A DNA stretch of 64,000 nucleotides from a virus (taxonomy: Duplodnaviria; Caudoviricetes), in IMG/VR virus record IMGVR_UViG_3300023283_000263, positions 13,760 through 77,759 of that record; one strand, given 5' to 3'. A program made the translations under genes and the position numbers. Shown here in pieces: positions 1 through 64,000 of this stretch. The notes under the pieces were generated by a model. It was not told where the DNA came from and made no database searches. It saw nothing but the letters and a program-made list of their open reading frames with translations. The number at the start of each line of letters is the position of its first letter. The first letter of the stretch is position 1.

Positions 1-8
1 GACGCGAA

Positions 9-647
9 GTGTTGACCAAGGCGCACGTCGGTCCGGTCGAGGTCGAGTCGACGACGGTGAAGGTCCCGCCGCGCGTCGCTTTGTACGAGACGCCGTGGAA
101 GCTGCCGCGCAGGAAGGACGGGCAGCCGTGGTACCACGAGGCCGGGAAGTGCGGGCACGTCCTGACCCACCTCTCGCAGCACGGCGGACGGAACCGCTTG
201 ATCGCGCGCGTTCTGGAGCGCGCGTACAGATCCGGGCGGAGGACCGTGGTGTTCTCGGACCGCGTCGACCACCTCGACCTGCTGCGGAGCATGGTTCGGC
301 GGGCTGGCGCGCCCGAGGAGGACACCGCTCTCTACGTGCACGGGATCTCGAAGGCGCAGCGGCGGGATTACCTCCGGCGTCCGTTGATCTTCGCTACCTA
401 CGCGATGATGGACACCGGCACGAACGCCCCGTGGCTCGACTGCTGCGTGCTCGCGACTCCTCGGTCGAACGTCGAGCAGGCCGTCGGCCGCGTTCAGCGG
501 GAGTTGGAGGGCAAGCCCCAGCCCGTGGTCGTGGACTTCTTGGACGACGCGAGCCCCGTGTTCGCGGGCTACGCGAGAAAGAGGATCCGGACGTACAGGC
601 GACTGCGCGCGACCGAGGTGAAGCGTTATCGTCTGAGCGCAGAGTGA
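9..647 (+). CDS. Superfamily 2 helicase, C-terminal part (gene probably begins before the window)
   Basis: Helicase C-domain motifs VVFSDRVDHL, IFATYAMMDTGTNAPWLDC and EQAVGRVQR (motif VI-like). Confidence 0.8.
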   Translation: MLTKAHVGPVEVESTTVKVPPRVALYETPWKLPRRKDGQPWYHEAGKCGHVLTHLSQHGGRNRLIARVLERAYRSGRRTVVFSDRVDHLDLLRSMVRRAGAPEEDTALYVHGISKAQRRDYLRRPLIFATYAMMDTGTNAPWLDCCVLATPRSNVEQAVGRVQRELEGKPQPVVVDFLDDASPVFAGYARKRIRTYRRLRATEVKRYRLSAE

Positions 648-660
648 AGGAGGCCCTCCG

Positions 661-1002
661 ATGATAGATTCTGCTTCAAAGCGGCGACGCATTCGAGTCC
701 AGCGCGGTCGCGGCGTCGCGCGGCTCAAGCGCACCGGAGGCCCCGGCGGCGCCGGCGGCGGGTCCGAGCGAGAGAAGGAGTACCTGCTCGACCCCGATTT
801 CTTCGACGCGCCGACGGCGAACGTGAGCCTCTCGATCAAGAGGCGCGTCGGCCTCCCCGACTACTGCGCCGTGGAGTTCTCGGCGTCGCTCACGCTGCCG
901 GCGGAGCCGACGCCGGAGAAGATCGACGAGGCCGCGGAGCGGATCACGGAGTGGCTGGACGACCGGCTCTCGAAGATGGCAAAGTTCGCGGGGGTGGACT
1001 GA
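661..1002 (+). CDS. Hypothetical protein
   Basis: ORF packed between helicase and RecA, AGGAGG upstream. Confidence 0.55.
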   Translation: MIDSASKRRRIRVQRGRGVARLKRTGGPGGAGGGSEREKEYLLDPDFFDAPTANVSLSIKRRVGLPDYCAVEFSASLTLPAEPTPEKIDEAAERITEWLDDRLSKMAKFAGVD

Positions 1003-2115
1003 GTGCCGCGGGGAGACGGGGCGCGCGAGTCGGCGGACGACGTCCTCGCCGGCTTCCGCAAGCAGCACGGCGACGACCTGGCCGGGAGGGGCATGGTCCT
1101 CCACGACTGCCCTCGTTTGCCTACGGGCATCTTCGCGCTGGACCTCGCGATCGGCGGCGGGATCCCTCTCACGCGGGCGACGCTCGTCCACGGGGCCGAG
1201 TCTTCCGGGAAGTCGAACCTCGTGCTCCAGATCCTTCGTTCGGCGCAGCTTCGGTACCCCGACAAGACGGCGGTCCTCGTCGAGCCCGAGGGCACGCTCG
1301 TCCGGTCGTGGGCCGAGGCGAACGGCGTCGATTGGGACCGGCTGATCGTCGTCCGCCCGGAGTACGGGGAGCAGGCGGTCGACGCGGTGTCCGGCTTCCT
1401 CGGCGCGGAGGACGTCTCGGTCGTCGCGCTCGACTCGGTGGCGGCGCTGATCGCGAGCCGGCAGATCGAGAAGTCGGCGGATCAGGAAGCGCCCGGGGTC
1501 GCCGCGAGGCTCACCTCCGAGCTGGTGAGGAAGGCGATCCACGCCCTGGTCTCCGCCCGCAACGCCGGGCGAGCGCCGGGGCTCGTGCTCGTCAACCAGC
1601 ACCGCTTCAAGATCGGCGTCATGTTCGGGAACCCGGAGACGATCCCGGGCGGGGAGGCGCAGAAGTTCCTCGCCTCTCTTCGCCTCCGACTCTACGGGAA
1701 GAACGTGATCGACAAGAGGTACTCGGCGGTCATGCCGATCGCCAAGAAGACGACCGCCACGCTCAAGAAGTGGAAGCAGCCGGCCGCGTTCGAGAGCTGC
1801 GGCTACACGATGGCGACGTCCCCAGCCGGCGGCTTCCGCCCCGGCGAGGCGATGGACCAGTGGAAGGCCGCGCGGCGCTACCTGGCCGAGTACGACCTGA
1901 TGAAGAAGACGAAGGACGGCTACGAGGTCGCCGGGGAGACGTTCCGCACGCAGGACCACGTCGACGCGAAGATGCGGAGCGACCCGGCGTTCTACGACGC
2001 CGTGCTCGGGCTCGTGCTCGGCGAGGTCCTGGGCGCCGAAAATGGAGCAGGAGAGGCCGAGGAGGGATCGACGGCGGATCGAGACGATGCGAGAGACGGA
2101 GGGGGGACTCGGTGA
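1003..2115 (+). CDS. recA: RecA/UvsX-like recombinase
   Basis: TGIFALDLAIGGGIP, Walker A GAESSGKS, Walker B VVALDSVAAL, LVLVNQ..FKIGVMFGNPETIPGGEAQKF. Confidence 0.9.
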   Translation: MPRGDGARESADDVLAGFRKQHGDDLAGRGMVLHDCPRLPTGIFALDLAIGGGIPLTRATLVHGAESSGKSNLVLQILRSAQLRYPDKTAVLVEPEGTLVRSWAEANGVDWDRLIVVRPEYGEQAVDAVSGFLGAEDVSVVALDSVAALIASRQIEKSADQEAPGVAARLTSELVRKAIHALVSARNAGRAPGLVLVNQHRFKIGVMFGNPETIPGGEAQKFLASLRLRLYGKNVIDKRYSAVMPIAKKTTATLKKWKQPAAFESCGYTMATSPAGGFRPGEAMDQWKAARRYLAEYDLMKKTKDGYEVAGETFRTQDHVDAKMRSDPAFYDAVLGLVLGEVLGAENGAGEAEEGSTADRDDARDGGGTR

Positions 2116-2441
2116 GGCGCGACCGCATCGGCGAAGCCGGTCGACGGGCCGAGCGGCGCAGCAGCAGGCGCGCCGGCGGGCGCCCGCGCCCGGCGAGCGG
2201 GGCGATGCCCGGGGCTAAGGGCGACGACGAGCGCGGCGATTTCCTCGTCGAGCACAAGGCCACGGAGCGCGAGTCGATGTCCCTGCGATTCGAGGTGCTG
2301 GCGAAGATCGGCGGGGAGGCCGTCGCCGAGGGCAAGACGCCGGCTCTGCAGATCGTCTTCTGCACAGGCAGCGGGCGCCCCAGGAGAGGCGGGAGCTGGA
2401 TCATGGTCCCGGAGCACGTCTTCGAGGAGATGCGGCGGTGA
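2112..2441 (+). CDS. Small PD-(D/E)XK-like protein (possible resolvase)
   Basis: GTG overlaps the RecA stop; GAKGD...FLVEHKAT pattern. Confidence 0.5.
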   Translation: MRRDRIGEAGRRAERRSSRRAGGRPRPASGAMPGAKGDDERGDFLVEHKATERESMSLRFEVLAKIGGEAVAEGKTPALQIVFCTGSGRPRRGGSWIMVPEHVFEEMRR

Positions 2442-2872
2442 CGCCTTGCGTCTACGTCATCGGTTCGATGCGGAATCATCGGATCCCGGAGGTGGCCGAG
2501 CGCCTCGCTGCGATAACCGGGTACGAGCTGTTCGCCGACTGGTACTCGCCGGGACCGGACGCCGACGACCGCTGGAAGGAATACGAGCTGGCGCGCGGGA
2601 GGTCGAGGATCGAGTCGCTGCGCGGGTACCACGCGCGCCACGTCTTCGCGTTCGACAAGCACCACCTCGATCGGTCGAGCGCTTGCGTGCTCGTACTCCC
2701 GGCCGGGAAGTCCGGGCACCTGGAACTCGGCTACATGATCGGGCGAGGCAAGCCGGGGTACATACTGCTCGACGAGGAGGATTCTCGCTACGACGTGATG
2801 TACCAGTTCGCGACCGGCGTCTTCGAGGACATCGAAGAGCTGGCGGCTGAATTAAGGGAGAGATTTCGATGA
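2438..2872 (+). CDS. Nucleoside 2-deoxyribosyltransferase / dNMP N-glycosidase-like protein
   Basis: VYVIGSM start, D..HLDRSSACVLVLPAGKSGHLELGY motif typical of the family. Confidence 0.7.
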   Translation: MTPCVYVIGSMRNHRIPEVAERLAAITGYELFADWYSPGPDADDRWKEYELARGRSRIESLRGYHARHVFAFDKHHLDRSSACVLVLPAGKSGHLELGYMIGRGKPGYILLDEEDSRYDVMYQFATGVFEDIEELAAELRERFR

Positions 2873-3540
2873 AGGACATCGTCCTCGACCACGGGAGCGT
2901 CGAGCTTCTTCGCTCGGTCGGGGACGACCTCGCGGTCGTCAACGCTGCTCGCGTGTCCTTCGGGCGCGAGTCCTCGGCGATCGGGGACCCCGAACGCGGC
3001 TTGATCCGGTACTTGATGCGCGAGCGGCACGGGACGCCGTTCGAGGTGGTGGACCTGACGTTCCGGGTCTCGTGCCCCCTCGCCGTAGCGCGCGAGTGGA
3101 TGCGCCACAGGATCAGCAGCTTCAACGAGGTCTCGGGCAGGTACGTGAAGCTGGAGCCGCTGTTTTACGTGCCCGCCGAGTTTCGTCGTCGGGTCGGGAA
3201 GCCGGGGAGGTACCAGTACGAGCCCGTCGACCCGTCGTCTTCCTCGGCGGCGCAGAAGATGCTCCGGGGCTTCTACGATTATGCTGATCGAGTTTATGAA
3301 GAGCTTTGGTCGCTGGGGGTCGCGCCGGAGCAGGCGCGACTCGTGAACCCTCTCGGTATATACACGGAGTTCATCTACAAGGCGAATCTCCGCTCGTTCC
3401 TCAACTTCACGGAGCTGCGGGCGGCGCCGAACGCGATGGAAGAGATCCGTTGCTACGCGGTCTCGATGGAGAGGATGGCTCGCGAGGTCGCGCCGGAGTG
3501 CCTCGCCGCGTTCGACGCTGCCGGGAGGCGGGCTCCGTGA
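2869..3540 (+). CDS. thyX: FAD-dependent thymidylate synthase
   Basis: ThyX signature RHRISSFNEVSGRY; NAARVS; HGTPFE; NLRSFLNFTELR. Confidence 0.95.
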   Translation: MKDIVLDHGSVELLRSVGDDLAVVNAARVSFGRESSAIGDPERGLIRYLMRERHGTPFEVVDLTFRVSCPLAVAREWMRHRISSFNEVSGRYVKLEPLFYVPAEFRRRVGKPGRYQYEPVDPSSSSAAQKMLRGFYDYADRVYEELWSLGVAPEQARLVNPLGIYTEFIYKANLRSFLNFTELRAAPNAMEEIRCYAVSMERMAREVAPECLAAFDAAGRRAP

Positions 3541-4457
3541 GCAGGCTCGCCGAGTCTCTCGCGAAGCGCCGCGACGGGCCCGAGGACCGGGTCGCGTTTC
3601 ACCTTCATCGGTACCTGGCGGGCCGCGACCGGGCGCGGTCGCCGAAGGTGATCCATGCTTCGGACGCGACGAGAGAGGACTTCTGCCCGCGCCGGCAGGC
3701 GCTCCTCGTGCTGACGAAGACGCCGGAGCGTACGCAGTTCGTCCACACGGCCCAGCGACTCGTGTGGGCGCAAGGCAACGCGATCGCGTCTCAGGTCGTA
3801 CGATGGGCCGTGAACGCCGGGATCTGCGTCGGGGCGTGGCATTGCCCTGACTGCGGGTTCGAGGTCGAGTTCGGGCGGCGCCCCCCGCGCTGCTCGAAGT
3901 GCGGCGGGTCTCGATTCTCCTACCGCGAGGTGCGCTTCCAGTCCGAGGACTGCGGGGTATCGGGCGGTATGGATCTCCTCGTCGACCTACCGACGCGCAA
4001 GCGTTATCTGGTGGTCGAGCTGAAGACGATCGACAAGTTGGAGTTCCAGAGGCTCAAGATGCCGCTGGCGGAGCACCGGCAGAGGACGCAGCTCTACTTA
4101 CGGTGCATCGCGGAGAGCGACAGCCCTCACAAGCACCTGGTCGATCAGGACCGCGCGCGCGTGCTCTACGTCTCCAAGGGCGGGTACGGCGAGCGGTCTT
4201 CGCTTCCGCGGGAGTGGGGTATCCGCGACGGCGGGTGGACGCCGTTCAAGGAGTACGAGGTGCGGCGCGACGACGAGGCCGTGGACGACATCGCCGACGC
4301 GGCTCGTCCGCTCCACCGCTGGCTCCGGGGCGATGGAGGGCTACCGTCCGGCGTGTGCCCGAGCGCGGTGTGCGACCGCGCGCAGCGGTGCGAGGTGGTG
4401 GGGCCCTGCTTCTCAGGAGACTACCCCGCGGGGGAGCACAGGAGGTTCGCTGGATGA
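3537..4457 (+). CDS. Cas4-like PD-(D/E)XK exonuclease
   Basis: HASD...FCPR, SGGMDLL, VVELKT, QLYL, C-terminal Cys cluster; internal CxxC...CxxC. Confidence 0.75.
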   Translation: MSRLAESLAKRRDGPEDRVAFHLHRYLAGRDRARSPKVIHASDATREDFCPRRQALLVLTKTPERTQFVHTAQRLVWAQGNAIASQVVRWAVNAGICVGAWHCPDCGFEVEFGRRPPRCSKCGGSRFSYREVRFQSEDCGVSGGMDLLVDLPTRKRYLVVELKTIDKLEFQRLKMPLAEHRQRTQLYLRCIAESDSPHKHLVDQDRARVLYVSKGGYGERSSLPREWGIRDGGWTPFKEYEVRRDDEAVDDIADAARPLHRWLRGDGGLPSGVCPSAVCDRAQRCEVVGPCFSGDYPAGEHRRFAG

Positions 4458-5011
4458 TCGTCGCGGGCGTGGACCCCTCCCTACGGGGAACCGGAGTCGT
4501 CGTCCTCCGCGCCGGGGAGGTGCTAGAAGCAGAAACGGTGCAGGCCGCGACCCCGGGGTCGCGCTGTCCGCGAGCCCGGCTCGCGCGGGGCGCCGATTTG
4601 GCGCGGCGGGTGATCGACGTAGCGGCGGCTGTTCGCCGGCCGTCCCCGGGCCTCGTGGCCGTCGAGGACTACGCCTTCGCCGGGTCCCGGCGCCTCGTGG
4701 ACCTCGTGGAGCTAGGGACGTTGATTCGCGCGGATTTCGACCGACTCGGCGTTACCTGGGCGGCCGTCGGGGCCACTCAACTCAAGAAGTTCGCGACCGG
4801 CCGAGGCCGGGGCGGGAAGGACGAGGTGAGGGTAGGCGCCTACAAGCGCTGGGGATTCGAGCACCCGAGCAACGACGTCGTCGACGCCTACGTCCTAGCG
4901 CGCGTGGCCCAGGCCGTATATTCGTTGCTCCTGCGGCGCTCTTCCCACCTGCTCAAGCACGAACACGAGGTGGCGGAAGCCGTCGCCGTTGCGAACAAGC
5001 TATCGATCTGA
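4454..5011 (+). CDS. RuvC-like Holliday junction resolvase
   Basis: MIVAGVDPSLRGTG, VAVEDY, LKKFATGRG...K, NDVVDAYVLA. Confidence 0.85.
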   Translation: MIVAGVDPSLRGTGVVVLRAGEVLEAETVQAATPGSRCPRARLARGADLARRVIDVAAAVRRPSPGLVAVEDYAFAGSRRLVDLVELGTLIRADFDRLGVTWAAVGATQLKKFATGRGRGGKDEVRVGAYKRWGFEHPSNDVVDAYVLARVAQAVYSLLLRRSSHLLKHEHEVAEAVAVANKLSI

Positions 5012-5039
5012 CATCTTACCCGGCAACAGGAGGTACCCC

Positions 5040-6104
5040 ATGCCGACGCAACACGAGAGGCCCGAAACCCCGTTCGACGAGAGCGAGGAGGAGTTCGAGG
5101 AGTTCGAGGAAGTCGAGGTCCCGGACTTCGACTCTCTCAAGAAGCCCGAGCTGGTCCAGTTCTTCGAGGAGTTCGGCGACCAGGCGGAGGGCGAGGCCCC
5201 GAGCGCCGAGGAGTTCAAGAAGCTCCCGGTCGGGAAGATGCGGCCTCTCCTGAAGGCGCTGTTTCCCACCGGCGAGAGCCTGGAGGACCCCGACGTCACG
5301 GGGCTCGACGCCTCCGATTCGCTCCACAAGATCATCGTCGAGGTGTCCAACCTGAAGGACGAGACGGCCGTCGTCGCTTTCATCGCGTCGCGGGCGGACG
5401 AGGCGGAGTGCCGGTCGATCCAGATCGGCGGGGCCCTCTCGCACGCTCGTCAGAACGGCTGGGCCGGGGACTACCCGGATTTCTGGGAGTTCGTCGAGCA
5501 GGAGATCGGTCTCCGCAAGCGCAAGGCTCAGACCCTGATGCAGTGCTACGACGCCCTGGTCGAGTGCGGCGTGAAGTGGGCCGAGGCGGAGAAGGTCGGC
5601 TGGACGAAGCTCCGCGTCGTGGCTCGGGTGATCAAGCCGGACAACTACCGCGAGTGGCTCAAGACCGCGGCCGAGATGTCTCGCCACGATCTGGAGCAGA
5701 TCGTCCGGGAGGCGCTCGACCCCGGGGAGCAGGGCAGCGGCCGGGCGTCCGGCGACAGCACGCCGATCAAGAAGCTCTCGTTCTCGGTCCACGAGGATCA
5801 GGTCGAGACGATCGAGGAGGCGATCAAGCAGGCGAAGGCGCGGGCCGAGACGGAGTTCGACGGCCAGGCGCTGGAGCTGATCTGCCTGGAGTTCCTCGGC
5901 CAGTCGCCCGCGTCGAGTCGGGTCGCGGCGAACGCCGACCCCTTCGAGCTGCTCCGGTCCGCGATGACCGCGATCAAGGAGAAGTACGAGAAGGAGGACC
6001 CGGCCGACGGGCATCGAGCCGCCGGCGCCGCCGTTTCGGACGATTTCCGGGAAATCTTCGACGAGTACGACGACGGGCCGGTCGAGGAGCCGCTCGACGG
6101 GTAG
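5040..6104 (+). CDS. Hypothetical acidic protein with a possible helical DNA-binding segment
   Basis: Long ORF with AGGAGG RBS; FWEFVEQEIGLRKRKAQTLM resembles a DUF3102-type HTH. Confidence 0.6.
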   Translation: MPTQHERPETPFDESEEEFEEFEEVEVPDFDSLKKPELVQFFEEFGDQAEGEAPSAEEFKKLPVGKMRPLLKALFPTGESLEDPDVTGLDASDSLHKIIVEVSNLKDETAVVAFIASRADEAECRSIQIGGALSHARQNGWAGDYPDFWEFVEQEIGLRKRKAQTLMQCYDALVECGVKWAEAEKVGWTKLRVVARVIKPDNYREWLKTAAEMSRHDLEQIVREALDPGEQGSGRASGDSTPIKKLSFSVHEDQVETIEEAIKQAKARAETEFDGQALELICLEFLGQSPASSRVAANADPFELLRSAMTAIKEKYEKEDPADGHRAAGAAVSDDFREIFDEYDDGPVEEPLDG

Positions 6105-6123
6105 AGGCGCTACGCTCTCGGGT

Positions 6124-6411
6124 ATGGCTCTGGTCGTCACCGTGCCCGAGGGAGGGGTGCTCATCGTCGGCGACGAGGATTTCGTCGTCGAGCGCGCGTG
6201 GTCGCAGGATCGGTTCGTATTGCGAGGGTCGGACGGGACGCTCTGGGACGTAGTCGACGATCGCATGAGCGAGGTGTCTTCTGGGGTGTTCATCGGGGCT
6301 GGTATGCCGCGCGCTTCTTCACCGCCCGGGCACGCGCGTCTGTTGATCGAAGCACCCCGCAGCGTCCCGATCAGGAGGCAGCGACGTGGAAAGGACCGCG
6401 ATTTACGTTAG
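6124..6411 (+). CDS. CsrA/RsmA-like small protein with an internal insertion
   Basis: N-terminus MALVVTVPEGGVLIVGDE and C-terminus ARLLIEAPRSVPIRRQ align by eye with CsrA MLILTRRVGETLMIGDE and VRIGVNAPKEVSVHRE. Confidence 0.5.
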   Translation: MALVVTVPEGGVLIVGDEDFVVERAWSQDRFVLRGSDGTLWDVVDDRMSEVSSGVFIGAGMPRASSPPGHARLLIEAPRSVPIRRQRRGKDRDLR

Positions 6412-6769
6412 CCAGACGGCGCGTCAGCAGGGCACGCATCTCGGGCTATCGATCGCGGACATGATCGACATGGCGCGCGAGAGCGCTCCGTGCCGCGGCC
6501 GAGGCGTCTATAACCGGCGCTTCGAGCGGTACTTGCTCCACGTCGACGAGGAGCGCGGCGTTCTCCTCGGCGTCTATCGCGGTCCGGCGCCGCACGAAGC
6601 GAAGGCTGCTCCAGCGGAGACGGGGCCCGTCCGCGCCGCCCTCATCGCTTCGCGCGACTCGATCGAGGTGCTTTTGTCGATCACCGAGGAGTGCCAGGGC
6701 GACCCCGGGATCGACGCAGCGCAGGCGGACGCGCGCGAGACCCTCCGCATGATCCGCGAGCTGCTGTAG
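6386..6769 (+). CDS. Hypothetical protein
   Basis: ORF overlaps the previous gene and abuts the polymerase start. Confidence 0.55.
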   Translation: MERTAIYVSQTARQQGTHLGLSIADMIDMARESAPCRGRGVYNRRFERYLLHVDEERGVLLGVYRGPAPHEAKAAPAETGPVRAALIASRDSIEVLLSITEECQGDPGIDAAQADARETLRMIRELL

Positions 6770-9190
6770 GTGTTGTACGTCTGGACGAACGCCGAGCGCG
6801 ACCTCGTGCACCGCGCGGTCGGCCGGTACTTCGGCGGGCAGAGGTACAGGACTCGGCACCTCGACGCCGGGCCCCCGCGAGCGACGAAGGGCGACGTCGT
6901 CCTCGCGATGGGGGGAGCTGCTCTATCGCAGCTCCGGAGCGCGGGCATGGTGCCGAAGCAGGGGTCGCTCGACGCCCTGCGAGGACGGCGCGTCGAGGCC
7001 GGAGGGCCCGCGTTTCTGCTGTCCTTCGATCCGAAGCTCACTTGGAGGGAAGCTGACAAGGCGACGGAGCTGATCAAGGACGCGCGGCGAGCGGAGAGGC
7101 TCCACCGAACCGGATCGCTGCGCCCGCGCGTCGGAAAGTATGCTTGGGTCAGCTCGCTCGGCGACCTCATCTCGCGCGTCGATAAGAAGCGGGCGGAGAC
7201 GGGTCGATCGGTGCCGCTGATGCACGACTTGGAAACGCACGGTCTGTTTCCCTGGTACGACGATCGCGAGATCGTCACGAGCGCGTGGACGGACGGCCCG
7301 GGGAGGGCGTGGATCGTCGACCACCGCGCCGACCCGAGGCTCTCAGATTCGTCTCTCCGCGAGCAGATCGAGTTCTTACTCTTCTCCGACGCCGTGCGGT
7401 TGTGGGGGGCGAACCTGAAGTTCGACGTCCTCTGGGAGTGGGTGAAGTGGGGCCTCCGGACGACTCGGTTCACGTTCGACCTGCTGCTCGGGGCGAGCCT
7501 GGAGGACGAGAACCGGAGTAACAGCCTGACCACGCTCTCCTGGATCAAGACGCCGATGGGCGGCTACGACTCGGACTTCAACGAGCGGTTTGACAAGAGC
7601 GACATGCCGTCCGCGCTCGCGAAAGACGCGGAGAGTTTCAAGGTCTACGCGGGGGGAGACGTAGACGCCGGGTACAGGGCGTGCGTTCCGACGATTCGCT
7701 CGATCGCTCGGGACCGCAAGCTCGAACGGTTTTATCGAGAGCTGCTTCACCCGGGGGCTCGGGTGTTCGAGAAGGTCGAGCGGACGGGCTGGCTCGTCGA
7801 CGTCGATCGGATGGAGGCGCTGGCGGGAGAGGTGCGCGCCGACGTGCGGGCCACGACGGCGGAGGCTATGGGCATGATCCCCGTCCCCGTGAAGGCCAAG
7901 CACGCGGACAAGCTGACGCTCGGACGGGCCGCGCTGAAAGTGGACTTCCTCTTCGACCACCCGGCCGGGCTCCGGCTGGAGCCGAAAGTGTTCGCTCAGA
8001 AGAAGACGTACCCCGACGGCGCCCCCTACCCGAGCGTGTCGATCAAGGACCACCTCGGCGAATGGCGGCACGACGAGCGCGCCGGTCCGTTCGTGAGGGC
8101 GCTGGAACGGCTCGGCGTGTCGGAGAAGACGCTGAGTACGTTTATCGGCGTCAAGGACAAGAACGGCGAGTACGCGAAGGGGTTCCTGTCCCATCTCCGT
8201 CCTGACGGACGCTTTCACCCGACCTACGCGCTCTACCACGGCGGTCTTTGGGACGACTCGGACGACGACACCGGGACCGTCACCGGCCGGCTCGCTGCCA
8301 AGGACCCCGCCGCGCAGGTCCTTCCGAAGCACACGCGCTGGGCTAAGAAGCTCCGGCAGTGTTACCCGGCTCCGCCCGGGATGGTCTGCTGGCAGCTCGA
8401 TTTCTCGCAGGGCGAGTTGCGGATCATGGCGTGTCTCGCGAACGACGCGCGGATGCTTAGGCTGTACCAGCGAGGCGTCGATCTTCATCTCGTCACGGGG
8501 GCGCGGGCAGCGAAGCAGGACTGGCGGAAGGTCGCTGCGTGGAAGAAGTACGCCGAGGATTCTCCGGAGTTTGCTCGGTACAAGCAGATCCGCCAGGGCG
8601 GGAAGGCCGGCAACTTTGGTCTCATCTTTCGGATCTCGGTCGACGGGTTCATGGAGTACGCTTGGAAGACCTACGGCGTGCGCTTCACGAGGGCGGAGGC
8701 GGAAGAGTTCCACGATGGCTTTTTCGAGCTGTACCCGGGCGTGCGCCGCTACCACGAGCGCCAGGTCGAGCTGGCTCGCAAGGTCGGCTACGTGCGAAAC
8801 CCGTTCGGCCGCGTCCGGCACCTCCCGCTGATCCTGTCCCCGGACCGGGAGATGCGGTCGCGGTCGGAGCGCCAGGCGATCAATTCGCCCGTCCAGGGCG
8901 GGCTCTCGGATCTCCAGGTCTACGCGCTGGTCGTCGTCGACCGCGAGATCGGCGTGGACAGACCAGAGTTCCAGGTCGCCGGGTCGACGCACGACTCCGC
9001 TTACGGGTACGCGGCCGAGCGAAACGCGGAGCAGCTCGTGGCGGACGCCGCCGGGGCCGTGAATCGGATCTCCGAGCCCGGAGGTGCGCTCCAGACGGTG
9101 TTCGGCTGGGACCGCCAGATCCCGTTCCCGGTGGACGCCGAGATCGGCGATACCCTCGGGGACCTGGAGGAAGTGGGCCTGGCGTCCTAA
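6770..9190 (+). CDS. polA: Family A DNA polymerase with N-terminal degenerate UDG-like domain and 3'-5' exonuclease
   Basis: Exo HDLETHG, GANLKFD, YAGGD; motif A QLDFSQGELR; motif B KAGNFGLIF; QAINSPVQG; motif C THDS. Confidence 0.93.
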   Translation: MLYVWTNAERDLVHRAVGRYFGGQRYRTRHLDAGPPRATKGDVVLAMGGAALSQLRSAGMVPKQGSLDALRGRRVEAGGPAFLLSFDPKLTWREADKATELIKDARRAERLHRTGSLRPRVGKYAWVSSLGDLISRVDKKRAETGRSVPLMHDLETHGLFPWYDDREIVTSAWTDGPGRAWIVDHRADPRLSDSSLREQIEFLLFSDAVRLWGANLKFDVLWEWVKWGLRTTRFTFDLLLGASLEDENRSNSLTTLSWIKTPMGGYDSDFNERFDKSDMPSALAKDAESFKVYAGGDVDAGYRACVPTIRSIARDRKLERFYRELLHPGARVFEKVERTGWLVDVDRMEALAGEVRADVRATTAEAMGMIPVPVKAKHADKLTLGRAALKVDFLFDHPAGLRLEPKVFAQKKTYPDGAPYPSVSIKDHLGEWRHDERAGPFVRALERLGVSEKTLSTFIGVKDKNGEYAKGFLSHLRPDGRFHPTYALYHGGLWDDSDDDTGTVTGRLAAKDPAAQVLPKHTRWAKKLRQCYPAPPGMVCWQLDFSQGELRIMACLANDARMLRLYQRGVDLHLVTGARAAKQDWRKVAAWKKYAEDSPEFARYKQIRQGGKAGNFGLIFRISVDGFMEYAWKTYGVRFTRAEAEEFHDGFFELYPGVRRYHERQVELARKVGYVRNPFGRVRHLPLILSPDREMRSRSERQAINSPVQGGLSDLQVYALVVVDREIGVDRPEFQVAGSTHDSAYGYAAERNAEQLVADAAGAVNRISEPGGALQTVFGWDRQIPFPVDAEIGDTLGDLEEVGLAS

Positions 9191-9219
9191 CTTCCCGGGG
9201 GCCGGAAGGAGGCGTTTTC

Positions 9220-11322
9220 GTGGGCGAGCAGACCAGCGATCGACTCGACGAGGCCGGGGTCCCGCGCCGGCGCGGTCGAGCGCAGAAGGAGGCGGAAGAC
9301 TCCGGTCCGCGCGTCGTTTTCTTGCGGCCTCATGCTCGCGCTCTCCGCGAGGCGGCGGAGGCCGGTCAGGTGTTCGGCGTCGAGGCGGTCGAGTCCCTGA
9401 GGCCCGGTCGCGCCGGCGGCGAGACCATCATCGCGAGGAACCCGGAGACCGGCGAGACCGTAGAGCGCCGCAAGATCGACCCCGGCTCCCCGATCCAGGG
9501 GAGCGACGCCCGGGCCGAGGAAGACGAGTTCGTCCGCACCTCGACCGGCCAGACCGTCGGTCAGCAGGTCACGGCGCTGGAGCCGCCGTTCTCGTTCCGC
9601 GAGCTGGAGACGCTCGTTCAGCGCAACAGCATCCTCCCGCTTCTGATCGACGCGATGGAGGTGAACGCAGACGGGACGGGGTGGGACATCGAGCCGGCCG
9701 ACCTCATGCACCCGACGCTCGGAGGCGAGGGGGGCGGTCTCCAGAGGCGCGGGCCCGGCGACGCGGACTTCGACCCCGACGACGCGGAACTGAACGAAGA
9801 GATCGAGCCGGAGGAGCTGGAGAAGAGGAAGCGCGCGGTCGAGGCGTTCTTCGACGAGCCGTGGCCGCAGACGTCGTTCCTCCCGATCCGCAGGCGCCTC
9901 CGGAGAGACCTGGAGACGGTCGGCAACGCCTACATGGAGTGCCTCTTCAACGCCGCCGACGAGTTGGTTTTCTGTCGCCGCCTCGACCCGAAGTCGATGC
10001 GGTTGATCAAGCTGCAGGACGAGGACAAGGTCGAACGCGCGCTGGAGGTCGACCGGGACGGCGAGCGCGTGGAGATCACGGCGTCCGTTCGCGAGCGCCG
10101 GTTCGTCCAGATCGTCGGCGGCAAGCACATCTACTTCGCCGAGCTGGGCGCGGCCCGCGACCTGGACAAGGAAAGCGGCGAGTGGTCGGAAGGCGGTCCC
10201 GCGAAGGACGGCGACCGCCTGGACTTCGACAAGCGCGCGACCCAGGTCGTCCACTTCAAGCTCAAGGACGACGTCGCGACCCCCTACGGGTTGCCTCGGT
10301 GGATCAGCAACGCGCCTTCCATCGTCGGGTCCCGCCTGGCGGAAGAGTTCAACCTGGAGTTCTTCGACGCCGGGGGCGTGCCTCCTCTCCTCATCATCGT
10401 CTCCGGCGGGCGCATGGCGGCGAAGGCCGAGCAGTCGCTTCGCCAGCACTTCATGGCGAGCGGGCCCGACCGGCACCAGGCGGCCGTGATGGAGGCGTTC
10501 GCCACGGAGGGGGACGTCGACACGGCGTCGAAAGTGGAGGTCCAGGTCGAGCGGTTCGGCTCCGAGCAGCAACGGGACAGCATGTTCGAGGGCTACATCG
10601 AGAAGTCGGAGAGGCGCGTCCAGCGCGCGTTCAGGCTCCCCGACCTCTTCACCGGCCAGGGCGAGCGCACGAACTTCGCGACCGCGTTCGCGAGTATGCT
10701 CGTCGCTGAAGCGCAGGTGTTTCAGACCGAGCGCGCGGAGTTCGACGAGGTCGTCAATCTCAAGATCCTGCCGCGTCTCAGGTGGGGCGAGCAGTTCGTC
10801 TTTAAGTCCCGGCCTCTCTCGGTGCGGGACGTGACGCAGCAGCTCGCGGCGTTGAGTATCGTGCTCGGGGCCGGCATCGCGGACGCGGAGAGCGTGCTGG
10901 AGAACGTCAACACCGTCACCGGGCTCGCGCTGCGGCCGGCCGGGGAGGAGGACGACCAGGCCGGCGCCGGCGGCGGGGGGAGCAGGATCGACGGCGGCAG
11001 GCCCGGCGACGCGCGCGGGCGCGGCCCGAGGACGCGGGCTCGGTCCGACGGCGCACCTGCTCTGAAGCTGGGGGCCGAGGTGGAGCTGGCCGCGCTCGCG
11101 CGATCCGTCGCCGAGTACCTGGAGGCCGGCGCCGTAGGCGGCGACGAGTGGCTGGAAGTCAGGGCGAAGCTCGACGCGCTCCGCGGGGAGGAGGTCCGGG
11201 TGTTTCGGCAGAAGCTCGCGACCGTGCTGTACCCGGCTCTGAAGTACGATCCGATGGGGGCGGAGGAGCTGGCGACGGGCGTGCTCGCGATCCTGGGGCT
11301 CGGACGTGACCGCCCCGCTTAG
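9220..11322 (+). CDS. Phage portal protein (PBSX/XkdE-like)
   Basis: GTG with AAGGAGG RBS; RRDLETVGNAYME, LDPKSMRL, YGLPRWIS, N..FFDAGGVPPLLIIVSGG. Confidence 0.85.
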   Translation: MGEQTSDRLDEAGVPRRRGRAQKEAEDSGPRVVFLRPHARALREAAEAGQVFGVEAVESLRPGRAGGETIIARNPETGETVERRKIDPGSPIQGSDARAEEDEFVRTSTGQTVGQQVTALEPPFSFRELETLVQRNSILPLLIDAMEVNADGTGWDIEPADLMHPTLGGEGGGLQRRGPGDADFDPDDAELNEEIEPEELEKRKRAVEAFFDEPWPQTSFLPIRRRLRRDLETVGNAYMECLFNAADELVFCRRLDPKSMRLIKLQDEDKVERALEVDRDGERVEITASVRERRFVQIVGGKHIYFAELGAARDLDKESGEWSEGGPAKDGDRLDFDKRATQVVHFKLKDDVATPYGLPRWISNAPSIVGSRLAEEFNLEFFDAGGVPPLLIIVSGGRMAAKAEQSLRQHFMASGPDRHQAAVMEAFATEGDVDTASKVEVQVERFGSEQQRDSMFEGYIEKSERRVQRAFRLPDLFTGQGERTNFATAFASMLVAEAQVFQTERAEFDEVVNLKILPRLRWGEQFVFKSRPLSVRDVTQQLAALSIVLGAGIADAESVLENVNTVTGLALRPAGEEDDQAGAGGGGSRIDGGRPGDARGRGPRTRARSDGAPALKLGAEVELAALARSVAEYLEAGAVGGDEWLEVRAKLDALRGEEVRVFRQKLATVLYPALKYDPMGAEELATGVLAILGLGRDRPA

Positions 11323-13168
11323 CGTCGGCGAGCGCTTTGACCCGGGGGCTCGCAGCGTTCGGCCGTCGGCGCGATCGTTCCTGACGCTGGAGATCACGAT
11401 CCGCAAGCGCCTGGAGCGACGCTGGTTGGAGCAGGTAGCGAGGCCGGCGCAGCGGAGGATCCGGCGCGCGGTCGCGCGCCGCGACTTCGACGCTGCCAGG
11501 GACGCGGCCCGCGCGATCTCTTTCGACCCGGTGATCGAGGGCCAGGAGGGGTTCCTCCGCACGATGGCGCTGTCGGCGGTCGTGCTCGGGGCTTCTTTCT
11601 TCTCCGGCGACGCGAGCGATACCGTGTTCGTCGACGGAGGGGTCCCCGAGGAGGCGGAGATCGCGGCGAGCGCGCTCCTCGGCTTCCTGCAGGACGGCGC
11701 GGCCGAAAGCGTCCGGGAGGAGGCCCTGCGCCTGATCGACGCCGTCGAGGCCGCGGTCGCGGCGGATAGGTTCAAGCAGGACGAGATCGACGTCGCCCCG
11801 GAGACGCCTGCGGGCCTGCGCCGAGCGCTGCAATCCATCGCCGAGCCGAGTCCAGAGAGTCGCCCCCCGATAGTGGCGAGTCCTCGGGATTTCGCGACTC
11901 GGCTCAACCGGGCCGTCGCGCGCGGCGGGATCCAGGGTACCGGCATCGGCGCGAACCTGTCGACGAGTCGGCTGATCCAGTTCGGGGCCCTCGCCCAGGC
12001 CGAGGCGCAGGGCGAGCAGAGCTATCAGATCACGGAGATTCTCGACGATCGGACTTGTCCTTTTTGCCGGGGGATGCACGGTAAGGTGTTCGAGGTCGCC
12101 CCGGCGCAGGACAGGCTCTTCCGCCAGCTCAGGGAGACGGACCCTCTGGCGCTGAAGTCGGCGTTCCCATTCCCGTCGACGAATCAGGCAGCCATCGCCG
12201 CGTTCTCGCGTCTCTCGAACGACCAGCTGCGAGAACTCGGCCATGACACGCCCCCGTATCATCCCTGGTGTCTACCTGGGGACGCTCGTATAGCGTCCTG
12301 TGGTCCGATCGCGGGCGAGAGTCGTCGCTGGTTCGATGGTCAGCTCGTCGTCGTCGACACGGCCCGAGGCAACCACCTCCGCCTGACCCCGAACCACCCG
12401 GTACTCACGGATCGCGGATGGGTCGCGGCGGGCTCGCTCGATGAACGCGACCGCGTAGTCGAATGTCGCGGCGTCCAGGGGCCGGAACGCCGTCTGGTGC
12501 CAGAGCATCAGGACGTCCCACCCACCGCGGAGCAGGTGTTCGAGGCGTTTCGGCGTTCTAGCGGCGTGACGACCCGAGAAGTGCCAGGAACCCCTGAATA
12601 CTTCCACGGCGACGGGCGCCGCGGCGAGGTCGACGTTGTACGGGCCGATCGCCTTCTGGGGCACGACGTCGGACACGCCGCGGTTTTCGAGTGCGCGCAT
12701 TACGGCTCTCTCCAGATCGCTGCTGCGCGGGCGCTGTTCGCGCGTTTGCGCGCGTTTGCAGAGGGAATCTACGGAGTGGCGCGAGCCGCGCGAGGCGCGA
12801 TGGGCGGCTTCGACCTGGCGCCGGCGTTCGCGGTTGCTCATGCGCTTCCATCGTGCCCTCACGGCGTTGCTCCGGCTTCGCACGACGCCGGCGGCGCGGA
12901 GGAATCGGAGCACCGTGGTCTTCGAGACGCCGAGATTCTGCCCGATCTTGCTCGCCGGTTCCCCGGACGAGTAGCGTTCGACCACGTCGTCGGGGTCCGG
13001 CGGGAGCCATTTTCGGGCCAGGTATACAACCTCGAAACCGAGGACGGCTATTATGTAGCGGACTCGATAGTGGTGAGTAACTGCCGCGGAACCGTCGTCT
13101 CCGTCGGGACCGTCCCCGACGAGCAGATCACCGGCTTCCAGCCCGTCAGGGGCGCGATTCCGGTCTGA
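11306..13168 (+). CDS. MuF / SPP1 gp7-like head morphogenesis protein, intein-containing
   Basis: LDDRTCPFCRGMHG and PPYHPW|CRG motif, the latter interrupted by a Hint domain. Confidence 0.85.
   Translation: MTAPLSVGERFDPGARSVRPSARSFLTLEITIRKRLERRWLEQVARPAQRRIRRAVARRDFDAARDAARAISFDPVIEGQEGFLRTMALSAVVLGASFFSGDASDTVFVDGGVPEEAEIAASALLGFLQDGAAESVREEALRLIDAVEAAVAADRFKQDEIDVAPETPAGLRRALQSIAEPSPESRPPIVASPRDFATRLNRAVARGGIQGTGIGANLSTSRLIQFGALAQAEAQGEQSYQITEILDDRTCPFCRGMHGKVFEVAPAQDRLFRQLRETDPLALKSAFPFPSTNQAAIAAFSRLSNDQLRELGHDTPPYHPWCLPGDARIASCGPIAGESRRWFDGQLVVVDTARGNHLRLTPNHPVLTDRGWVAAGSLDERDRVVECRGVQGPERRLVPEHQDVPPTAEQVFEAFRRSSGVTTREVPGTPEYFHGDGRRGEVDVVRADRLLGHDVGHAAVFECAHYGSLQIAAARALFARLRAFAEGIYGVARAARGAMGGFDLAPAFAVAHALPSCPHGVAPASHDAGGAEESEHRGLRDAEILPDLARRFPGRVAFDHVVGVRREPFSGQVYNLETEDGYYVADSIVVSNCRGTVVSVGTVPDEQITGFQPVRGAIPV
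12269..13081 (+). mobile_element. Intein (271 aa) inserted in the HPWCR motif of the MuF-like protein
   Basis: Cys1 block A CLPGDARI, block B LTPNHPVLT, block F VYNLETEDGYYVAD, terminal Ser-Asn followed by Cys+1. Confidence 0.9.
12272..12985 (-). CDS. HTH plus Vsr/DUF559-like endonuclease encoded antisense within the intein
   Basis: HTH YSSGEPASKIGQNLGVSKTTVLRFLRAAGV; nuclease motifs SDLERAV, IGPYNVDLA, VEVFRGSWH, LLRGGWDVLMLW. Confidence 0.8.
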   Translation of the reverse strand: MVERYSSGEPASKIGQNLGVSKTTVLRFLRAAGVVRSRSNAVRARWKRMSNRERRRQVEAAHRASRGSRHSVDSLCKRAQTREQRPRSSDLERAVMRALENRGVSDVVPQKAIGPYNVDLAAAPVAVEVFRGSWHFSGRHAARTPKRLEHLLRGGWDVLMLWHQTAFRPLDAATFDYAVAFIERARRDPSAIREYRVVRGQAEVVASGRVDDDELTIEPATTLARDRTTGRYTSVPR

Positions 13169-13306
13169 GGGGCGGGGGCGAGCTGTAGATCGGCGATTTT
13201 CTCGGGCCCCTTAGGGAAGACGAGGACGAGCGTCACCTTCTGAGGTGATGGAGGCACGCTCTAGGAGCGCAGGATCAGCGCCGCGACGGGTAGAGAGGAT
13301 CGGGCG

Positions 13307-13597
13307 GTGGCCGAAGACGCCCCGCGACCCCGGGGTCGCGGAAAGTGGACGGAGATTCGACGAGAGACCGGGCTCGTCGAGTACGTGTGCGAGCACGGAG
13401 TCGGGCACCCTGCCGTCGGGTCCGCGCTCTGGCAGGCCGAGACTCGCCGCGAGGACGAGGAAGCGTGGATGATCCACGGCTGCGACGGATGCTGCGCGCG
13501 GGACGACTTTCCCGGGACGGCGATCGAGTCGCTCAAGCGCGCCCACCAGATCATCCGCGTCCTGAAAAGGAGGCTCCGAGAGTGCAGGTCATCCTGA
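13307..13597 (+). CDS. Hypothetical Cys/His-rich protein
   Basis: CEHGVGHP and HGCDGCC motifs; RBS upstream. Confidence 0.6.
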   Translation: MAEDAPRPRGRGKWTEIRRETGLVEYVCEHGVGHPAVGSALWQAETRREDEEAWMIHGCDGCCARDDFPGTAIESLKRAHQIIRVLKRRLRECRSS

Positions 13598-13806
13598 CGT
13601 TCGACACCGTCCGCGATGAGGCAGAGTACCAGGCCGCTCTCCACGCGCTGCGTCTCGTCCACGCTCTCGCTGAGGTCGACGAGGCGCTTCGGGCCAAGCT
13701 GAAGTACGAGGACCCGAGTGAAGAAACGAGGACGGCCCTCGAAGGGGTTCGATCGGTTCTCCGCGACGGCGTCGCCGGCCTGCCCGAGAGCGTGGTCTGG
13801 CTCTAG
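13582..13806 (+). CDS. Hypothetical protein
   Basis: GTG preceded by AGGAGG. Confidence 0.55.
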   Translation: MQVILTFDTVRDEAEYQAALHALRLVHALAEVDEALRAKLKYEDPSEETRTALEGVRSVLRDGVAGLPESVVWL

Positions 13807-13808
13807 CC

Positions 13809-14225
13809 GTGCGGGTGTGCGTGTGCGGGGGGCGGGACGTGGCCGGCGCGAGTCTCGCGCGGTCGCTCGGAGTCGAAGGGCGAGCCGACGGCGTGCTGGC
13901 CGTGCGTCTGGCCGCTCGGTTGAGGGGGTACGAGCCCGAGCAGATCGTCCTCGTCTCGGGCGGGGCGCGCGGCGCCGACGAGATCGGCGAGCGCTGGGCC
14001 GAGGCGAACGGGGTTCGGATCGAACGCTTCGAGGCGGAGTGGTCGAGGCTCGGGCGCGCGGCCGGCGTGCACCGGAATAAGCGCATGATCCGGAGCAGGC
14101 CCGACTTCGTGGCGGCGTTCTGGGACGGGAACAGCAGGGGCACGAAGAACATGATCGAGGCGGCGACGCGGGCGGGGATCCCGGTGGAGATCATCCCCGT
14201 CTCCGCGAGGGTGGTTAGCGCGTGA
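13809..14225 (+). CDS. DUF2493 / SLOG (YspA-like) family protein
   Basis: MRVCVCGGRD, VSGGARGAD, GRAAGVHRNKRM, AFWDGNSRGTKNMI. Confidence 0.85.
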   Translation: MRVCVCGGRDVAGASLARSLGVEGRADGVLAVRLAARLRGYEPEQIVLVSGGARGADEIGERWAEANGVRIERFEAEWSRLGRAAGVHRNKRMIRSRPDFVAAFWDGNSRGTKNMIEAATRAGIPVEIIPVSARVVSA

Positions 14226-14312
14226 AGAAGCTCAAGCGAAGGAAGACGCCGGTCGCCCGGGGGCGCGCGACCCGGGAAGGCGCGGCTCCGAGGGGGGGCA
14301 CGGTCGTCGGGT

Positions 14313-14555
14313 GTGATCGGTCCCGGCCCGCGCCGCTTCGCGTCTTCTGCGGAGAGGCTGGCCCGCGCTCGCGACCTGCTCCGCGAGCTGATGCAGACGA
14401 CGCGGGACGCGGCCGAGGCGCGCGACGACGAGGTCCTCTCGTACCTGGAGTCGGCGCTGGAATCTCTAGCCGACTACGCGGTGAACCCCTCGAATCTGCG
14501 GATGCGGGCGGAGGCCGACGCGGCTCCGTTCCGCCGCCGAAAGGAGAAGACGTGA
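14313..14555 (+). CDS. Hypothetical protein
   Basis: Helical, protein-like composition; weak support. Confidence 0.4.
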   Translation: MIGPGPRRFASSAERLARARDLLRELMQTTRDAAEARDDEVLSYLESALESLADYAVNPSNLRMRAEADAAPFRRRKEKT

Positions 14556-14632
14556 GCGATGTGCAGCCCGTCGAGGGGACTTGAACCGGCGCGGGCAGAC
14601 GAGACCATTCCACGCTAGGCAAGAGCTGGCGG

Positions 14633-14839
14633 GTGCCATACCGGAGCGGCGAGCCCGCGAAGCGCCGACACGAGAGGCGCGAGGAGCGGGCTCTCGACGA
14701 CTGGCCGATGCTCAGGGCGTGGTGCTCGAACCGCGGGATCGATGCGGAGACTGCGCCCTCGCGCGGCGAGGCGACGTTCTCGTTTTGGAAGGGCCTCCGC
14801 GGAGTCCGCTGGCGGCCCGGGCGCGGTTTTACAGGGTGA
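14633..14839 (+). CDS. Hypothetical protein
   Basis: Short ORF; weak support. Confidence 0.35.
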   Translation: MPYRSGEPAKRRHERREERALDDWPMLRAWCSNRGIDAETAPSRGEATFSFWKGLRGVRWRPGRGFTG

Positions 14840-15424
14840 TTCCATGCTTTACCCCACGAAGGCCGTTGAGGACGCGCTTGAGGCCCTCGCAGAAGGTGCG
14901 AAGCAAGGGTAGAAAGTCGGCGCTCGCCGACATCCCAGGAAGTCAGTGAACGCTGCCTCAGGAGTAGATAGATGCGCGTCCTCGTAACCAGGAGGCCGCC
15001 ACCCGAGGGGGTAGAGAAGCGAGGCTCCGACGAGCCGGACGCGGAGAATAGGCAACTGCGACCCCGGGGTCGCGGCGACCAGGCGAGGGCCCGGTGGTAC
15101 GACGTCCTGGCCGGGGTCTCGCTCTGCGTCGCCTGGGCGGGGGCCGGGGAGGAGACGGCCCTCTGGGTCTCGGGGGCCCTGATGGCGGGCCGCGTGCTGG
15201 CGTTCGGACTGCCGGGTCGATCCTGACGCAAAAAGCGGCCACGGTTACGAGAATCGTCGCTCTCCCGGGCTTTAGCGGCGGGAGAATGCGCCTCGCGCCG
15301 GCGCGGACCTTGCTACGACGAGGGGGCGCGCGGCCGGGGTCGGTAGGACAGCGTTTTTTGCTCAAGTCCTCGGACCGGCCAGCCGAAGAGAGAGAGGAGA
15401 GGTATGAAGCGAGGAGGACGGAAA

Positions 15425-15631
15425 ATGGACAGCAACACCCGGCAAGGGCTGCTCGAAGCGGCGGCGTTGATCGAAGAACGCGCCGCCGCGTACTGGGAGC
15501 GGACGCGCGGCCGACGCCGCGGCGAGAGCCGCGACGCGCCTCGCCTGCGGCGCGAAGCGCTCGTCGTCGCACGAGAGCTGGACGCGCTGACGCAGCAGTG
15601 CCGCGCTCGGGCTGAGGAGGAGGCGGAGTGA
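15425..15631 (+). CDS. Hypothetical protein
   Basis: ATG after GGAGGACGG RBS, downstream of the promoter motif. Confidence 0.6.
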   Translation: MDSNTRQGLLEAAALIEERAAAYWERTRGRRRGESRDAPRLRREALVVARELDALTQQCRARAEEEAE

Positions 15632-15843
15632 AAGCTGGAACGACCCCGGGGTCGCGCGTCGATCCGACCGAGGGCCCTGTTTTCCAGGAGGCGGTGATCC
15701 AGCCGAGGGGCGGAGGGGCCGTCCTGCAGGTCCGCCGGTGCGACGACGGGCTGGTCCACCTGGTGATGGGCAGCGTCGTCGCGGTCCTCGACGAACGCGA
15801 GGCGCGCGTCTTGGCGCGCGCTCTGGCGGCAGAGACGAGGTAA
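15628..15843 (+). CDS. Hypothetical protein
   Basis: GTGA overlap with the previous gene. Confidence 0.5.
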   Translation: MKAGTTPGSRVDPTEGPVFQEAVIQPRGGGAVLQVRRCDDGLVHLVMGSVVAVLDEREARVLARALAAETR

Positions 15844-15939
15844 CGGGGCGGGGGCGCGAGAAACAGCTCAAGTGCGAGGGCCGGGTCGCCGACAAGAAGG
15901 TCACGGTCGCGATGGTGCGGCCGAGAAGGAGGACGAGAG

Positions 15940-16953
15940 ATGCCCGACTACGTGGACGCGATGGCCTACGCCGGGGAGACCCCCTGGCACGGGCTCGGGA
16001 CGAGGCTCCCGGAGGACGCCGGGAGCGAGGAGATGAGGAAGGCCGCCGGTCTGGACTGGCAGGCGCTCAAGCGGCCGGCGCTGGCTCAGGACCCGGACGG
16101 TCCGGTCGAGATCCCCGGGGCCTACTTTCTGATCCGCTCGGACACGCGCGGCCCCCTGAGCAAGCGCGCGGTCTCCGGTCAATACGAGCCGATCCAGCCG
16201 AAGGAGGTCTTCGACTTCGGCGACGCGCTCGCGAAGACCGGGGCGGCGCGCTGGCACACGGCCGGGGCCCTGCACGGCGGGCGCCGGATCTGGGCGCTGG
16301 CGCAGTGCGCGGGCCAGTTCGAGCCGCGGGCCCTGCGGGACGGGACGAAGGACGTCCTGGCCCCCTTCCTGCTCCTCTACAACACCTTCGACGGGTCCAG
16401 CACCTTCCGGGTGCGCTTCACGACCGTCCGCGTCGTGTGCGCGAACACGGCGGCGATGGCGCTCGGCGAGGAGGGCCAAGCGGAGGCGTCGATCCGCCAC
16501 TCCGGCGACGTGAAGGCGAAGCTGGAGCAGGCCCGGGAGGTGCTCGGGATGGCGGAGCGCTCCTTCCACGAGCAGGTCGAGGTCTACCGCCGGCTCGCCG
16601 AGACGCCGATGTCTGGCGAGGACTTCGACGTCTTCGCGGCTCGGCTTCTGACCGACCTCGACGACGTCGAGAAGGCCATGAAGCGGATCGCCGACTCCGA
16701 GGGCCGGAGCCGGACGATCTTCGAGTGCAAGGGGTCGGAGCTGCGGCGCCTGTTCGAGAGCGGGCGCGGCAACGCCGGGGAGACGGCAGTCGACGCCTTC
16801 AACGCGGTGACGGAGTTCGTCGACCACCAGCGGGCGCGGATGGGCAACTACAAGCGCCTCCGCTCGCGGCTGACCGAGGGCGGGCTCGACTCCGCCTGGT
16901 TCGGCCGGGGGGAGGCGACGAAGCAGCGGGCCCTGCGGCTCCTGACCCGGTAG
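15940..16953 (+). CDS. DUF932 / TIGR03299 phage-plasmid protein
   Basis: MAYAGETPWHGLG, AGLDW, TAGALHGGRRIW, YNTFDGSS, TTVRVVCANT, AFNAVTEFVDH. Confidence 0.9.
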   Translation: MPDYVDAMAYAGETPWHGLGTRLPEDAGSEEMRKAAGLDWQALKRPALAQDPDGPVEIPGAYFLIRSDTRGPLSKRAVSGQYEPIQPKEVFDFGDALAKTGAARWHTAGALHGGRRIWALAQCAGQFEPRALRDGTKDVLAPFLLLYNTFDGSSTFRVRFTTVRVVCANTAAMALGEEGQAEASIRHSGDVKAKLEQAREVLGMAERSFHEQVEVYRRLAETPMSGEDFDVFAARLLTDLDDVEKAMKRIADSEGRSRTIFECKGSELRRLFESGRGNAGETAVDAFNAVTEFVDHQRARMGNYKRLRSRLTEGGLDSAWFGRGEATKQRALRLLTR

Positions 16954-17060
16954 CTGGTCGGGCTGGGTCCGGGGGCGAGTCCAGCGCATCGGCCGCCCCT
17001 GGGCCCTTCCAGCGACTGTTCAACGAACGCGCCCGAGAGGCGCTAGAAGGAGAAGAGACG

Positions 17061-17465
17061 ATGACGAGGGTGACGACGTTTCTCGCGACGATGCTGGCCG
17101 CGCTGATCTGCGCCGCCGCGGCCGGGGCCCAGGAGACGCGGGCTCTCCGCCCGGAGGCCGGGGTCTACCAGGTGACGCTGGAGGTGCCGGCGGTCGAGCC
17201 GGGCTTCCAGACTCCGCAGTCCGCGGGCGTCGTGGTCGACGACGGGCGGATCGCCGCGTGCGTCCAGGCCGCCCCCGGCGACGTGGTGGATCTGCCGTTC
17301 CAGGTCGACGCGGTCGACGTCGGCAGGACGGCCACGGCCAGGACCTGGGCCGGGGTCGACTGCTCGGGGGACCGGAGCCCGCCGGCCGTGAGCAAGACCA
17401 CGGGCGAGGAGGTGACGTTGACCTTCGAGCTACTGCCGCCGCAGGCGCCGTTCCTGACGTTCTGA
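17061..17465 (+). CDS. Secreted hypothetical protein
   Basis: Signal peptide MTRVTTFLATMLAALICAAAAGA|Q; AGGAG RBS. Confidence 0.65.
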   Translation: MTRVTTFLATMLAALICAAAAGAQETRALRPEAGVYQVTLEVPAVEPGFQTPQSAGVVVDDGRIAACVQAAPGDVVDLPFQVDAVDVGRTATARTWAGVDCSGDRSPPAVSKTTGEEVTLTFELLPPQAPFLTF

Positions 17466-17554
17466 GGAGCCGGGGGGCCGTCGGGTGAGCGCCGGCGGTC
17501 CCCGCGACCCCGGGGTCGCGGGCGTCACCTTTCCGGGGTCGACGGCCACCTACG

Positions 17555-17612
17555 AGCGAGGGCTAGCCCGCGTCGAAATTGAAACCCGGTTGTCAGATTC
17601 GCGGCCCTCGTT
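17555..17612 (+). ncRNA. TIGR-like dual-spacer unit 0 within a closing hairpin
   Basis: AGCCCG-CGTCGAAAT-TGAAACCCG-GTTGTCAGA-TTCGCGG, enclosed by CGAGGGC/GCCCTCG. Confidence 0.75.
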
Positions 17613-17628
17613 AAAAGGAGACCCCCAG

Positions 17629-18195
17629 ATGAGACTGGTGGCGATCTTTCGCGAGATGCTCGAAGCGCAGGAGACGATCGACCTCGACGGCGTGGAGAAG
17701 ACGCTCGTCGAGTGGTGCCTGGGGGACGACGACGAGGGGCTGCTGCTGGAGGAGGCCGTGCGGGCCGGCGTCGCCTACGCCGGTCGGGAGGCGATCCGCC
17801 AGATGCGGAAGGAAGCGTTCGCGGAGGAGTCCGCGGAACCCGCGGCCGCTCCCGCTCCTCGCCTGAAGCGGGCCGCGAGCCGCACCGAGGTACGGTCCGG
17901 CGAGGTGCTGCCGGACGTGTCTTACCGCTACGCAGACCTGCTCGGCTACCTGCTGAACGCTCCGGGGCTTCCGGCGATTCGCCTGGCCGATGCGGACGCG
18001 GAGCGGCTCGACGTCGAGGCCGACTACGCGCAGGCCAGCGGCGACTCCTATCACCGGAAGGCTGCCTGGCTCCGGCTCATGGGTAAGGAAATGCGGCGCC
18101 AGGGTCGGGGCAAACGCGTCGCAGACGTGTTCTCCGTCTCCGAGCTGCGTCGCGCGGCTCGGTCCGCCGCCTTCAACCCTAGGCGGCGAGGGTAG
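17629..18195 (+). CDS. Hypothetical protein embedded in the TIGR-like locus
   Basis: ATG after AAAGGAG; lies between unit 0 and units 1-3. Confidence 0.7.
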   Translation: MRLVAIFREMLEAQETIDLDGVEKTLVEWCLGDDDEGLLLEEAVRAGVAYAGREAIRQMRKEAFAEESAEPAAAPAPRLKRAASRTEVRSGEVLPDVSYRYADLLGYLLNAPGLPAIRLADADAERLDVEADYAQASGDSYHRKAAWLRLMGKEMRRQGRGKRVADVFSVSELRRAARSAAFNPRRRG

Positions 18196-18200
18196 TCGAT

Positions 18201-18411
18201 GAAACGCGCTCGGAGAAGAGCCCGCAAGCCTCGTGTTACCCATTGGGCATGTTCGCCGGTCCGGGCGCTTTCTTTTTCGACGTCGACCGAGCCCATTAGT
18301 ACCGTGATTACCCAAGCCGATCGTTCGCCGATCGCCGTCGATTTTCACGAACACCAGCCGAGCCCGGGGTGCGCGTGTTAACCGCCGCCGAGCTTCGCCG
18401 GTTGGTGTTCG
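18201..18411 (+). ncRNA. TIGR-like stem-loop array: three dual-spacer units at a 71-nt period
   Basis: AGCCCR at 18219, 18290, 18361; 9-nt spacers; loop repeats TGTTACCCA, TGATTACCCA, TGTTAACCG; TTCGCCG; each unit closed by a different 11-13 bp stem. Confidence 0.85.
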
Positions 18412-18474
18412 CTCTTTCGTGGAGACTCGACAATCCGGCCCCCTACGACGGGGCATCGAAAGGAGCGTGAGACC

Positions 18475-26333: not shown

Positions 26334-26750
26334 ATGCGACGCAAGCTACGACGAAGGAAGCGAGGCGCGACCCCGGGGTCGCGTCCGCCGGCGCCGGAAG
26401 AGACCGCGCCGGACGCGCCGCCCGACGAGGTCTCGGACGAGACCGGGCACCCGATCAAGGTCGGGTTCGCGATCCGCGCGACCCCGCGGCGGCTGCAGAG
26501 CTGGACGGGCGAGGTGGCCGCCATCAGGCGCCACCCGCGCAAGGGCCGCGTCTACCTGGAGGTGCTCCGGGACGGGACGGGCTTCCCGGCGACCGAGCGC
26601 GAGAACCGCGCCAGGCCGGGCGCCGCGCCCGAAACGCGCACGGTCCACTACGCGCTCCCGGCCGAGTGCAAGGTGATCCCCAAGTCGGCGCGCTCGGAGA
26701 GGGCGAGACGGATCGTGGTCCGCGACGTGGGCGAGGAGAACGAGGCGTGA
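26334..26750 (+). CDS. Hypothetical protein
   Basis: AAGGAGGACGG RBS. Confidence 0.5.
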   Translation: MRRKLRRRKRGATPGSRPPAPEETAPDAPPDEVSDETGHPIKVGFAIRATPRRLQSWTGEVAAIRRHPRKGRVYLEVLRDGTGFPATERENRARPGAAPETRTVHYALPAECKVIPKSARSERARRIVVRDVGEENEA

Positions 26751-26995
26751 CGAACGACGAGCTGCTGCAGGAAGCGGAGGTGATGAAAGGCCAGGCGGAC
26801 ATCCTGCGCCGCGATCCGGAGTCGTGCGACCGGCTCTTGGACATCGCAGAGCACATGGCGCGGCGGGCCGACGCGATGCGGCGGATCGTCAGGTTGCGGG
26901 AGGACGCCGGGTTCGTGCGCGCGCGGCGAATGCCGTTGTGCGCGTCGCTGATGGAGGGCCTGGCCGACGATCTGGAGGCGGGGATCCAAGAGTAG
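26747..26995 (+). CDS. Hypothetical protein
   Basis: GTGA overlap; helical composition. Confidence 0.5.
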   Translation: MTNDELLQEAEVMKGQADILRRDPESCDRLLDIAEHMARRADAMRRIVRLREDAGFVRARRMPLCASLMEGLADDLEAGIQE

Positions 26996-27360
26996 GACGG
27001 ACAGTGAGACCGAAACCCACGAGCGGTCGCTCACTTTTGCAGGTGAGCGCGGATCGCTTGCTGCTGATGATCGCGAAGGCGGAGGACGAAGGCCGACACC
27101 TGCGCGACTTCTTCACGACCTCCGAGGCCGACGGCGGGGTGCCCGACGAGGCGCTTTCGTTCGCGGTCGAGGGGCTGGAGGAGCGCGGGCTCGTGAGCGG
27201 CAGGTTGACCCTTCTCTGGCCCGAGCTGACTGTGCTCGGGGCCGCCGACGGGTCGAGCAACTCCGGGCCGGGACCGCGCGCAAACGCCGGCGCCGGTAAG
27301 CGTTTCTAGCGCGAGACCCCGTCGAGACCCGCCGATCGGCGTGTTATATTCAAGGGCGAC

Positions 27361-28860
27361 GTGCCGCGCAGGACGCTCAAACGCAGGTCCCGACTCCCCG
27401 ATCGACCCGACGTCGACGAGTCGGCGTCCGACCGCCCCGCGACCCCGGGGTCGCGGGGGCGCGTCGCCGGCAAAGGGTCCGGGTGGAAGGTGATCCAGGG
27501 GGACTGCGTCGAGGTCCTCCGGCGAGCCCCGGCCGCATCGGTCGACGCCGTCGTCTGTGACCCTCCCTACGGGCTGAGCAAGGAGCCGCACGCCGCGGAG
27601 GTGCTGCGTCGATGGCTCGCGGGGGACGACTACCACCACCGCGGGTCGGGATTCATGGGCAAGTCCTGGGACTCGTTCGTCCCGGGCCCCGCGACCTGGC
27701 GCGAGGTTTTTCGCGTCCTCAAGCCCGGGGGGCACGCGCTGGTGTTCGCCGGGACCCGGACTCAAGACCTGATGGGGATAGCACTGCGGCTCGCCGGGTT
27801 CGAGATCAGGGACTGCTTGGACTGGGTATACGCGACGGGGTTCCCCAAATCGCTCGACGTCGGCAAGGCGATCGACAACGCGGCAGGGGTAAAGCGGGAA
27901 GTGATAGGTGTTGAGGAAAGATACAACATGCCGAGTGGTATTGTGAATGCTGGGCGAGGAGCAGAAGCGCGGACTAAAATCCAGCGCAAAATCACGAAAG
28001 CCGCGACCGACACCGCTAAGCGCTGGGACGGTTGGGGCACGGCTCTCAAGCCTGCCCATGAGCCGATCATCCTCGCCCGAAAGCCCCTCGCCGGCACCGT
28101 CGCGGCGAACGTCCTGGAGCACGGGACGGGGGCGTTGAACATAGGCGGCTGCAGGGTCCCGGCAGAGAAGGCCACCGGCTGGGGCGGCGGTGGTAGCAAG
28201 TTATACGAGGGCGGATTGTCTCGGGAGGGCGGTGAAGCCAGGCCGCAGGAAAAGGGCCGGTGGCCTCCGAACCTTCTGCTCGGTCACGCGGCGTGTTGCG
28301 GGGACGACGAGTGCGGGCCTTGTTGCCCGGTGGTGGAGGTGAACCGGCAGAGCGGGTTTAGTAAAACACCAAAGACGGTAAGTAGAGGCCCGTCGCGTGG
28401 TACGCCGGCTGATTACACGCCGAACCCGTCCGGCGAAGTGCAGCGCGGGGTTCCCTGTCACGTTGATTCCGGCGGTGGTTCTCGCTTCTTCCAAGTCTTC
28501 AGGTACCAGGCGAAACCTGAGAGGAAGGAGCGCGACGCCGGGTTGGCGGAGGCCGGGTTCGACGCGCATGAGGTGCAGAAACGGAACCCGAGTGGTCTAG
28601 CGAAACGGCGATCCGAGGCCGGAACCGTGCGTCCGTTGCGAAATCCGCACCCGACCGTCAAGCCCGTCGAGCTGATGCGGTGGCTCGTGCGGCTCGTGAC
28701 GCCGCTCGGCGGCGTGGTGTTGGATCCTTTCGCGGGGTCCGGGTCCACGGGGATCGCGGCCGTGAAGGAGGGCGCGAGGTTCATCGGGATCGAGATGAAC
28801 GAGGAGTACGCGCAGATCGCGCGGGCGCGGATCGCCGCGGCCGTCGAGGAGGAAACATGA
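27361..28860 (+). CDS. DNA N6-adenine/N4-cytosine methyltransferase (beta class)
   Basis: IQGDC, catalytic DPPY, HPTVKP, SAM-binding VLDPFAGSGSTG. Confidence 0.92.
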   Translation: MPRRTLKRRSRLPDRPDVDESASDRPATPGSRGRVAGKGSGWKVIQGDCVEVLRRAPAASVDAVVCDPPYGLSKEPHAAEVLRRWLAGDDYHHRGSGFMGKSWDSFVPGPATWREVFRVLKPGGHALVFAGTRTQDLMGIALRLAGFEIRDCLDWVYATGFPKSLDVGKAIDNAAGVKREVIGVEERYNMPSGIVNAGRGAEARTKIQRKITKAATDTAKRWDGWGTALKPAHEPIILARKPLAGTVAANVLEHGTGALNIGGCRVPAEKATGWGGGGSKLYEGGLSREGGEARPQEKGRWPPNLLLGHAACCGDDECGPCCPVVEVNRQSGFSKTPKTVSRGPSRGTPADYTPNPSGEVQRGVPCHVDSGGGSRFFQVFRYQAKPERKERDAGLAEAGFDAHEVQKRNPSGLAKRRSEAGTVRPLRNPHPTVKPVELMRWLVRLVTPLGGVVLDPFAGSGSTGIAAVKEGARFIGIEMNEEYAQIARARIAAAVEEET

Positions 28861-29573
28861 GCGAGCGCACGAGGATCGAGGCGAACGAAGCCAGGCGCCG
28901 GGTCCCCGGAGAGGCGATGGAGTCGCATCTGTGCGACGACCGGAGGGCGTCGGTCTCGCCCTGGTGCGTCGGCAACTCGAAGCTCGGGCTGAACGTCTTC
29001 ACGTACTCGAAGGCTCCCGGGCGCGATCGGACGTGCCCCGGGGCGACCGAGTTCTGCGAGTCCGTGTGCTACGCGATGCGGATCATGGACAACCCGCACC
29101 TTCGGATCATCTACGAGGCGAACGAGAAGAGGGGCGCCGACCTGCCCGACCTCCCCGCCGAGGCTCGGCTGGTTCGGGGCCACGTCTCCGGGGACTTCGA
29201 CTCGGCCGAGTACGTCCGCGCCTGGATCGACCTGGTTCGTCGGCGCCCGGACGCGACGTTCTGGTTTTACACGCGGAGCTGGAGGATCGCCGAGATCCGT
29301 CCGGCGCTGGAGGAGCTTCGGGCCCTGCCGAACGTCGAGGTGTGGGCCAGCATGGACCCGAGGTGCGAGGATCCCCCCGAGGGGTGGCGGGTCGCGTGGA
29401 TCGACTCGGACGCGCGACTGTGGCGCGACCCCGGGGTCGCGGGGAAGTCCTACTACTACCACGGTCGCCGCGTCCCGGTCTGCCCGGAGCAGACCGGAGA
29501 GCGTGAGAACTGCGAGGCGTGCGGCTACTGCTTCCGCGGGAAGGCTGGTGACCTGGTGTTTCTGGAGCACTGA
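28857..29573 (+). CDS. Gp88-like protein (radical-SAM-like Cys motif)
   Basis: GNSKLG, TCPGATEFCESVCYA, RGHVSGDF, FWFYTRSW, CPEQ...CEACGYC. Confidence 0.7.
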   Translation: MSERTRIEANEARRRVPGEAMESHLCDDRRASVSPWCVGNSKLGLNVFTYSKAPGRDRTCPGATEFCESVCYAMRIMDNPHLRIIYEANEKRGADLPDLPAEARLVRGHVSGDFDSAEYVRAWIDLVRRRPDATFWFYTRSWRIAEIRPALEELRALPNVEVWASMDPRCEDPPEGWRVAWIDSDARLWRDPGVAGKSYYYHGRRVPVCPEQTGERENCEACGYCFRGKAGDLVFLEH

Positions 29574-29618
29574 CGCGGGGCGGGCTCCGGCGCTATCCTG
29601 GAGGCGCAGGAGGGGGTC

Positions 29619-29975
29619 ATGGAGAGAGAGGTTAGCCCGGACCGCGTCGATCGGTACGTCGTCCGCGCTGCGTCGAACCTGCGCGACCTGATCACGACGC
29701 AGGGGGTGGCCGGTAGCGCGATCGATCGCACGCTCCGCGCCGCCGTCCGGCACGGCGTATTCCTCGCCGGCGGGTCGATCGACGACTCCCCCGGGACGCG
29801 CTTGGCGTCGGATCTCGGGCCGAACGAGGTCGCGAAGATTCGATCGGCCCTGGCGCGGCCGAGCGCGGATCGCGACGAGATCGCTCGCGAGCACGGGTTG
29901 ACGAGAGCCCAGCTCGACAAGATCGCTCCGGAGGACGCCTTTCTCCGGAAGATGCGAGACGACGCGGGGTGGTAG
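29619..29975 (+). CDS. Hypothetical protein with a possible C-terminal HTH
   Basis: DRDEIAREHGLTRAQLDKI; GGAGG RBS. Confidence 0.5.
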   Translation: MEREVSPDRVDRYVVRAASNLRDLITTQGVAGSAIDRTLRAAVRHGVFLAGGSIDDSPGTRLASDLGPNEVAKIRSALARPSADRDEIAREHGLTRAQLDKIAPEDAFLRKMRDDAGW

Positions 29976-30003
29976 CCGCGTTCGTTCTGAGGAGGGGAGC
30001 ATC

Positions 30004-30201
30004 GTGATGAACGACGAGAGGCGACGCGCGAGACGCGCCGAGAGCAAGCGAATCCGCGAGGGCGCGGCGACCCAGAAACCCGAGGTCGCTCGGGAGAGTC
30101 CGACGTCCGAGGGGACGAAGGAGAATGTCGCTCCCGGGTACGCGGACGCGCTGCGAACGTGGTTCGGCCGCCTGGGCGATGAGGACGAGCCCGAGGATTG
30201 A
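30004..30201 (+). CDS. Hypothetical protein
   Basis: GAGGAGG RBS. Confidence 0.4.
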   Translation: MMNDERRRARRAESKRIREGAATQKPEVARESPTSEGTKENVAPGYADALRTWFGRLGDEDEPED

Positions 30202-30312
30202 GTGGAAGACCCGGAAGACGAGCTGCTGTTCTCCGCGCTCTTGCTCGGGCTCTTCGCGGCGTCCGTCTACGCGATAGCCGCGACGTTCTAGCAGCGAAGG
30301 AGGCGAGGCCCC

Positions 30313-30693
30313 GTGGACAAGAAGGACCCGGAAGCGCCTGAGGGGGTCGTCGAACGCGCGAAGGCGGCGGCCCTGCGGCGGGCTGGCGTGCTGCAGTGGA
30401 AGATGCGGCGAATGGCCGAGAAGATGCAGGTCCGCCGGGCTGAAGACCAGACGCGGCGCGGGGGACGGCGCTCGGTCGGCGACCGGAGGCGCTCCGAGCG
30501 CAGGCGCGCTAGATTCGAGGCTCGACAGCGGCGCGGAATCAGGAAGAGTCGGCCGCGGCGGACGATCAGGAAGCTCAGGCCGGGCGCGACCCCGGGGTCG
30601 CGCCGGTGGTCCGCGGAGAAGTGCAAGAGGCGCAGGAGGAGCAAGGCGGCGCGAGCCGCTCGCCGGGTCAACCGGCTGAGGGCCGCTCGCTGA
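30313..30693 (+). CDS. Hypothetical highly basic protein
   Basis: AAGGAGG RBS; Arg-rich, so may be a GC artefact. Confidence 0.35.
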   Translation: MDKKDPEAPEGVVERAKAAALRRAGVLQWKMRRMAEKMQVRRAEDQTRRGGRRSVGDRRRSERRRARFEARQRRGIRKSRPRRTIRKLRPGATPGSRRWSAEKCKRRRRSKAARAARRVNRLRAAR

Positions 30694-30700
30694 ATACGGC

Positions 30701-31300
30701 ATGGGTCCCGGAGGAATCAGGAAGGACGGGAAGGCGCACAAGCCGCCCGGTAGCATCAACTGGCCGGCGGCGAAGGAGCGCTTTCTCGCGAAGGCGCTGG
30801 TCGCGCGCCTGACGGGGGCTCCGGACTACACGCTGGAGCACCTCGCCAAGGACATCGGGTCTACGCACGGGACCGTCCGGAACCGCGCGTCCGGCGAGAA
30901 GTGGTACGCTGAGCTGAAGCGACGCGAAGCAGAAGCGCGGCGGCGGGCCACCGACGAGCTGCAGGAAGAGCTGGCCGAGGCCGAGTCGAAGGTCCGCCAG
31001 CGCCACGCCGCGCTCGCGCGCCGGCTCGTGGAACTCGGCGAGCACCGCCTGGACCAGCTTCTCGACCTCGCGAGGCGAGGGGCTGCTACCGGAGTCGACG
31101 TCGACCAGATGATCCGCATGGTCGACCGCGGCATGAAAGCGGAGCGCGAGGCTCTCGGCATCGGCGAGAGCGACGTTCAGCAGCCGCCCGCGTCGGACTC
31201 TCGGTGGGCGTCGATCGAGGCCCAGACGGAGCGCTTCGCGCGGGCGAAGACGCTGCTCCTGCGGCTCGAAGAGGCCGTCGAGGAAGAGGCCGAGGAATGA
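30701..31300 (+). CDS. Probable terminase small subunit
   Basis: HTH-like TLEHLAKDIGSTHGTVRNRASGEKW plus coiled coil; directly upstream of and overlapping TerL. Confidence 0.65.
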   Translation: MGPGGIRKDGKAHKPPGSINWPAAKERFLAKALVARLTGAPDYTLEHLAKDIGSTHGTVRNRASGEKWYAELKRREAEARRRATDELQEELAEAESKVRQRHAALARRLVELGEHRLDQLLDLARRGAATGVDVDQMIRMVDRGMKAEREALGIGESDVQQPPASDSRWASIEAQTERFARAKTLLLRLEEAVEEEAEE

Positions 31301-33174
31301 CGGCCTCTGCGCTCTCCGAGGTCGAGGAGCGCGCGCTGCGGAGAATCAGAGCCGAGGGGTTCTCGGACGAGGACCTAGAGGCCGCCCGCGAGCTGGTTCG
31401 GCAGCCGGAAGCGTTGGCCCTGCGCCGGCCGATCCCGTCGATCCGGGAGTTCGTCGAGTCTCCCCACTACCTCGGCGCGGAGGGGCGGCTCTACCCCGAG
31501 GTCCTGGAGGCGCTCGAAGCAATCAACGACGGCGAGCACGTCGAGTGCGTTCTGACGGGCGGGACGTCGACCGGCAAAACGACGATCGCCGTGTATTCGA
31601 TCGCCTACCAGACGTGGGTCGTCGGGTGTTACGAAGACCCGCACGCGCTGTTCGGGCTCGACCCGGCGTCCGAGATCGAGTTCGTCTTCCAGTCGATCAA
31701 CCTGAAGTTGGCCGACGAGGTAGGGTACGAGCGGTTCCGGAATCTGGTTCGTGCGGCGCCGTGTTTCCGCGACTACTTCCGGCCCGACTCGAAGATCCAG
31801 TCGAAGCTCAAGTTCCCGCGCAACGTCGTCGTGAAGCCCGTCGTTGGAGAAGTCACCGGAGCGATGGGCCAGAACGTGATCGGCGGCGTCGTCGACGAGA
31901 TGAACTTCATGGAGGTCGTTGAGCGCTCCGCCAAGACGCAGGGCGAGAGGTACGACCAGGCGACGGCTCTCTACTCGACCATCGCGCGCCGGCGGGAGGG
32001 GAGGTTTCTTCAGCGCGGCGGGATGTTGCCGGGGATGCTCTGTCTCGTGTCGTCGGCGAACTATCGCGGCGCGTTCATTGACCGCAAGGTCCAGGAAGCG
32101 CGAGAGAACTCACGCATCTACGTCTGGGACAAGCCGCAGTGGGGGGTCACGCGGCCGACAGAGCGCTACTCCGGCGAGACGTTCCGCGTGTTTCGCGGGG
32201 ACGACGCGCGGAGGCCGCGGATCTTGACGGACGACGAGGCCGTCGGAGAAGGGGATGAAGTGCTCGTCCTGGACGCTCCCGTCGAGCACCGCGCGTCGTT
32301 CGAGTCGGATCTTCTCGGAGCACTGCGAGACGTCGCCGGGGTGCCGACCGACGCCGTTCACCCGTTCATCGCGAGGCCGGACGCGGTCGCGGGGGTGTTC
32401 GGGGCGAGGCCGTCGATCTTCTCGCGCGAGTCCGTGGACTTCGAGGCCGAAGCGCTCAAGCTCTACCCGGGCCGGATCGAAGACCCGGACGAACCTCGCG
32501 CGATCCACGTTGATCTCGGGGCCGTGAGCGACTCGGCTGGGGTGGCGATCGGGTACTGCCCCGGGTTCGCGAGAATCGAGCGGGGGCCAGGCGAGTTCGA
32601 GGTGCTGCCGCGCGCGCGGTTCGACGCGCTCTTGGAGGTGCGCGTCCCGCGCGGCGGGGAGATCGACTTCGAGCGGATCCGCTCGGTGATCTACCGGCTC
32701 GCTGACAAGGGCGTCCGGATCGGGTGGGTCACGTTCGACTCGTGGCAGAGCCGGGACTCGATCCAGCAGCTTCGGCGCCGCGGATTTCGCGCCGGCGTCC
32801 TGTCGATGGACCGAGCCCCGCAGGGGAAGAAACCCGGGGGGATCGACCACTGGATGCTGGCGCGCGGCGCGCTCTACGACGAGCGCGTCGAGGCCCCGGA
32901 CCACGAGAAGTGCCGCAGAGAGCTGCTGCGCTTGGAGTTGGACGCGGTCCACCGGAAGATCGACCATCCTCCCGGGGGGTCGAGCGACGTGGCCCAGGCG
33001 TTCGGCGCGGTGATCGCTAAACTGCACCGGGCCCGGGAGACGTGGTCGCGGTGGCGGATCCCCGTCACCTCGGGCTCCCCGGTCGGCACTCACGAGGACG
33101 AGGTCAGGGAAGGCGCTCCGGAGCGTCCGCGGCCCGGGGGGTCGACGCGCCCGGGGAGGAGGCGAACGCGATGA
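31297..33174 (+). CDS. terL: Terminase large subunit
   Basis: Walker A GGTSTGKT, Walker B GGVVDEMNF, nuclease IHVDLG, TFDSWQS, KIDHPPGGSSD. Confidence 0.9.
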   Translation: MTASALSEVEERALRRIRAEGFSDEDLEAARELVRQPEALALRRPIPSIREFVESPHYLGAEGRLYPEVLEALEAINDGEHVECVLTGGTSTGKTTIAVYSIAYQTWVVGCYEDPHALFGLDPASEIEFVFQSINLKLADEVGYERFRNLVRAAPCFRDYFRPDSKIQSKLKFPRNVVVKPVVGEVTGAMGQNVIGGVVDEMNFMEVVERSAKTQGERYDQATALYSTIARRREGRFLQRGGMLPGMLCLVSSANYRGAFIDRKVQEARENSRIYVWDKPQWGVTRPTERYSGETFRVFRGDDARRPRILTDDEAVGEGDEVLVLDAPVEHRASFESDLLGALRDVAGVPTDAVHPFIARPDAVAGVFGARPSIFSRESVDFEAEALKLYPGRIEDPDEPRAIHVDLGAVSDSAGVAIGYCPGFARIERGPGEFEVLPRARFDALLEVRVPRGGEIDFERIRSVIYRLADKGVRIGWVTFDSWQSRDSIQQLRRRGFRAGVLSMDRAPQGKKPGGIDHWMLARGALYDERVEAPDHEKCRRELLRLELDAVHRKIDHPPGGSSDVAQAFGAVIAKLHRARETWSRWRIPVTSGSPVGTHEDEVREGAPERPRPGGSTRPGRRRTR

Positions 33175-33482
33175 GGGCTCTGGTAGTATTCATGTTCGTC
33201 GCGGTGCTCGCGATCGCGGCGACGCGGAGCGAGGAGGCGCCCGGGTTGCCGTTCTCCGGCGAGGACGCGCCGCCGTCGATCTGCGTCGACGGGAGCCCGC
33301 CCGGGTGGTGCGTCTTCGGGTTCGACGTCCACGGGCTGCGGTGCGTCGTGGCCCAGAAGCTCGACCCCCCGCGCTTTACCGCCGGCGTGTTCGAGATGGA
33401 GTGTGTCCCGCGCGGATTCGTCGTCCCGCCCGGTCAATGCCGCGCGCCGCCGAGCGGCGATTCCAATGATCCGGAGGTATGA
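33171..33482 (+). CDS. Secreted or membrane hypothetical protein
   Basis: N-terminal hydrophobic MRALVVFMFVAVLAIAA; five Cys. Confidence 0.5.
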   Translation: MRALVVFMFVAVLAIAATRSEEAPGLPFSGEDAPPSICVDGSPPGWCVFGFDVHGLRCVVAQKLDPPRFTAGVFEMECVPRGFVVPPGQCRAPPSGDSNDPEV

Positions 33483-33485
33483 ATC

Positions 33486-33878
33486 ATGCCGAACTTGAAC
33501 GACTTGGCTAAGTCCTCGGGGCTCGCGGGCCAGCGACTGAAGCGGCTGCGCGACCACCTCGCGAAGATCCAGGCCGACGTCGCCGAGCATCCCCCTCAGG
33601 AGCAGGCGGCCGTCGTGCTCTTCCAGGCCCTCGGGCGGATCGCCGCGCTGGAGGTTCAGATGGAGGACGTTCTGCTCGGCGTCGACGCGCTCCGCGGCGA
33701 CGAGACCGCCTCGATCGGGCTGGACGACGCCAAGCGAACGCTCGACTACTGGATCCAGACGCGCCGGGCTCGCGCGGACAACGAGAGCCTCGGCGATGAA
33801 CTGCGAGGGCAGGAAGCGTCCGCCGCCGCGGCGCTGGAGGCGTTCCGGCGCTACCTCTTCGGAGATCCGGAGTCCTAA
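33486..33878 (+). CDS. Hypothetical protein
   Basis: GGAGG RBS; helical. Confidence 0.6.
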   Translation: MPNLNDLAKSSGLAGQRLKRLRDHLAKIQADVAEHPPQEQAAVVLFQALGRIAALEVQMEDVLLGVDALRGDETASIGLDDAKRTLDYWIQTRRARADNESLGDELRGQEASAAAALEAFRRYLFGDPES

Positions 33879-34270
33879 TGGGCTGGGTGTTCGAGGTCTC
33901 GCCGAATCCTCGCGTCGACGCCGACGGGGAGCCGTTCTCGACCACCGCCGGGGACGGCGATCGCCTGCGCCTGATGGCGACGATCGAGGAGGCGATGGAC
34001 TGGCTCCTGTGGAGGGAGTGCGAAGGAGGGGCCGTCACGATCAAGCTGCGCCGCGACCCCGGGGTCGCGGAGGACGACCCGCCCGTTCCTCCTCCGCTCG
34101 CGGCCGACGGAATCGAGCCGTCGCTCGGCTGGCTCGCGTGGCACGAAGCGCACGAAGACTGCCCGTACTTTCTAGGAGGGCCGTGCGAGTACCCCGGAGA
34201 CGACGCGGCGGGCGACGCCCTCGACTACGCCGTGCCCCTGGAGGACATCGACGATGCCGGAGACGAGTAG
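33878..34270 (+). CDS. Hypothetical protein
   Basis: TAATG overlap. Confidence 0.55.
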   Translation: MGWVFEVSPNPRVDADGEPFSTTAGDGDRLRLMATIEEAMDWLLWRECEGGAVTIKLRRDPGVAEDDPPVPPPLAADGIEPSLGWLAWHEAHEDCPYFLGGPCEYPGDDAAGDALDYAVPLEDIDDAGDE

Positions 34271-34562
34271 GATGCTCGCGCTGTCGCTGCTCAGCGCGGA
34301 CGAGATCCGCAACCTCGCCGTCGACGTGATCGAGGCGCGCGTTCCGGAGCCGCAGAGCGACATGCTCGTCGAGATCGTCCAGGAGCTGACCGAGCGTACC
34401 AGAGACGGTCGCGTCGAGGTCCGGAAGCCGGAGCAACGCGACCCATCTTCGCGAGGCGCGCGGCTGTACCGCGACGTCGCGGTTTATCGAGACGAGCAGT
34501 ACCTCCGCGACGCGCGTCCGGCGACGGATTCAGCCGAGGCCGCGGTCCGCCGGCCGCGCTAG
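34254..34562 (+). CDS. Hypothetical protein
   Basis: Overlapping ORF within the gene run. Confidence 0.45.
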   Translation: MPETSRMLALSLLSADEIRNLAVDVIEARVPEPQSDMLVEIVQELTERTRDGRVEVRKPEQRDPSSRGARLYRDVAVYRDEQYLRDARPATDSAEAAVRRPR

Positions 34563-34738
34563 GCTCCTGTCGTGGCGAAGTACCGCGACGGCGGAGACGC
34601 GAGCGAGAAGCGCCGGAGGCGACGGAAGAAGCGAGCCCGACCGGAGAGGCCCCGGGGTCGCGACGATGCTCGACCTCGACGCGGACGGTCGAAGCTAAGC
34701 GTCGGGCCCGGCGGCGGGCTCTGGTCGAGGGAAGGATC

Positions 34739-34996
34739 GTGATTCGGTGCGTGTGCGGGCGCGTCTTGGAGCCCGGGGGCGCGGAGACGTCGACCAGTAC
34801 GCCGTGTCGCTGCGATCCGCGCGGACGAGGGACGCGGCACGCGAGATTCGTCGCGAGCGAGCGACTCAAGAACGTGGTCGCGGAGCTGATCCACGCGGCG
34901 GCGACCGAGGCGAAGATGCAGGGCAAGCACGCGGCGGCGCGAGAACTACTCGACTTCGAGATCGAGGTATCGGAAGGAGGGGTGCTTCTCCCGTGA
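34739..34996 (+). CDS. Hypothetical protein
   Basis: CVCG...CRC motif; overlaps the next gene. Confidence 0.45.
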   Translation: MIRCVCGRVLEPGGAETSTSTPCRCDPRGRGTRHARFVASERLKNVVAELIHAAATEAKMQGKHAAARELLDFEIEVSEGGVLLP

Positions 34997-35487
34997 CCAG
35001 GCGATCCGACCCCCAAGACGAGCTGTACCGGCGGCTGACGCAGAAGCAGATCCGCGACCTGCTCCTCCCGGCCGGGATGCTCTGGCAGGGTCTCGTCCAG
35101 CTCGTCAAGAAGGAGCGCAAAGACGTCCGCGAGGACGTAGTGATCGGCCTCCAGCGGTCCGTCGAGGCCGTCGTCAGGACGCGCGTCCCGACCCAGGAGA
35201 TGCGCCGGGATCTCGCCGTTCGCGTCCCGCGCGACGCGAAGGCCGTGCTCGACGCCATGAACCCGGAGGACGAGGTCGAGGCCGTGCTCGCGGCGAGCCT
35301 GTTGACGATGAAGGCCGCGGAGGACGGGAAAATCGTCGACCCCGCGTCGCAGGCCGTGCTCACGGCGTCCGTCATAGCGACCGAGGCTCAAGAAGACCCC
35401 GGCGCCGGGTGGGGCTACCGAGCCCGTCGATCGCGCGAGGTCGCGGAGCGCGGCTACCGAGCAGCTCAGTTGCTCGGCTACTTCTAG
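34993..35487 (+). CDS. Hypothetical protein
   Basis: GTGA overlap, AAGGAGG upstream. Confidence 0.6.
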   Translation: MTRRSDPQDELYRRLTQKQIRDLLLPAGMLWQGLVQLVKKERKDVREDVVIGLQRSVEAVVRTRVPTQEMRRDLAVRVPRDAKAVLDAMNPEDEVEAVLAASLLTMKAAEDGKIVDPASQAVLTASVIATEAQEDPGAGWGYRARRSREVAERGYRAAQLLGYF

Positions 35488-35495
35488 GAGGCGTC

Positions 35496-36182
35496 GTGAA
35501 AGCCAGGATTACGCTCTGCGGGGCCGGCGGGACCGGCAAGACGACGATGATGCGGCGGATCGCGGAGCGGTACGACCTGCCGGTCCTTCCTTCTATCGCC
35601 AGGCGCGTGCAGCGAGAGATGGGCGCTGAACGCGAGGACGATCAACGGCGGTGGGCGCCGTTCCGGCAGTGGAAGTTCGAGCAGCGTCTGACCGACGAGT
35701 GGTCTCGTCTTCTCATGGAGACCAATAGCTACGTCGCTGATCGGTCGATGATCGATAGGTATGCCTACGCGCTCTACAAGCTGCGCGACCCGGACCTTCT
35801 GACTCTCGACGAGCTGGAGCGGTACGAGGACCTGATCGACCGGACCGTGCAGCACGCGGACCTCGTGATCTATTGCCCGCTCGGCGTCTTCGATCCTCCT
35901 CCGGACGGGTTCCGCACCGCGCGCGAGAACGAGCGCAGAGCCGTGGACGCGATCATCGCCGGCGTCTGGCAGCGGATGCAGCTCTTCGGCAAGCGGAGGA
36001 ACATGCTGCCGCTCACCGTCGGGCGCCCGAAGAGCGACGACCCCGAGGACGTCGAGCGCGCGCTCAGGTTGCGCGACGAGCACGTCGACCGTGCTCTCCA
36101 GTCCGTCGGGCTCGTCGACGGGAAGGCGAATCCGCTTCGACGGGAAGGACGAGGCGTCCGGTCCCCGAGCCGGGTGAACTAG
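35496..36182 (+). CDS. P-loop kinase (AAA_28 / dNMP-kinase-like)
   Basis: ITLCGAGGTGKTT, ADRSMIDRYAY, DGFR. Confidence 0.8.
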   Translation: MKARITLCGAGGTGKTTMMRRIAERYDLPVLPSIARRVQREMGAEREDDQRRWAPFRQWKFEQRLTDEWSRLLMETNSYVADRSMIDRYAYALYKLRDPDLLTLDELERYEDLIDRTVQHADLVIYCPLGVFDPPPDGFRTARENERRAVDAIIAGVWQRMQLFGKRRNMLPLTVGRPKSDDPEDVERALRLRDEHVDRALQSVGLVDGKANPLRREGRGVRSPSRVN

Positions 36183-36227
36183 ATCGCGAGCCCTTCGCTA
36201 CACTGAGAGCCCGCCGACGGAGGATCA

Positions 36228-37778
36228 ATGAATCCCTGCTGCCCTCGATGCCGCAGCGCTTCCACGAACGCGCACCAGCGCAGAGGACCGCGGACGCGGT
36301 ACATGTGCGGCGCTTGCGGCAAGACCTTCACGGACGACGCGACTTCGTACTACGCCGAGCCCGAGTTTCTGAGAGACGAGCAGGAAGTCGAGCGCTTGGC
36401 GTCCCGCGACGTGTACCTCGTCACGTCGGCGCAGAACAACACGCCGCTGGATCGCGCTGCTTGGGGGGCTCTCCTGGAGTACCGGGAGTGGCTCGACGCC
36501 GAGCTGGTGGTCGTCCCGTCGCGGTACCGCAACCCGACGTCCCCCGCCGAGTCGAAGGCCGAGGACGACGAGGTGTGGTGGCCGGCGGAGGTGCAGCCCT
36601 ACCTGGTCGATAACCTCGTCCCGATCCACGAGCACCTTTGGATCATGGGGCACGTCCGCATCCGCCCGACGGCGTTCCACCCGCTCTCTGGGCTGGAGCC
36701 GCTTAGTCGCGGCGCCTCGGCGATCTTCGGACACCCCCAGATCGCGATGCAGACCGTCGCGACGCCGCAGCACCGGCTCCCGAAGATGCTCCACACCACC
36801 GGGTCGGTGAGCCGCAAGAACTACAGCATCTCGAAAGAGGGGGTGAAGGGCGACTTCCACCATTCGCCCGGCTTCCTGGTGGTCGAGAAGGACGGGCCGC
36901 GCTTCCACCTCCGGAGCTGCGTCGGCACCGAGAGGGGCGTGTTCTACGACCTGGACCGCAAGATCACCCGCCGCGGCGTGACGACCGGCCACCGAGCAGA
37001 GGGCCTCGTTCTCGGGGACGCGCACGCCTGGTTCATGGACCCGGGCGTCCGGGCCGCGACGTTCGAAGGACCCGAGAGCCTCGTCGGCCTCACGCGGCCG
37101 AAGCGACTGGTCTGGCACGACGTCTTCGACGGGTTCTCGTGTTCGCCGCATCACCGGCGCGACCATGTCGCGAGGTTCGCGAAACACCACGCGAGCATGA
37201 ACGTCGTCGAGCAGGAGCTGCGCGACACGCTGGCGCTCCTCGTGGATTGCACGCCGAGCGGAACTGAGAGCGTCGTCGTGCCGTCGAACCACCACGACTT
37301 CCTTCGCCGGTGGCTCCTGAACGCGGACCCGAAAGACGAGCCTTGGAACGCGCTCCTCTACCACGAGCTGATGCACGCCGTCTTGAAGCGCGCGCAGGTC
37401 ACGGGCCGCGGCGTCGAGTACCCCGACCCGTTCGGGCTCTGGGCGAGCGCTCGCGCTCCCGAGAACCTTCGCTTCTTGGAGTACGACGAGAGCCTCCAGA
37501 TCGAGGGCATCGAAGTGAGCTTCCACGGGCACGTCGGCCCGGGCGGGGCGCGGGGATCGATCCGCTCGATGTCGAAGATCGGCGTCCGCGTCGTCATCGG
37601 CCACCGGCACGTTCCGGGGATCGACCACGGAGCATACCAGGTCGGGACGATGGGGCCTCTCAGACCCGACTACACGGCGGGGAGTCCGACGGGGACCCTG
37701 CATACCCATTGCTTGATCAGTCCGACCGGCAAGCGCCAGCTCGTGAGCTTCATCGACGCTAGGTTCAGGAGAACTTGA
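36228..37778 (+). CDS. Zn-ribbon plus metallophosphoesterase-like protein (T5 A1-like)
   Basis: CPRC...CGAC; VTSAQNNT; GDAH, HDVFDG, SNHHD, HGH, GHRH metallophosphoesterase motifs. Confidence 0.7.
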   Translation: MNPCCPRCRSASTNAHQRRGPRTRYMCGACGKTFTDDATSYYAEPEFLRDEQEVERLASRDVYLVTSAQNNTPLDRAAWGALLEYREWLDAELVVVPSRYRNPTSPAESKAEDDEVWWPAEVQPYLVDNLVPIHEHLWIMGHVRIRPTAFHPLSGLEPLSRGASAIFGHPQIAMQTVATPQHRLPKMLHTTGSVSRKNYSISKEGVKGDFHHSPGFLVVEKDGPRFHLRSCVGTERGVFYDLDRKITRRGVTTGHRAEGLVLGDAHAWFMDPGVRAATFEGPESLVGLTRPKRLVWHDVFDGFSCSPHHRRDHVARFAKHHASMNVVEQELRDTLALLVDCTPSGTESVVVPSNHHDFLRRWLLNADPKDEPWNALLYHELMHAVLKRAQVTGRGVEYPDPFGLWASARAPENLRFLEYDESLQIEGIEVSFHGHVGPGGARGSIRSMSKIGVRVVIGHRHVPGIDHGAYQVGTMGPLRPDYTAGSPTGTLHTHCLISPTGKRQLVSFIDARFRRT

Positions 37779-37782
37779 CCGC

Positions 37783-38382
37783 GTGGCGCACTACTCCGCC
37801 GACCTCCTCGACGTCCTCTTCGCCTACGGTCTCGACGTCCGGGCGCGGCGCGTCTATTTGCACGGGCCGCTCGACGTAGCGGGCGAGGAGAGGTCGGACG
37901 AGAACGGCAGAAGGCGCGCCGACTGCGTCGTCCGCGGTCTCCAGTACCTCGACAAGACGAGCGGAGAGATCGACCTATGGATCTGCACGCCTGGCGGGGA
38001 CGTGTCGGATTCGTTCGCCATCTACGACGCGATCAGGTTGTGCCGCAACCGCGTCCGGGTGGTCGCCTTCGGCGAGGTCTGCTCCGCCGGTATCCTCGTC
38101 CTCGTGGCGGGCGACCACCGCGCGGCGGCGGAGAACTCGTGGGCCATGACCCACGCCCCTACCTCGTCGATCGGGGACGCCGACCACTGGACGGCGGAGC
38201 AGCGTCTGGCGATCGAGCGCCGGCAGGTCCGGCGCTGGGCGGACTTGATGGGCAAGCGGACGAAGCGGAAGGCCGACTGGTGGTTGTCTCTTCACCGGGG
38301 CGAGGTCCGCGAGCTGTGGCTCTCCGCTCGTCAGATGCGCCAGTACGGCGTCGTCGACGAGGTCCTAGTCGGCGAGGAGTGA
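37783..38382 (+). CDS. ClpP-like protease
   Basis: RRVYLHG, ICTPGGDV, AIYDAI, GEVCSAG (catalytic Ser), AMTH (His). Confidence 0.85.
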   Translation: MAHYSADLLDVLFAYGLDVRARRVYLHGPLDVAGEERSDENGRRRADCVVRGLQYLDKTSGEIDLWICTPGGDVSDSFAIYDAIRLCRNRVRVVAFGEVCSAGILVLVAGDHRAAAENSWAMTHAPTSSIGDADHWTAEQRLAIERRQVRRWADLMGKRTKRKADWWLSLHRGEVRELWLSARQMRQYGVVDEVLVGEE

Positions 38383-38452
38383 GGCGGGCGCGACCCCGGG
38401 GTCGCGGATCCGAGGTGGCCGCCCCGAGGGGCCCGGTCTATCCTCCATCAAC

Positions 38453-39955
38453 GTGGCGGAGAAGCAAGACGGACCGCTGTCCGGGGAGGACCTGCGCGAG
38501 GACGGCGGGGTCCTGCAACCCGAGCAAGGAGGGGGCGTGGCGGTAGAGCGATGCCGGAAAGACGGCGAGGCCGGCTACCGGGCGATGCCAGGCGGCCGGT
38601 GCATCACTGGGCCGAACGCGAAGCGGCGGGCGGAAGCCGTCGCGGCGGCCATGCGCGCCAAGGCGGATCTGGCGCTCGCGGACGTCGAGGACGCGGTCCT
38701 CGGGCTGACCGACGAGCAGATCGAGCTGCTCTGGCCCGCCGCGAAGCAGGACCTGACCCCCCGGAGCGGCGAGAGCACCGACGACTTCGTCTCGCGCTGC
38801 ATCGAGGCTGAGGTCGAAGCCGGTCGGCCGCAGGATCAGGCCGCGGCCATCTGCTTCGATAAGGCGCGCCGCGCGGGTCGAGACGCGCCGGAAAAGTCCG
38901 CCGCAGAGAGGCGAGACGCCGACAACTTCTTCGTCATCGAGGACGGGGTCGCGAAGGACCTCGGGAACGATCGCCCCGAGGGGGCCAAGCCTCTGGGTGA
39001 CCGAGAGGTCATCTTCGCGCTGATCTCGGAGAAGGGCGGCTCGAACACCGCGCGGAGCCTGGGCGACGTCAGCAGGTCCGAGGCGCTGGAGACGGCGGCG
39101 AACGCCGCGGACCGAGACCCGAACGCGAAGGTATTCGTCGGCAAGGCCGTCGGCCGCTTCGAGGGTCAGACGCTCTTCCAGGACATCGCGCAGTTCCGCG
39201 GGGAGAAGAAGGACGAGCCGAGCGACGATCGACTCCACCCGCGCTGGATCGAGAAGTCGGACTGGATCAAGAAGGCCGACGAGGAGCTGCAGATCGTCTG
39301 GGGGGAGGTCTACGTCCCGGATTTCCCCGACTCGCAGGGCGACATGATGTCGGCCCAGGAGGTGCGCAAGATCGCTCACAAGTTCCTGGCGGACGGCAGG
39401 ACTCGGCAGATCGACGTCAACCACGACAACCAGGTCCGCAAGGGGTGCGCCGTGGTCGAGTCGTTCGTCGCCAGGCCTGGGGACCCCGATTTCATCGCCG
39501 GAGCCTGGGTCGCCGGCGTCCACGTCGGGGACCGCGGTCTCTGGGAAGCCATCAAGGCCGGCGACTTCAACGGGTTCTCGATGCAGGCGCGGGTGATGGT
39601 CACGGAGAAGATCGTCGAGCTGGACCTGCCGGTCGACATCGAGGGCGAGACCGAGGAGGCGCTGGACGACGGCGGGGGCGGGCTGCACGCGCACCGCTTC
39701 ACCGTGCGGATCGACGAGGACGGGCAGATCGCCGGCGGCCGGACGAGCGTCGAGCTGGGGCACTGGCACTCGATTCTCCGCGGCAGCGTGACCAGCACGA
39801 GCATCGCCGAGGGTCAGGTCGCGCCGCGCGACGGGACCCACCGCCACCGCTACTCGTTCCTCGACCGGCTCTTCCCCGACCTGGCGCCGCGGGTCTCGGA
39901 CGCGGATCTGGACCCCCCGATCGAGTCGACGGAGGGCGAGGAGGTGGCGGGCTAG
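38453..39955 (+). CDS. XkdF-like prohead serine protease with N- and C-terminal extensions
   Basis: KADEELQIVWGEVYVP, DSQGD, IDVNHD, VVESF, LWEAIKAGDFNGFSM. Confidence 0.8.
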   Translation: MAEKQDGPLSGEDLREDGGVLQPEQGGGVAVERCRKDGEAGYRAMPGGRCITGPNAKRRAEAVAAAMRAKADLALADVEDAVLGLTDEQIELLWPAAKQDLTPRSGESTDDFVSRCIEAEVEAGRPQDQAAAICFDKARRAGRDAPEKSAAERRDADNFFVIEDGVAKDLGNDRPEGAKPLGDREVIFALISEKGGSNTARSLGDVSRSEALETAANAADRDPNAKVFVGKAVGRFEGQTLFQDIAQFRGEKKDEPSDDRLHPRWIEKSDWIKKADEELQIVWGEVYVPDFPDSQGDMMSAQEVRKIAHKFLADGRTRQIDVNHDNQVRKGCAVVESFVARPGDPDFIAGAWVAGVHVGDRGLWEAIKAGDFNGFSMQARVMVTEKIVELDLPVDIEGETEEALDDGGGGLHAHRFTVRIDEDGQIAGGRTSVELGHWHSILRGSVTSTSIAEGQVAPRDGTHRHRYSFLDRLFPDLAPRVSDADLDPPIESTEGEEVAG

Positions 39956-39991
39956 CAGCTCGTCGCGTATTCTGCGTATTCGGGGGGTCGA

Positions 39992-41647
39992 ATGGCTCGA
40001 CGCAAGCTCAAGGTGAACATGCTGGAGGACGGCGACTGCCGTTTCCTCTCGCTTGTCCCCACGGGGGCAAACCGCGCGCCTTTTCGGAAGTTCGCCGCCG
40101 AGGGGCGCCCGCTGGAGCCGCTCGGCCCCGGCGTGCCGCGCGACTTTGCCGAGGTGTTCCGGCAGGACGAGCCGACGAAGACCGTCGACGGCGTCCCGGG
40201 CTTCCCGGCCGAGGCGTTCGCCGTCGTGCCGGACCCGGAGAAGGTGTCGACCTGGAAGCTGCCGCTCTTCGATCGCCCGGAAGACGTGCCGGACGAGCCG
40301 TCCGTGCGGCGGACCGCCGCCGCGGCGCAGGCTCTGGAGCCGGAAGGGTTCCGGGGGAGGCAGGTCGAGATCCCGGAGGGGGTCTCTCGGGCGGCGGTGA
40401 AGCGCCGCGTGCTTCGGGCCTGGCTAGCGGCTCGCCCGGATGCTACCCGTAGGGACGCGCCCGACGTTCTGAAGTCGGAGGGGGGACTGGACATGATCGA
40501 CATGGGCAAGGTCTTCGTGCGGGAGGAGCGCCGGAAGCAGGCGCCGCCCGCTAGCGCGGCGACGGCCCCGAGCGGCACGCGCCCCGCGGACGAGAGCATC
40601 GAGCAGGACCCGGTGTCCGAGGGCAAGGGCACGCGGCAGCGGACCGCCGCGAGCGTGGCCGATGTCCTCCGCAGCGAGACGCTGGCCGTCGCCGTGGCGA
40701 ACGAGGTCGACCTGGAGGCCGCGAAGGCCGCGATCCAGGAGGCCGGCCTCAGCGTCGACGACGCCCGAGAGGTGGAGGGCGCGACCCTCTTCGTCCAGGG
40801 CGCCGCCGAGGGGGCGGATCTGGCCGAGGACGGTCAGACCTACAAGCTGAACGACGAGATCGCTGTCATCTTCCGGGCCGAGGAGCGGATCAAGCAGTTC
40901 GTCCCGGAAGGCGGGACGACCTCGTTCACCGAGAACCTGCGCGCCAAGTCGTTCTTCCCGTCCTTCATGTCGGCCCAGGACGCCCTCGGCGAGACCATCG
41001 TGCTGGCTCTCCGGGAGTCGGAGTCGCCGGAGGACGCGGCCGAGATCATCGAGAAGGCCGTCGACGAGTTCGGCGACACGGTGCTCTCGATGACGAGGGG
41101 CCTGCCGGCCGACGCCTTCAAGCTGGAGGCCGTCGTCCGCGGCAAGTCCTTCGCCAAGGAGCGCGACCCCGGGGTCGCGGCCGGCGAGGCGGAGTCGGAG
41201 GGCGACGCGAAGGGGAGCGAGGCGCAGAAGCAGGAGGCGCCCGAACCCAGGTCCGGGGAGTCCAGGACGGACTTCATCGGTCGCTGCCGAGAGGCCGGCG
41301 CCTCGTTCGGGGACTGCTCTGAGAAGTTCGAGCAGGCGCAGAAGTCCGAGGCGACCAACGAGCCGCCCGCGTGGGCCGCGAAGCTGCAGGAGTCCGTCGA
41401 CGGGCTCGGGGAGCGGCTGGGCGCGGTCGAGAAGCAGGCGAAGGACGCCGTCGACAGGAGCAAGACCGTCGAGAAGGCGATGAAGGGGCGGGTCACGGGC
41501 GAGCCCGAGGCCGATCCGGAGCCGAGCGACGAGGAGGAGAACGAGCGGACGGCCCGGGGGAACCGGCTGCGACGGCGCAAGAGCGCCGGCGAGCCGCCGC
41601 TTCTGGACACCGCTACTCGGCGGTTCGCGGAGAACCGCATCGCGTAG
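39992..41647 (+). CDS. Probable capsid scaffolding protein
   Basis: Lies between protease and capsid; acidic, coiled-coil C-terminus. Confidence 0.65.
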   Translation: MARRKLKVNMLEDGDCRFLSLVPTGANRAPFRKFAAEGRPLEPLGPGVPRDFAEVFRQDEPTKTVDGVPGFPAEAFAVVPDPEKVSTWKLPLFDRPEDVPDEPSVRRTAAAAQALEPEGFRGRQVEIPEGVSRAAVKRRVLRAWLAARPDATRRDAPDVLKSEGGLDMIDMGKVFVREERRKQAPPASAATAPSGTRPADESIEQDPVSEGKGTRQRTAASVADVLRSETLAVAVANEVDLEAAKAAIQEAGLSVDDAREVEGATLFVQGAAEGADLAEDGQTYKLNDEIAVIFRAEERIKQFVPEGGTTSFTENLRAKSFFPSFMSAQDALGETIVLALRESESPEDAAEIIEKAVDEFGDTVLSMTRGLPADAFKLEAVVRGKSFAKERDPGVAAGEAESEGDAKGSEAQKQEAPEPRSGESRTDFIGRCREAGASFGDCSEKFEQAQKSEATNEPPAWAAKLQESVDGLGERLGAVEKQAKDAVDRSKTVEKAMKGRVTGEPEADPEPSDEEENERTARGNRLRRRKSAGEPPLLDTATRRFAENRIA

Positions 41648-41718
41648 AAGGGCCTCTGGCGGGCTCGCGGGGGCGGGGCTAGTCTAGGGGTCGAGGCCAT
41701 CACCTGGGGGGGTGTGAC

Positions 41719-42738
41719 GTGCCGAAGTCGAACCGAAGCATCATCGAGAAGGCGGACATCGCGGTGTCCGACCTGGTCAGCGACGGCGGCGTGCTGCTCG
41801 CGGAGCAGGCCAACCGCTTCGTCCGGAAGCTGATCAAGGAGCCGACGCTCCTGCGGGACGTGCGGACCGTGGAGATGTCCGCGCCGACTCGCAAGATCAA
41901 CAAGATCCAGTTCAACAAGCGGATCCTGCGCGACGCCGACTCCGGCACCGCGCTGGCGAATACGGCCGTCGACGCGCAGACCGCGTTCGACCCGACCGAC
42001 GCCGGCGAAGGGCAGGCCAGGGCGAAGCCGCTCACCGAGCAGGTGGAGCTGAACACCGTCGAGGTGATCGCTCAGGTCAACATCCCCTACGACGTGATCG
42101 AGGACAACGTCGAGCGCGGCAACGTCGGCGAGCTTCGGGACGTCGGCGGGACGGCGGCCGGAGGGGGCCTGATCGACACGATCCTCCAGCTCATGGCCGA
42201 GCGGGCCGCTCTCGACCTGGAGGAGCTGGCGATCCTCGGCGACACGGCCGTCGGCGCCGCGGACCCGTACCTCGACCTGCAGGACGGGTTCCTGAAGATC
42301 GCGGAGACGAGCGGCAACGTGGCCGACCAGGCCGGGGCGAACGTCTCGAAGGCGACCTTCAAGGACGGCATGAAGACCATGCCGGACCAGTTCCTGCGGA
42401 ACAGGGCGCAGCTCCGCCAGTACGTGTCCGTCGACCAGGAGATCGAGTGGCGCGACAGCCTGGCCGACAAGGCCACGGCGCTCGGCGACACCGCCACGAC
42501 CGGCGACCAGCCGCGCAACGCCTTCGGCGTCCCGGTGGTCCCCGTGTCCCAGATGCCGGACGACCGCGGGCTCTTCACGAACCCGCTGAACCTCATCTGG
42601 GGCATCCAGCGGCAGATGACGCTGGAATGGGACAAGGACATCACGAAGCGGATCCTGATCATCGTCCTCAGCGCCCGGATCGCCCTCCAGGTCGAGGAGG
42701 CCGAGGCGTCGGTGATCTACACGAACCTGGGCGTCTAG
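41719..42738 (+). CDS. Major capsid protein (HK97 fold, XkdG-like)
   Basis: GGVLLAEQANRFV, AERAALDLEELAILGD, FGVPVVPVSQMP, NPLNLIWGIQRQM. Confidence 0.85.
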   Translation: MPKSNRSIIEKADIAVSDLVSDGGVLLAEQANRFVRKLIKEPTLLRDVRTVEMSAPTRKINKIQFNKRILRDADSGTALANTAVDAQTAFDPTDAGEGQARAKPLTEQVELNTVEVIAQVNIPYDVIEDNVERGNVGELRDVGGTAAGGGLIDTILQLMAERAALDLEELAILGDTAVGAADPYLDLQDGFLKIAETSGNVADQAGANVSKATFKDGMKTMPDQFLRNRAQLRQYVSVDQEIEWRDSLADKATALGDTATTGDQPRNAFGVPVVPVSQMPDDRGLFTNPLNLIWGIQRQMTLEWDKDITKRILIIVLSARIALQVEEAEASVIYTNLGV

Positions 42739-42792
42739 CGAGGCGCTGAGGTGCCGGCCGGCGGCGATCCCGCGGCCGAGTAAGAACGAGGG

Positions 42793-42823
42793 GGCCCCGG
42801 GAGTCGCGCATCCTCCCGGGGCC
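42793..42823 (+). terminator. GC-rich hairpin after the capsid gene (possible terminator)
   Basis: GGCCCCGGGAG / CTCCCGGGGCC perfect 11-bp stem; no U-tract. Confidence 0.35.
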
Positions 42824-42867
42824 TCCGATCACCGCCCGCAGGACGAGGGCGGTCCAGGAGGGGGAAG

Positions 42868-43173
42868 ATGGCATCTGGAAGCACGAACGAGCGAGGGGCG
42901 TCTCCGAAGGACGGCAAGTACGCGGTCCGTCTCCGCTCGAACCCGCGCTACCACTACCGCGGCAAGCTCTACTTCCGCGGTCGCGTCTACAAGGTGTCCC
43001 GCGATCTGCGGGACCACCTCGTCGGCACCGGGTTCTTCGACGACGTGGCGCTCGGGCCCGACGGGAAGCCGCTCGCCGGGCCGCGGCGTCGCCGCATCTC
43101 GCGGCGCCCGCATCTGCGGAACCTGCCGACCGACGTCGGAGACGGGGGCGAGGAAGCCGCCGAGGAGGTCTAG
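42868..43173 (+). CDS. Hypothetical virion-associated protein
   Basis: AGGAGG RBS; position after the capsid gene. Confidence 0.55.
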   Translation: MASGSTNERGASPKDGKYAVRLRSNPRYHYRGKLYFRGRVYKVSRDLRDHLVGTGFFDDVALGPDGKPLAGPRRRRISRRPHLRNLPTDVGDGGEEAAEEV

Positions 43174-43905
43174 GTGCCGAGTCCGCTTCTGGTCGACGTC
43201 GAGTCCGTCCGTAAGCGGGCGTCCCTGCCGGACACCAAGACCGTCCGAGACGCGATCGAGGGGGCAGTCGAGAGCGCGACGCAGGTCGTGCCCGCGGAGC
43301 TTCGGTACGTCGACGTCTCCCGCGCGGACGTCTCCGACGTCTTCTTCGTCGAGCGTTCCCAGGAGTTTCGGACCACCGACCGCCGCTCCGTGCTGCAGTC
43401 TCGGAGGGTCGGCGTCGCCGTGGCCCCGGCGAAGCAGACGAAGCTCTTGCTGTCGAGGGGGTTCGTCGACGAAGGCGCGCAGGCGTTGACGGCGGTCGCG
43501 TCGTTGACCGAGGACGGGCTCACGGCGCAGACGGACGGGTTCGTCGACCTGCGCTCCGTCGACGGCGTCGACCACGTCTCTGTAGAGGCCGAGAGGGGGT
43601 GCCTCCGAGTCAACGACTTCGGGCTGGCCGCCTGCTACGTGCTCGTGACCTACAAGGCCGGCCTCCTCGACGATGAGGGCGAGCCCGCTCTGTTCCAGGG
43701 CGCGCCGAACTGGCTCCGAGAGCTGGTGATCCTGGACGCGCTTCTGTCGCTCCAGCAGAACCCGAGCCTCCGGCGCGAGCAGGTCCCGGAAGACCAGATC
43801 CGCGATCTTCGGCGCCGGCGGGCCGGAATTGCGCTCGACAGGGCGCGGTACTTCCCGATGGCGTGGGCGCCCATCGACGCTTCGGCGACGCCGAGCAGCA
43901 CATGA
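43174..43905 (+). CDS. Probable head-tail connector/adaptor
   Basis: Position; VESVRKRASL ... LVTYKAG ... PNWLRELV pattern. Confidence 0.6.
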   Translation: MPSPLLVDVESVRKRASLPDTKTVRDAIEGAVESATQVVPAELRYVDVSRADVSDVFFVERSQEFRTTDRRSVLQSRRVGVAVAPAKQTKLLLSRGFVDEGAQALTAVASLTEDGLTAQTDGFVDLRSVDGVDHVSVEAERGCLRVNDFGLAACYVLVTYKAGLLDDEGEPALFQGAPNWLRELVILDALLSLQQNPSLRREQVPEDQIRDLRRRRAGIALDRARYFPMAWAPIDASATPSST

Positions 43906-43914
43906 GGAGACGAC

Positions 43915-44592
43915 GTGGCGACTTCCGCGTCGTTCGAGCTGGAGTTCGCGGGGCGGCGCTTCCGGCGCGCAGAGGCCGGGCTCGAAGCGCTCGCGGCGAG
44001 GCTCGACCGAGCGGCGGCCGTCGACATCCCGGCGGCGGCGGAGAAAGCGTTCAAACAGACGCTCGGCGACGTCTCTCGCGCTATGCGCCAGCGCCATTCG
44101 CGGCCGTGGAGGCCGGGGTCCCGCGGGCCCGAGGGCGACAGGACGGGGCGGCTATTCCGTCGAACGGGCGACTCTATAGACCGGCTCGCCCGGAGCGTGC
44201 GCGTTCGCCGGGACGGAGACAGCGTGGAGGCCTCGATCACGCCGCCGTTCCCGTTATCGGTACACGAAACCGGCGCGACGGTCAGGGCTCGCCGCGCGAG
44301 GTTCTTGACCGTGCCTCTCCCGGCGGCGCTGGACTCCAGGGGAGTGCCGCTGCGGGCGCGAGCGCGCGACTGGCCGAACACGTTCGTCATTCATTCGCGT
44401 CGAGGGAACCTGCTGATCGTGCAGCGCGCAGCCGGCGGGGGGATTCGCCCCTTGTTCGTCCTGAAACGGAAGATAGTGATTACCCCGCGCTTGGGGCTGG
44501 AGACTACGATCAACGCGGCGTCTCCGGGGCTCGTGGACCGGCTGTTCGACGAGGCCCTGCGAGCATTCAACGCCGCGACGACGGGGGTCTGA
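43915..44592 (+). CDS. Probable neck / tail-completion protein
   Basis: Position; RRTGDSIDRL, VHETGATV, PRLGL pattern of HK97-gp10-like proteins. Confidence 0.55.
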   Translation: MATSASFELEFAGRRFRRAEAGLEALAARLDRAAAVDIPAAAEKAFKQTLGDVSRAMRQRHSRPWRPGSRGPEGDRTGRLFRRTGDSIDRLARSVRVRRDGDSVEASITPPFPLSVHETGATVRARRARFLTVPLPAALDSRGVPLRARARDWPNTFVIHSRRGNLLIVQRAAGGGIRPLFVLKRKIVITPRLGLETTINAASPGLVDRLFDEALRAFNAATTGV

Positions 44593-44593
44593 G

Positions 44594-45139
44594 GTGCCGA
44601 ATCCGACGCAGCTACCGCTGTCCGCGCGAGAGCTGGCCCTCCAGGCGCTGGAGCGTCTGTTCGACGAGCAAGAGGAGGGGGCAGTCGGCGACGCCGCCGG
44701 GTTCGACTTCTCGTGGGGCGTCGTCCGGCGCCACCCGATCCTGGGGGCTGCGGACCAGGACGCCGAGAACGCGCGCTTCGCGCTCGGGATCGTCGAAGGC
44801 GACGAGCAGGCGGAGCGGCAGGGCCCGGTCAAGCAGATCACGTTCTTCGTGACCTTGGAGTTCCGCACGCTCGCGGAGACCGACGAGGACCCGTCGTCTC
44901 TGGCGAACCAGGTGCTGGAGAACGTGAAGCGCCGGCTGCGATTCGACCCGAAGTTGAAGAACCCGGGCCCGCCGGCGGAGTCCCTCGGGGGGGTCCAGTG
45001 GCCGGGCGTCATCGACGTCGACTGGATCGGCGCCGCCGTGGACCCGGACGGTTTCTTGGACCGCAAGATCGAAGGAAGCGTCGCGGCGAGGATCCGGATG
45101 AAGCATTCCACCGACGACCCGAGGGCCGTCGTGGCGTAG
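44594..45139 (+). CDS. Probable tail terminator
   Basis: Position before the tail tube; acidic alpha/beta composition. Confidence 0.5.
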   Translation: MPNPTQLPLSARELALQALERLFDEQEEGAVGDAAGFDFSWGVVRRHPILGAADQDAENARFALGIVEGDEQAERQGPVKQITFFVTLEFRTLAETDEDPSSLANQVLENVKRRLRFDPKLKNPGPPAESLGGVQWPGVIDVDWIGAAVDPDGFLDRKIEGSVAARIRMKHSTDDPRAVVA

Positions 45140-45184
45140 CCGGGCGGGGGAGGCTATTCTGCGGGCGTCGACGAGGAGAGCGCC

Positions 45185-45418
45185 ATGTCCGAGGGATTCG
45201 TGCCCGGGGAGGCCGAAGCAGCCGCGGAGGACTTCGCCGCTGAGGAAGGCGCGGCGGAGGATCGCTCGGTCGATGACCGCGAGGCGGAGGAGATCGATCC
45301 GCGACCCCGGGGTCGCGAGGACGGGAAGGCGCGAGTCGACGCGCCGCGAGACGTGCCGTCGCGCGCGGGCGTCGGCGGGCAGTTCTACGACGACGGCGAA
45401 GGTCGGCGGCCGGCGTAA
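45185..45418 (+). CDS. Small acidic hypothetical protein
   Basis: GAGGAG RBS. Confidence 0.45.
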   Translation: MSEGFVPGEAEAAAEDFAAEEGAAEDRSVDDREAEEIDPRPRGREDGKARVDAPRDVPSRAGVGGQFYDDGEGRRPA

Positions 45419-45454
45419 GGCCGCGACTTCGCCGCGGTTCGAGGGGGTTGAACC

Positions 45455-47062
45455 GTGAGCATTCTCTTCCAGCGTGCTCTGCTTCTCGCGAAGCTGGAGT
45501 CGACGTTCCGGACGGACGCGCAGCCGAACCAGACGCTCAAGAACATCGGTCCGATCGACTCGACGGCGGACGTGGACGACGGGGCCGAGGAGATCACCTT
45601 CGCCGCGCACGGGTATACGACCGGCGAGGGCCCGGTCCAGCTCGCGGTCCAGTCCGGAGCGCTTCCGACGGGGCTCGCGGAGAACACCGACTACTGGATC
45701 ATCCGGGTCGACGCGAATACGTTCCAGATCGCCGCGAGCAGGGCCGACGCGATCGCGGACACTCCGGTCCCGATCGACCTCACCGCGGCCGTGGGGACCT
45801 TCACCCTGCAGAAGGTTTCTTCGGACGCGCTGCTCGTGGTGGAGCCGGACTTCTCCCCCGACATCACGATCCTCGACCGGAACAACGTGAAGAGCGCGAT
45901 CGGAGCGGAGCCGGGGCGCACGGGCCGCAAGATCGCGTCCATCTCGTTCCAGCACGAGGTCCGGGGGTCCGGGTCCGCCGGGCAGGGGGCCGGGCAGGAC
46001 GTGCGCCCGGCGTTCGGGACTCTGCTCCGCGGCTGCGGCATGGCCGAGACGCAGTACGAGGGGCCCGCGACGATCCTCGACGACGCGCCGATCCCGATCA
46101 ACAACCCGACCGGCTCGTTCACCTTCGCGAAGACCACGGCGTACACCGAGACGCTGCCGCGGGTGGTCGTGCTGACCTGCGTCACGCCCGGCGGTTCCGG
46201 AGTCGCGGAGTTCGACGTGGATTCGCCCGCCGTCGGCGCGCCGGCGAACCCCCTCCAGGCGGCCGTCGACATCGACGCCGCGACCATGACGGACGCGACG
46301 CCCTTCGACCTCACGGTCGCCGGGACCCCGGCGCAGATCACGCCTACCGTGACGGCGAACTTCCAGGTGGGCGACACGTTCGTCGTCCACCTGGCGCCGG
46401 CCGGCTTCTTCTACACGCCCATCTCCGACGCCTTCGAGAGCCTGACGCTGGTGCTCTTCTACGAGGAGCTGCGGTTCCTCGTGACCGGCGCGCGCGGTAC
46501 CTGGACGGCGAGCGGGGAGGCGGACGCCTTCGCGTTCTTCGAGTTCACGTTCACCGGGGACTTCTTCGACCCGACCGACGCGACGCAGCCGACGGACGCG
46601 ATATTCGAGCAGACGCTCCCCGCGCAGGTCGAGCTGCAAAACGTGCGGGCGCTCGGCGGCGACGACTTCGACCCGGCGGCGCAGGACGAGTTCAACCTGT
46701 GCATCCAGTCCTTCGAGATCGACATCGCGAACCAGGTCGTGGCGAGGGAGTGCACGAACGACCCGAACAGTCTGGCCGGGGCGATCATCGTGAGCCGCAA
46801 CCCGACCGCGAGTTTCAACCCCGAGGCCACGCCCGAGGGGGAGCACCCCTTCTGGGGGCTGCTCTCCTCGGCGGACCGGATCGTTTGGGGGCTGCGGGTC
46901 GGCTCCGAGCAGGGCAACGTCGTCGACTTCCAGGCGCTGCACGCGCAGTACACGGGGATCTCGCAGGCCAACCGGAACGAGATCCGAGCCTACGACGTGA
47001 CTCTCCGACTGGCCGAGGCGTCCAGCGCCGGGAACGACGAGATCAGGATCGTTGCGGCTTAG
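45455..47062 (+). CDS. Major tail (tube) protein with inserted accessory domains
   Basis: LLAKLESTF, FGTLLRGCG, GARGTW, FTFTG; position before chaperone and tape measure. Confidence 0.75.
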   Translation: MSILFQRALLLAKLESTFRTDAQPNQTLKNIGPIDSTADVDDGAEEITFAAHGYTTGEGPVQLAVQSGALPTGLAENTDYWIIRVDANTFQIAASRADAIADTPVPIDLTAAVGTFTLQKVSSDALLVVEPDFSPDITILDRNNVKSAIGAEPGRTGRKIASISFQHEVRGSGSAGQGAGQDVRPAFGTLLRGCGMAETQYEGPATILDDAPIPINNPTGSFTFAKTTAYTETLPRVVVLTCVTPGGSGVAEFDVDSPAVGAPANPLQAAVDIDAATMTDATPFDLTVAGTPAQITPTVTANFQVGDTFVVHLAPAGFFYTPISDAFESLTLVLFYEELRFLVTGARGTWTASGEADAFAFFEFTFTGDFFDPTDATQPTDAIFEQTLPAQVELQNVRALGGDDFDPAAQDEFNLCIQSFEIDIANQVVARECTNDPNSLAGAIIVSRNPTASFNPEATPEGEHPFWGLLSSADRIVWGLRVGSEQGNVVDFQALHAQYTGISQANRNEIRAYDVTLRLAEASSAGNDEIRIVAA

Positions 47063-47174
47063 TTCGGCGCTGGGCTAGGCTCGCTCGGGCGGCGCCGCCA
47101 GGAGGAGAGGCCGCTCAAACCGTCGGTGATCGTTCGTGAGCCCCGACGTTTCGTTCAACTCAGGAGGAACCCTC

Positions 47175-47720
47175 ATGGCTCTCGTCGGAGTTACCCCCGG
47201 CGCGGTGCGGGAGTACCAGTCGAAGCTGGACCCGGCGCGCGGGACGCCCCAGGCCACCGTCTTCAAGATCGGCTCGATCCCGACCCGGGTGAAGGCCAAG
47301 CTGCGCGATCGGATGTCGCGCTTCAACGCGGACGCGATGGCGTTCGCCGGGTTCGCCGAGTCTAGCAAGGACGGCGACGGCGATTCGGTCGGGGGGCCCG
47401 GGAAGCTGGACGTCGCCTTCCAGATCCCGACCAGCGAGATCGCGATCGAGACCGTCCGCCACGGGCTCAAGGGCTGGGCCAACTACAAGGACGAGCAGGG
47501 CAACGACATCCCGTTCAAGACGCAGACCGCGATCGAGGACGGGGCGAAGTGCGCCGTCGTCCACGAGAGCTGCATCGAGAGGATGGAGCTGGAGCTGATC
47601 CTGGAGCTGGCCGAGGAGATCGACCGCGTCAACAGCGTCTCGGAGAACGAGCGGGGAAACTCCGAAGGGTCGTCCTCGCAGCCCGCCTCCTCCCAGAACG
47701 AGACTGCGCCTCCTGCCTAG
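47175..47720 (+). CDS. Tail assembly chaperone (gpG-like)
   Basis: CAGGAGG RBS; position; slippery site near the 3' end. Confidence 0.75.
   Translation: MALVGVTPGAVREYQSKLDPARGTPQATVFKIGSIPTRVKAKLRDRMSRFNADAMAFAGFAESSKDGDGDSVGGPGKLDVAFQIPTSEIAIETVRHGLKGWANYKDEQGNDIPFKTQTAIEDGAKCAVVHESCIERMELELILELAEEIDRVNSVSENERGNSEGSSSQPASSQNETAPPA
47654..47660 (+). other. -1 programmed frameshift slippery heptamer G GGA AAC
   Basis: XXXYYYZ in the chaperone frame; the -1 frame stays open to 48106. Confidence 0.75.
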
Positions 47721-48106
47721 ACCGGAGCACTCCCGCCGCGCGGCGGGCCGGCGAGCAGAAGCGCAGGCGCTGGGGGTGCGAAGACGACCTCGCGATCCCG
47801 ATGCACTTCGACGGGCGGGAGCTGCGGAGGTGTCCGCGCAGGCCTTACCTCGACGCGCCGGAGTGGTTCAACGAGGTATTCCGGGCGTACCAGTGGCTCC
47901 AGAAGGGGTACTTCCCGAGTCCGGGGACGTGGGCCGACCAGCCTGCTAAACTGATCGACCTGGTCGAGGTCATCGACCGGGCGAACGCTTCGGCCGACGC
48001 GCACGAACGCAAGGAGGCCGACGAGAAGGCGCGCCGGCAGAAGCGGGCCGCTCAGGGCGCTCGCCCGACTCGCCCCCGCCCCCGACCGTTCAAAGGGCGC
48101 CGCTAG
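47654..48106 (+). CDS. Tail assembly chaperone frameshift extension (gpT-like)
   Basis: -1 frame GKLRRVV...CPRR...YQWLQKGYFPSPGTWADQPAKLIDL, ending just before the tape measure gene. Confidence 0.7.
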   Translation, partial: GKLRRVVLAARLLPERDCASCLDRSTPAARRAGEQKRRRWGCEDDLAIPMHFDGRELRRCPRRPYLDAPEWFNEVFRAYQWLQKGYFPSPGTWADQPAKLIDLVEVIDRANASADAHERKEADEKARRQKRAAQGARPTRPRPRPFKGRR

Positions 48107-48142
48107 ACCGCGACCCCGGGGTCGCGGATCGGGGCAGATCGC

Positions 48143-51100
48143 GTGAACCGCCGAGACCTGACGTTCTTCCTCAGATTCCGCAGCGACGCGCAGCGGGCGC
48201 TTCGCGGCGTCCAGCAGGGTCTGCGCGGCGTCGGGAGAGCGGCTAGTCGCGGCGGTCGGTCTCTTCAGGGGTTCGCGCGCAGGCTCCAAGCAGCCGGCGC
48301 GTCGGCTGCCCGGCTCGGGGCCCGCCTCCGCACCGTCGGGACGTCGATCCAGGAAGCGGGGCGGACGCTGGCGGTCTTCAGCGCCGCGGCGGTCGCGGCC
48401 TTCGGGGCCGCGGCCAGAGAGTCGATCCGCTTCGAGCAAGCGTTCGTCGGCGTCCAGAAGACCACGAATCTAACCGACAAAGAAATCCGGGCTTTTTCGG
48501 AGCGGATTTCAGAACTGTCGGACACGCTTCCCGTGTCGGCGGACGAGTTGCTGAGACTGGCGCAGCTTGCCGGCCAGCTCGGAATTGAAGGCGGCGACAA
48601 TCTGGCGCGGTTCGCTGTAACCGTTGCGAAGACCGCGGAGTCGACGGATCTTGCTTCGGAGGCGGCTACTTTTGCGTTGGCTCGTCTACTTGCTCTCACC
48701 GAGGAACCGACTAGCGAGGTCAAACGCCTAGCCTCGCAGTTCGTTGCTCTCGGTAACAACGTCAAGGCGACGGAATCGCAGATCGCATCCGTTGCGCGCG
48801 AGCTTGGGGTCGCCTTAGGTCCTATCGGCCGATCGTCGACGGAAATCACTGTGCTAGCGGCATCGCTTGCCGAGATCGGCTTGCCGCCTCGCCGGACACG
48901 AACCGCGCTGCGCCAGTTTTTCACGACGATCGAAGTTGGTGCTCAGCAAGGCGGCGCCGAGCTGCAGGTCCTTTCAAGATTGGCGGATCGTACTCCCGCC
49001 GCGTTCCAGGAACTGGTACGTTTGCGCGGTCCGTTCCAAGCGTCGATAGAGGTGTTGAGGGGGTTCCGTGATGAGCTTCAGCAGTCGACGTCGCGCGCCT
49101 CGAAAGCAGAGCAGATACTTGAAGCGCTGGGTCTTAGTTCAGAGGGTGTAGCGTCGGTTCTGCCTGCTCTGGCTGATCGAGTCGGTGATCTTGAGAAGAA
49201 CCTCGCGCTGGCGAACGCTGAGCTTGAGAATGCAACGGCTCTAGACACGGAGTTTGGTCGATTCGCCTCCATTTTGCTCAGCAGACTCAAGACGGTCGGC
49301 GGTCAGTTCCAGAACACGCTGCGAATCATCGGCGACGCCTTCCGGCCCGAACTGGAGCGGCTGATCGGGCTGCTGCGCAACGCCTCCGGGGCGTTCCGGC
49401 GATTCGGTCGGGAACTCGAACGCAACGAGGGGCTCCGCGAGACGGTCGTCCAGATCGGCTTCTTCGTCGGGGTCATCGGACCCGCGGTTCTGGCGCTCGG
49501 GTCATTCGTGCGCGTCCTCGGGTTTGCTCTGCAGCCTTTCGGCTTGCTCGTCGGGCTCGCGGCGCAAGCCGCTCTCGTCATCGGGGGCCCGCTCGTCAAC
49601 GGCATTCTTCGCCTAACCGCGGCTATCCGCGCCGTCGGCATCACCGCGCTGCTCACGAACCCGATCGGCTTGGCGCTGGCGGCCGTCGTCGGCTTGACGG
49701 CCGGCATCCTCGCCTTGTCGGGCGAGTCGGTGTCGCTCGGCAACGTCCTCCGCGAGACGGGGAACGGCGTCGTCCGCGTGTTCCAGTTCCTCGGGACGAC
49801 GATCGGCTTCGTGTTTTCCGTGGCGTTCACGATCGTTCGAAACTTCGCGGCGCGCGTCGTGGCGGAGTTCTCTCGGGTCGGGAGCTTCTTGGATCGGATC
49901 TTCGCGCGCGACGTGCGCGGAGCGTTCGCGGCGCTGACAGAGCCCGTCGAGGCGCCCGGGATCTTCGACGGCGTGCTGGCGCAGGCGGAGGGGTTCGGGC
50001 GCGACCTGTCTCGGATCTTCGGGGCGCAGAGCGATCCGCTCGGAGACGCGGCGACCGCCGTCGGGAACGCGGTCGGGGTCGACCTCGGCGACGGCGTTCT
50101 CGGCGGCCTCCAGGAGAAGATCGCCGCGATCAAGGCCGCGCTCCGCCCGCTGGAGACGGAGATTCCGGAGGCGTCGTCGCCCGACGAAGCGGCCGTCGAG
50201 GAGTTCGTCGTCAAGCCGTTCCAGCGCGCCGGCGGCGAGGCCGGCAAGCAGTTCGGAGAGGCGTTCGCGACGGCGACCGACGACGTGTTCGAGCGCGTCG
50301 GGATGGGCGTGGCGGACTTGATCCTGGACACCCAGACGTCGTTCCGCGACTTCCTGCGCTCGCTCACCGAGGACATCGCTAGGAGCGGGATCCAGAACTT
50401 CGTCCGGGGGCTCGGGCAGGTCGCGACCGGCCAGGCCGCCGAAGGCGGGATCCTCCAGGCGCTCGCGACGGGGCGCGCGCCGGACCCCGGGACGGGCGAG
50501 CCCGGTACGACGCAGCCGCGGACTCCCGGCGGCCTCGGGGGCGCGCTCGGGACCATCATCGGCGCGTTCGCCGGGCAGGGCGGCGGCGAGGAACAGATGC
50601 GCCAGCAGGCGGACGTCATCGTCCAGGGGTTGAACCTTCAGACGGACCAGATCACCCAGCGCCTCGTCCAGCAGAGCGACGCCGTCGAGAGGCTCCGGCA
50701 GTCCAACGAATCAGTCTTTAGCCGCGTCGGTTCGAGCATCAGCTCCGCCGTGACGTCGCTCGGCTCGTTTTTCACGGGCGGCGGAGCAGAAGCGAACCCG
50801 ATCGCGAGCGCGCTGTCCATCGCCGCGGGCGTCGCCGGGGCCGCGAGCGGCGGGCTGGGAGGCGGTTTGAGCGGCGGAGGAGCAATCGCGGCGCCCGGCG
50901 GGGGTTTCGTAGCCGGAGGACTTTTCGGGAGCGGCGGACTCGCGGACCGACCGAAGCGTCGTGCTTTGGTCCCCGTCGAAGCGTTCGCGCGCGCTCTCCG
51001 TTTTCAGACCGGAGGAGTAGTCGGGTCGGGCTCTGACACGATCCCGGCGTTGCTCTCGCCAGGCGAGATGGTGCTGACGCCGCGCCAGCAGCGCCAAGTC

Positions 51101-51253
51101 GCGGTCGGGATGGCCGGAGCGCGAGAAGAGCGCCCGGTCCAGATCAACTTCAACATCAGCACGCCGGACGCTCAGTCGTTCCAGCGATCGCAGGATCAGA
51201 TATTCGCTCGCGCGGCCCGCGCGCTGCAGAGGGCGGACAGCCGCGATAATTGA
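48143..51253 (+). CDS. Tape measure protein (TP901-like)
   Basis: 1036 aa, Ala/Gly-rich; FEQAFVGVQKTT, LGNNVKATESQI; C-terminal IPALLSPGEMVLT. Confidence 0.9.
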   Translation: MNRRDLTFFLRFRSDAQRALRGVQQGLRGVGRAASRGGRSLQGFARRLQAAGASAARLGARLRTVGTSIQEAGRTLAVFSAAAVAAFGAAARESIRFEQAFVGVQKTTNLTDKEIRAFSERISELSDTLPVSADELLRLAQLAGQLGIEGGDNLARFAVTVAKTAESTDLASEAATFALARLLALTEEPTSEVKRLASQFVALGNNVKATESQIASVARELGVALGPIGRSSTEITVLAASLAEIGLPPRRTRTALRQFFTTIEVGAQQGGAELQVLSRLADRTPAAFQELVRLRGPFQASIEVLRGFRDELQQSTSRASKAEQILEALGLSSEGVASVLPALADRVGDLEKNLALANAELENATALDTEFGRFASILLSRLKTVGGQFQNTLRIIGDAFRPELERLIGLLRNASGAFRRFGRELERNEGLRETVVQIGFFVGVIGPAVLALGSFVRVLGFALQPFGLLVGLAAQAALVIGGPLVNGILRLTAAIRAVGITALLTNPIGLALAAVVGLTAGILALSGESVSLGNVLRETGNGVVRVFQFLGTTIGFVFSVAFTIVRNFAARVVAEFSRVGSFLDRIFARDVRGAFAALTEPVEAPGIFDGVLAQAEGFGRDLSRIFGAQSDPLGDAATAVGNAVGVDLGDGVLGGLQEKIAAIKAALRPLETEIPEASSPDEAAVEEFVVKPFQRAGGEAGKQFGEAFATATDDVFERVGMGVADLILDTQTSFRDFLRSLTEDIARSGIQNFVRGLGQVATGQAAEGGILQALATGRAPDPGTGEPGTTQPRTPGGLGGALGTIIGAFAGQGGGEEQMRQQADVIVQGLNLQTDQITQRLVQQSDAVERLRQSNESVFSRVGSSISSAVTSLGSFFTGGGAEANPIASALSIAAGVAGAASGGLGGGLSGGGAIAAPGGGFVAGGLFGSGGLADRPKRRALVPVEAFARALRFQTGGVVGSGSDTIPALLSPGEMVLTPRQQRQVAVGMAGAREERPVQINFNISTPDAQSFQRSQDQIFARAARALQRADSRDN

Positions 51254-51263
51254 GGAAGAGTGA

Positions 51264-52250
51264 ATGGCTCTCCCGAACTTCCACGAGATTCGGTTCCCCG
51301 AGAAGATCGCGTTCGGCGCGACGGGCGGCCCCGGCTGGAACACGACCGTCGTCGCGACTCTCGGCGGCTTCGAGCAGAGGAACCGGAATTGGGAGCAGGC
51401 GAGGCGGCGGTACGTCGTCGGGCACGAGATCAAGACGATCGAGGAGTACGACGAGCTGCTCGACTTCTTCCAGGCGCGCCGCGGCAAGGCGTTCGGGTTC
51501 CGCTTCCGCGACTTCACCGACATGGCGTCGGACATGCCGGGGCTGATCGCGTCCGGCATCGCGTTCGAGGACGAGCTGCCGGCGGCGGGGACCATGAGCC
51601 CCGTCGACGCGCAGAACGTCTCCGACGAGAGCCCGTTCGGAGATGGACTGGAGACGCAATTCCAGATCGTCAAGACCTACCGGGACGTCGCGTCGCCGGC
51701 GACTTTATCGTTCGACTCGGGGGACGTGACCCCGTCGACGGATCGAATCGCGCTCGCGTCGCACGGCCTCCAGACCGGGGACGGGCCGTTCACTTTCACG
51801 CCCATCCGCGCCGCCTGGGGGCTCCCCGGCGGTCTGCTCGACGACGGCACCCCGTACTGGATCATCCGGGTCGACGCGGACGCGATCCAATTCGCCGCGT
51901 CTCCGGGCGACGCTTTCAACGGGGTCCCGGTCGACTTGACCAGCTCGGGCGCGGGGGGGCCGTTCGAGGCGATCGAGGGGTTCCGGCAGACGCGCCCTAT
52001 CACGAAGCCCGTCGCCGGCGCGGTGCGCGCGTTCTTCGACGGCGTCGAGCAGGCGACGTCGACGTTCGTCGTCGATTGGTCCCGTGGTCTCGTCGCGTTC
52101 AACGTGGCCCCGGCCGCGGACGTCCGGATAACGTTCGACTACTTCTTCGACGTCCCGGTGCGGTTCGACAGCGACTCGATGGACCCGACGCTCGACGAGT
52201 TCAACGTCGTGAATTGGGAAGGGATCCAGATCGTGGAACTGCGGGAGTAG
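51264..52250 (+). CDS. DUF2460 / TIGR02217 distal-tail protein with insertion
   Basis: FHEIRFP, GGPGWNT, GFEQRNRNW, FFQARRGKAFGFRFRDFTD, FDVPVRFD. Confidence 0.9.
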   Translation: MALPNFHEIRFPEKIAFGATGGPGWNTTVVATLGGFEQRNRNWEQARRRYVVGHEIKTIEEYDELLDFFQARRGKAFGFRFRDFTDMASDMPGLIASGIAFEDELPAAGTMSPVDAQNVSDESPFGDGLETQFQIVKTYRDVASPATLSFDSGDVTPSTDRIALASHGLQTGDGPFTFTPIRAAWGLPGGLLDDGTPYWIIRVDADAIQFAASPGDAFNGVPVDLTSSGAGGPFEAIEGFRQTRPITKPVAGAVRAFFDGVEQATSTFVVDWSRGLVAFNVAPAADVRITFDYFFDVPVRFDSDSMDPTLDEFNVVNWEGIQIVELRE

Positions 52251-52253
52251 CAG

Positions 52254-53657
52254 GTGCCGAAGACGACGTCCGCGGCGCTTCGCGCGCACCTCGACCGAGA
52301 GGTCACGTCGCTCGCTACGCTCTGGCGAGTCGTCCGGCAGGTCGACGGAAAAGTGTTCGCGTTCACCGACCACGACGCGGACGTCGAATTCGGGGGGGTC
52401 GTCTACCGGGCGCGAGACGGTTTTGCTCGGACGGCGATCACGCAGACGGCGACGCTGTCGGTCGACACGATGAGCGTCGAGGGGATCCTGAGCGTCGGCG
52501 GCATCGAGGAAGCCGACTTGCGCGCCGGCCTTTTCGACTTCGCCGAGTTGTTCGTCTTCGTCGTGAATTGGGAGGACCCGGACGGGCAGGGCGCGCTCAA
52601 GTTGAAGCGCGGGAATCTCGGCGAAGTCGTGCTGAGGGGTTCAGGGACCTACGCGGCCGAGGTCCGAGGTATTCACCAGCGACTGGCGCAGCAGATCGTG
52701 GAGGTATACAGCCCGAGCTGCCGGGCCGATCTTTACGACGCGGGCTCCGGGCCCGCCGGCGGGTGCAACGTCGATCCGGCGAACTTCACGCAGACGACCG
52801 AAGTCGAATCCGCCAGCGGGAGGCGAACGATCATCCCGCCAGCGAACGCGACGGTCCGCCCCGCGGTCGCAGCGGCCGGGCAGACGGAGCACGAGCGGAT
52901 CCTGTTCGACGGGTCCGGCGTCTTCTCGCTCCTCCGCGACCTGGGGACGGGGGACGGGACGCCGAGGCGGCCGTTCCGAGTCGCGACGGCCGCGGACCTC
53001 AGCGCCGTCCGCGACGACCCGCTCGCCCACTACGCCCAGGTCGGGGACGTCGACGCGGGCGCGTTCGGGCTCTTCTCGCCGATCCTCGGGTTCGGCGGCG
53101 TCTACGACGGGCGGGGTTTCCAGATCCAGAATCTCGACCTGGACCACTCGGCGTCCCCGGTGCCCGCCGGGCTGTTCGCGAGCCCGGTCGCCGGCTATGT
53201 CCTCAGGCGCGTCGCCGTCGTCGTCGCCGCCGTGCGATCCGACGGCGCTAACTTCAAGGGCCCGCTGCTGGCCGAGGCCGCCGTCGCCGGGCTGATCGAG
53301 GACTGCTACGCGGAGGGGGGTTCCGTCACGACGGACGGAGACGAGGCCGGCGGGTTCGCGGGATCCGTCGCGAACGCTACGATCAGGCGCTGCTACGCGC
53401 AGGTCCCGCTCGTCGGGACGATCGGGGTCTCCGCCGGGGGCTTCCTCGGGGCCGCGTCGACTCTCTCGGAGACCGCGACGTTCTTCGACTCCGACGTCGC
53501 CGGCACGACCCAGAACGCCGGCGCGGCCTCGGCTGAAACGACGGCCGACATGCAGCAGCAGGCGACGTTCGACCCCGAATTCGACTTCCAGAACGACTGG
53601 AAGATCGACGAGGGCAACGACTCCCCGCGGCACCGCGACCCGGGGCGGAGCATCTGA
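52254..53657 (+). CDS. DUF2163 / TIGR02218 hub N-terminal half fused to a GLUG-like domain
   Basis: FAFTDHDADV, DLRAGLFDFA, SPSCRADLYD; then GDGTPRRPFRVATAADL ... AGGFAG GLUG-type repeats. Confidence 0.8.
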   Translation: MPKTTSAALRAHLDREVTSLATLWRVVRQVDGKVFAFTDHDADVEFGGVVYRARDGFARTAITQTATLSVDTMSVEGILSVGGIEEADLRAGLFDFAELFVFVVNWEDPDGQGALKLKRGNLGEVVLRGSGTYAAEVRGIHQRLAQQIVEVYSPSCRADLYDAGSGPAGGCNVDPANFTQTTEVESASGRRTIIPPANATVRPAVAAAGQTEHERILFDGSGVFSLLRDLGTGDGTPRRPFRVATAADLSAVRDDPLAHYAQVGDVDAGAFGLFSPILGFGGVYDGRGFQIQNLDLDHSASPVPAGLFASPVAGYVLRRVAVVVAAVRSDGANFKGPLLAEAAVAGLIEDCYAEGGSVTTDGDEAGGFAGSVANATIRRCYAQVPLVGTIGVSAGGFLGAASTLSETATFFDSDVAGTTQNAGAASAETTADMQQQATFDPEFDFQNDWKIDEGNDSPRHRDPGRSI

Positions 53658-54973
53658 TGACGGACGTCGGGGTTTTCACGACCGTCGGCGCGGGGAGCGC
53701 GGACTTCACGATCCTCCGAGACGCCCTCGTCAATCGCGGGCACTCCGTCGCCCACAGGCCGCAGGCTACGTCGACGCAGACGGAACTCGCGACGCACGAC
53801 GTCGTCGTCGCGCTGTTCAACGGGCTCGGTTCGACGACCGCCGCCGCGCTGCTCGACGACTTGATGGCGCAGGACGCCGTGCCGGTGATCGTCGGGTACT
53901 CCGAACTGGGCGGCGCGGATCCGAGGACGGACGCGCTGGCGGGGCTCTTGGGGGTCGTCGCGAACGAGCGCCGCAGCTCGTCGCAGGGGGCGGAGCAGTT
54001 CGCGCTGGGCGCGGGGGCGAGCGACCACCCCGCGACGCGCGGCTACGGAGGACAGCCGTCGGACCCGATCCGGCTCTGGGAGACGAGCAGAAACGGGAAC
54101 CGAGTCGCGACGTCGAAGACGCAGCGCGCGGGGTCCGACTTACTGGTCGACGGGGACGGGGACGTCGTCGTTTCCGCGGCGGAGGCGGGCGCGAACCGGG
54201 TCGGTTCTCGGGCGGGCGAGACGTTCCCCGTCCGCGTCGCGTACTTCGGGGCGCTGCACCCCGCCGCCGGCGGCGCCGGGCTCGGCCGCGACGGGGCTGT
54301 GATCGCCGGCGTGCTCGTCGAGTGGGCGGCCGGCGTCTACGACGGCCTCTCGTTCCCTTCGTCGGCCGAGGGCGTTCGGTTTCCGGCGATCGATTTGACC
54401 GCCGTCGGCGACCTGAACTCGTCGCAGATAAGCTGGACGCAGACGACCCCCGGCGCGACGAGCGTCGTCGTGTCCGTCTCGACGGACGGGGAGACGTTCA
54501 GCCCCGCGGCCAACGGCGGCGCGATTCCCGGGGTCTCGGGCGACTTGACCGGCGTCTTCTTGACGGTGCAGGTCGATCTGCTCGGGGACGGCGCGAACAC
54601 GCCGACGTTCGGGGGCCTCTCGATGGTGCTGACCGGGACGGCGCCGGCTCTGCGGCAGCGCGGAGGACCGCAGGACAGCCAGAATCAGGCCCCCGACGGG
54701 TGGTTCGACTTCGGGCACCTACGCTGGATCAGCGGCGCGAACGCCGGCATCAGGCAGGAGGTCAAGCGCTGGACGTCGGCGACGCGCGAGATCGTGCTTT
54801 TCCTCCCGGCGCCGTTCGCGATCAGCGCGCAGGACCAGTTCGAGATCCTCCCGGGCTGCGATAAGACTGTGGAAACTTGCCGCGATAAGTTCGCGAACGT
54901 CATAAATTTTCGCGGGGAGCCGTTCGTCCCCGGTCAGGACAAGATCGTGAGGTTCCCGGACGCCGTCGGGTAG
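53657..54973 (+). CDS. Tail protein ending in the BR0599 hub C-terminal domain
   Basis: WFDFGHLRWISGANAG ... PGCDKTVETCRDKFANVINFRGEPFVPG. Confidence 0.85.
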   Translation: MTDVGVFTTVGAGSADFTILRDALVNRGHSVAHRPQATSTQTELATHDVVVALFNGLGSTTAAALLDDLMAQDAVPVIVGYSELGGADPRTDALAGLLGVVANERRSSSQGAEQFALGAGASDHPATRGYGGQPSDPIRLWETSRNGNRVATSKTQRAGSDLLVDGDGDVVVSAAEAGANRVGSRAGETFPVRVAYFGALHPAAGGAGLGRDGAVIAGVLVEWAAGVYDGLSFPSSAEGVRFPAIDLTAVGDLNSSQISWTQTTPGATSVVVSVSTDGETFSPAANGGAIPGVSGDLTGVFLTVQVDLLGDGANTPTFGGLSMVLTGTAPALRQRGGPQDSQNQAPDGWFDFGHLRWISGANAGIRQEVKRWTSATREIVLFLPAPFAISAQDQFEILPGCDKTVETCRDKFANVINFRGEPFVPGQDKIVRFPDAVG

Positions 54974-55009
54974 CGCCGCGACCCCGGGGTCGCGGGAGGA
55001 GGTTCGATA

Positions 55010-55288
55010 ATGCGAGGCTGGGAATGCCCCGGGTGCGGGGCTTGCTACGCGCCGTTCGTAACCGAATGCCGTTGCTGCGGACCAGAGACGTGGTTCTCCA
55101 GCGACTGCGTGACCGGGGATGAGACCTTCGGTGCTCCGTCTCCGTCGCGCATCTGCGACTTGATCGGACACGATCCGGATGATTCGGTCCCCGCGACGTC
55201 GGCCGGGAAACCGTGCCGCAGGTGCTGGAGCTACGTCTCAGTTCTATCTCTGCCGCCTATTGGAAGTATCGGCAGTGCCTCCGAGTAG
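55010..55288 (+). CDS. Small Cys-rich hypothetical protein
   Basis: WECPGCG ... CRCC; GGAGGAGG RBS. Confidence 0.5.
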   Translation: MRGWECPGCGACYAPFVTECRCCGPETWFSSDCVTGDETFGAPSPSRICDLIGHDPDDSVPATSAGKPCRRCWSYVSVLSLPPIGSIGSASE

Positions 55289-55712
55289 CGCAGACGTCGT
55301 CGCGGCGGCTCGGTCTTACGTCGGCGCGAAGTGGCGCCACCAGGGGCGCTCTCGCGCGGGCATCGACTGCGCGGGGCTGATTATCTGTGTCGCGCGTGAT
55401 CTCAGATTGGCGGACGGGTTCGTCGACGACCGCTCCTACAAGCGCCAGCCAGACGGGCGGACGCTGCACGGGCTACTTCGCGCCCACTTGGACGAGGTCC
55501 GGCGATTAGAGATCAAGCCCGGCGACGTCGCGGAGATGCGCGTAGTAAGCGACGGGTACCCCCAGCACTTGGGTATAATCTCAGACGGGCCCGAGGGCCG
55601 GCTGAACATGATCCACGCATGGACCAAAGCGCGCCGCGTGTTCGAGGGCGCGTTTGAACCGTGGCGCCGAAACCTGGTCTGCGTCTTTCGTTTCCGAGGA
55701 CTGGAGGAATGA
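55275..55712 (+). CDS. NlpC/P60 tail-associated peptidase (TIGR02219-like)
   Basis: WRHQGRSRAGIDCAGL, PQHLGII, MIHA. Confidence 0.9.
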   Translation: MPPSSADVVAAARSYVGAKWRHQGRSRAGIDCAGLIICVARDLRLADGFVDDRSYKRQPDGRTLHGLLRAHLDEVRRLEIKPGDVAEMRVVSDGYPQHLGIISDGPEGRLNMIHAWTKARRVFEGAFEPWRRNLVCVFRFRGLEE

Positions 55713-58700
55713 GTGGCTGATCCGGCGACGATCGGAGCCATCGCAGCCGTAGCCTTGACGGTCGCGGCGACTACCGCGCAGCTCTTCTTGCAGCCGGACG
55801 CCCCGGACCAGACTCGCGTGGGCCCGCGTCTCCAAGACCAGCGCGTCACGGTCTCGACCTACGGCAATCCGATCACGATAGGGTTCGGCACGTTCCGCGT
55901 CGGCGGGAATGTCATATGGTCGACGGAGATCGAGGAGCGCAAGGTCGTCCGCGAGGAGGAGGCGGACGCCGGGAAGGGCGGAGGGAGCCAGAGCGTCAAG
56001 ACGACGACGTTCGAGTATTTCGGAAACTTCGCCGTATCGTTCGCTGAGGGTCCGATCGCCGGATTCCGGAGGATCTGGGCGGACTCGAAGATCATCTACG
56101 ACGCGAGCGACAAATCCGAGGTCATCTTCAAATACCCCGCGGCACAGCTCAGGTTGTACCTCGGGACCGAAGACCAGGTCCAGGATCCGCTGATCCAGGC
56201 AGATCAAGGGGATGTGACGCCAGCGTTCCGCGGCCTCGCTTACCTCGTGTTCGAGGGGCTGCCGCTGGAGGACTTCGGCAACAGGCTCCCGGTGCTGAAC
56301 GCGGAGGTCGTCGAGCCCGGGGCTGAGGTCGTCGGGAGTATCGAGGAGATCGAAAACCCCGTCTCCGCGCCCGGCCAGGACATGGACGCGGTGGTCGTGG
56401 ATTCGGTCGGTCGAAGAGCGTACACGTTCCGGTCTGCTTTAGAAGACGGGACGGCGTCCATCGCCGCGCACGACTTGGGGAGCCCCGCGTCGACGATCAG
56501 GAGGCTCAACGACGTGAACGGGTTGATCTGGAACGACCAGATCCAAGAAGGGATCATCGATACTTCCAACCAGCCCGTGGGGTACGAAACGATCGTCGCC
56601 GCTCCGGACGGGCGCCTCTACGCAGCGATATCGGGCAACGACGGGGACCTTTCGGACGACGCCCTTACGTGGATCGCGGAGGTAAACCGCGACAGCTTCC
56701 GCTTCGACCGCGTCGGCGCGGCGGGTAAGATCGAGATCACCGGCACCACCGGGACCGGGGATCCGTCGAGATTCGTCGCTTTCGATCGCCCCCAAGACGC
56801 GGCCGTCCAAGACTACATCGCGGGGGTCGGTTTCATCGACGACCCCGAAGCGCCCGGGGGGGCGGTGTTCGCGACCGGAGTGGTCATATGGGACCGCGGC
56901 ACGAAGACCGGAAACAATCCGAACCCTATCGCCGCGACTACGATATTGCCGGATGATTCGTCGTCGCCGAGAGTCGTCGCCGTCGACAGGGACGGCGGAC
57001 TGTGGATCATCGTGTCCGGGAACGGCCCCACGGAGTTGATCGGCGTCGAGTTCGGCGTAAGCTTGCAGACGCCGGGGCCGGGTCCGTTGAGCCTGTTCGG
57101 GGCAGGCATCAATACGTTCGCGAACGTAGAGGTCAGGTTCGACCTGGAGTCGGTCGGTCTCTTCGAGCCCAGGTTCCTCTTCTACGACGACGTGAGCCAC
57201 TCGCTCGTCGTGGTCGGCGAGGGCCCGGCGGCCGAAGAGGCCCTCGGGTTTCGGTGGATCCGGTTCGACATCGCATCGGGATCCGTCGTCGACTCCGCGG
57301 ACGACCCTCTCGGGCTCGGTTCGAGCACCTCGCTCGATGTGAACGCGCTTCAAAGTCTGAACAGGTCGAACCCGGTGGCCGGTTTCGTCTACATGACCGC
57401 AGGAGGGTCGGTTCTGCGAGTTCGATTCACGGACCTCTCCGACGTCGAGGAACTCGGGGCCTTGCCGGGCGGTTCCCCGGATCAAGGCGTGGCCGTAGAC
57501 GCTTTCAACCAGGCCGTGATGTGGCGCGAGGGAGACATCTACCAGAGGATCTTTTTCGATAGAATCCAGCAGAACACGACTACGTTGTCCGCCGTCGCGG
57601 AGAACTTGACGTCTCGGGCGAACCTGCTCCCCGCCGATGTCGACACCGACGCGGAGATGGACGCGGCCCTGGTGCGCGGGTTCGTCCTCGGCCGGCCGAT
57701 GGCCGTCAGGCAAGCGCTGGACCCTCTGTCGTTCGCTTATTTCTTCGAGTCAGTGGAGTCGGACGATCAGATCAAGTTCGTGACGACCGGCAAGTCCGCG
57801 GTCCGCGCGATCCCGGAGCGCGACCTGGGCGCGGCGGAGCTTCGAGGGGGTTCCGGCCAGGTCGGAGAAGGCGAAGACCTAGATCTGCTCCCCGAGACGC
57901 GCGCGCTGGAGACGGAGCTGCCCGAAAAGATCAGCGTGCAGTACATCGCGATCGCGCGAGACCACCAGGAAGGCGAAGAACAGGATCGTCGCCAAGAGGC
58001 CCCCGGGCCGACCATGTTCTCCGGGCAGGCGGTAAACGTGGAGGTGCCGATCGCGTTCGAGGCGAACGAGGCAAAGGCGATAGCGCAGCGGCGGTTATTC
58101 GCGTCGTGGCTCCAAAGAATCGGGGTAACCGGGGCGCTGTTGCCTAAACACGCGGACTTGGACCCGACAGACGTCGTCGACGTGACCGTCGGCGGCTTGA
58201 CGCGGGCCTTCCGCCTGCAGCGCGGAGACCTCGCGGCCGGCCTGCTTCTAGAGGCCGAGGCCGTCCTGAACGACGTCGAGGTGTTCGCGGCGGACAACGC
58301 GGTCGGGGCGACTCCGCCGGAGGAGGCTCCGGCGATCGGCCCTCCCGGGCGAACGGAGTTCTTCTTCTTGGACGTCCCGCTGCTGCGCGACCGAGACGAC
58401 GCGGGCGGGGTCGCGATCCCGGTGTACGCGGCTTACGGCGCCAGGACGGAAGCGTGGCGCGGCGCCGTTACCCAGGTGTCCCCGAGCGGCGCGGGGTCGT
58501 GGGAGACCTTCGACTCCGCCGTCGCGGACGCGCCGTGGGGGTTCTTGGAGGAGGAGGTCCCGGCGGTGCCGAAGCCGGACGACGGGGGCCTGGACGTCCT
58601 TCTCACGGCGACCGACCGGACCACGCAGATCAAGGTTCGGATCGTCCAGCGCGAAGCAGCGATCCAGTCCGTCACGGAGCAGGAACTCGTCGACGACCTG

Positions 58701-59375
58701 GCGAATCCGGCTCTCATCTTGAACCCGGCCGCCCCGCAAGAAGCCGAGTTCTTCCAATTCGCCAACGTGACCGACAACGGCGACGGGACATTCACGCTCG
58801 ACGTGCTGCTGCGCGCGCGAAGGGGCACCGAAGGAGCGGCCGAGCAGGGGCACCTGGCGGGCGCGCGAGTCGTGTTCCTCGGCGCCGGGGCGGTTCGTCG
58901 TCGAGTGCAGGACTTGGCTGTCCGAGGCGACCAGCTCTTCTACCGCACGATCCCGTTGGGCGAGATCGTCGAGAAGGCGATCGTGGCGAGCGAGGTGAAC
59001 GACGCCAATTCTCTGAAGCCGCTGGCTCCGGTGGACGTCGTCGCGTCGCCGACGCAGGACGGGAGCACCCGGGACCCGGTCGTGGTGACGTGGACGCGGA
59101 GAACGCGCGTCGGGCAGGAAGCGGAGTGGAACGATGAAGTCGAGAACGCTCCGATCGGGGAAGAGAGCGAAGAGTACGAAGTCGACCTTCTCGACCCCGC
59201 GGGGACGACGGTGCAGCAGACGTTCACCGGGATCGCGGACGACGCGACCGGCGTCTCGATTTCTGATGCAGAGCAGCAGGCGGCGGGCTACAGTTCCGGG
59301 GACCTGCTCAGGGTCAGGATTTTCCAGATCAGCGCGGCCGTTGGCCGCGGATTCGGGCGAGACGCTCTCGTCTAG
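55713..59375 (+). CDS. Host-specificity / central tail fibre protein (GTA-like)
   Basis: STYGNPITIGFGTFRVGGNVIW, PAFRGLAYLVFE, FGNRLP, LLRARRGTE, WTRRTR. Confidence 0.9.
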   Translation: MADPATIGAIAAVALTVAATTAQLFLQPDAPDQTRVGPRLQDQRVTVSTYGNPITIGFGTFRVGGNVIWSTEIEERKVVREEEADAGKGGGSQSVKTTTFEYFGNFAVSFAEGPIAGFRRIWADSKIIYDASDKSEVIFKYPAAQLRLYLGTEDQVQDPLIQADQGDVTPAFRGLAYLVFEGLPLEDFGNRLPVLNAEVVEPGAEVVGSIEEIENPVSAPGQDMDAVVVDSVGRRAYTFRSALEDGTASIAAHDLGSPASTIRRLNDVNGLIWNDQIQEGIIDTSNQPVGYETIVAAPDGRLYAAISGNDGDLSDDALTWIAEVNRDSFRFDRVGAAGKIEITGTTGTGDPSRFVAFDRPQDAAVQDYIAGVGFIDDPEAPGGAVFATGVVIWDRGTKTGNNPNPIAATTILPDDSSSPRVVAVDRDGGLWIIVSGNGPTELIGVEFGVSLQTPGPGPLSLFGAGINTFANVEVRFDLESVGLFEPRFLFYDDVSHSLVVVGEGPAAEEALGFRWIRFDIASGSVVDSADDPLGLGSSTSLDVNALQSLNRSNPVAGFVYMTAGGSVLRVRFTDLSDVEELGALPGGSPDQGVAVDAFNQAVMWREGDIYQRIFFDRIQQNTTTLSAVAENLTSRANLLPADVDTDAEMDAALVRGFVLGRPMAVRQALDPLSFAYFFESVESDDQIKFVTTGKSAVRAIPERDLGAAELRGGSGQVGEGEDLDLLPETRALETELPEKISVQYIAIARDHQEGEEQDRRQEAPGPTMFSGQAVNVEVPIAFEANEAKAIAQRRLFASWLQRIGVTGALLPKHADLDPTDVVDVTVGGLTRAFRLQRGDLAAGLLLEAEAVLNDVEVFAADNAVGATPPEEAPAIGPPGRTEFFFLDVPLLRDRDDAGGVAIPVYAAYGARTEAWRGAVTQVSPSGAGSWETFDSAVADAPWGFLEEEVPAVPKPDDGGLDVLLTATDRTTQIKVRIVQREAAIQSVTEQELVDDLANPALILNPAAPQEAEFFQFANVTDNGDGTFTLDVLLRARRGTEGAAEQGHLAGARVVFLGAGAVRRRVQDLAVRGDQLFYRTIPLGEIVEKAIVASEVNDANSLKPLAPVDVVASPTQDGSTRDPVVVTWTRRTRVGQEAEWNDEVENAPIGEESEEYEVDLLDPAGTTVQQTFTGIADDATGVSISDAEQQAAGYSSGDLLRVRIFQISAAVGRGFGRDALV

Positions 59376-59384
59376 CGAGGGATC

Positions 59385-61232
59385 ATGGCGACGCCGGGTC
59401 TCAACTTCCCGCAGCTCTCGGCCGGCCAGGCCGACAAGACCACGACCGTCAACGACGCGCTTCTCGCGATCGAGGAGCACCTCGTCGACGTCCTGTTGAA
59501 AGACGTCTCGGCTGGCGGCGCGATCGCGCTCACGGACGACGAGGCGACGCGCCACAAGCTGATGAACTTCACCGGGGCGCCGGGCGGGGAGGTGACGGTC
59601 GAGATCCCCGCGGGTCGAGAGACGCTGGTCTTCGCGAGGGATTCCACGATCGGCGGGAACCAGATCAACCTCGGGGTCGCCGGCGGGGCCTCGGTCGGCT
59701 TGACGGCCGGCGAGTGGACCATCGTCCACTCCGACGGGGTGAACGCGATCTTGATCTCCGTCGGGGGGGCCGGAAGCGGAGGCGGGGCCGCCGCGCCCTC
59801 AGCGGAGCGGATCGAGCTGTCGCTCTCCGCGGACCAGGTAGACCCCGTCGCTCCGACGCTGGTAGCGTTCGACCAAGCCGCGGAAGCCGACGGGCTCTCT
59901 CTGGCCGCGAACAAGGTCGCGCTGAAGGCGGGCAAGACCTACCTCCTGATGGCGCACGTCAGAATCTCCGAGAACAGCGGCGCCGCGACCGCCGACTTCG
60001 TCTGGCGCGACGACACCGCCGGGGCCGACATCGGGGAGACCGTCCAGATCAAGACCACGAACGACGCCGGTAATACCTCGTCTGGCGCCGCGGTCTTGGC
60101 CCTGTTCACGCCGGCGTCGGACTCCGACGTCGGTCTCCGGATCGCCGCGACGAGCGCCGGGACCGTGGACGTGCTGTCGGCCGGCACGGTCGCGACCGTC
60201 GTGCAGGTCGGGCAAGTCGGCGGCGGGGGGTTCGTGCTGCGCCAGCAGCTCGGCGCGCCGGCGGCGTCGATGTCCGTGAGCGGGGTCCCCGGGGACGCCG
60301 ATGTGCTGCGGATCCAAATCCGCGCTCGAACCGACGCTGTCTCCGACGTCTCGGACCTCGGCGTGCGGTTCAACGGGGACGCCAGCGCGTCGTATTCGGC
60401 CATCCGGGTGATCATAAACGGGAGCGGGGCGGTCTCCGCGGCCGGGTCCGGCAGCGGTCAAAATCAACTGGAGGCCGGACCCGTCTCCGCGGCGAACGCG
60501 CCCGCGCAAGCGTTCGGCGTCGTCGAAGGCGCCGTCCCCCGCTACGACGCGAGCGGCGACTCGATCCACAAAGCCGCGAACTTCAACGGTCACCTGCAGG
60601 GGACGTCCTCTCAAGCCGGTACCCGCGTCACGCTGGGCGGGGGTCGCTGGGAGAACGACGCCGCGATCACGTCTATCGAGGTCTTGCCGCTCGACGGGAG
60701 CAACTTCGTCGCCGGGAGCGAGATCATCGTCTACGGGCTGCGGCTCGGAGAAGTGGCGTCCGGGGAGGGGGCGTTCGAGAGCGCGCTGCTCCACGTCGTC
60801 GACGAGAAGGCGGCGGGGACGGCCGGCGGCGGTTCTTCGACGGGCGTCAACACGCGCGACTTGAACGCGGTTCTGACGAACGAGATCGCCGGGGCTTCGC
60901 TCGGGGCCAATCAAATCAATCTCCCGGCGGGCACCTATTGGGCGGAGTTCAGCGCTCCGGCTCACCGATCCGACGCGCACCAAGCGCGGCTCCGAGACGT
61001 CACGAACCTCTCGACGCTCGCGGTCGGAAGTTCGGAGTTTTCGAGCAACGCGGCCGGCCAGAACGACCAGACCCGGTCCGGCGGGGCGGGGCGATTCGTG
61101 CTTGCCGGGGCCGCCGACGTGGAGCTGCAGCATGACGTCCAGATGGCGCAGGCGACCGACGGTCTCGGCGTAGCGCGGAACGGGGCAGAAGCAGAACGGT
61201 ACGCGGAAGTCCGGATCTGGAAGGTCGCGTAG
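59385..61232 (+). CDS. Tail fibre protein (DUF2793-like N-terminus)
   Basis: TPGLNFPQLSAGQADKTTTVNDALLAI; beta-rich C-terminal modules. Confidence 0.75.
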   Translation: MATPGLNFPQLSAGQADKTTTVNDALLAIEEHLVDVLLKDVSAGGAIALTDDEATRHKLMNFTGAPGGEVTVEIPAGRETLVFARDSTIGGNQINLGVAGGASVGLTAGEWTIVHSDGVNAILISVGGAGSGGGAAAPSAERIELSLSADQVDPVAPTLVAFDQAAEADGLSLAANKVALKAGKTYLLMAHVRISENSGAATADFVWRDDTAGADIGETVQIKTTNDAGNTSSGAAVLALFTPASDSDVGLRIAATSAGTVDVLSAGTVATVVQVGQVGGGGFVLRQQLGAPAASMSVSGVPGDADVLRIQIRARTDAVSDVSDLGVRFNGDASASYSAIRVIINGSGAVSAAGSGSGQNQLEAGPVSAANAPAQAFGVVEGAVPRYDASGDSIHKAANFNGHLQGTSSQAGTRVTLGGGRWENDAAITSIEVLPLDGSNFVAGSEIIVYGLRLGEVASGEGAFESALLHVVDEKAAGTAGGGSSTGVNTRDLNAVLTNEIAGASLGANQINLPAGTYWAEFSAPAHRSDAHQARLRDVTNLSTLAVGSSEFSSNAAGQNDQTRSGGAGRFVLAGAADVELQHDVQMAQATDGLGVARNGAEAERYAEVRIWKVA

Positions 61233-61245
61233 GGAGAGACGCCAG

Positions 61246-63690
61246 ATGGCGTTCTTCGATCGAAGCACCGGCGCGCTGCTGGAGAAAATCACCTGGCTGC
61301 AAGGCCGGCGCGTATTCGTGGACGCCGCGAACGGCGACGACGATACCGGCGACGGCAGTTCCGGGTCGCCGTTCCAAACGCTGGTGCGCGGCGCGCAGGA
61401 GATCCGCAGCGGTTTCGGCGACGTCCTGATCGCCTTGCCCGGGCTCTATCGCGCGGATGAGGTCGTTTTCTCTAATGTAACCGATTTCGCCCTGATCGGT
61501 TCGGCGGCGAGCGTTGCTGGGGCGCCGGGCTCCCAAGGGATAGACGTGTCGGACGTCACTCCGAGTTTTACAAGCGGGAACCCGGCCAAGTTGACGTATA
61601 TGGTACCGTCGGGCGCTCAGCCCGCGCCGCGGCAAGGCGTCGTTGTCTATGGCGCTGTAGAGAACGGGACGTCGCGCATCAACGGCGCGGCCATAGCCCT
61701 GTCGTCGTCGGACGGCCAATTCGACGCGACGGCGCTTGGACCGGGGGAGACAGGCGACTACCCGCCGGCCCAGCTCCCGCGCGTGATCCGCGCCGGGATC
61801 ACGCTAGATCGGTGCAAGCGCGTCGTCGTAGCCGGGTGGACGTTCGGCGTTTCGGAACTGAATCCGGAATTCACCGGGCTCCATATCCACGGATGCGCGG
61901 ACGTCACGGTGACACAGTCGCAGTTCCCGCGATCCTACCTGGGAATCACCAGCGACAAAAAGATATTCCAAGGTCCGGAATCGCCTAGTTTCCCGTCTCT
62001 CGGGAGCAGCGACTTCGGCAACACTAATGTGAATATCGAAGGAAACATCATCGGACCGCAGGTGTGGATCGTCGGCGGGTTTTTTGATTTTGGTCGCGAC
62101 CTCCAGATGCCCGTCGTCAGCCTGGCAAATGGTGCCGGCGCGGCGTTCGCCAAAAACGTCTTCACGGCAGGCGTCGTAGATAGTGGTGTCACTAACGTGA
62201 TCCCTTACGAAGACGCAGGTGCGGAAGGAATTATCCACGTCGCGATCAACCCTGGGCTCGGCCATTTGTTTTCAGGCAACCAGTTCTTCGACCGATTCGG
62301 GGTCGCGCCCGCGACATACGACACGGTGTTTCATTTCGACGCGCCAGAAGGCGCGGAAGAAGCATTTCAACAGGCGAGAAACAACCAGACATTCGTGCTG
62401 CCCGCCGCGGACCCGCTTGCGAAGACGTTCGCCCGGGGGAACTTCTTCGACGGCGCCACGAGTGGTAGCCCGGTGGTTCTGGACGATGTCGAAGGGCTCC
62501 AGGACCTGGAGCCGAACAGCATCCCCAACCAGTCGTTTCTGAACACCTGGGGCGAGCTGGTATGGCGGCGCCGGCCGATAGACGCAATCGAACTGGACCC
62601 GTCGATGGGTCGCCTGGTGGCCCAGCAGTCGTTCCGCGGAGCGGTGTGGGTCGACACGATCGCCGGGCAGGCTGGGACGGAGCTGCCCGTCGGTACGCCC
62701 AGCAACCCCGTGAACAACCTGGCCGACGCACTCGTCATCGCTTCGACCAACCAGATTTCGGAGCTGAGAATCCGCGGAACGATTACCCTCGACCAGCCCG
62801 CCCCGGGCTTCAAGTTCCAGGGCAACCCGTTCGGTACGCTCGACCTGGGGGGCCAGGACCTGAACTTCGCGTCCATGCAGCAGCTCCAGGTCACTGGGTC
62901 TGGTACGGGCGAAGTGTTCGTCGAGAACTGCGTCTTCGTCGGGGTGTCCGGCATCCACGGTCGCTTCAACCAGGTCGGTTTCCAAGGAACGTTCGCTCCG
63001 TCCGCCGGGGTCTTGCTGGTGAACGACTCGGGCAAATCAGACCCGAACATTGATCCGGTCTTCGACCTGTCTTCCGGTGTCAGCGGCGCGATCCGCGAGT
63101 GGTCAGGCGGCATCCAGGTAGAGAACGTGGCGCAGCCCGGGCAGGTGGTGTCGCTCGACATCTCGGCGGGCCGCGTGGGCCTGGGCGCGACGAACACCGA
63201 CGGGACGATCACGGTGCGCGGCGTCGTCGACCTAGACGACCAGTCGGCTGGATCCCAGGTCGTCCGCGGCGACAACCTCGAAGAAGCGAGGGCGGCGTCG
63301 GCGGCCGTCGACGCGAGATTACCCGCCGACCCCGCGGACGAGAGTTTGCAGCAAGCGGCCCACGCCCAGACCCAAGCCGACGTCGCGGCTCTCAACGACT
63401 TGAGCCCGGCCGACGCGGCGGACGCCGTGTGGGACGAGGCGCTATCCGGCCACCAGGTCGCCGGGTCTGCCGGGCAAGCGCTGGAGTCGAATCGCGACCA
63501 CGTCCAGGGGCGCAAGCAGATCGACACCTCGAACTCGGACCAGTGGCAGGAAGTCGTGTTCGACCGGGACACGGGCGCGGAGATCCAGCGATACGACCTG
63601 CGCGACCAGAACGGCGCCGCCGTCTCCGACGCGAACAACCCGCTCGTCGACCCGACCGGCGTGTTCATCGCCGAGAGGATCCCGGTCTGA
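61246..63690 (+). CDS. Tail spike / receptor-binding protein with a probable beta-helix
   Basis: VFVDAANGDDDTGDGSSGSPFQT (DUF1565-like); pectin-lyase-like periodicity. Confidence 0.65.
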   Translation: MAFFDRSTGALLEKITWLQGRRVFVDAANGDDDTGDGSSGSPFQTLVRGAQEIRSGFGDVLIALPGLYRADEVVFSNVTDFALIGSAASVAGAPGSQGIDVSDVTPSFTSGNPAKLTYMVPSGAQPAPRQGVVVYGAVENGTSRINGAAIALSSSDGQFDATALGPGETGDYPPAQLPRVIRAGITLDRCKRVVVAGWTFGVSELNPEFTGLHIHGCADVTVTQSQFPRSYLGITSDKKIFQGPESPSFPSLGSSDFGNTNVNIEGNIIGPQVWIVGGFFDFGRDLQMPVVSLANGAGAAFAKNVFTAGVVDSGVTNVIPYEDAGAEGIIHVAINPGLGHLFSGNQFFDRFGVAPATYDTVFHFDAPEGAEEAFQQARNNQTFVLPAADPLAKTFARGNFFDGATSGSPVVLDDVEGLQDLEPNSIPNQSFLNTWGELVWRRRPIDAIELDPSMGRLVAQQSFRGAVWVDTIAGQAGTELPVGTPSNPVNNLADALVIASTNQISELRIRGTITLDQPAPGFKFQGNPFGTLDLGGQDLNFASMQQLQVTGSGTGEVFVENCVFVGVSGIHGRFNQVGFQGTFAPSAGVLLVNDSGKSDPNIDPVFDLSSGVSGAIREWSGGIQVENVAQPGQVVSLDISAGRVGLGATNTDGTITVRGVVDLDDQSAGSQVVRGDNLEEARAASAAVDARLPADPADESLQQAAHAQTQADVAALNDLSPADAADAVWDEALSGHQVAGSAGQALESNRDHVQGRKQIDTSNSDQWQEVVFDRDTGAEIQRYDLRDQNGAAVSDANNPLVDPTGVFIAERIPV

Positions 63691-63995
63691 TGCAGGTCAT
63701 AGGAGGCGGGCCGGTCGGTATGTTCGGCGCCGGGGACGGGGTCGTCCCCGGGGTCGTAGGTCTGTTCTCGCCGTTCGAGGATCTGTCGCTCCAGGTCCCG
63801 ATAGACGCTGAGGTCCTTCTCCGCCCCGTTCTGGCGGGGCGCGCCTCGGTCGCGGCTGTCCTCTCTGGCGAGGCCCGCTTCGACCGCGCCGTCTCGGGGC
63901 GAGCGAGGACCTCTTCGGCGGTCTCCGGCGACCCCGGGGTCGCGCCGGCGGTGGGCGGGGCCCCGATCGTCCGGCCGAAGCGGCCCGGGGAATAG
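63690..63995 (+). CDS. Hypothetical protein
   Basis: TGATG overlap with the previous gene. Confidence 0.45.
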   Translation: MQVIGGGPVGMFGAGDGVVPGVVGLFSPFEDLSLQVPIDAEVLLRPVLAGRASVAAVLSGEARFDRAVSGRARTSSAVSGDPGVAPAVGGAPIVRPKRPGE

Positions 63996-64000
63996 CACCG

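Follow-up and report, generated by a model that had tools for sequence, protein, structure and literature searches.

A dispersed 18-bp palindrome in a Delepquintavirus-like siphovirus as a putative site network for a dimeric DNA-binding protein

Introduction

Why would a phage genome carry one and the same 18-bp perfect palindrome every few kilobases, between its genes as well as inside them? The question is raised by the virus of IMG/VR record IMGVR_UViG_3300023283_000263, of which a stretch of 64,000 nucleotides (positions 13,760 to 77,759 of the record, hereafter the window) had been described from its letters alone. That preliminary description proposed a site for a dimeric protein, such as a partition or packaging signal, or an inserted micro-element, and remarked that the palindrome has the size of a dual-spacer target. 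Here we examine the palindrome in the complete genome, in related phages and against known systems of dispersed repeats.

Results

An invariant palindromic core

The window contains 15 exact and three near-exact copies of the palindrome (Table 1), exactly as had been described, against a mean of 0.06 copies in 100 dinucleotide shuffles of the window. Across the 77,759-bp genome (~77.6 kb) there are 19 exact copies, three distinct sites with one mismatch and one site with two, or one site in roughly every 3.4 kb; one of the three lies in the 127-bp terminal repeat, where it occurs twice but is counted once. Markov models of order 0 to 5 predict between 0.00008 and 0.002 copies, and the earlier statement that the count is far beyond chance is thus upheld. 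No copy among the 23 sites is degenerate: the mismatches are confined to the outer two bases, and the 14-mer core is therefore invariant in 23/23 sites. The palindrome is gapless and the flanks of its copies are unrelated, so that no element longer than the 18-mer is present.

An exact-motif scan of IMG/VR returned a single match, the independent contig L005, which is 95–99% identical to the phage over 8 kb and carries the same three sites, both variant ones included. The copy at 13323 is kept in this contig despite about seven substitutions in the 60 nt upstream. The palindrome is real, and the possibility of an assembly artefact, which had been raised at the outset, is excluded. Nor is the motif equally frequent in unrelated GC-rich genomes, where it occurs as single copies at a rate that fits chance by a hand estimate, the exception being a haloarchaeal MITE family. 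A literature search for the motif strings produced nothing relevant. As no spacer of the five guide units matches the 9-nt half-site, the suggestion of a dual-spacer target is refuted.

Placement of the copies

Intergenic sites are enriched (9–10 of 23, with 2.5 expected), and for 12 of the 23 a gene end is no more than 45 nt away (3.7 expected). The enrichment is found in short gaps in which a stop codon is followed by the site and then by the next ribosome-binding site. Three copies abut a Shine-Dalgarno sequence and others come after stop codons, but only about a third of the total is linked to a start. The motif-Shine-Dalgarno-ATG layout of the 54977 copy recurs at genome positions 1667 and 10528 and at several sites in Stenotrophomonas phage DLP5. 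The 13 in-gene copies are located in variable loops or tails and occupy all three phases, and the peptide readings given earlier (ATPGSR, RDPGVA, RPRGR) are correct.

Promoter-like motifs lie 280–700 nt away from the sites. A promoter and terminator scan of 18 kb revealed only two sigma-70-like matches, which overlap no site and show no association with the sites; about 88 nt separate the end of the nearer one from the 27438 copy downstream. Placement is thus mixed (intergenic, at gene 5′ ends and internal), without a tie to promoters.

Table 1. Copies of the 18-bp palindrome in the window (window coordinates unless stated otherwise).
Match	Position	Context
exact	4546..4563	RuvC-like gene (4454-5011), codons 31-36, ATPGSR; within an indel-variable segment
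exact	13323..13340	16 nt past GTG of small ORF 13307-13597, RPRGR
one mismatch (first base T)	15057..15074	small ORF 14972-15226; identical variant in L005
two mismatches (first two bases AA)	15639..15656	11 nt past start of ORF 15628-15843; identical variant in L005
exact	17503..17520	intergenic, 37 nt past stop of 17061-17465
exact	20519..20536	intergenic past 20118-20450, or codons 3-8 of alternative ORF 20512-20805
exact	23076..23093	last codons of small ORF 22923-23102, RDPGVA; ends 9 nt before stop
exact	26366..26383	codon 11 of ORF 26334-26750
exact	27438..27455	34 nt (motif end to start codon) upstream of called start 27490 of N6/N4 DNA methylase gene; codon 26 if the gene starts at 27361
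exact	29424..29441	GP88-like gene (28857-29573), codon 190, RDPGVA
exact	30585..30602	Arg-rich 126-aa ORF 30313-30693, codon 91
exact	34052..34069	ORF 33878-34270, codon 59
exact	38389..38406	intergenic, 6 nt past stop of ClpP-like gene (37783-38382); upstream of XkdF-protease fusion gene (38453-39955)
exact	41162..41179	551-aa head-module gene 39992-41647, codon 391, RDPGVA
exact	45300..45317	77-aa ORF 45185-45418, codon 39
exact	48109..48126	intergenic, 2 nt past stop at 48106, 16 nt before tape-measure start 48143
exact	54977..54994	intergenic, 3 nt past stop at 54973; abuts GGAGGAGG-N7-ATG (55010)
one mismatch (first base G)	63927..63944	inside 127-bp terminal repeat; same site as genome 54-71

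A different dyad in related phages

Within the Delepquintavirus-like siphoviruses the phage, whose host is a GC-rich bacterium, takes a distant place, its MCP being 52% identical to that of DLP5. A terminase/A1-based search of IMG/VR for close relatives found none, and the ~240 genome and metagenome matches include no relative. The known relatives, however, carry a dispersed dyad of their own, TGCAAT-NN-ATTGCA, of which (allowing at most one mismatch) there are 35 copies in DLP5 and 34 in DLP3, both from Stenotrophomonas, 18 in Rhizobium TM16, 19 in Rhodobacter RcZahn and 23 in Vibrio vB_VhaS-a. It occurs 0–1 times in shuffles and is absent from the phage with the 18-mer.

Between DLP5 and DLP3, whose genomes are 82% identical in nucleotide sequence, 22 of 25 dyad sites are the same, with five changes in 350 positions compared to a divergence of about 17% in the flanks. 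Measured on this pair of relatives, the dyad shows the signature of strong purifying selection. At one of the sites the centre is flipped from CA to TG, which leaves the base step unchanged, as expected under strand-symmetric recognition. Both orientations of the centre occur in the one-strand genome of DLP5 (18 versus 8). As RNA, the dyad could form at most a 5-bp stem with a 4-nt loop, which we judged too weak for a stable hairpin; the property that the two motifs have in common is therefore that of duplex DNA.

The sites of the phage and those of its relatives overlap in position twice where one overlap is expected, which is not significant, and positional homology was rejected. A site just upstream of the protease gene is kept in 4/4 TGCAAT-type relatives (compare the 38389 copy), and the DLP5 ortholog of the RuvC-like gene has its own dyad about eight codons from the position equivalent to 4546. 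The sites are a heritable trait of the phage clade. Judging by major capsid proteins that are only 43–55% identical among the phages sharing the trait, the dispersed-site network is old.

Search for the binding protein

Pfam and PHROG scans of about 60 phage proteins returned only an O-like initiator, whose winged helix-turn-helix (HTH) is weak, a TerS-like HTH protein (window 30701–31300) and a small HTH-like protein of 118 amino acids. No homologues of 30701–31300 were found, ESM Atlas returned no function for the product of window 5040–6104, and that of 661–1002 is a member of the gp060 family. The residues in the recognition helix of the initiator show no clean covariation with the motif. 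The ParB_N family of DLP5 gp114 was rejected as the binder: it is present in DLP5, DLP3, TM16 and RcZahn, but the correlation breaks at vB_VhaS-a, which keeps the dyad without gp114. No phage protein tracks the dyad cleanly across the relatives. BLAST and HMMER detected no member of the gp114 family in the phage genome, and no ParB-family protein was found there. An operator or stoperator network, a partition site and a packaging signal are all candidate roles.

Alternative explanations

Once transcribed, the palindrome might form an RNA hairpin with an effect on translational coupling or on the processing or stability of the mRNA, and the folded 18-mer (a 7-bp stem with a CCGG loop, −11.5 kcal/mol), the copies next to Shine-Dalgarno sequences and past stop codons, and the location of all phage genes on one strand are consistent with this. 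We consider it scarcely likely: the phage sites have no U-tract after the hairpin, the in-gene copies fall in all three phases, and the relatives' dyad is strongly selected, in both centre orientations, despite its weak stem. A selfish micro-palindrome, spread by insertions whose length of 18 bp preserves reading frames, would account for the identity of the copies and the absence of decayed ones. It would also suit the primase, the RuvC-like gene and the ATPase tail, in which the encoded peptide lies within an insertion or extension relative to homologues, and a genuine MITE in Halobacteriales has the 18-mer as its core. In the GP88-like gene (29424), however, the copy occupies a hypervariable loop without a 6-aa insertion relative to 55–61% identical homologues and has therefore arisen by recoding; these homologues sit in unrelated phages and are of no use for synteny. 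Recoding without indels is seen also for the relatives' dyad, in conserved helices of the L247 ATPase and of DLP5 gp049, and in the relatives purifying selection holds the dyad in place. With no conserved flanks, terminal repeats or target duplications around the phage copies and no candidate mobilising enzyme found, the inserted micro-element of the preliminary description is disfavoured, and we regard it as very unlikely.

The sites might instead be bound by a host protein, either nucleoid-associated or a regulator of the LacI/CytR type, which the phage recruits or titrates. The same dyad is found in phages of Vibrio, Stenotrophomonas, Rhizobium and Rhodobacter, a clean correlation with any phage protein was not found, and TGCAA-N4-TTGCA presumably resembles the operators of CytR and PurR-type LacI-family proteins. 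Such a protein would need one specificity across two proteobacterial classes, though, and CytR and PurR are not known in every host concerned; as the phage with the 18-mer also uses a wholly different motif, host binding seems unlikely. Signals for replication, recombination or packaging, such as secondary initiator-binding, nicking or pac-like sites, we hold to be quite unlikely, even though the lambda-O-like initiator gene (genome 6248–7297) has sites on either side (6228 and 7409), DLP5, TM16, L247 and L249 have a site at or beside this gene, and a TerS-like protein is encoded. Lambda O binds iterons that are likewise dyad-symmetric and about 19 bp long. Origin iterons and pac sites are normally clustered, in contrast to the spread of one per 3.4 kb seen here, the initiator gene of RcZahn has no nearby site, and L250, an 11.5-kb fragment and the closest of the relatives, encodes the initiator yet shows no dyad.

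The haloarchaeal element is an 81-bp MITE with the identical 18-mer at its centre in 61 of 66 elements. Its 31-nt arms are conserved, and it shows terminal inverted repeats together with a target duplication, TNA; an Rfam search with it gave no match. It belongs to another domain of life and the phage lacks its arms. The shared 18-mer is probably a coincidence. An origin of the phage among haloarchaeal viruses, prompted by 35 copies in a Salinirussus MAG, was rejected because these copies are MITE centres, the phage proteins match those of proteobacterial phages and the proteome is not acidic. We give hardly any credence to the idea that phage and MITE both depend on one horizontally mobile DNA-recognition module, a binder-and-site system crossing domains, whose new binder was captured and led to wholesale replacement of the TGCAAT network.

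Discussion

The clade-wide dispersed dyad, its purifying selection, its indifference to orientation and its recoding within genes support the original proposal of selection on the DNA, and show the sites to be elements at the DNA level. The same comparative evidence argues for the other part of that proposal, a predicted site for a dimeric protein. Given the 19 exact copies and the selected dyad of the relatives, docking sites of this kind are the most likely prediction. We consider it probable that each palindrome would be bound by a homodimeric protein with sequence specificity for DNA, which the phage itself most likely encodes, and that the sites together form a genome-wide network. The invariance of the 14-bp core, which is stricter than usual for operators, counts against a binding site, as do the lack of a dyad in L250, the non-significant positional overlap with the relatives' sites and the poor match of the initiator and ParB_N candidates to the motifs.

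By analogy, the phage sites are best read as belonging with a class of repeats known from Cluster O mycobacteriophages, 17-bp dyads (TGTTCGG-N3-CCGAACA) of which Corndog has 34 and for which binding by dimers has been predicted (PMC4351075). In both cases the inverted arms are invariant and about 30 copies per 70-kb genome are dispersed over intergenic, gene-5′-end and internal positions, with neither a promoter link nor a meaningful orientation. Lineage and host phylum are unrelated, however, and the phage repeat is a gapless 18-bp palindrome. Unlike Cluster O, the phage clade displays the trait across deeply diverged relatives, one motif replacement and a measured selection signal. The start-associated sequences of Cluster K, mentioned in the same report (PMC4351075), resemble the phage sites in lying directly before the ribosome-binding sites of several genes, but they are asymmetric and include the ribosome-binding site, whereas only about a third of the phage sites are start-linked.

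The stoperators of Cluster A mycobacteriophages all bind a single phage protein, which halts RNA polymerase during elongation (PMC9283540, PMC6550527). In both systems dozens of sites are spread genome-wide, frequently in narrow gaps between genes or across the ends of genes. A stoperator is an asymmetric, orientation-dependent site for the monomeric immunity repressor of temperate phages, whereas the phage motif is symmetric; no repressor, integrase or ParAB was recognised in the phage by family scans in which many ORFs received no assignment. The RK2 KorB operators and N15 centromere sites are dispersed short palindromes on replicons of 45–60 kb, at which a ParB-family dimer partitions and silences. 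The phage palindromes are similarly scattered over the replicon. DLP5 lives as a plasmid prophage and encodes ParB_N proteins (PMC5834331). The phage and its Vibrio relative differ from these systems in the ParB-family protein, which was detected in neither.

Returning to the dimer-binding network, bound dimers would mostly occupy the junctions between cistrons (stop codon, site, Shine-Dalgarno sequence, start codon) and tolerant parts of genes, and their effect may be on a process that spans the genome and not on individual promoters. The version we prefer would be a transcription roadblock or insulator, symmetric but stoperator-like, with a KorB/ParB-like role in chromosome organisation or partition as the second choice. 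In the phage lineage, the ancestral TGCAAT-NN-ATTGCA would have been swapped for the GC-rich 18-mer, which suggests that the binder, too, was altered or exchanged.

Ever since they were described in Cluster O, dispersed dyad repeats of phages have posed a puzzle. A network of this kind is now seen in a second, unrelated and widespread group of proteobacterial phages, one lineage of which shows that the motif can be exchanged as a whole. As DLP3, DLP5, RcZahn and TM16 are in culture, both the binder and what it does are open to direct experimental identification. Should it prove to be a genome-wide silencer or organiser, the annotations of these therapeutic-candidate phages would be missing a regulatory layer.

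Copy number, invariance and placement of the palindrome

A pattern search of the window reproduced the 15 exact and three near-exact copies of the 18-bp palindrome reported in the preliminary description, against a mean of 0.06 chance copies in dinucleotide shuffles. The window covers bases 13760-77759 of the virus record. The whole 77,759-bp record, which has a 127-bp terminal repeat, contains 19 exact, three distinct one-mismatch and one two-mismatch site; Markov models of orders up to 5 predict at most 0.002 exact copies. At every variant site the mismatches are confined to the outer two bases, leaving a 14-bp core that is invariant in 23 sites, and the whole genome contains no degenerate copies. 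The 40-nt flanks on either side of the copies bear no relation to one another, so that the repeated unit is the palindrome alone. An assembly artefact, one of two trivial explanations considered earlier, is ruled out by an independent IMG/VR contig (L005), 95–99% identical to this phage over 8 kb, which carries the same three sites, two variants included. Regarding the other, an equal frequency in GC-rich genomes, a scan over 185,579 genomes showed that many GC-rich bacteria have the motif once each, a frequency consistent with chance (hand estimate), Halobacteriales being the exception. The palindrome is a real, strongly non-random, DNA-level feature.

Gene calling by codon usage placed all 95 predicted genes on the plus strand and assigned 91% of the genome to coding sequence. 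Of the 23 sites, nine to ten fall between genes (2.5 expected), and 12 are no more than 45 nt away from the start or end of a gene (3.7 expected). Several occupy the small space separating a stop codon from the Shine-Dalgarno sequence that follows, and three directly abut GGAGGAGG. The 13 genic sites occur in all three phases, and the peptides previously read from them were confirmed. No site overlaps a promoter-like motif or a sigma-70-like scan hit, which favours a function outside transcription initiation.

The phage and its relatives

In its major capsid protein the phage is closest to Stenotrophomonas phage DLP5 (Delepquintavirus; about 52% identity); next come Rhizobium phage TM16, Rhodobacter phage RcZahn and a group of Vibrio phages. 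The replication module is syntenic with those of all these phages. The proteome has a median pI of 6.2, i.e. it is not acidic, and no integrase, repressor or ParAB was recognised among the roughly 60 proteins scanned against Pfam and PHROG. Between the SF2 helicase and UvsX genes lies a member of a small conserved family (DLP5 gp060) that is represented in all relatives. The family's N-terminus is basic and variable, and about 70 amino acids form a conserved domain at the C-terminus. A 491-aa late-region protein matches ‘T5 A1-like / DNA transfer’ proteins from jumbo phages of Xanthomonas and Stenotrophomonas at 43% identity and is distinct from the large terminase. In a TIGR-Tas-like locus, five repeat units with paired 9-nt variable segments surround an IS110/transposase-like 278-aa gene (PHROG transposase hit); their spacers do not match the palindrome. 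L005 lacks about 927 bp covering the intein region of the MuF-like head gene, apparently an allele without the intein in a near-identical phage.

Features of the phage, its relatives and the haloarchaeal element
Feature	Location	Size, count or order
gp060-family gene	window 661-1002	113 aa
Segment with the intein region, missing in L005	window 12255-13183 (genome 26014-26942)	
TIGR-Tas-like locus	window 17565-19380	
Small HTH-like candidate	window 29619-29975	
TerS-like HTH candidate	window 30701-31300	
Large terminase	window 31297-33174	
DNA transfer-like protein	window 36303-37778	
Replication module		AAA ATPase, lambda-O-like initiator, DnaB, primase, SF2 helicase, UvsX, resolvases, PolA
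DLP5 dyad		35 sites, 26 exact TGCAAT-CA/TG-ATTGCA
DLP3 dyad		34 sites
TM16 dyad		18 sites
RcZahn dyad		19 sites
Vibrio phage vB_VhaS-a dyad		23 sites
MITE of Halobacteriales	L032:4513-4593 and about 80 other loci (L006-L124, L128-L243)	81 bp

A dyad network under selection in the relatives

The relatives carry a dispersed dyad, TGCAAT-NN-ATTGCA, at the density of the 18-mer in this phage, which itself has no such site (at most one mismatch allowed; shuffled controls, 0–1 sites). One half-site is usually imperfect in the Vibrio phage (TGAAAT or TGCACT), and two metagenomic relatives have about one site per 4 kb, L249 with the same dyad and L247 with TGCAAGCGCTTGCA. Read against its annotation, DLP5 resembles this phage in layout: about one-third of its sites are intergenic, and these frequently follow a stop codon and precede AGGAG and then ATG.

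DLP5 and DLP3 are 82% identical overall, yet 22 of 25 alignable sites are identical, with 5 substitutions in 350 motif positions versus about 17% in the 150-nt flanks; in one site the centre changes from CA to TG, the same base step on the opposite strand. These patterns indicate that the dyad in both phages is a strand-symmetric duplex feature under strong purifying selection. As this phage is as distant from DLP5 as the dyad-bearing TM16, RcZahn and Vibrio phage are, the best reading of its GC-rich 18-mer is that it replaced, in this lineage, an old trait of the clade. Four of four TGCAAT-type phages retain a site shortly upstream of their protease gene, and in both this phage and DLP5 the RuvC-like gene contains the respective local motif at nearly the same position; positional overlap between this phage and the relatives is not significant overall. 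The dyad goes unmentioned in the publications on DLP3, DLP5 and RcZahn, and none of the papers searched contains the motif strings.

As to whether genic copies are insertions or recodings, comparison with homologues places the motif peptide within inserted or extended segments of the primase, the RuvC-like gene and the ATPase C-terminus, and in a hypervariable loop of unchanged length in the GP88-like gene. In the L247 ATPase and DLP5 gp049 the dyad falls in alignable conserved helices without an indel. These helices and the GP88-like loop show that sites can arise by substitution under selection; they are retained where the protein tolerates them.

The same 18-mer in a haloarchaeal element

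Among Halobacteriales the scan counted 35 copies for a Salinirussus MAG and 8 for a Natronomonas MAG, with further ones elsewhere in the order. There the 18-mer forms the middle of an 81-bp MITE with ends ATACTGCYGGCTGTA / TACAGCCRGCAGTAT, conserved arms, terminal inverted repeats and a 3-bp TNA target duplication. The centre is exact in 61 of 66 complete elements. The family occurs in both orientations (at least 35 copies in the Salinirussus sp. LUM.44 MAG), folds at −43 kcal/mol and has no Rfam match. The MITE arms are absent from the phage. Since only 4^9 perfect 18-bp palindromes are possible, and GC-rich ones are far fewer, coincidence is a plausible explanation, with a prior probability estimated at a few percent.

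Proposed binding model and its alternatives

The evidence agrees well with sites for a homodimeric DNA-binding protein, as the preliminary description proposed; its alternative, a mobile micro-element inserted across the genome, is disfavoured by the missing conserved flanks in the phage and by the recoding cases. An RNA hairpin is possible for the 18-mer alone, which folds at −11.5 kcal/mol, but the relatives' dyad would form only a 5-bp stem with a 4-nt loop, judged too weak from this geometry rather than from a computed fold. Under dimer binding, each site would be occupied by a homodimer that may act, as our first choice, as a symmetric roadblock or insulator at cistron junctions or, as our second, in genome organisation or partition.

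A weak winged HTH was assigned to the O-like initiator, whose gene has sites on both sides but whose recognition helix does not follow motif type. DLP5, DLP3, TM16 and RcZahn have in common a ParB_N protein encoded next to the terminase gene; it is missing in this phage and likewise in the Vibrio phage, even though the latter keeps the dyad. Small HTH-like candidates of this phage are tabulated.

Dispersed palindromes of the KorB and N15 type are a functional analogue, but they require a ParB protein, which was not found in this phage. Stoperators are similarly dispersed but, unlike these sites, asymmetric and oriented (PMC9283540). Among known systems, the 17-bp dyad repeat of Cluster O mycobacteriophages comes closest (34 copies, predicted dimer binding; PMC4351075); it shares invariant arms and mixed placement with the present sites. 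The palindrome belongs to a known but unexplained class, the dispersed dyad repeats of phage genomes, to which it adds a case that spans a clade, is under selection and is open to experiment in cultured relatives.

Follow-up and report, generated by a model that had tools for sequence, protein, structure and literature searches.

The locus analysed here raises the question of whether one stretch of phage DNA can serve two genes at once: an intein on one strand and, on the other, the nuclease that would spread it. It lies in a window of 64,000 nucleotides (positions 13,760 to 77,759 of IMG/VR record IMGVR_UViG_3300023283_000263) from an uncultivated 77.8-kb phage distantly similar to Rhizobium and Rhodobacter phages. 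The explanation that we regard as quite probable is that a mobile class-1 intein occupies a MuF-like head gene and that a separate gene, in exact codon alignment with the intein on the opposite strand, encodes its homing endonuclease.

A class-1 intein in a MuF-like head gene

The host gene is a MuF/gp7-like head-morphogenesis (minor capsid) gene on the plus strand (11306..13168), called as an ORF of 620 codons including the intein. It matches PHROG 15127 ("head protein") at 7.5e-32 and, weakly, Pfam Phage_Mu_F. The initial annotation had proposed a 271-aa intein at 12269..13081 (+), and sequence, alignment and an AF2 model confirm a class-1 element with exactly these limits. The intein interrupts the HP(W)|C motif of the gene, whose counterpart in relatives is HPN|CRC. 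It begins with Cys1 (TGT, 12269-12271), carries the block B motif T40-P-N-H43 at 12386-12397 (+) and ends in Ser-Asn (13076-13081; Asn271, 13079-13081), followed by Cys +1 at 13082-13084. C1, T40, N42, H43 and N271 are invariant across 54 aligned intein sequences, and all five are present in the window. Pfam Intein_splicing gives 21 bits on the window intein, under its cut-off of 35.8; the top Foldseek matches of the sense-frame model are all intein splicing domains (2imz, 6frg, 4e2t, 1am2), with probability 1.0. As had been pointed out, the penultimate residue is Ser (Ser270), the expected block G His being absent. Most relatives have His at this position; Ser recurs at three related loci (L098, L107 and L112), and other relatives have Lys, Gln or Arg. 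Splicing without a penultimate His is known for some inteins, so that this residue is not an absolute requirement.

Both ends of the sense-frame model have pLDDT values of 88-98, and residues 107-219 have values of 34-63. The splicing domain is formed by the two ends alone, namely an N-terminal region with blocks A and B (residues 1-56; 12269..12436, +) and a C-terminal region with blocks F and G (residues 237-271; 12977..13081, +). The 180 codons in the middle (residues 57-236; 12437..12976, +) are an unstructured linker, read through without stops in the sense frame.

The opposite strand encodes a Vsr-like nuclease

The minus strand of the intein had been described as carrying an ORF for an HTH plus a Vsr/DUF559-type nuclease, with a TAG stop opposite intein codon 2. 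The ORF (12272..12985, -) is indeed codon-aligned with the intein sense frame and encodes 237 amino acids, from a GTG at 12985 to a TAG at 12274-12272 that lies opposite intein Leu2 (CTA). The antisense frame is stop-free beyond this ORF, over 312 codons in all. The predicted protein has 49 homologues, with E-values down to 4e-59. Its first part (residues 1-85; 12731..12985, -) is a helical HTH DNA-binding region, modelled with helices from H2 to H84, that matches Pfam HTH_7 at 5e-4, under the gathering cut-off; the profile of the protein matches the tandem-HTH protein 2lvs at 3.7e-5. A Vsr-like nuclease domain follows (residues 87-208; 12362..12727, -). The C-terminal tail (12275..12361, -) lies over intein blocks A and B and is weakly constrained, antisense residue entropy there exceeding that of the sense frame. 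The overlap of the antisense protein with these two blocks, part of the original description, is real but limited to this tail.

The model of the antisense protein reaches a pLDDT of 93.3, and the nuclease fold expected from the initial annotation is present in it. Residues 87-208 superimpose on Vsr (1cw0) with a Z score of 11.0 (rmsd 2.3, 113 residues aligned), on the homing endonuclease I-Bth0305I (3r3p) with Z 9.4 and on the DUF559 protein 3hrl with Z 8.8, unrelated entries giving Z 6 or less. Foldseek E-values for the same model were weak (best, 5e-3), and the Vsr-like matches were separated by the VIA re-comparison. Pfam REase_MTES_1575 matches the protein at 2.4e-5 with 24.7 bits, below the gathering cut-off of 38.2, making it a distant relative of REase_MTES_1575/DUF559 and no member by the Pfam rule; several of its homologues carry precomputed PF18741 or PF04480 matches. 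Among the homologues N117, D119 and E128 are invariant and E92 and H135 nearly so, and the window protein has all five (E92, 12710-12712; D119, 12629-12631; E128, 12602-12604; H135, 12581-12583; all -). In the alignment with I-Bth0305I, D119 and H135 fall on D196 and H213, the residues mutated in 3r3p. From homologues and fold, the protein is a putative homing endonuclease of the EDxHD type: E92, D119 and H135 of the signature are conserved, its final Asp has no placed position, and the profile matches 3r3p with an E-value of 1.7e-3.

The selected frame switches within the intein

The window has a GC content of 69% and its exteins contain no TTA, CTA or TCA in 370 codons, so that composition alone would be expected to leave a codon-aligned antisense frame open here. 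The case for an antisense gene rests on comparative evidence and not on the open frame of the window alone. Of 116 related loci, spanning a GC range of 0.43-0.74, 113 have both frames open in codon alignment, and in the low-GC relatives (GC 0.43-0.51) the probability of this is 1e-4 to 1e-10 per locus. Per-position entropy in the related inteins shows the constrained frame switching at about residues 57 and 236. Selection was compared in both frames, as the initial annotation had proposed. For the middle of the intein, 29 independent pairs gave 962 antisense-synonymous against 257 sense-synonymous changes (396 expected each), and sense position 1 is the most variable. In the ends, the same pairs gave 203 antisense-synonymous against 490 sense-synonymous changes (Fisher p = 8e-103 for the switch between middle and ends). 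The sense frame is thus selected at the ends and the antisense frame in the middle: the observed-to-expected ratio of sense-synonymous changes is 1.97 in the N-terminal splicing region, where sense position 3 is the most variable, and 2.70 in the C-terminal one. The window follows the family. GC by codon position is flipped between 12386 and 12985 (sense GC1 0.83 and GC3 0.69; extein GC3 0.86), and comparison with the four nearest relatives gives 27-31 antisense-synonymous against 8-16 sense-synonymous changes in the middle. The excess is weakest (27 against 16) for the nearest relative, which has 63% DNA identity to the window copy. Judged from these sequence comparisons, the antisense nuclease ORF is a real gene under purifying selection.

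These data also bear on the converse reading, in which the sense-frame middle would have a function of its own, as a new in-frame endonuclease or another domain, and the antisense ORF would be a by-product of composition. The sense frame is necessarily open, and the middle does hold a few conserved sense residues (F112, H113, G114, D115 and G116). These residues, however, mirror the active-site codons of the nuclease on the other strand, and substitutions there are synonymous for the antisense frame, not for the sense frame. The low pLDDT of the sense middle contrasts with the 93 of the antisense protein, and composition does not account for the antisense frame being open at low GC. A functional sense-frame domain in the intein middle is ruled out by entropy, synonymous-change counts and low pLDDT, and we consider this reading extremely improbable.

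Related loci with and without the intein

The family comprises 320 IMG/VR loci, 113 isolate-phage records (among them Salmonella, E. coli, Pseudomonas, Vibrio and Gordonia phages) and 30 bacterial genomes. At about 110 related loci the intein is intact at HP(N)|C...HN|CRC, always at the same MuF site. Conservation of the antisense ORF, on which the initial proposal depended, is borne out: the ORF is uninterrupted in about 110 homologous inteins, and therefore neither broken nor unconserved. Its stop position varies among the relatives, falling at intein codon 2 in 57 of 93. The comparison with intein-less MuF alleles suggested at the outset was made among relatives of the window phage. The close E. 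coli phages Snoke (with intein) and K1ind1 (without) differ by exactly 816 nt at HPN|CRS, an in-frame insertion, their exteins being 90% identical; the 816-nt Snoke intein is also missing from many other Kagunavirus phages.

Nuclease relatives occur free-standing outside inteins as well, at L078, where the homologue is convergent with an intein-less MuF gene, and at L005. The Nitrosocosmicus loci L005/L006 were considered as a decayed intein and rejected, the opposite-strand match of the intein N-part (1.7e-6) being probably a mirror image of the nuclease homology. The 310-aa gene flanking the L005/L006 nuclease has no Pfam match.

Free-standing relatives would also be expected if the antisense protein were real without being the homing enzyme of the intein, acting instead as a regulator, a competitor-excluding nuclease or a repair nuclease with the intein as its safe harbour. 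The HTH modules are regulator-like and match PHROG 5301, a "transcriptional repressor", at 0.0055. Such a role is nonetheless unlikely in our judgement: at about 110 loci the gene occupies one and the same intein and MuF site, close relatives either have or lack the element as a unit, the nearest solved relative, I-Bth0305I, is a proven homing endonuclease (PMC3239194), and transfer patterns have been reported for some groups of such inteins (bioRxiv 10.1101/2025.01.02.630785). In the homing reading, which we prefer, MuF alleles free of the intein would, in a co-infection, be cut by the nuclease at HPN|CRC, repair would copy the intein in, and MuF function would be rescued by protein splicing. 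The double-coded arrangement probably goes back to the entry of a free-standing nuclease gene, inverted, into a mini-intein; it could persist for as long as both frames avoid TTA, CTA and TCA codons.

Candidate expression signals within blocks F and G

In the relatives, candidate start signals of the antisense gene lie within the conserved splicing blocks. The His codon that precedes block F VYNL lies opposite an ATG (47 loci) or a GTG (13) in 60 of 91 relatives. Of 86 loci, 63 use CTC for the Leu codon under the Shine-Dalgarno site, where 24.6 would be expected. The complement of the block G Ile-Val codons (13067..13072, -) forms a TATAAT or TACAAT -10 box in relatives, matching TATAAT perfectly in 28 of 93 loci and at 5 of 6 positions in 26 more. 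In codon-choice tests the block G -10 box and the Shine-Dalgarno of the relatives are kept by biased synonymous codons, with p-values that are overstated because related loci were treated as independent. We lean slightly towards the view that synonymous codon choice has built the whole expression cassette of the nuclease into intein blocks F and G. Opposite block G (Gly-Ile-Ile-Thr-His-Asn) the antisense strand would provide TGT-TATAAT, an extended -10 promoter, and opposite block F (His-Val-Tyr-Asn-Leu-Gln/Glu) it would provide GGAGG, 8 nt and ATG. The antisense transcript would start from the -10 box opposite the Ile-Ile/Val codons (ATT ATA or ATT GTA) and carry a Shine-Dalgarno complementary to the block F Asn-Leu-Gln/Glu codons, and the nuclease would start at the complement of the His codon preceding VYNL. 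No description of an embedded promoter/RBS/start cassette in inteins was found in the literature searched.

The start signals of the window copy are, to judge by their sequence, weakened. The usual start-codon site of the family (13019..13021, -) reads CTG, not ATG or GTG (sense Gln251, CAG), and the block G equivalent of the -10 box is CACTAT, a 3/6 match. A GAGG Shine-Dalgarno-like box, the complement of the Asn254-Leu255 codons, is found 8 nt before the CTG (13030..13033, -), and an alternative -10-like hexamer, CATAAT, is a candidate 28 nt before it (13050..13055, -). The first in-frame ATG/GTG/TTG in the window, the GTG at 12985, has no clear Shine-Dalgarno. A scan of 12000-13600 on both strands found no site matching a consensus sigma-70 promoter; the promoters of the host may differ from this consensus, and the same scan missed the TGC-TATAAT box of Snoke because of its poor -35. 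The CTG start, the poor -10 box and the penultimate Ser together imply that the window copy may be weakly expressed or starting to decay.

It is accordingly conceivable, if less probable, that the antisense gene of the window phage is no more than a relic: splicing of the intein would continue, the nuclease would have fallen silent after fixation, and the GC content of 69% would keep its ORF open. The change of the canonical ATG to CTG, the degenerate -10 equivalent and the empty promoter scan are compatible with this reading, as are a frame open by default, given exteins devoid of TTA, CTA and TCA, and the antisense-synonymous excess being weakest against the nearest relative. The ORF of the window copy is, however, intact and free of frameshifts, with the catalytic residues kept and the conserved E92, N117, D119, E128 and H135 all present, and its GC3 pattern still tracks the antisense frame. 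The GAGG box is retained 8 nt before the CTG, a start at the GTG would cost just about 14 non-conserved residues, and a host whose promoters deviate from the sigma-70 consensus could explain the scan.

Comparison with known systems

Gosselin, Arsenault and Gogarten (bioRxiv 10.1101/2025.01.02.630785, October 2025 version) have described full inteins with anti-sense VSR-like endonucleases in the minor capsid genes of actinophages, and the mention of similar inteins in actinobacteriophage MuF genes in the initial annotation was correct. The antisense-Vsr layout is thus already published, and the window, with an intact antisense endonuclease ORF inside a contiguous intein that is conserved among relatives, is a further member of it. 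Both sets are full inteins, ones in MuF-like proteins among them, with an antisense Vsr-like ORF and an in-frame middle without recognisable fold; the actinophage model compares to Vsr 1CW0 with Z 10.6 (window protein, 11.0), and both also match 3R3P. The two studies differ in source, PhagesDB actinophages in the preprint and here an uncultivated phage, and in apparent frequency, the architecture being called rare there in contrast to the family sizes given above. In the preprint the extra ORFs lie mostly outside the splicing domain, whereas the window ORF covers nearly the whole intein. The terms "promoter" and "ribosome binding" are absent from the preprint's main text.

Other systems share single features with the window. 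I-Bth0305I, the prototype of the EDxHD homing endonucleases (Taylor et al. 2011, PMC3239194), has a Vsr-like catalytic domain, conserved E/D/H residues, an N-terminal DNA-binding region and a tie to a self-splicing element; that element is a group I intron rather than an intein, and the DNA-binding part here consists of HTH repeats. In "fractured genes" (Dassa et al. 2009, PMC2677866) the nuclease is likewise a separate gene within an intein locus, located between the two halves of a split intein with no double coding, whereas the present intein is contiguous, and each codon of the nuclease doubles as an intein codon on the opposite strand. Endonucleases opposite a contiguous intein, as here, are represented by the antisense ORFs of the Synechocystis DnaX and Chloroflexus SpoVR-like inteins (Gorbalenya 1998 and Gogarten et al. 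2002, as cited in bioRxiv 10.1101/2025.01.02.630785); as far as that citation describes them, they are LAGLIDADG rather than Vsr-like and reside in other host genes. The ShiLan-type hidden endonuclease insertions (Arsenault et al. 2025, PMC11855218) also conceal a homing endonuclease gene in another frame of an insertion read through without stops. Theirs is an HNH gene, out of frame on the same strand and without a splicing domain, whereas here a true intein would remove the read-through peptide.

Implications

Gene finders call only one of two fully overlapping genes, and for this reason most isolate phages with the nuclease, those of Salmonella and E. coli included, have it either without annotation or wrongly annotated. 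Stretches of about 700-1000 nt in this family code on both strands, and the frame under selection changes sharply along them; as a clean natural example, the family is useful for testing methods of overlapping-gene detection. If the embedded cassette is true, it would lock intein and nuclease together at the single-codon level, and loss of its signals, as in the window, would mark where decay begins. Promoter, RBS and start would then show how a selfish gene can be expressed by means of conserved codons that belong to its carrier, and would provide a simple readout of the stage that the element has reached in the homing cycle.

Results

The MuF-like ORF of the window (11306-13168, +; 620 codons) matches Pfam Phage_Mu_F weakly and a PHROG 'head protein' family strongly. 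By sequence reading, its intein begins with Cys1 (TGT, 12269, +), carries T-P-N-H at 12386-12397 (+) and ends with Ser-Asn (13076-13081, +) ahead of Cys at 13082, Ser being the penultimate residue. Codon-aligned with this sense frame, an antisense ORF of 237 aa runs on the minus strand from GTG at 12985 to TAG at 12274-12272, the TAG being the complement of intein Leu2 (CTA). Re-reading the window sequence bore out every coordinate that the initial annotation had assigned to the intein and the antisense ORF. The window is 69% GC, and a stop-free antisense frame is by itself unremarkable in it because none of the 370 extein codons is TTA, CTA or TCA; intein codon 2 is the sole such codon in the entire gene. 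Within the window itself, base composition is the first indication that the antisense frame is the genuine one: between 12386 and 12985, GC is higher at sense position 1 (0.83) than at position 3 (0.69), the exteins having a GC3 of 0.86. Other frames of the same stretch hold additional ORFs of 112-150 aa (12558-13010, -; 12636-12974, +; 12691-13080, +), which look like high-GC by-products. The IMG/VR record holding the window (77,759 bases, with terminal repeats) contains a single copy of the nuclease gene, and the phage is only distantly similar to Rhizobium and Rhodobacter phages.

The selected frame was determined by region in a 58-sequence codon alignment, with substitutions counted in 29 independent sequence pairs. 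Variability peaks at sense position 3 in intein residues 1-56 and 237-271, and at sense position 1 (antisense position 3) in residues 57-236, where antisense residues are better conserved than sense residues. In this middle part, 962 substitutions were antisense-synonymous and sense-changing against 257 of the converse type (396 expected for each); in the two ends the corresponding figures were 203 and 490 (about 217 expected for each), a contrast between middle and ends with a Fisher p of 8e-103 over the 29 pairs. The middle of the window's intein, compared with its four nearest relatives, gave the same direction (27-31 antisense-synonymous versus 8-16 sense-synonymous changes).

The antisense protein was modelled with a mean pLDDT of 93.3. 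HTH helices make up its N-terminal 85 residues. Against residues 87-208 of the predicted model, three structures score well over the unrelated rows of the comparison (Z <= 6): Vsr (1cw0; Z 11.0, with rmsd 2.3 for 113 aligned residues), I-Bth0305I, a homing endonuclease (3r3p; Z 9.4), and the DUF559 protein 3hrl (Z 8.8). In a profile alignment, D119 and H135 coincide with the residues mutated as D196A and H213A in the I-Bth0305I construct that was crystallised. The sense intein model reaches pLDDT 88-98 at its ends only, falling to 34-63 at residues 107-219, and its top structure matches are without exception intein splicing domains.

A large protein collection yielded 49 homologues of the antisense product (E-values to 4e-59), some labelled very-short-patch-repair endonuclease by the source. 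Their alignment shows a core motif, PQKAIGPYNVDLA..VAVEVFGG.WH; across the alignment N117, D119 and E128 never vary, and E92 and H135 hardly do. A tblastn search located the nuclease in 113 records of isolate phages (Salmonella Jerseyvirus, E. coli Kagunavirus, Pseudomonas, Vibrio, Gordonia and others); it is further present in 320 contigs of IMG/VR and 30 genomes from bacteria or MAGs. Among the tblastn matches listed, all lie under genes annotated as head morphogenesis, minor capsid or structural protein, or unnamed, and all isolate-phage matches examined are opposite in strand to the annotated gene. A double-frame script was run on 116 loci (GC 0.43-0.74). No stops occur on either strand across the whole match in 113 of them, and the codon register is always identical; for the low-GC relatives, an antisense stretch this free of stops has a per-locus chance probability of 1e-4 to 1e-10. 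The inteins of the surveyed loci are all intact and inserted at HP(N)|C...HN|CRC.

Several side observations concern this family. Longer variants (L004:3674-5044, L116, L108 and L079) have two or three HTH repeats in inteins of 330-451 aa and extend for more than 1 kb without stops on both strands, even in L116 at GC 0.43. Over 70 nt, the DNA of the nuclease active-site core (window 12591-12660) shares 79% identity with Salmonella phages of the Jersey type, whose genomes are otherwise unrelated. Gordonia phages Angelicage, Affeca, Keitabear and Sedona have the N-terminal 130 intein residues in common with the window, without the antisense nuclease. In Salmonella phage PK1 (L003:2402-3211, +) the annotation includes the antisense ORF, as a 'hypothetical protein' that overlaps the gene for head morphogenesis, and in several metagenome contigs (e.g. 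L004) the gene caller retained the antisense ORF and omitted MuF.

The element is present in E. coli phage Snoke. In K1ind1 and many further Kagunavirus phages, whose exteins are about 90% identical, exactly 816 nt are missing between AAT (Asn) and TGT (Cys). In locus L078 a free-standing nuclease homologue, 286 aa long and with two HTH units, faces a MuF gene that lacks an intein (HPGCRC) in convergent orientation; the two lie at 2809-3669 (+) and 3607-4155 (-), the nuclease overlapping the MuF 3' end by about 60 nt. L078 possibly pictures the state prior to nuclease entry into an intein. Another free-standing homologue, in an archaeal Nitrosocosmicus MAG (L005:4001-4708, +; 31% identity), adjoins a DDE transposase gene, and the strand opposite to it is stop-free for only 81 codons. 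Since such homologues exist at these two loci, an origin in which a free-standing nuclease gene was inserted backwards into a mini-intein fits; the same was proposed by Gosselin, Arsenault and Gogarten (bioRxiv 10.1101/2025.01.02.630785).

We infer that a start codon, a Shine-Dalgarno-like box and a -10 box act as antisense expression signals. Of 91 distinct loci, 60 have a His codon immediately preceding block F (VYNL) that complements ATG (47) or GTG (13); the complement of the Asn-Leu-Gln/Glu codons gives GGAGG or GAGG 8 nt upstream of this start; and that of the block G Ile-Ile/Ile-Val codons reads TATAAT in 28 of 93 loci, with a 5/6 match in 26 more and TGT often preceding the box. Synonymous codon choice is strongly biased toward the putative signals: ATT-ATA for block G Ile-Ile (28/37; 1.9 expected), ATT-GTA for block G Ile-Val (15/27; 0.55), ACA for Thr at -3 (23/50; 7.5), CTC for block F Leu (63/86; 24.6) and CAT for His before VYNL (46/58; 22.8). 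Shared ancestry was ignored in these tests, which makes the p-values too small, although protein identity among the loci is only 30-45%. The window's own signals are weaker than those of its relatives: the family start position is CTG (13021-13019, -), with GAGG retained, the block G hexamer on the antisense strand is CACTAT, a consensus promoter scan of both strands at 12000-13600 found no site, and the earliest in-frame ATG, GTG or TTG is the GTG at 12985. The antisense ORF and its catalytic residues are intact; the weakened signals and penultimate Ser may reflect weak expression or early decay.

Discussion

The finding of an antisense Vsr-like nuclease gene in the window's intein is real and well supported. 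The architecture is of a kind already known, since anti-sense VSR-like endonucleases have been reported in full actinophage inteins, including those of minor capsid proteins (bioRxiv 10.1101/2025.01.02.630785). Like the window's, those endonucleases match Vsr and 3R3P, and the in-frame middle of their inteins is unfolded. That preprint terms the architecture rare and cites still earlier cases of inteins with an antisense LAGLIDADG ORF; the words 'promoter' and 'ribosome binding' are absent from its main text. What the present analysis adds to this prior art is modest, namely how widely the family is distributed and the putative start signals at codon level.
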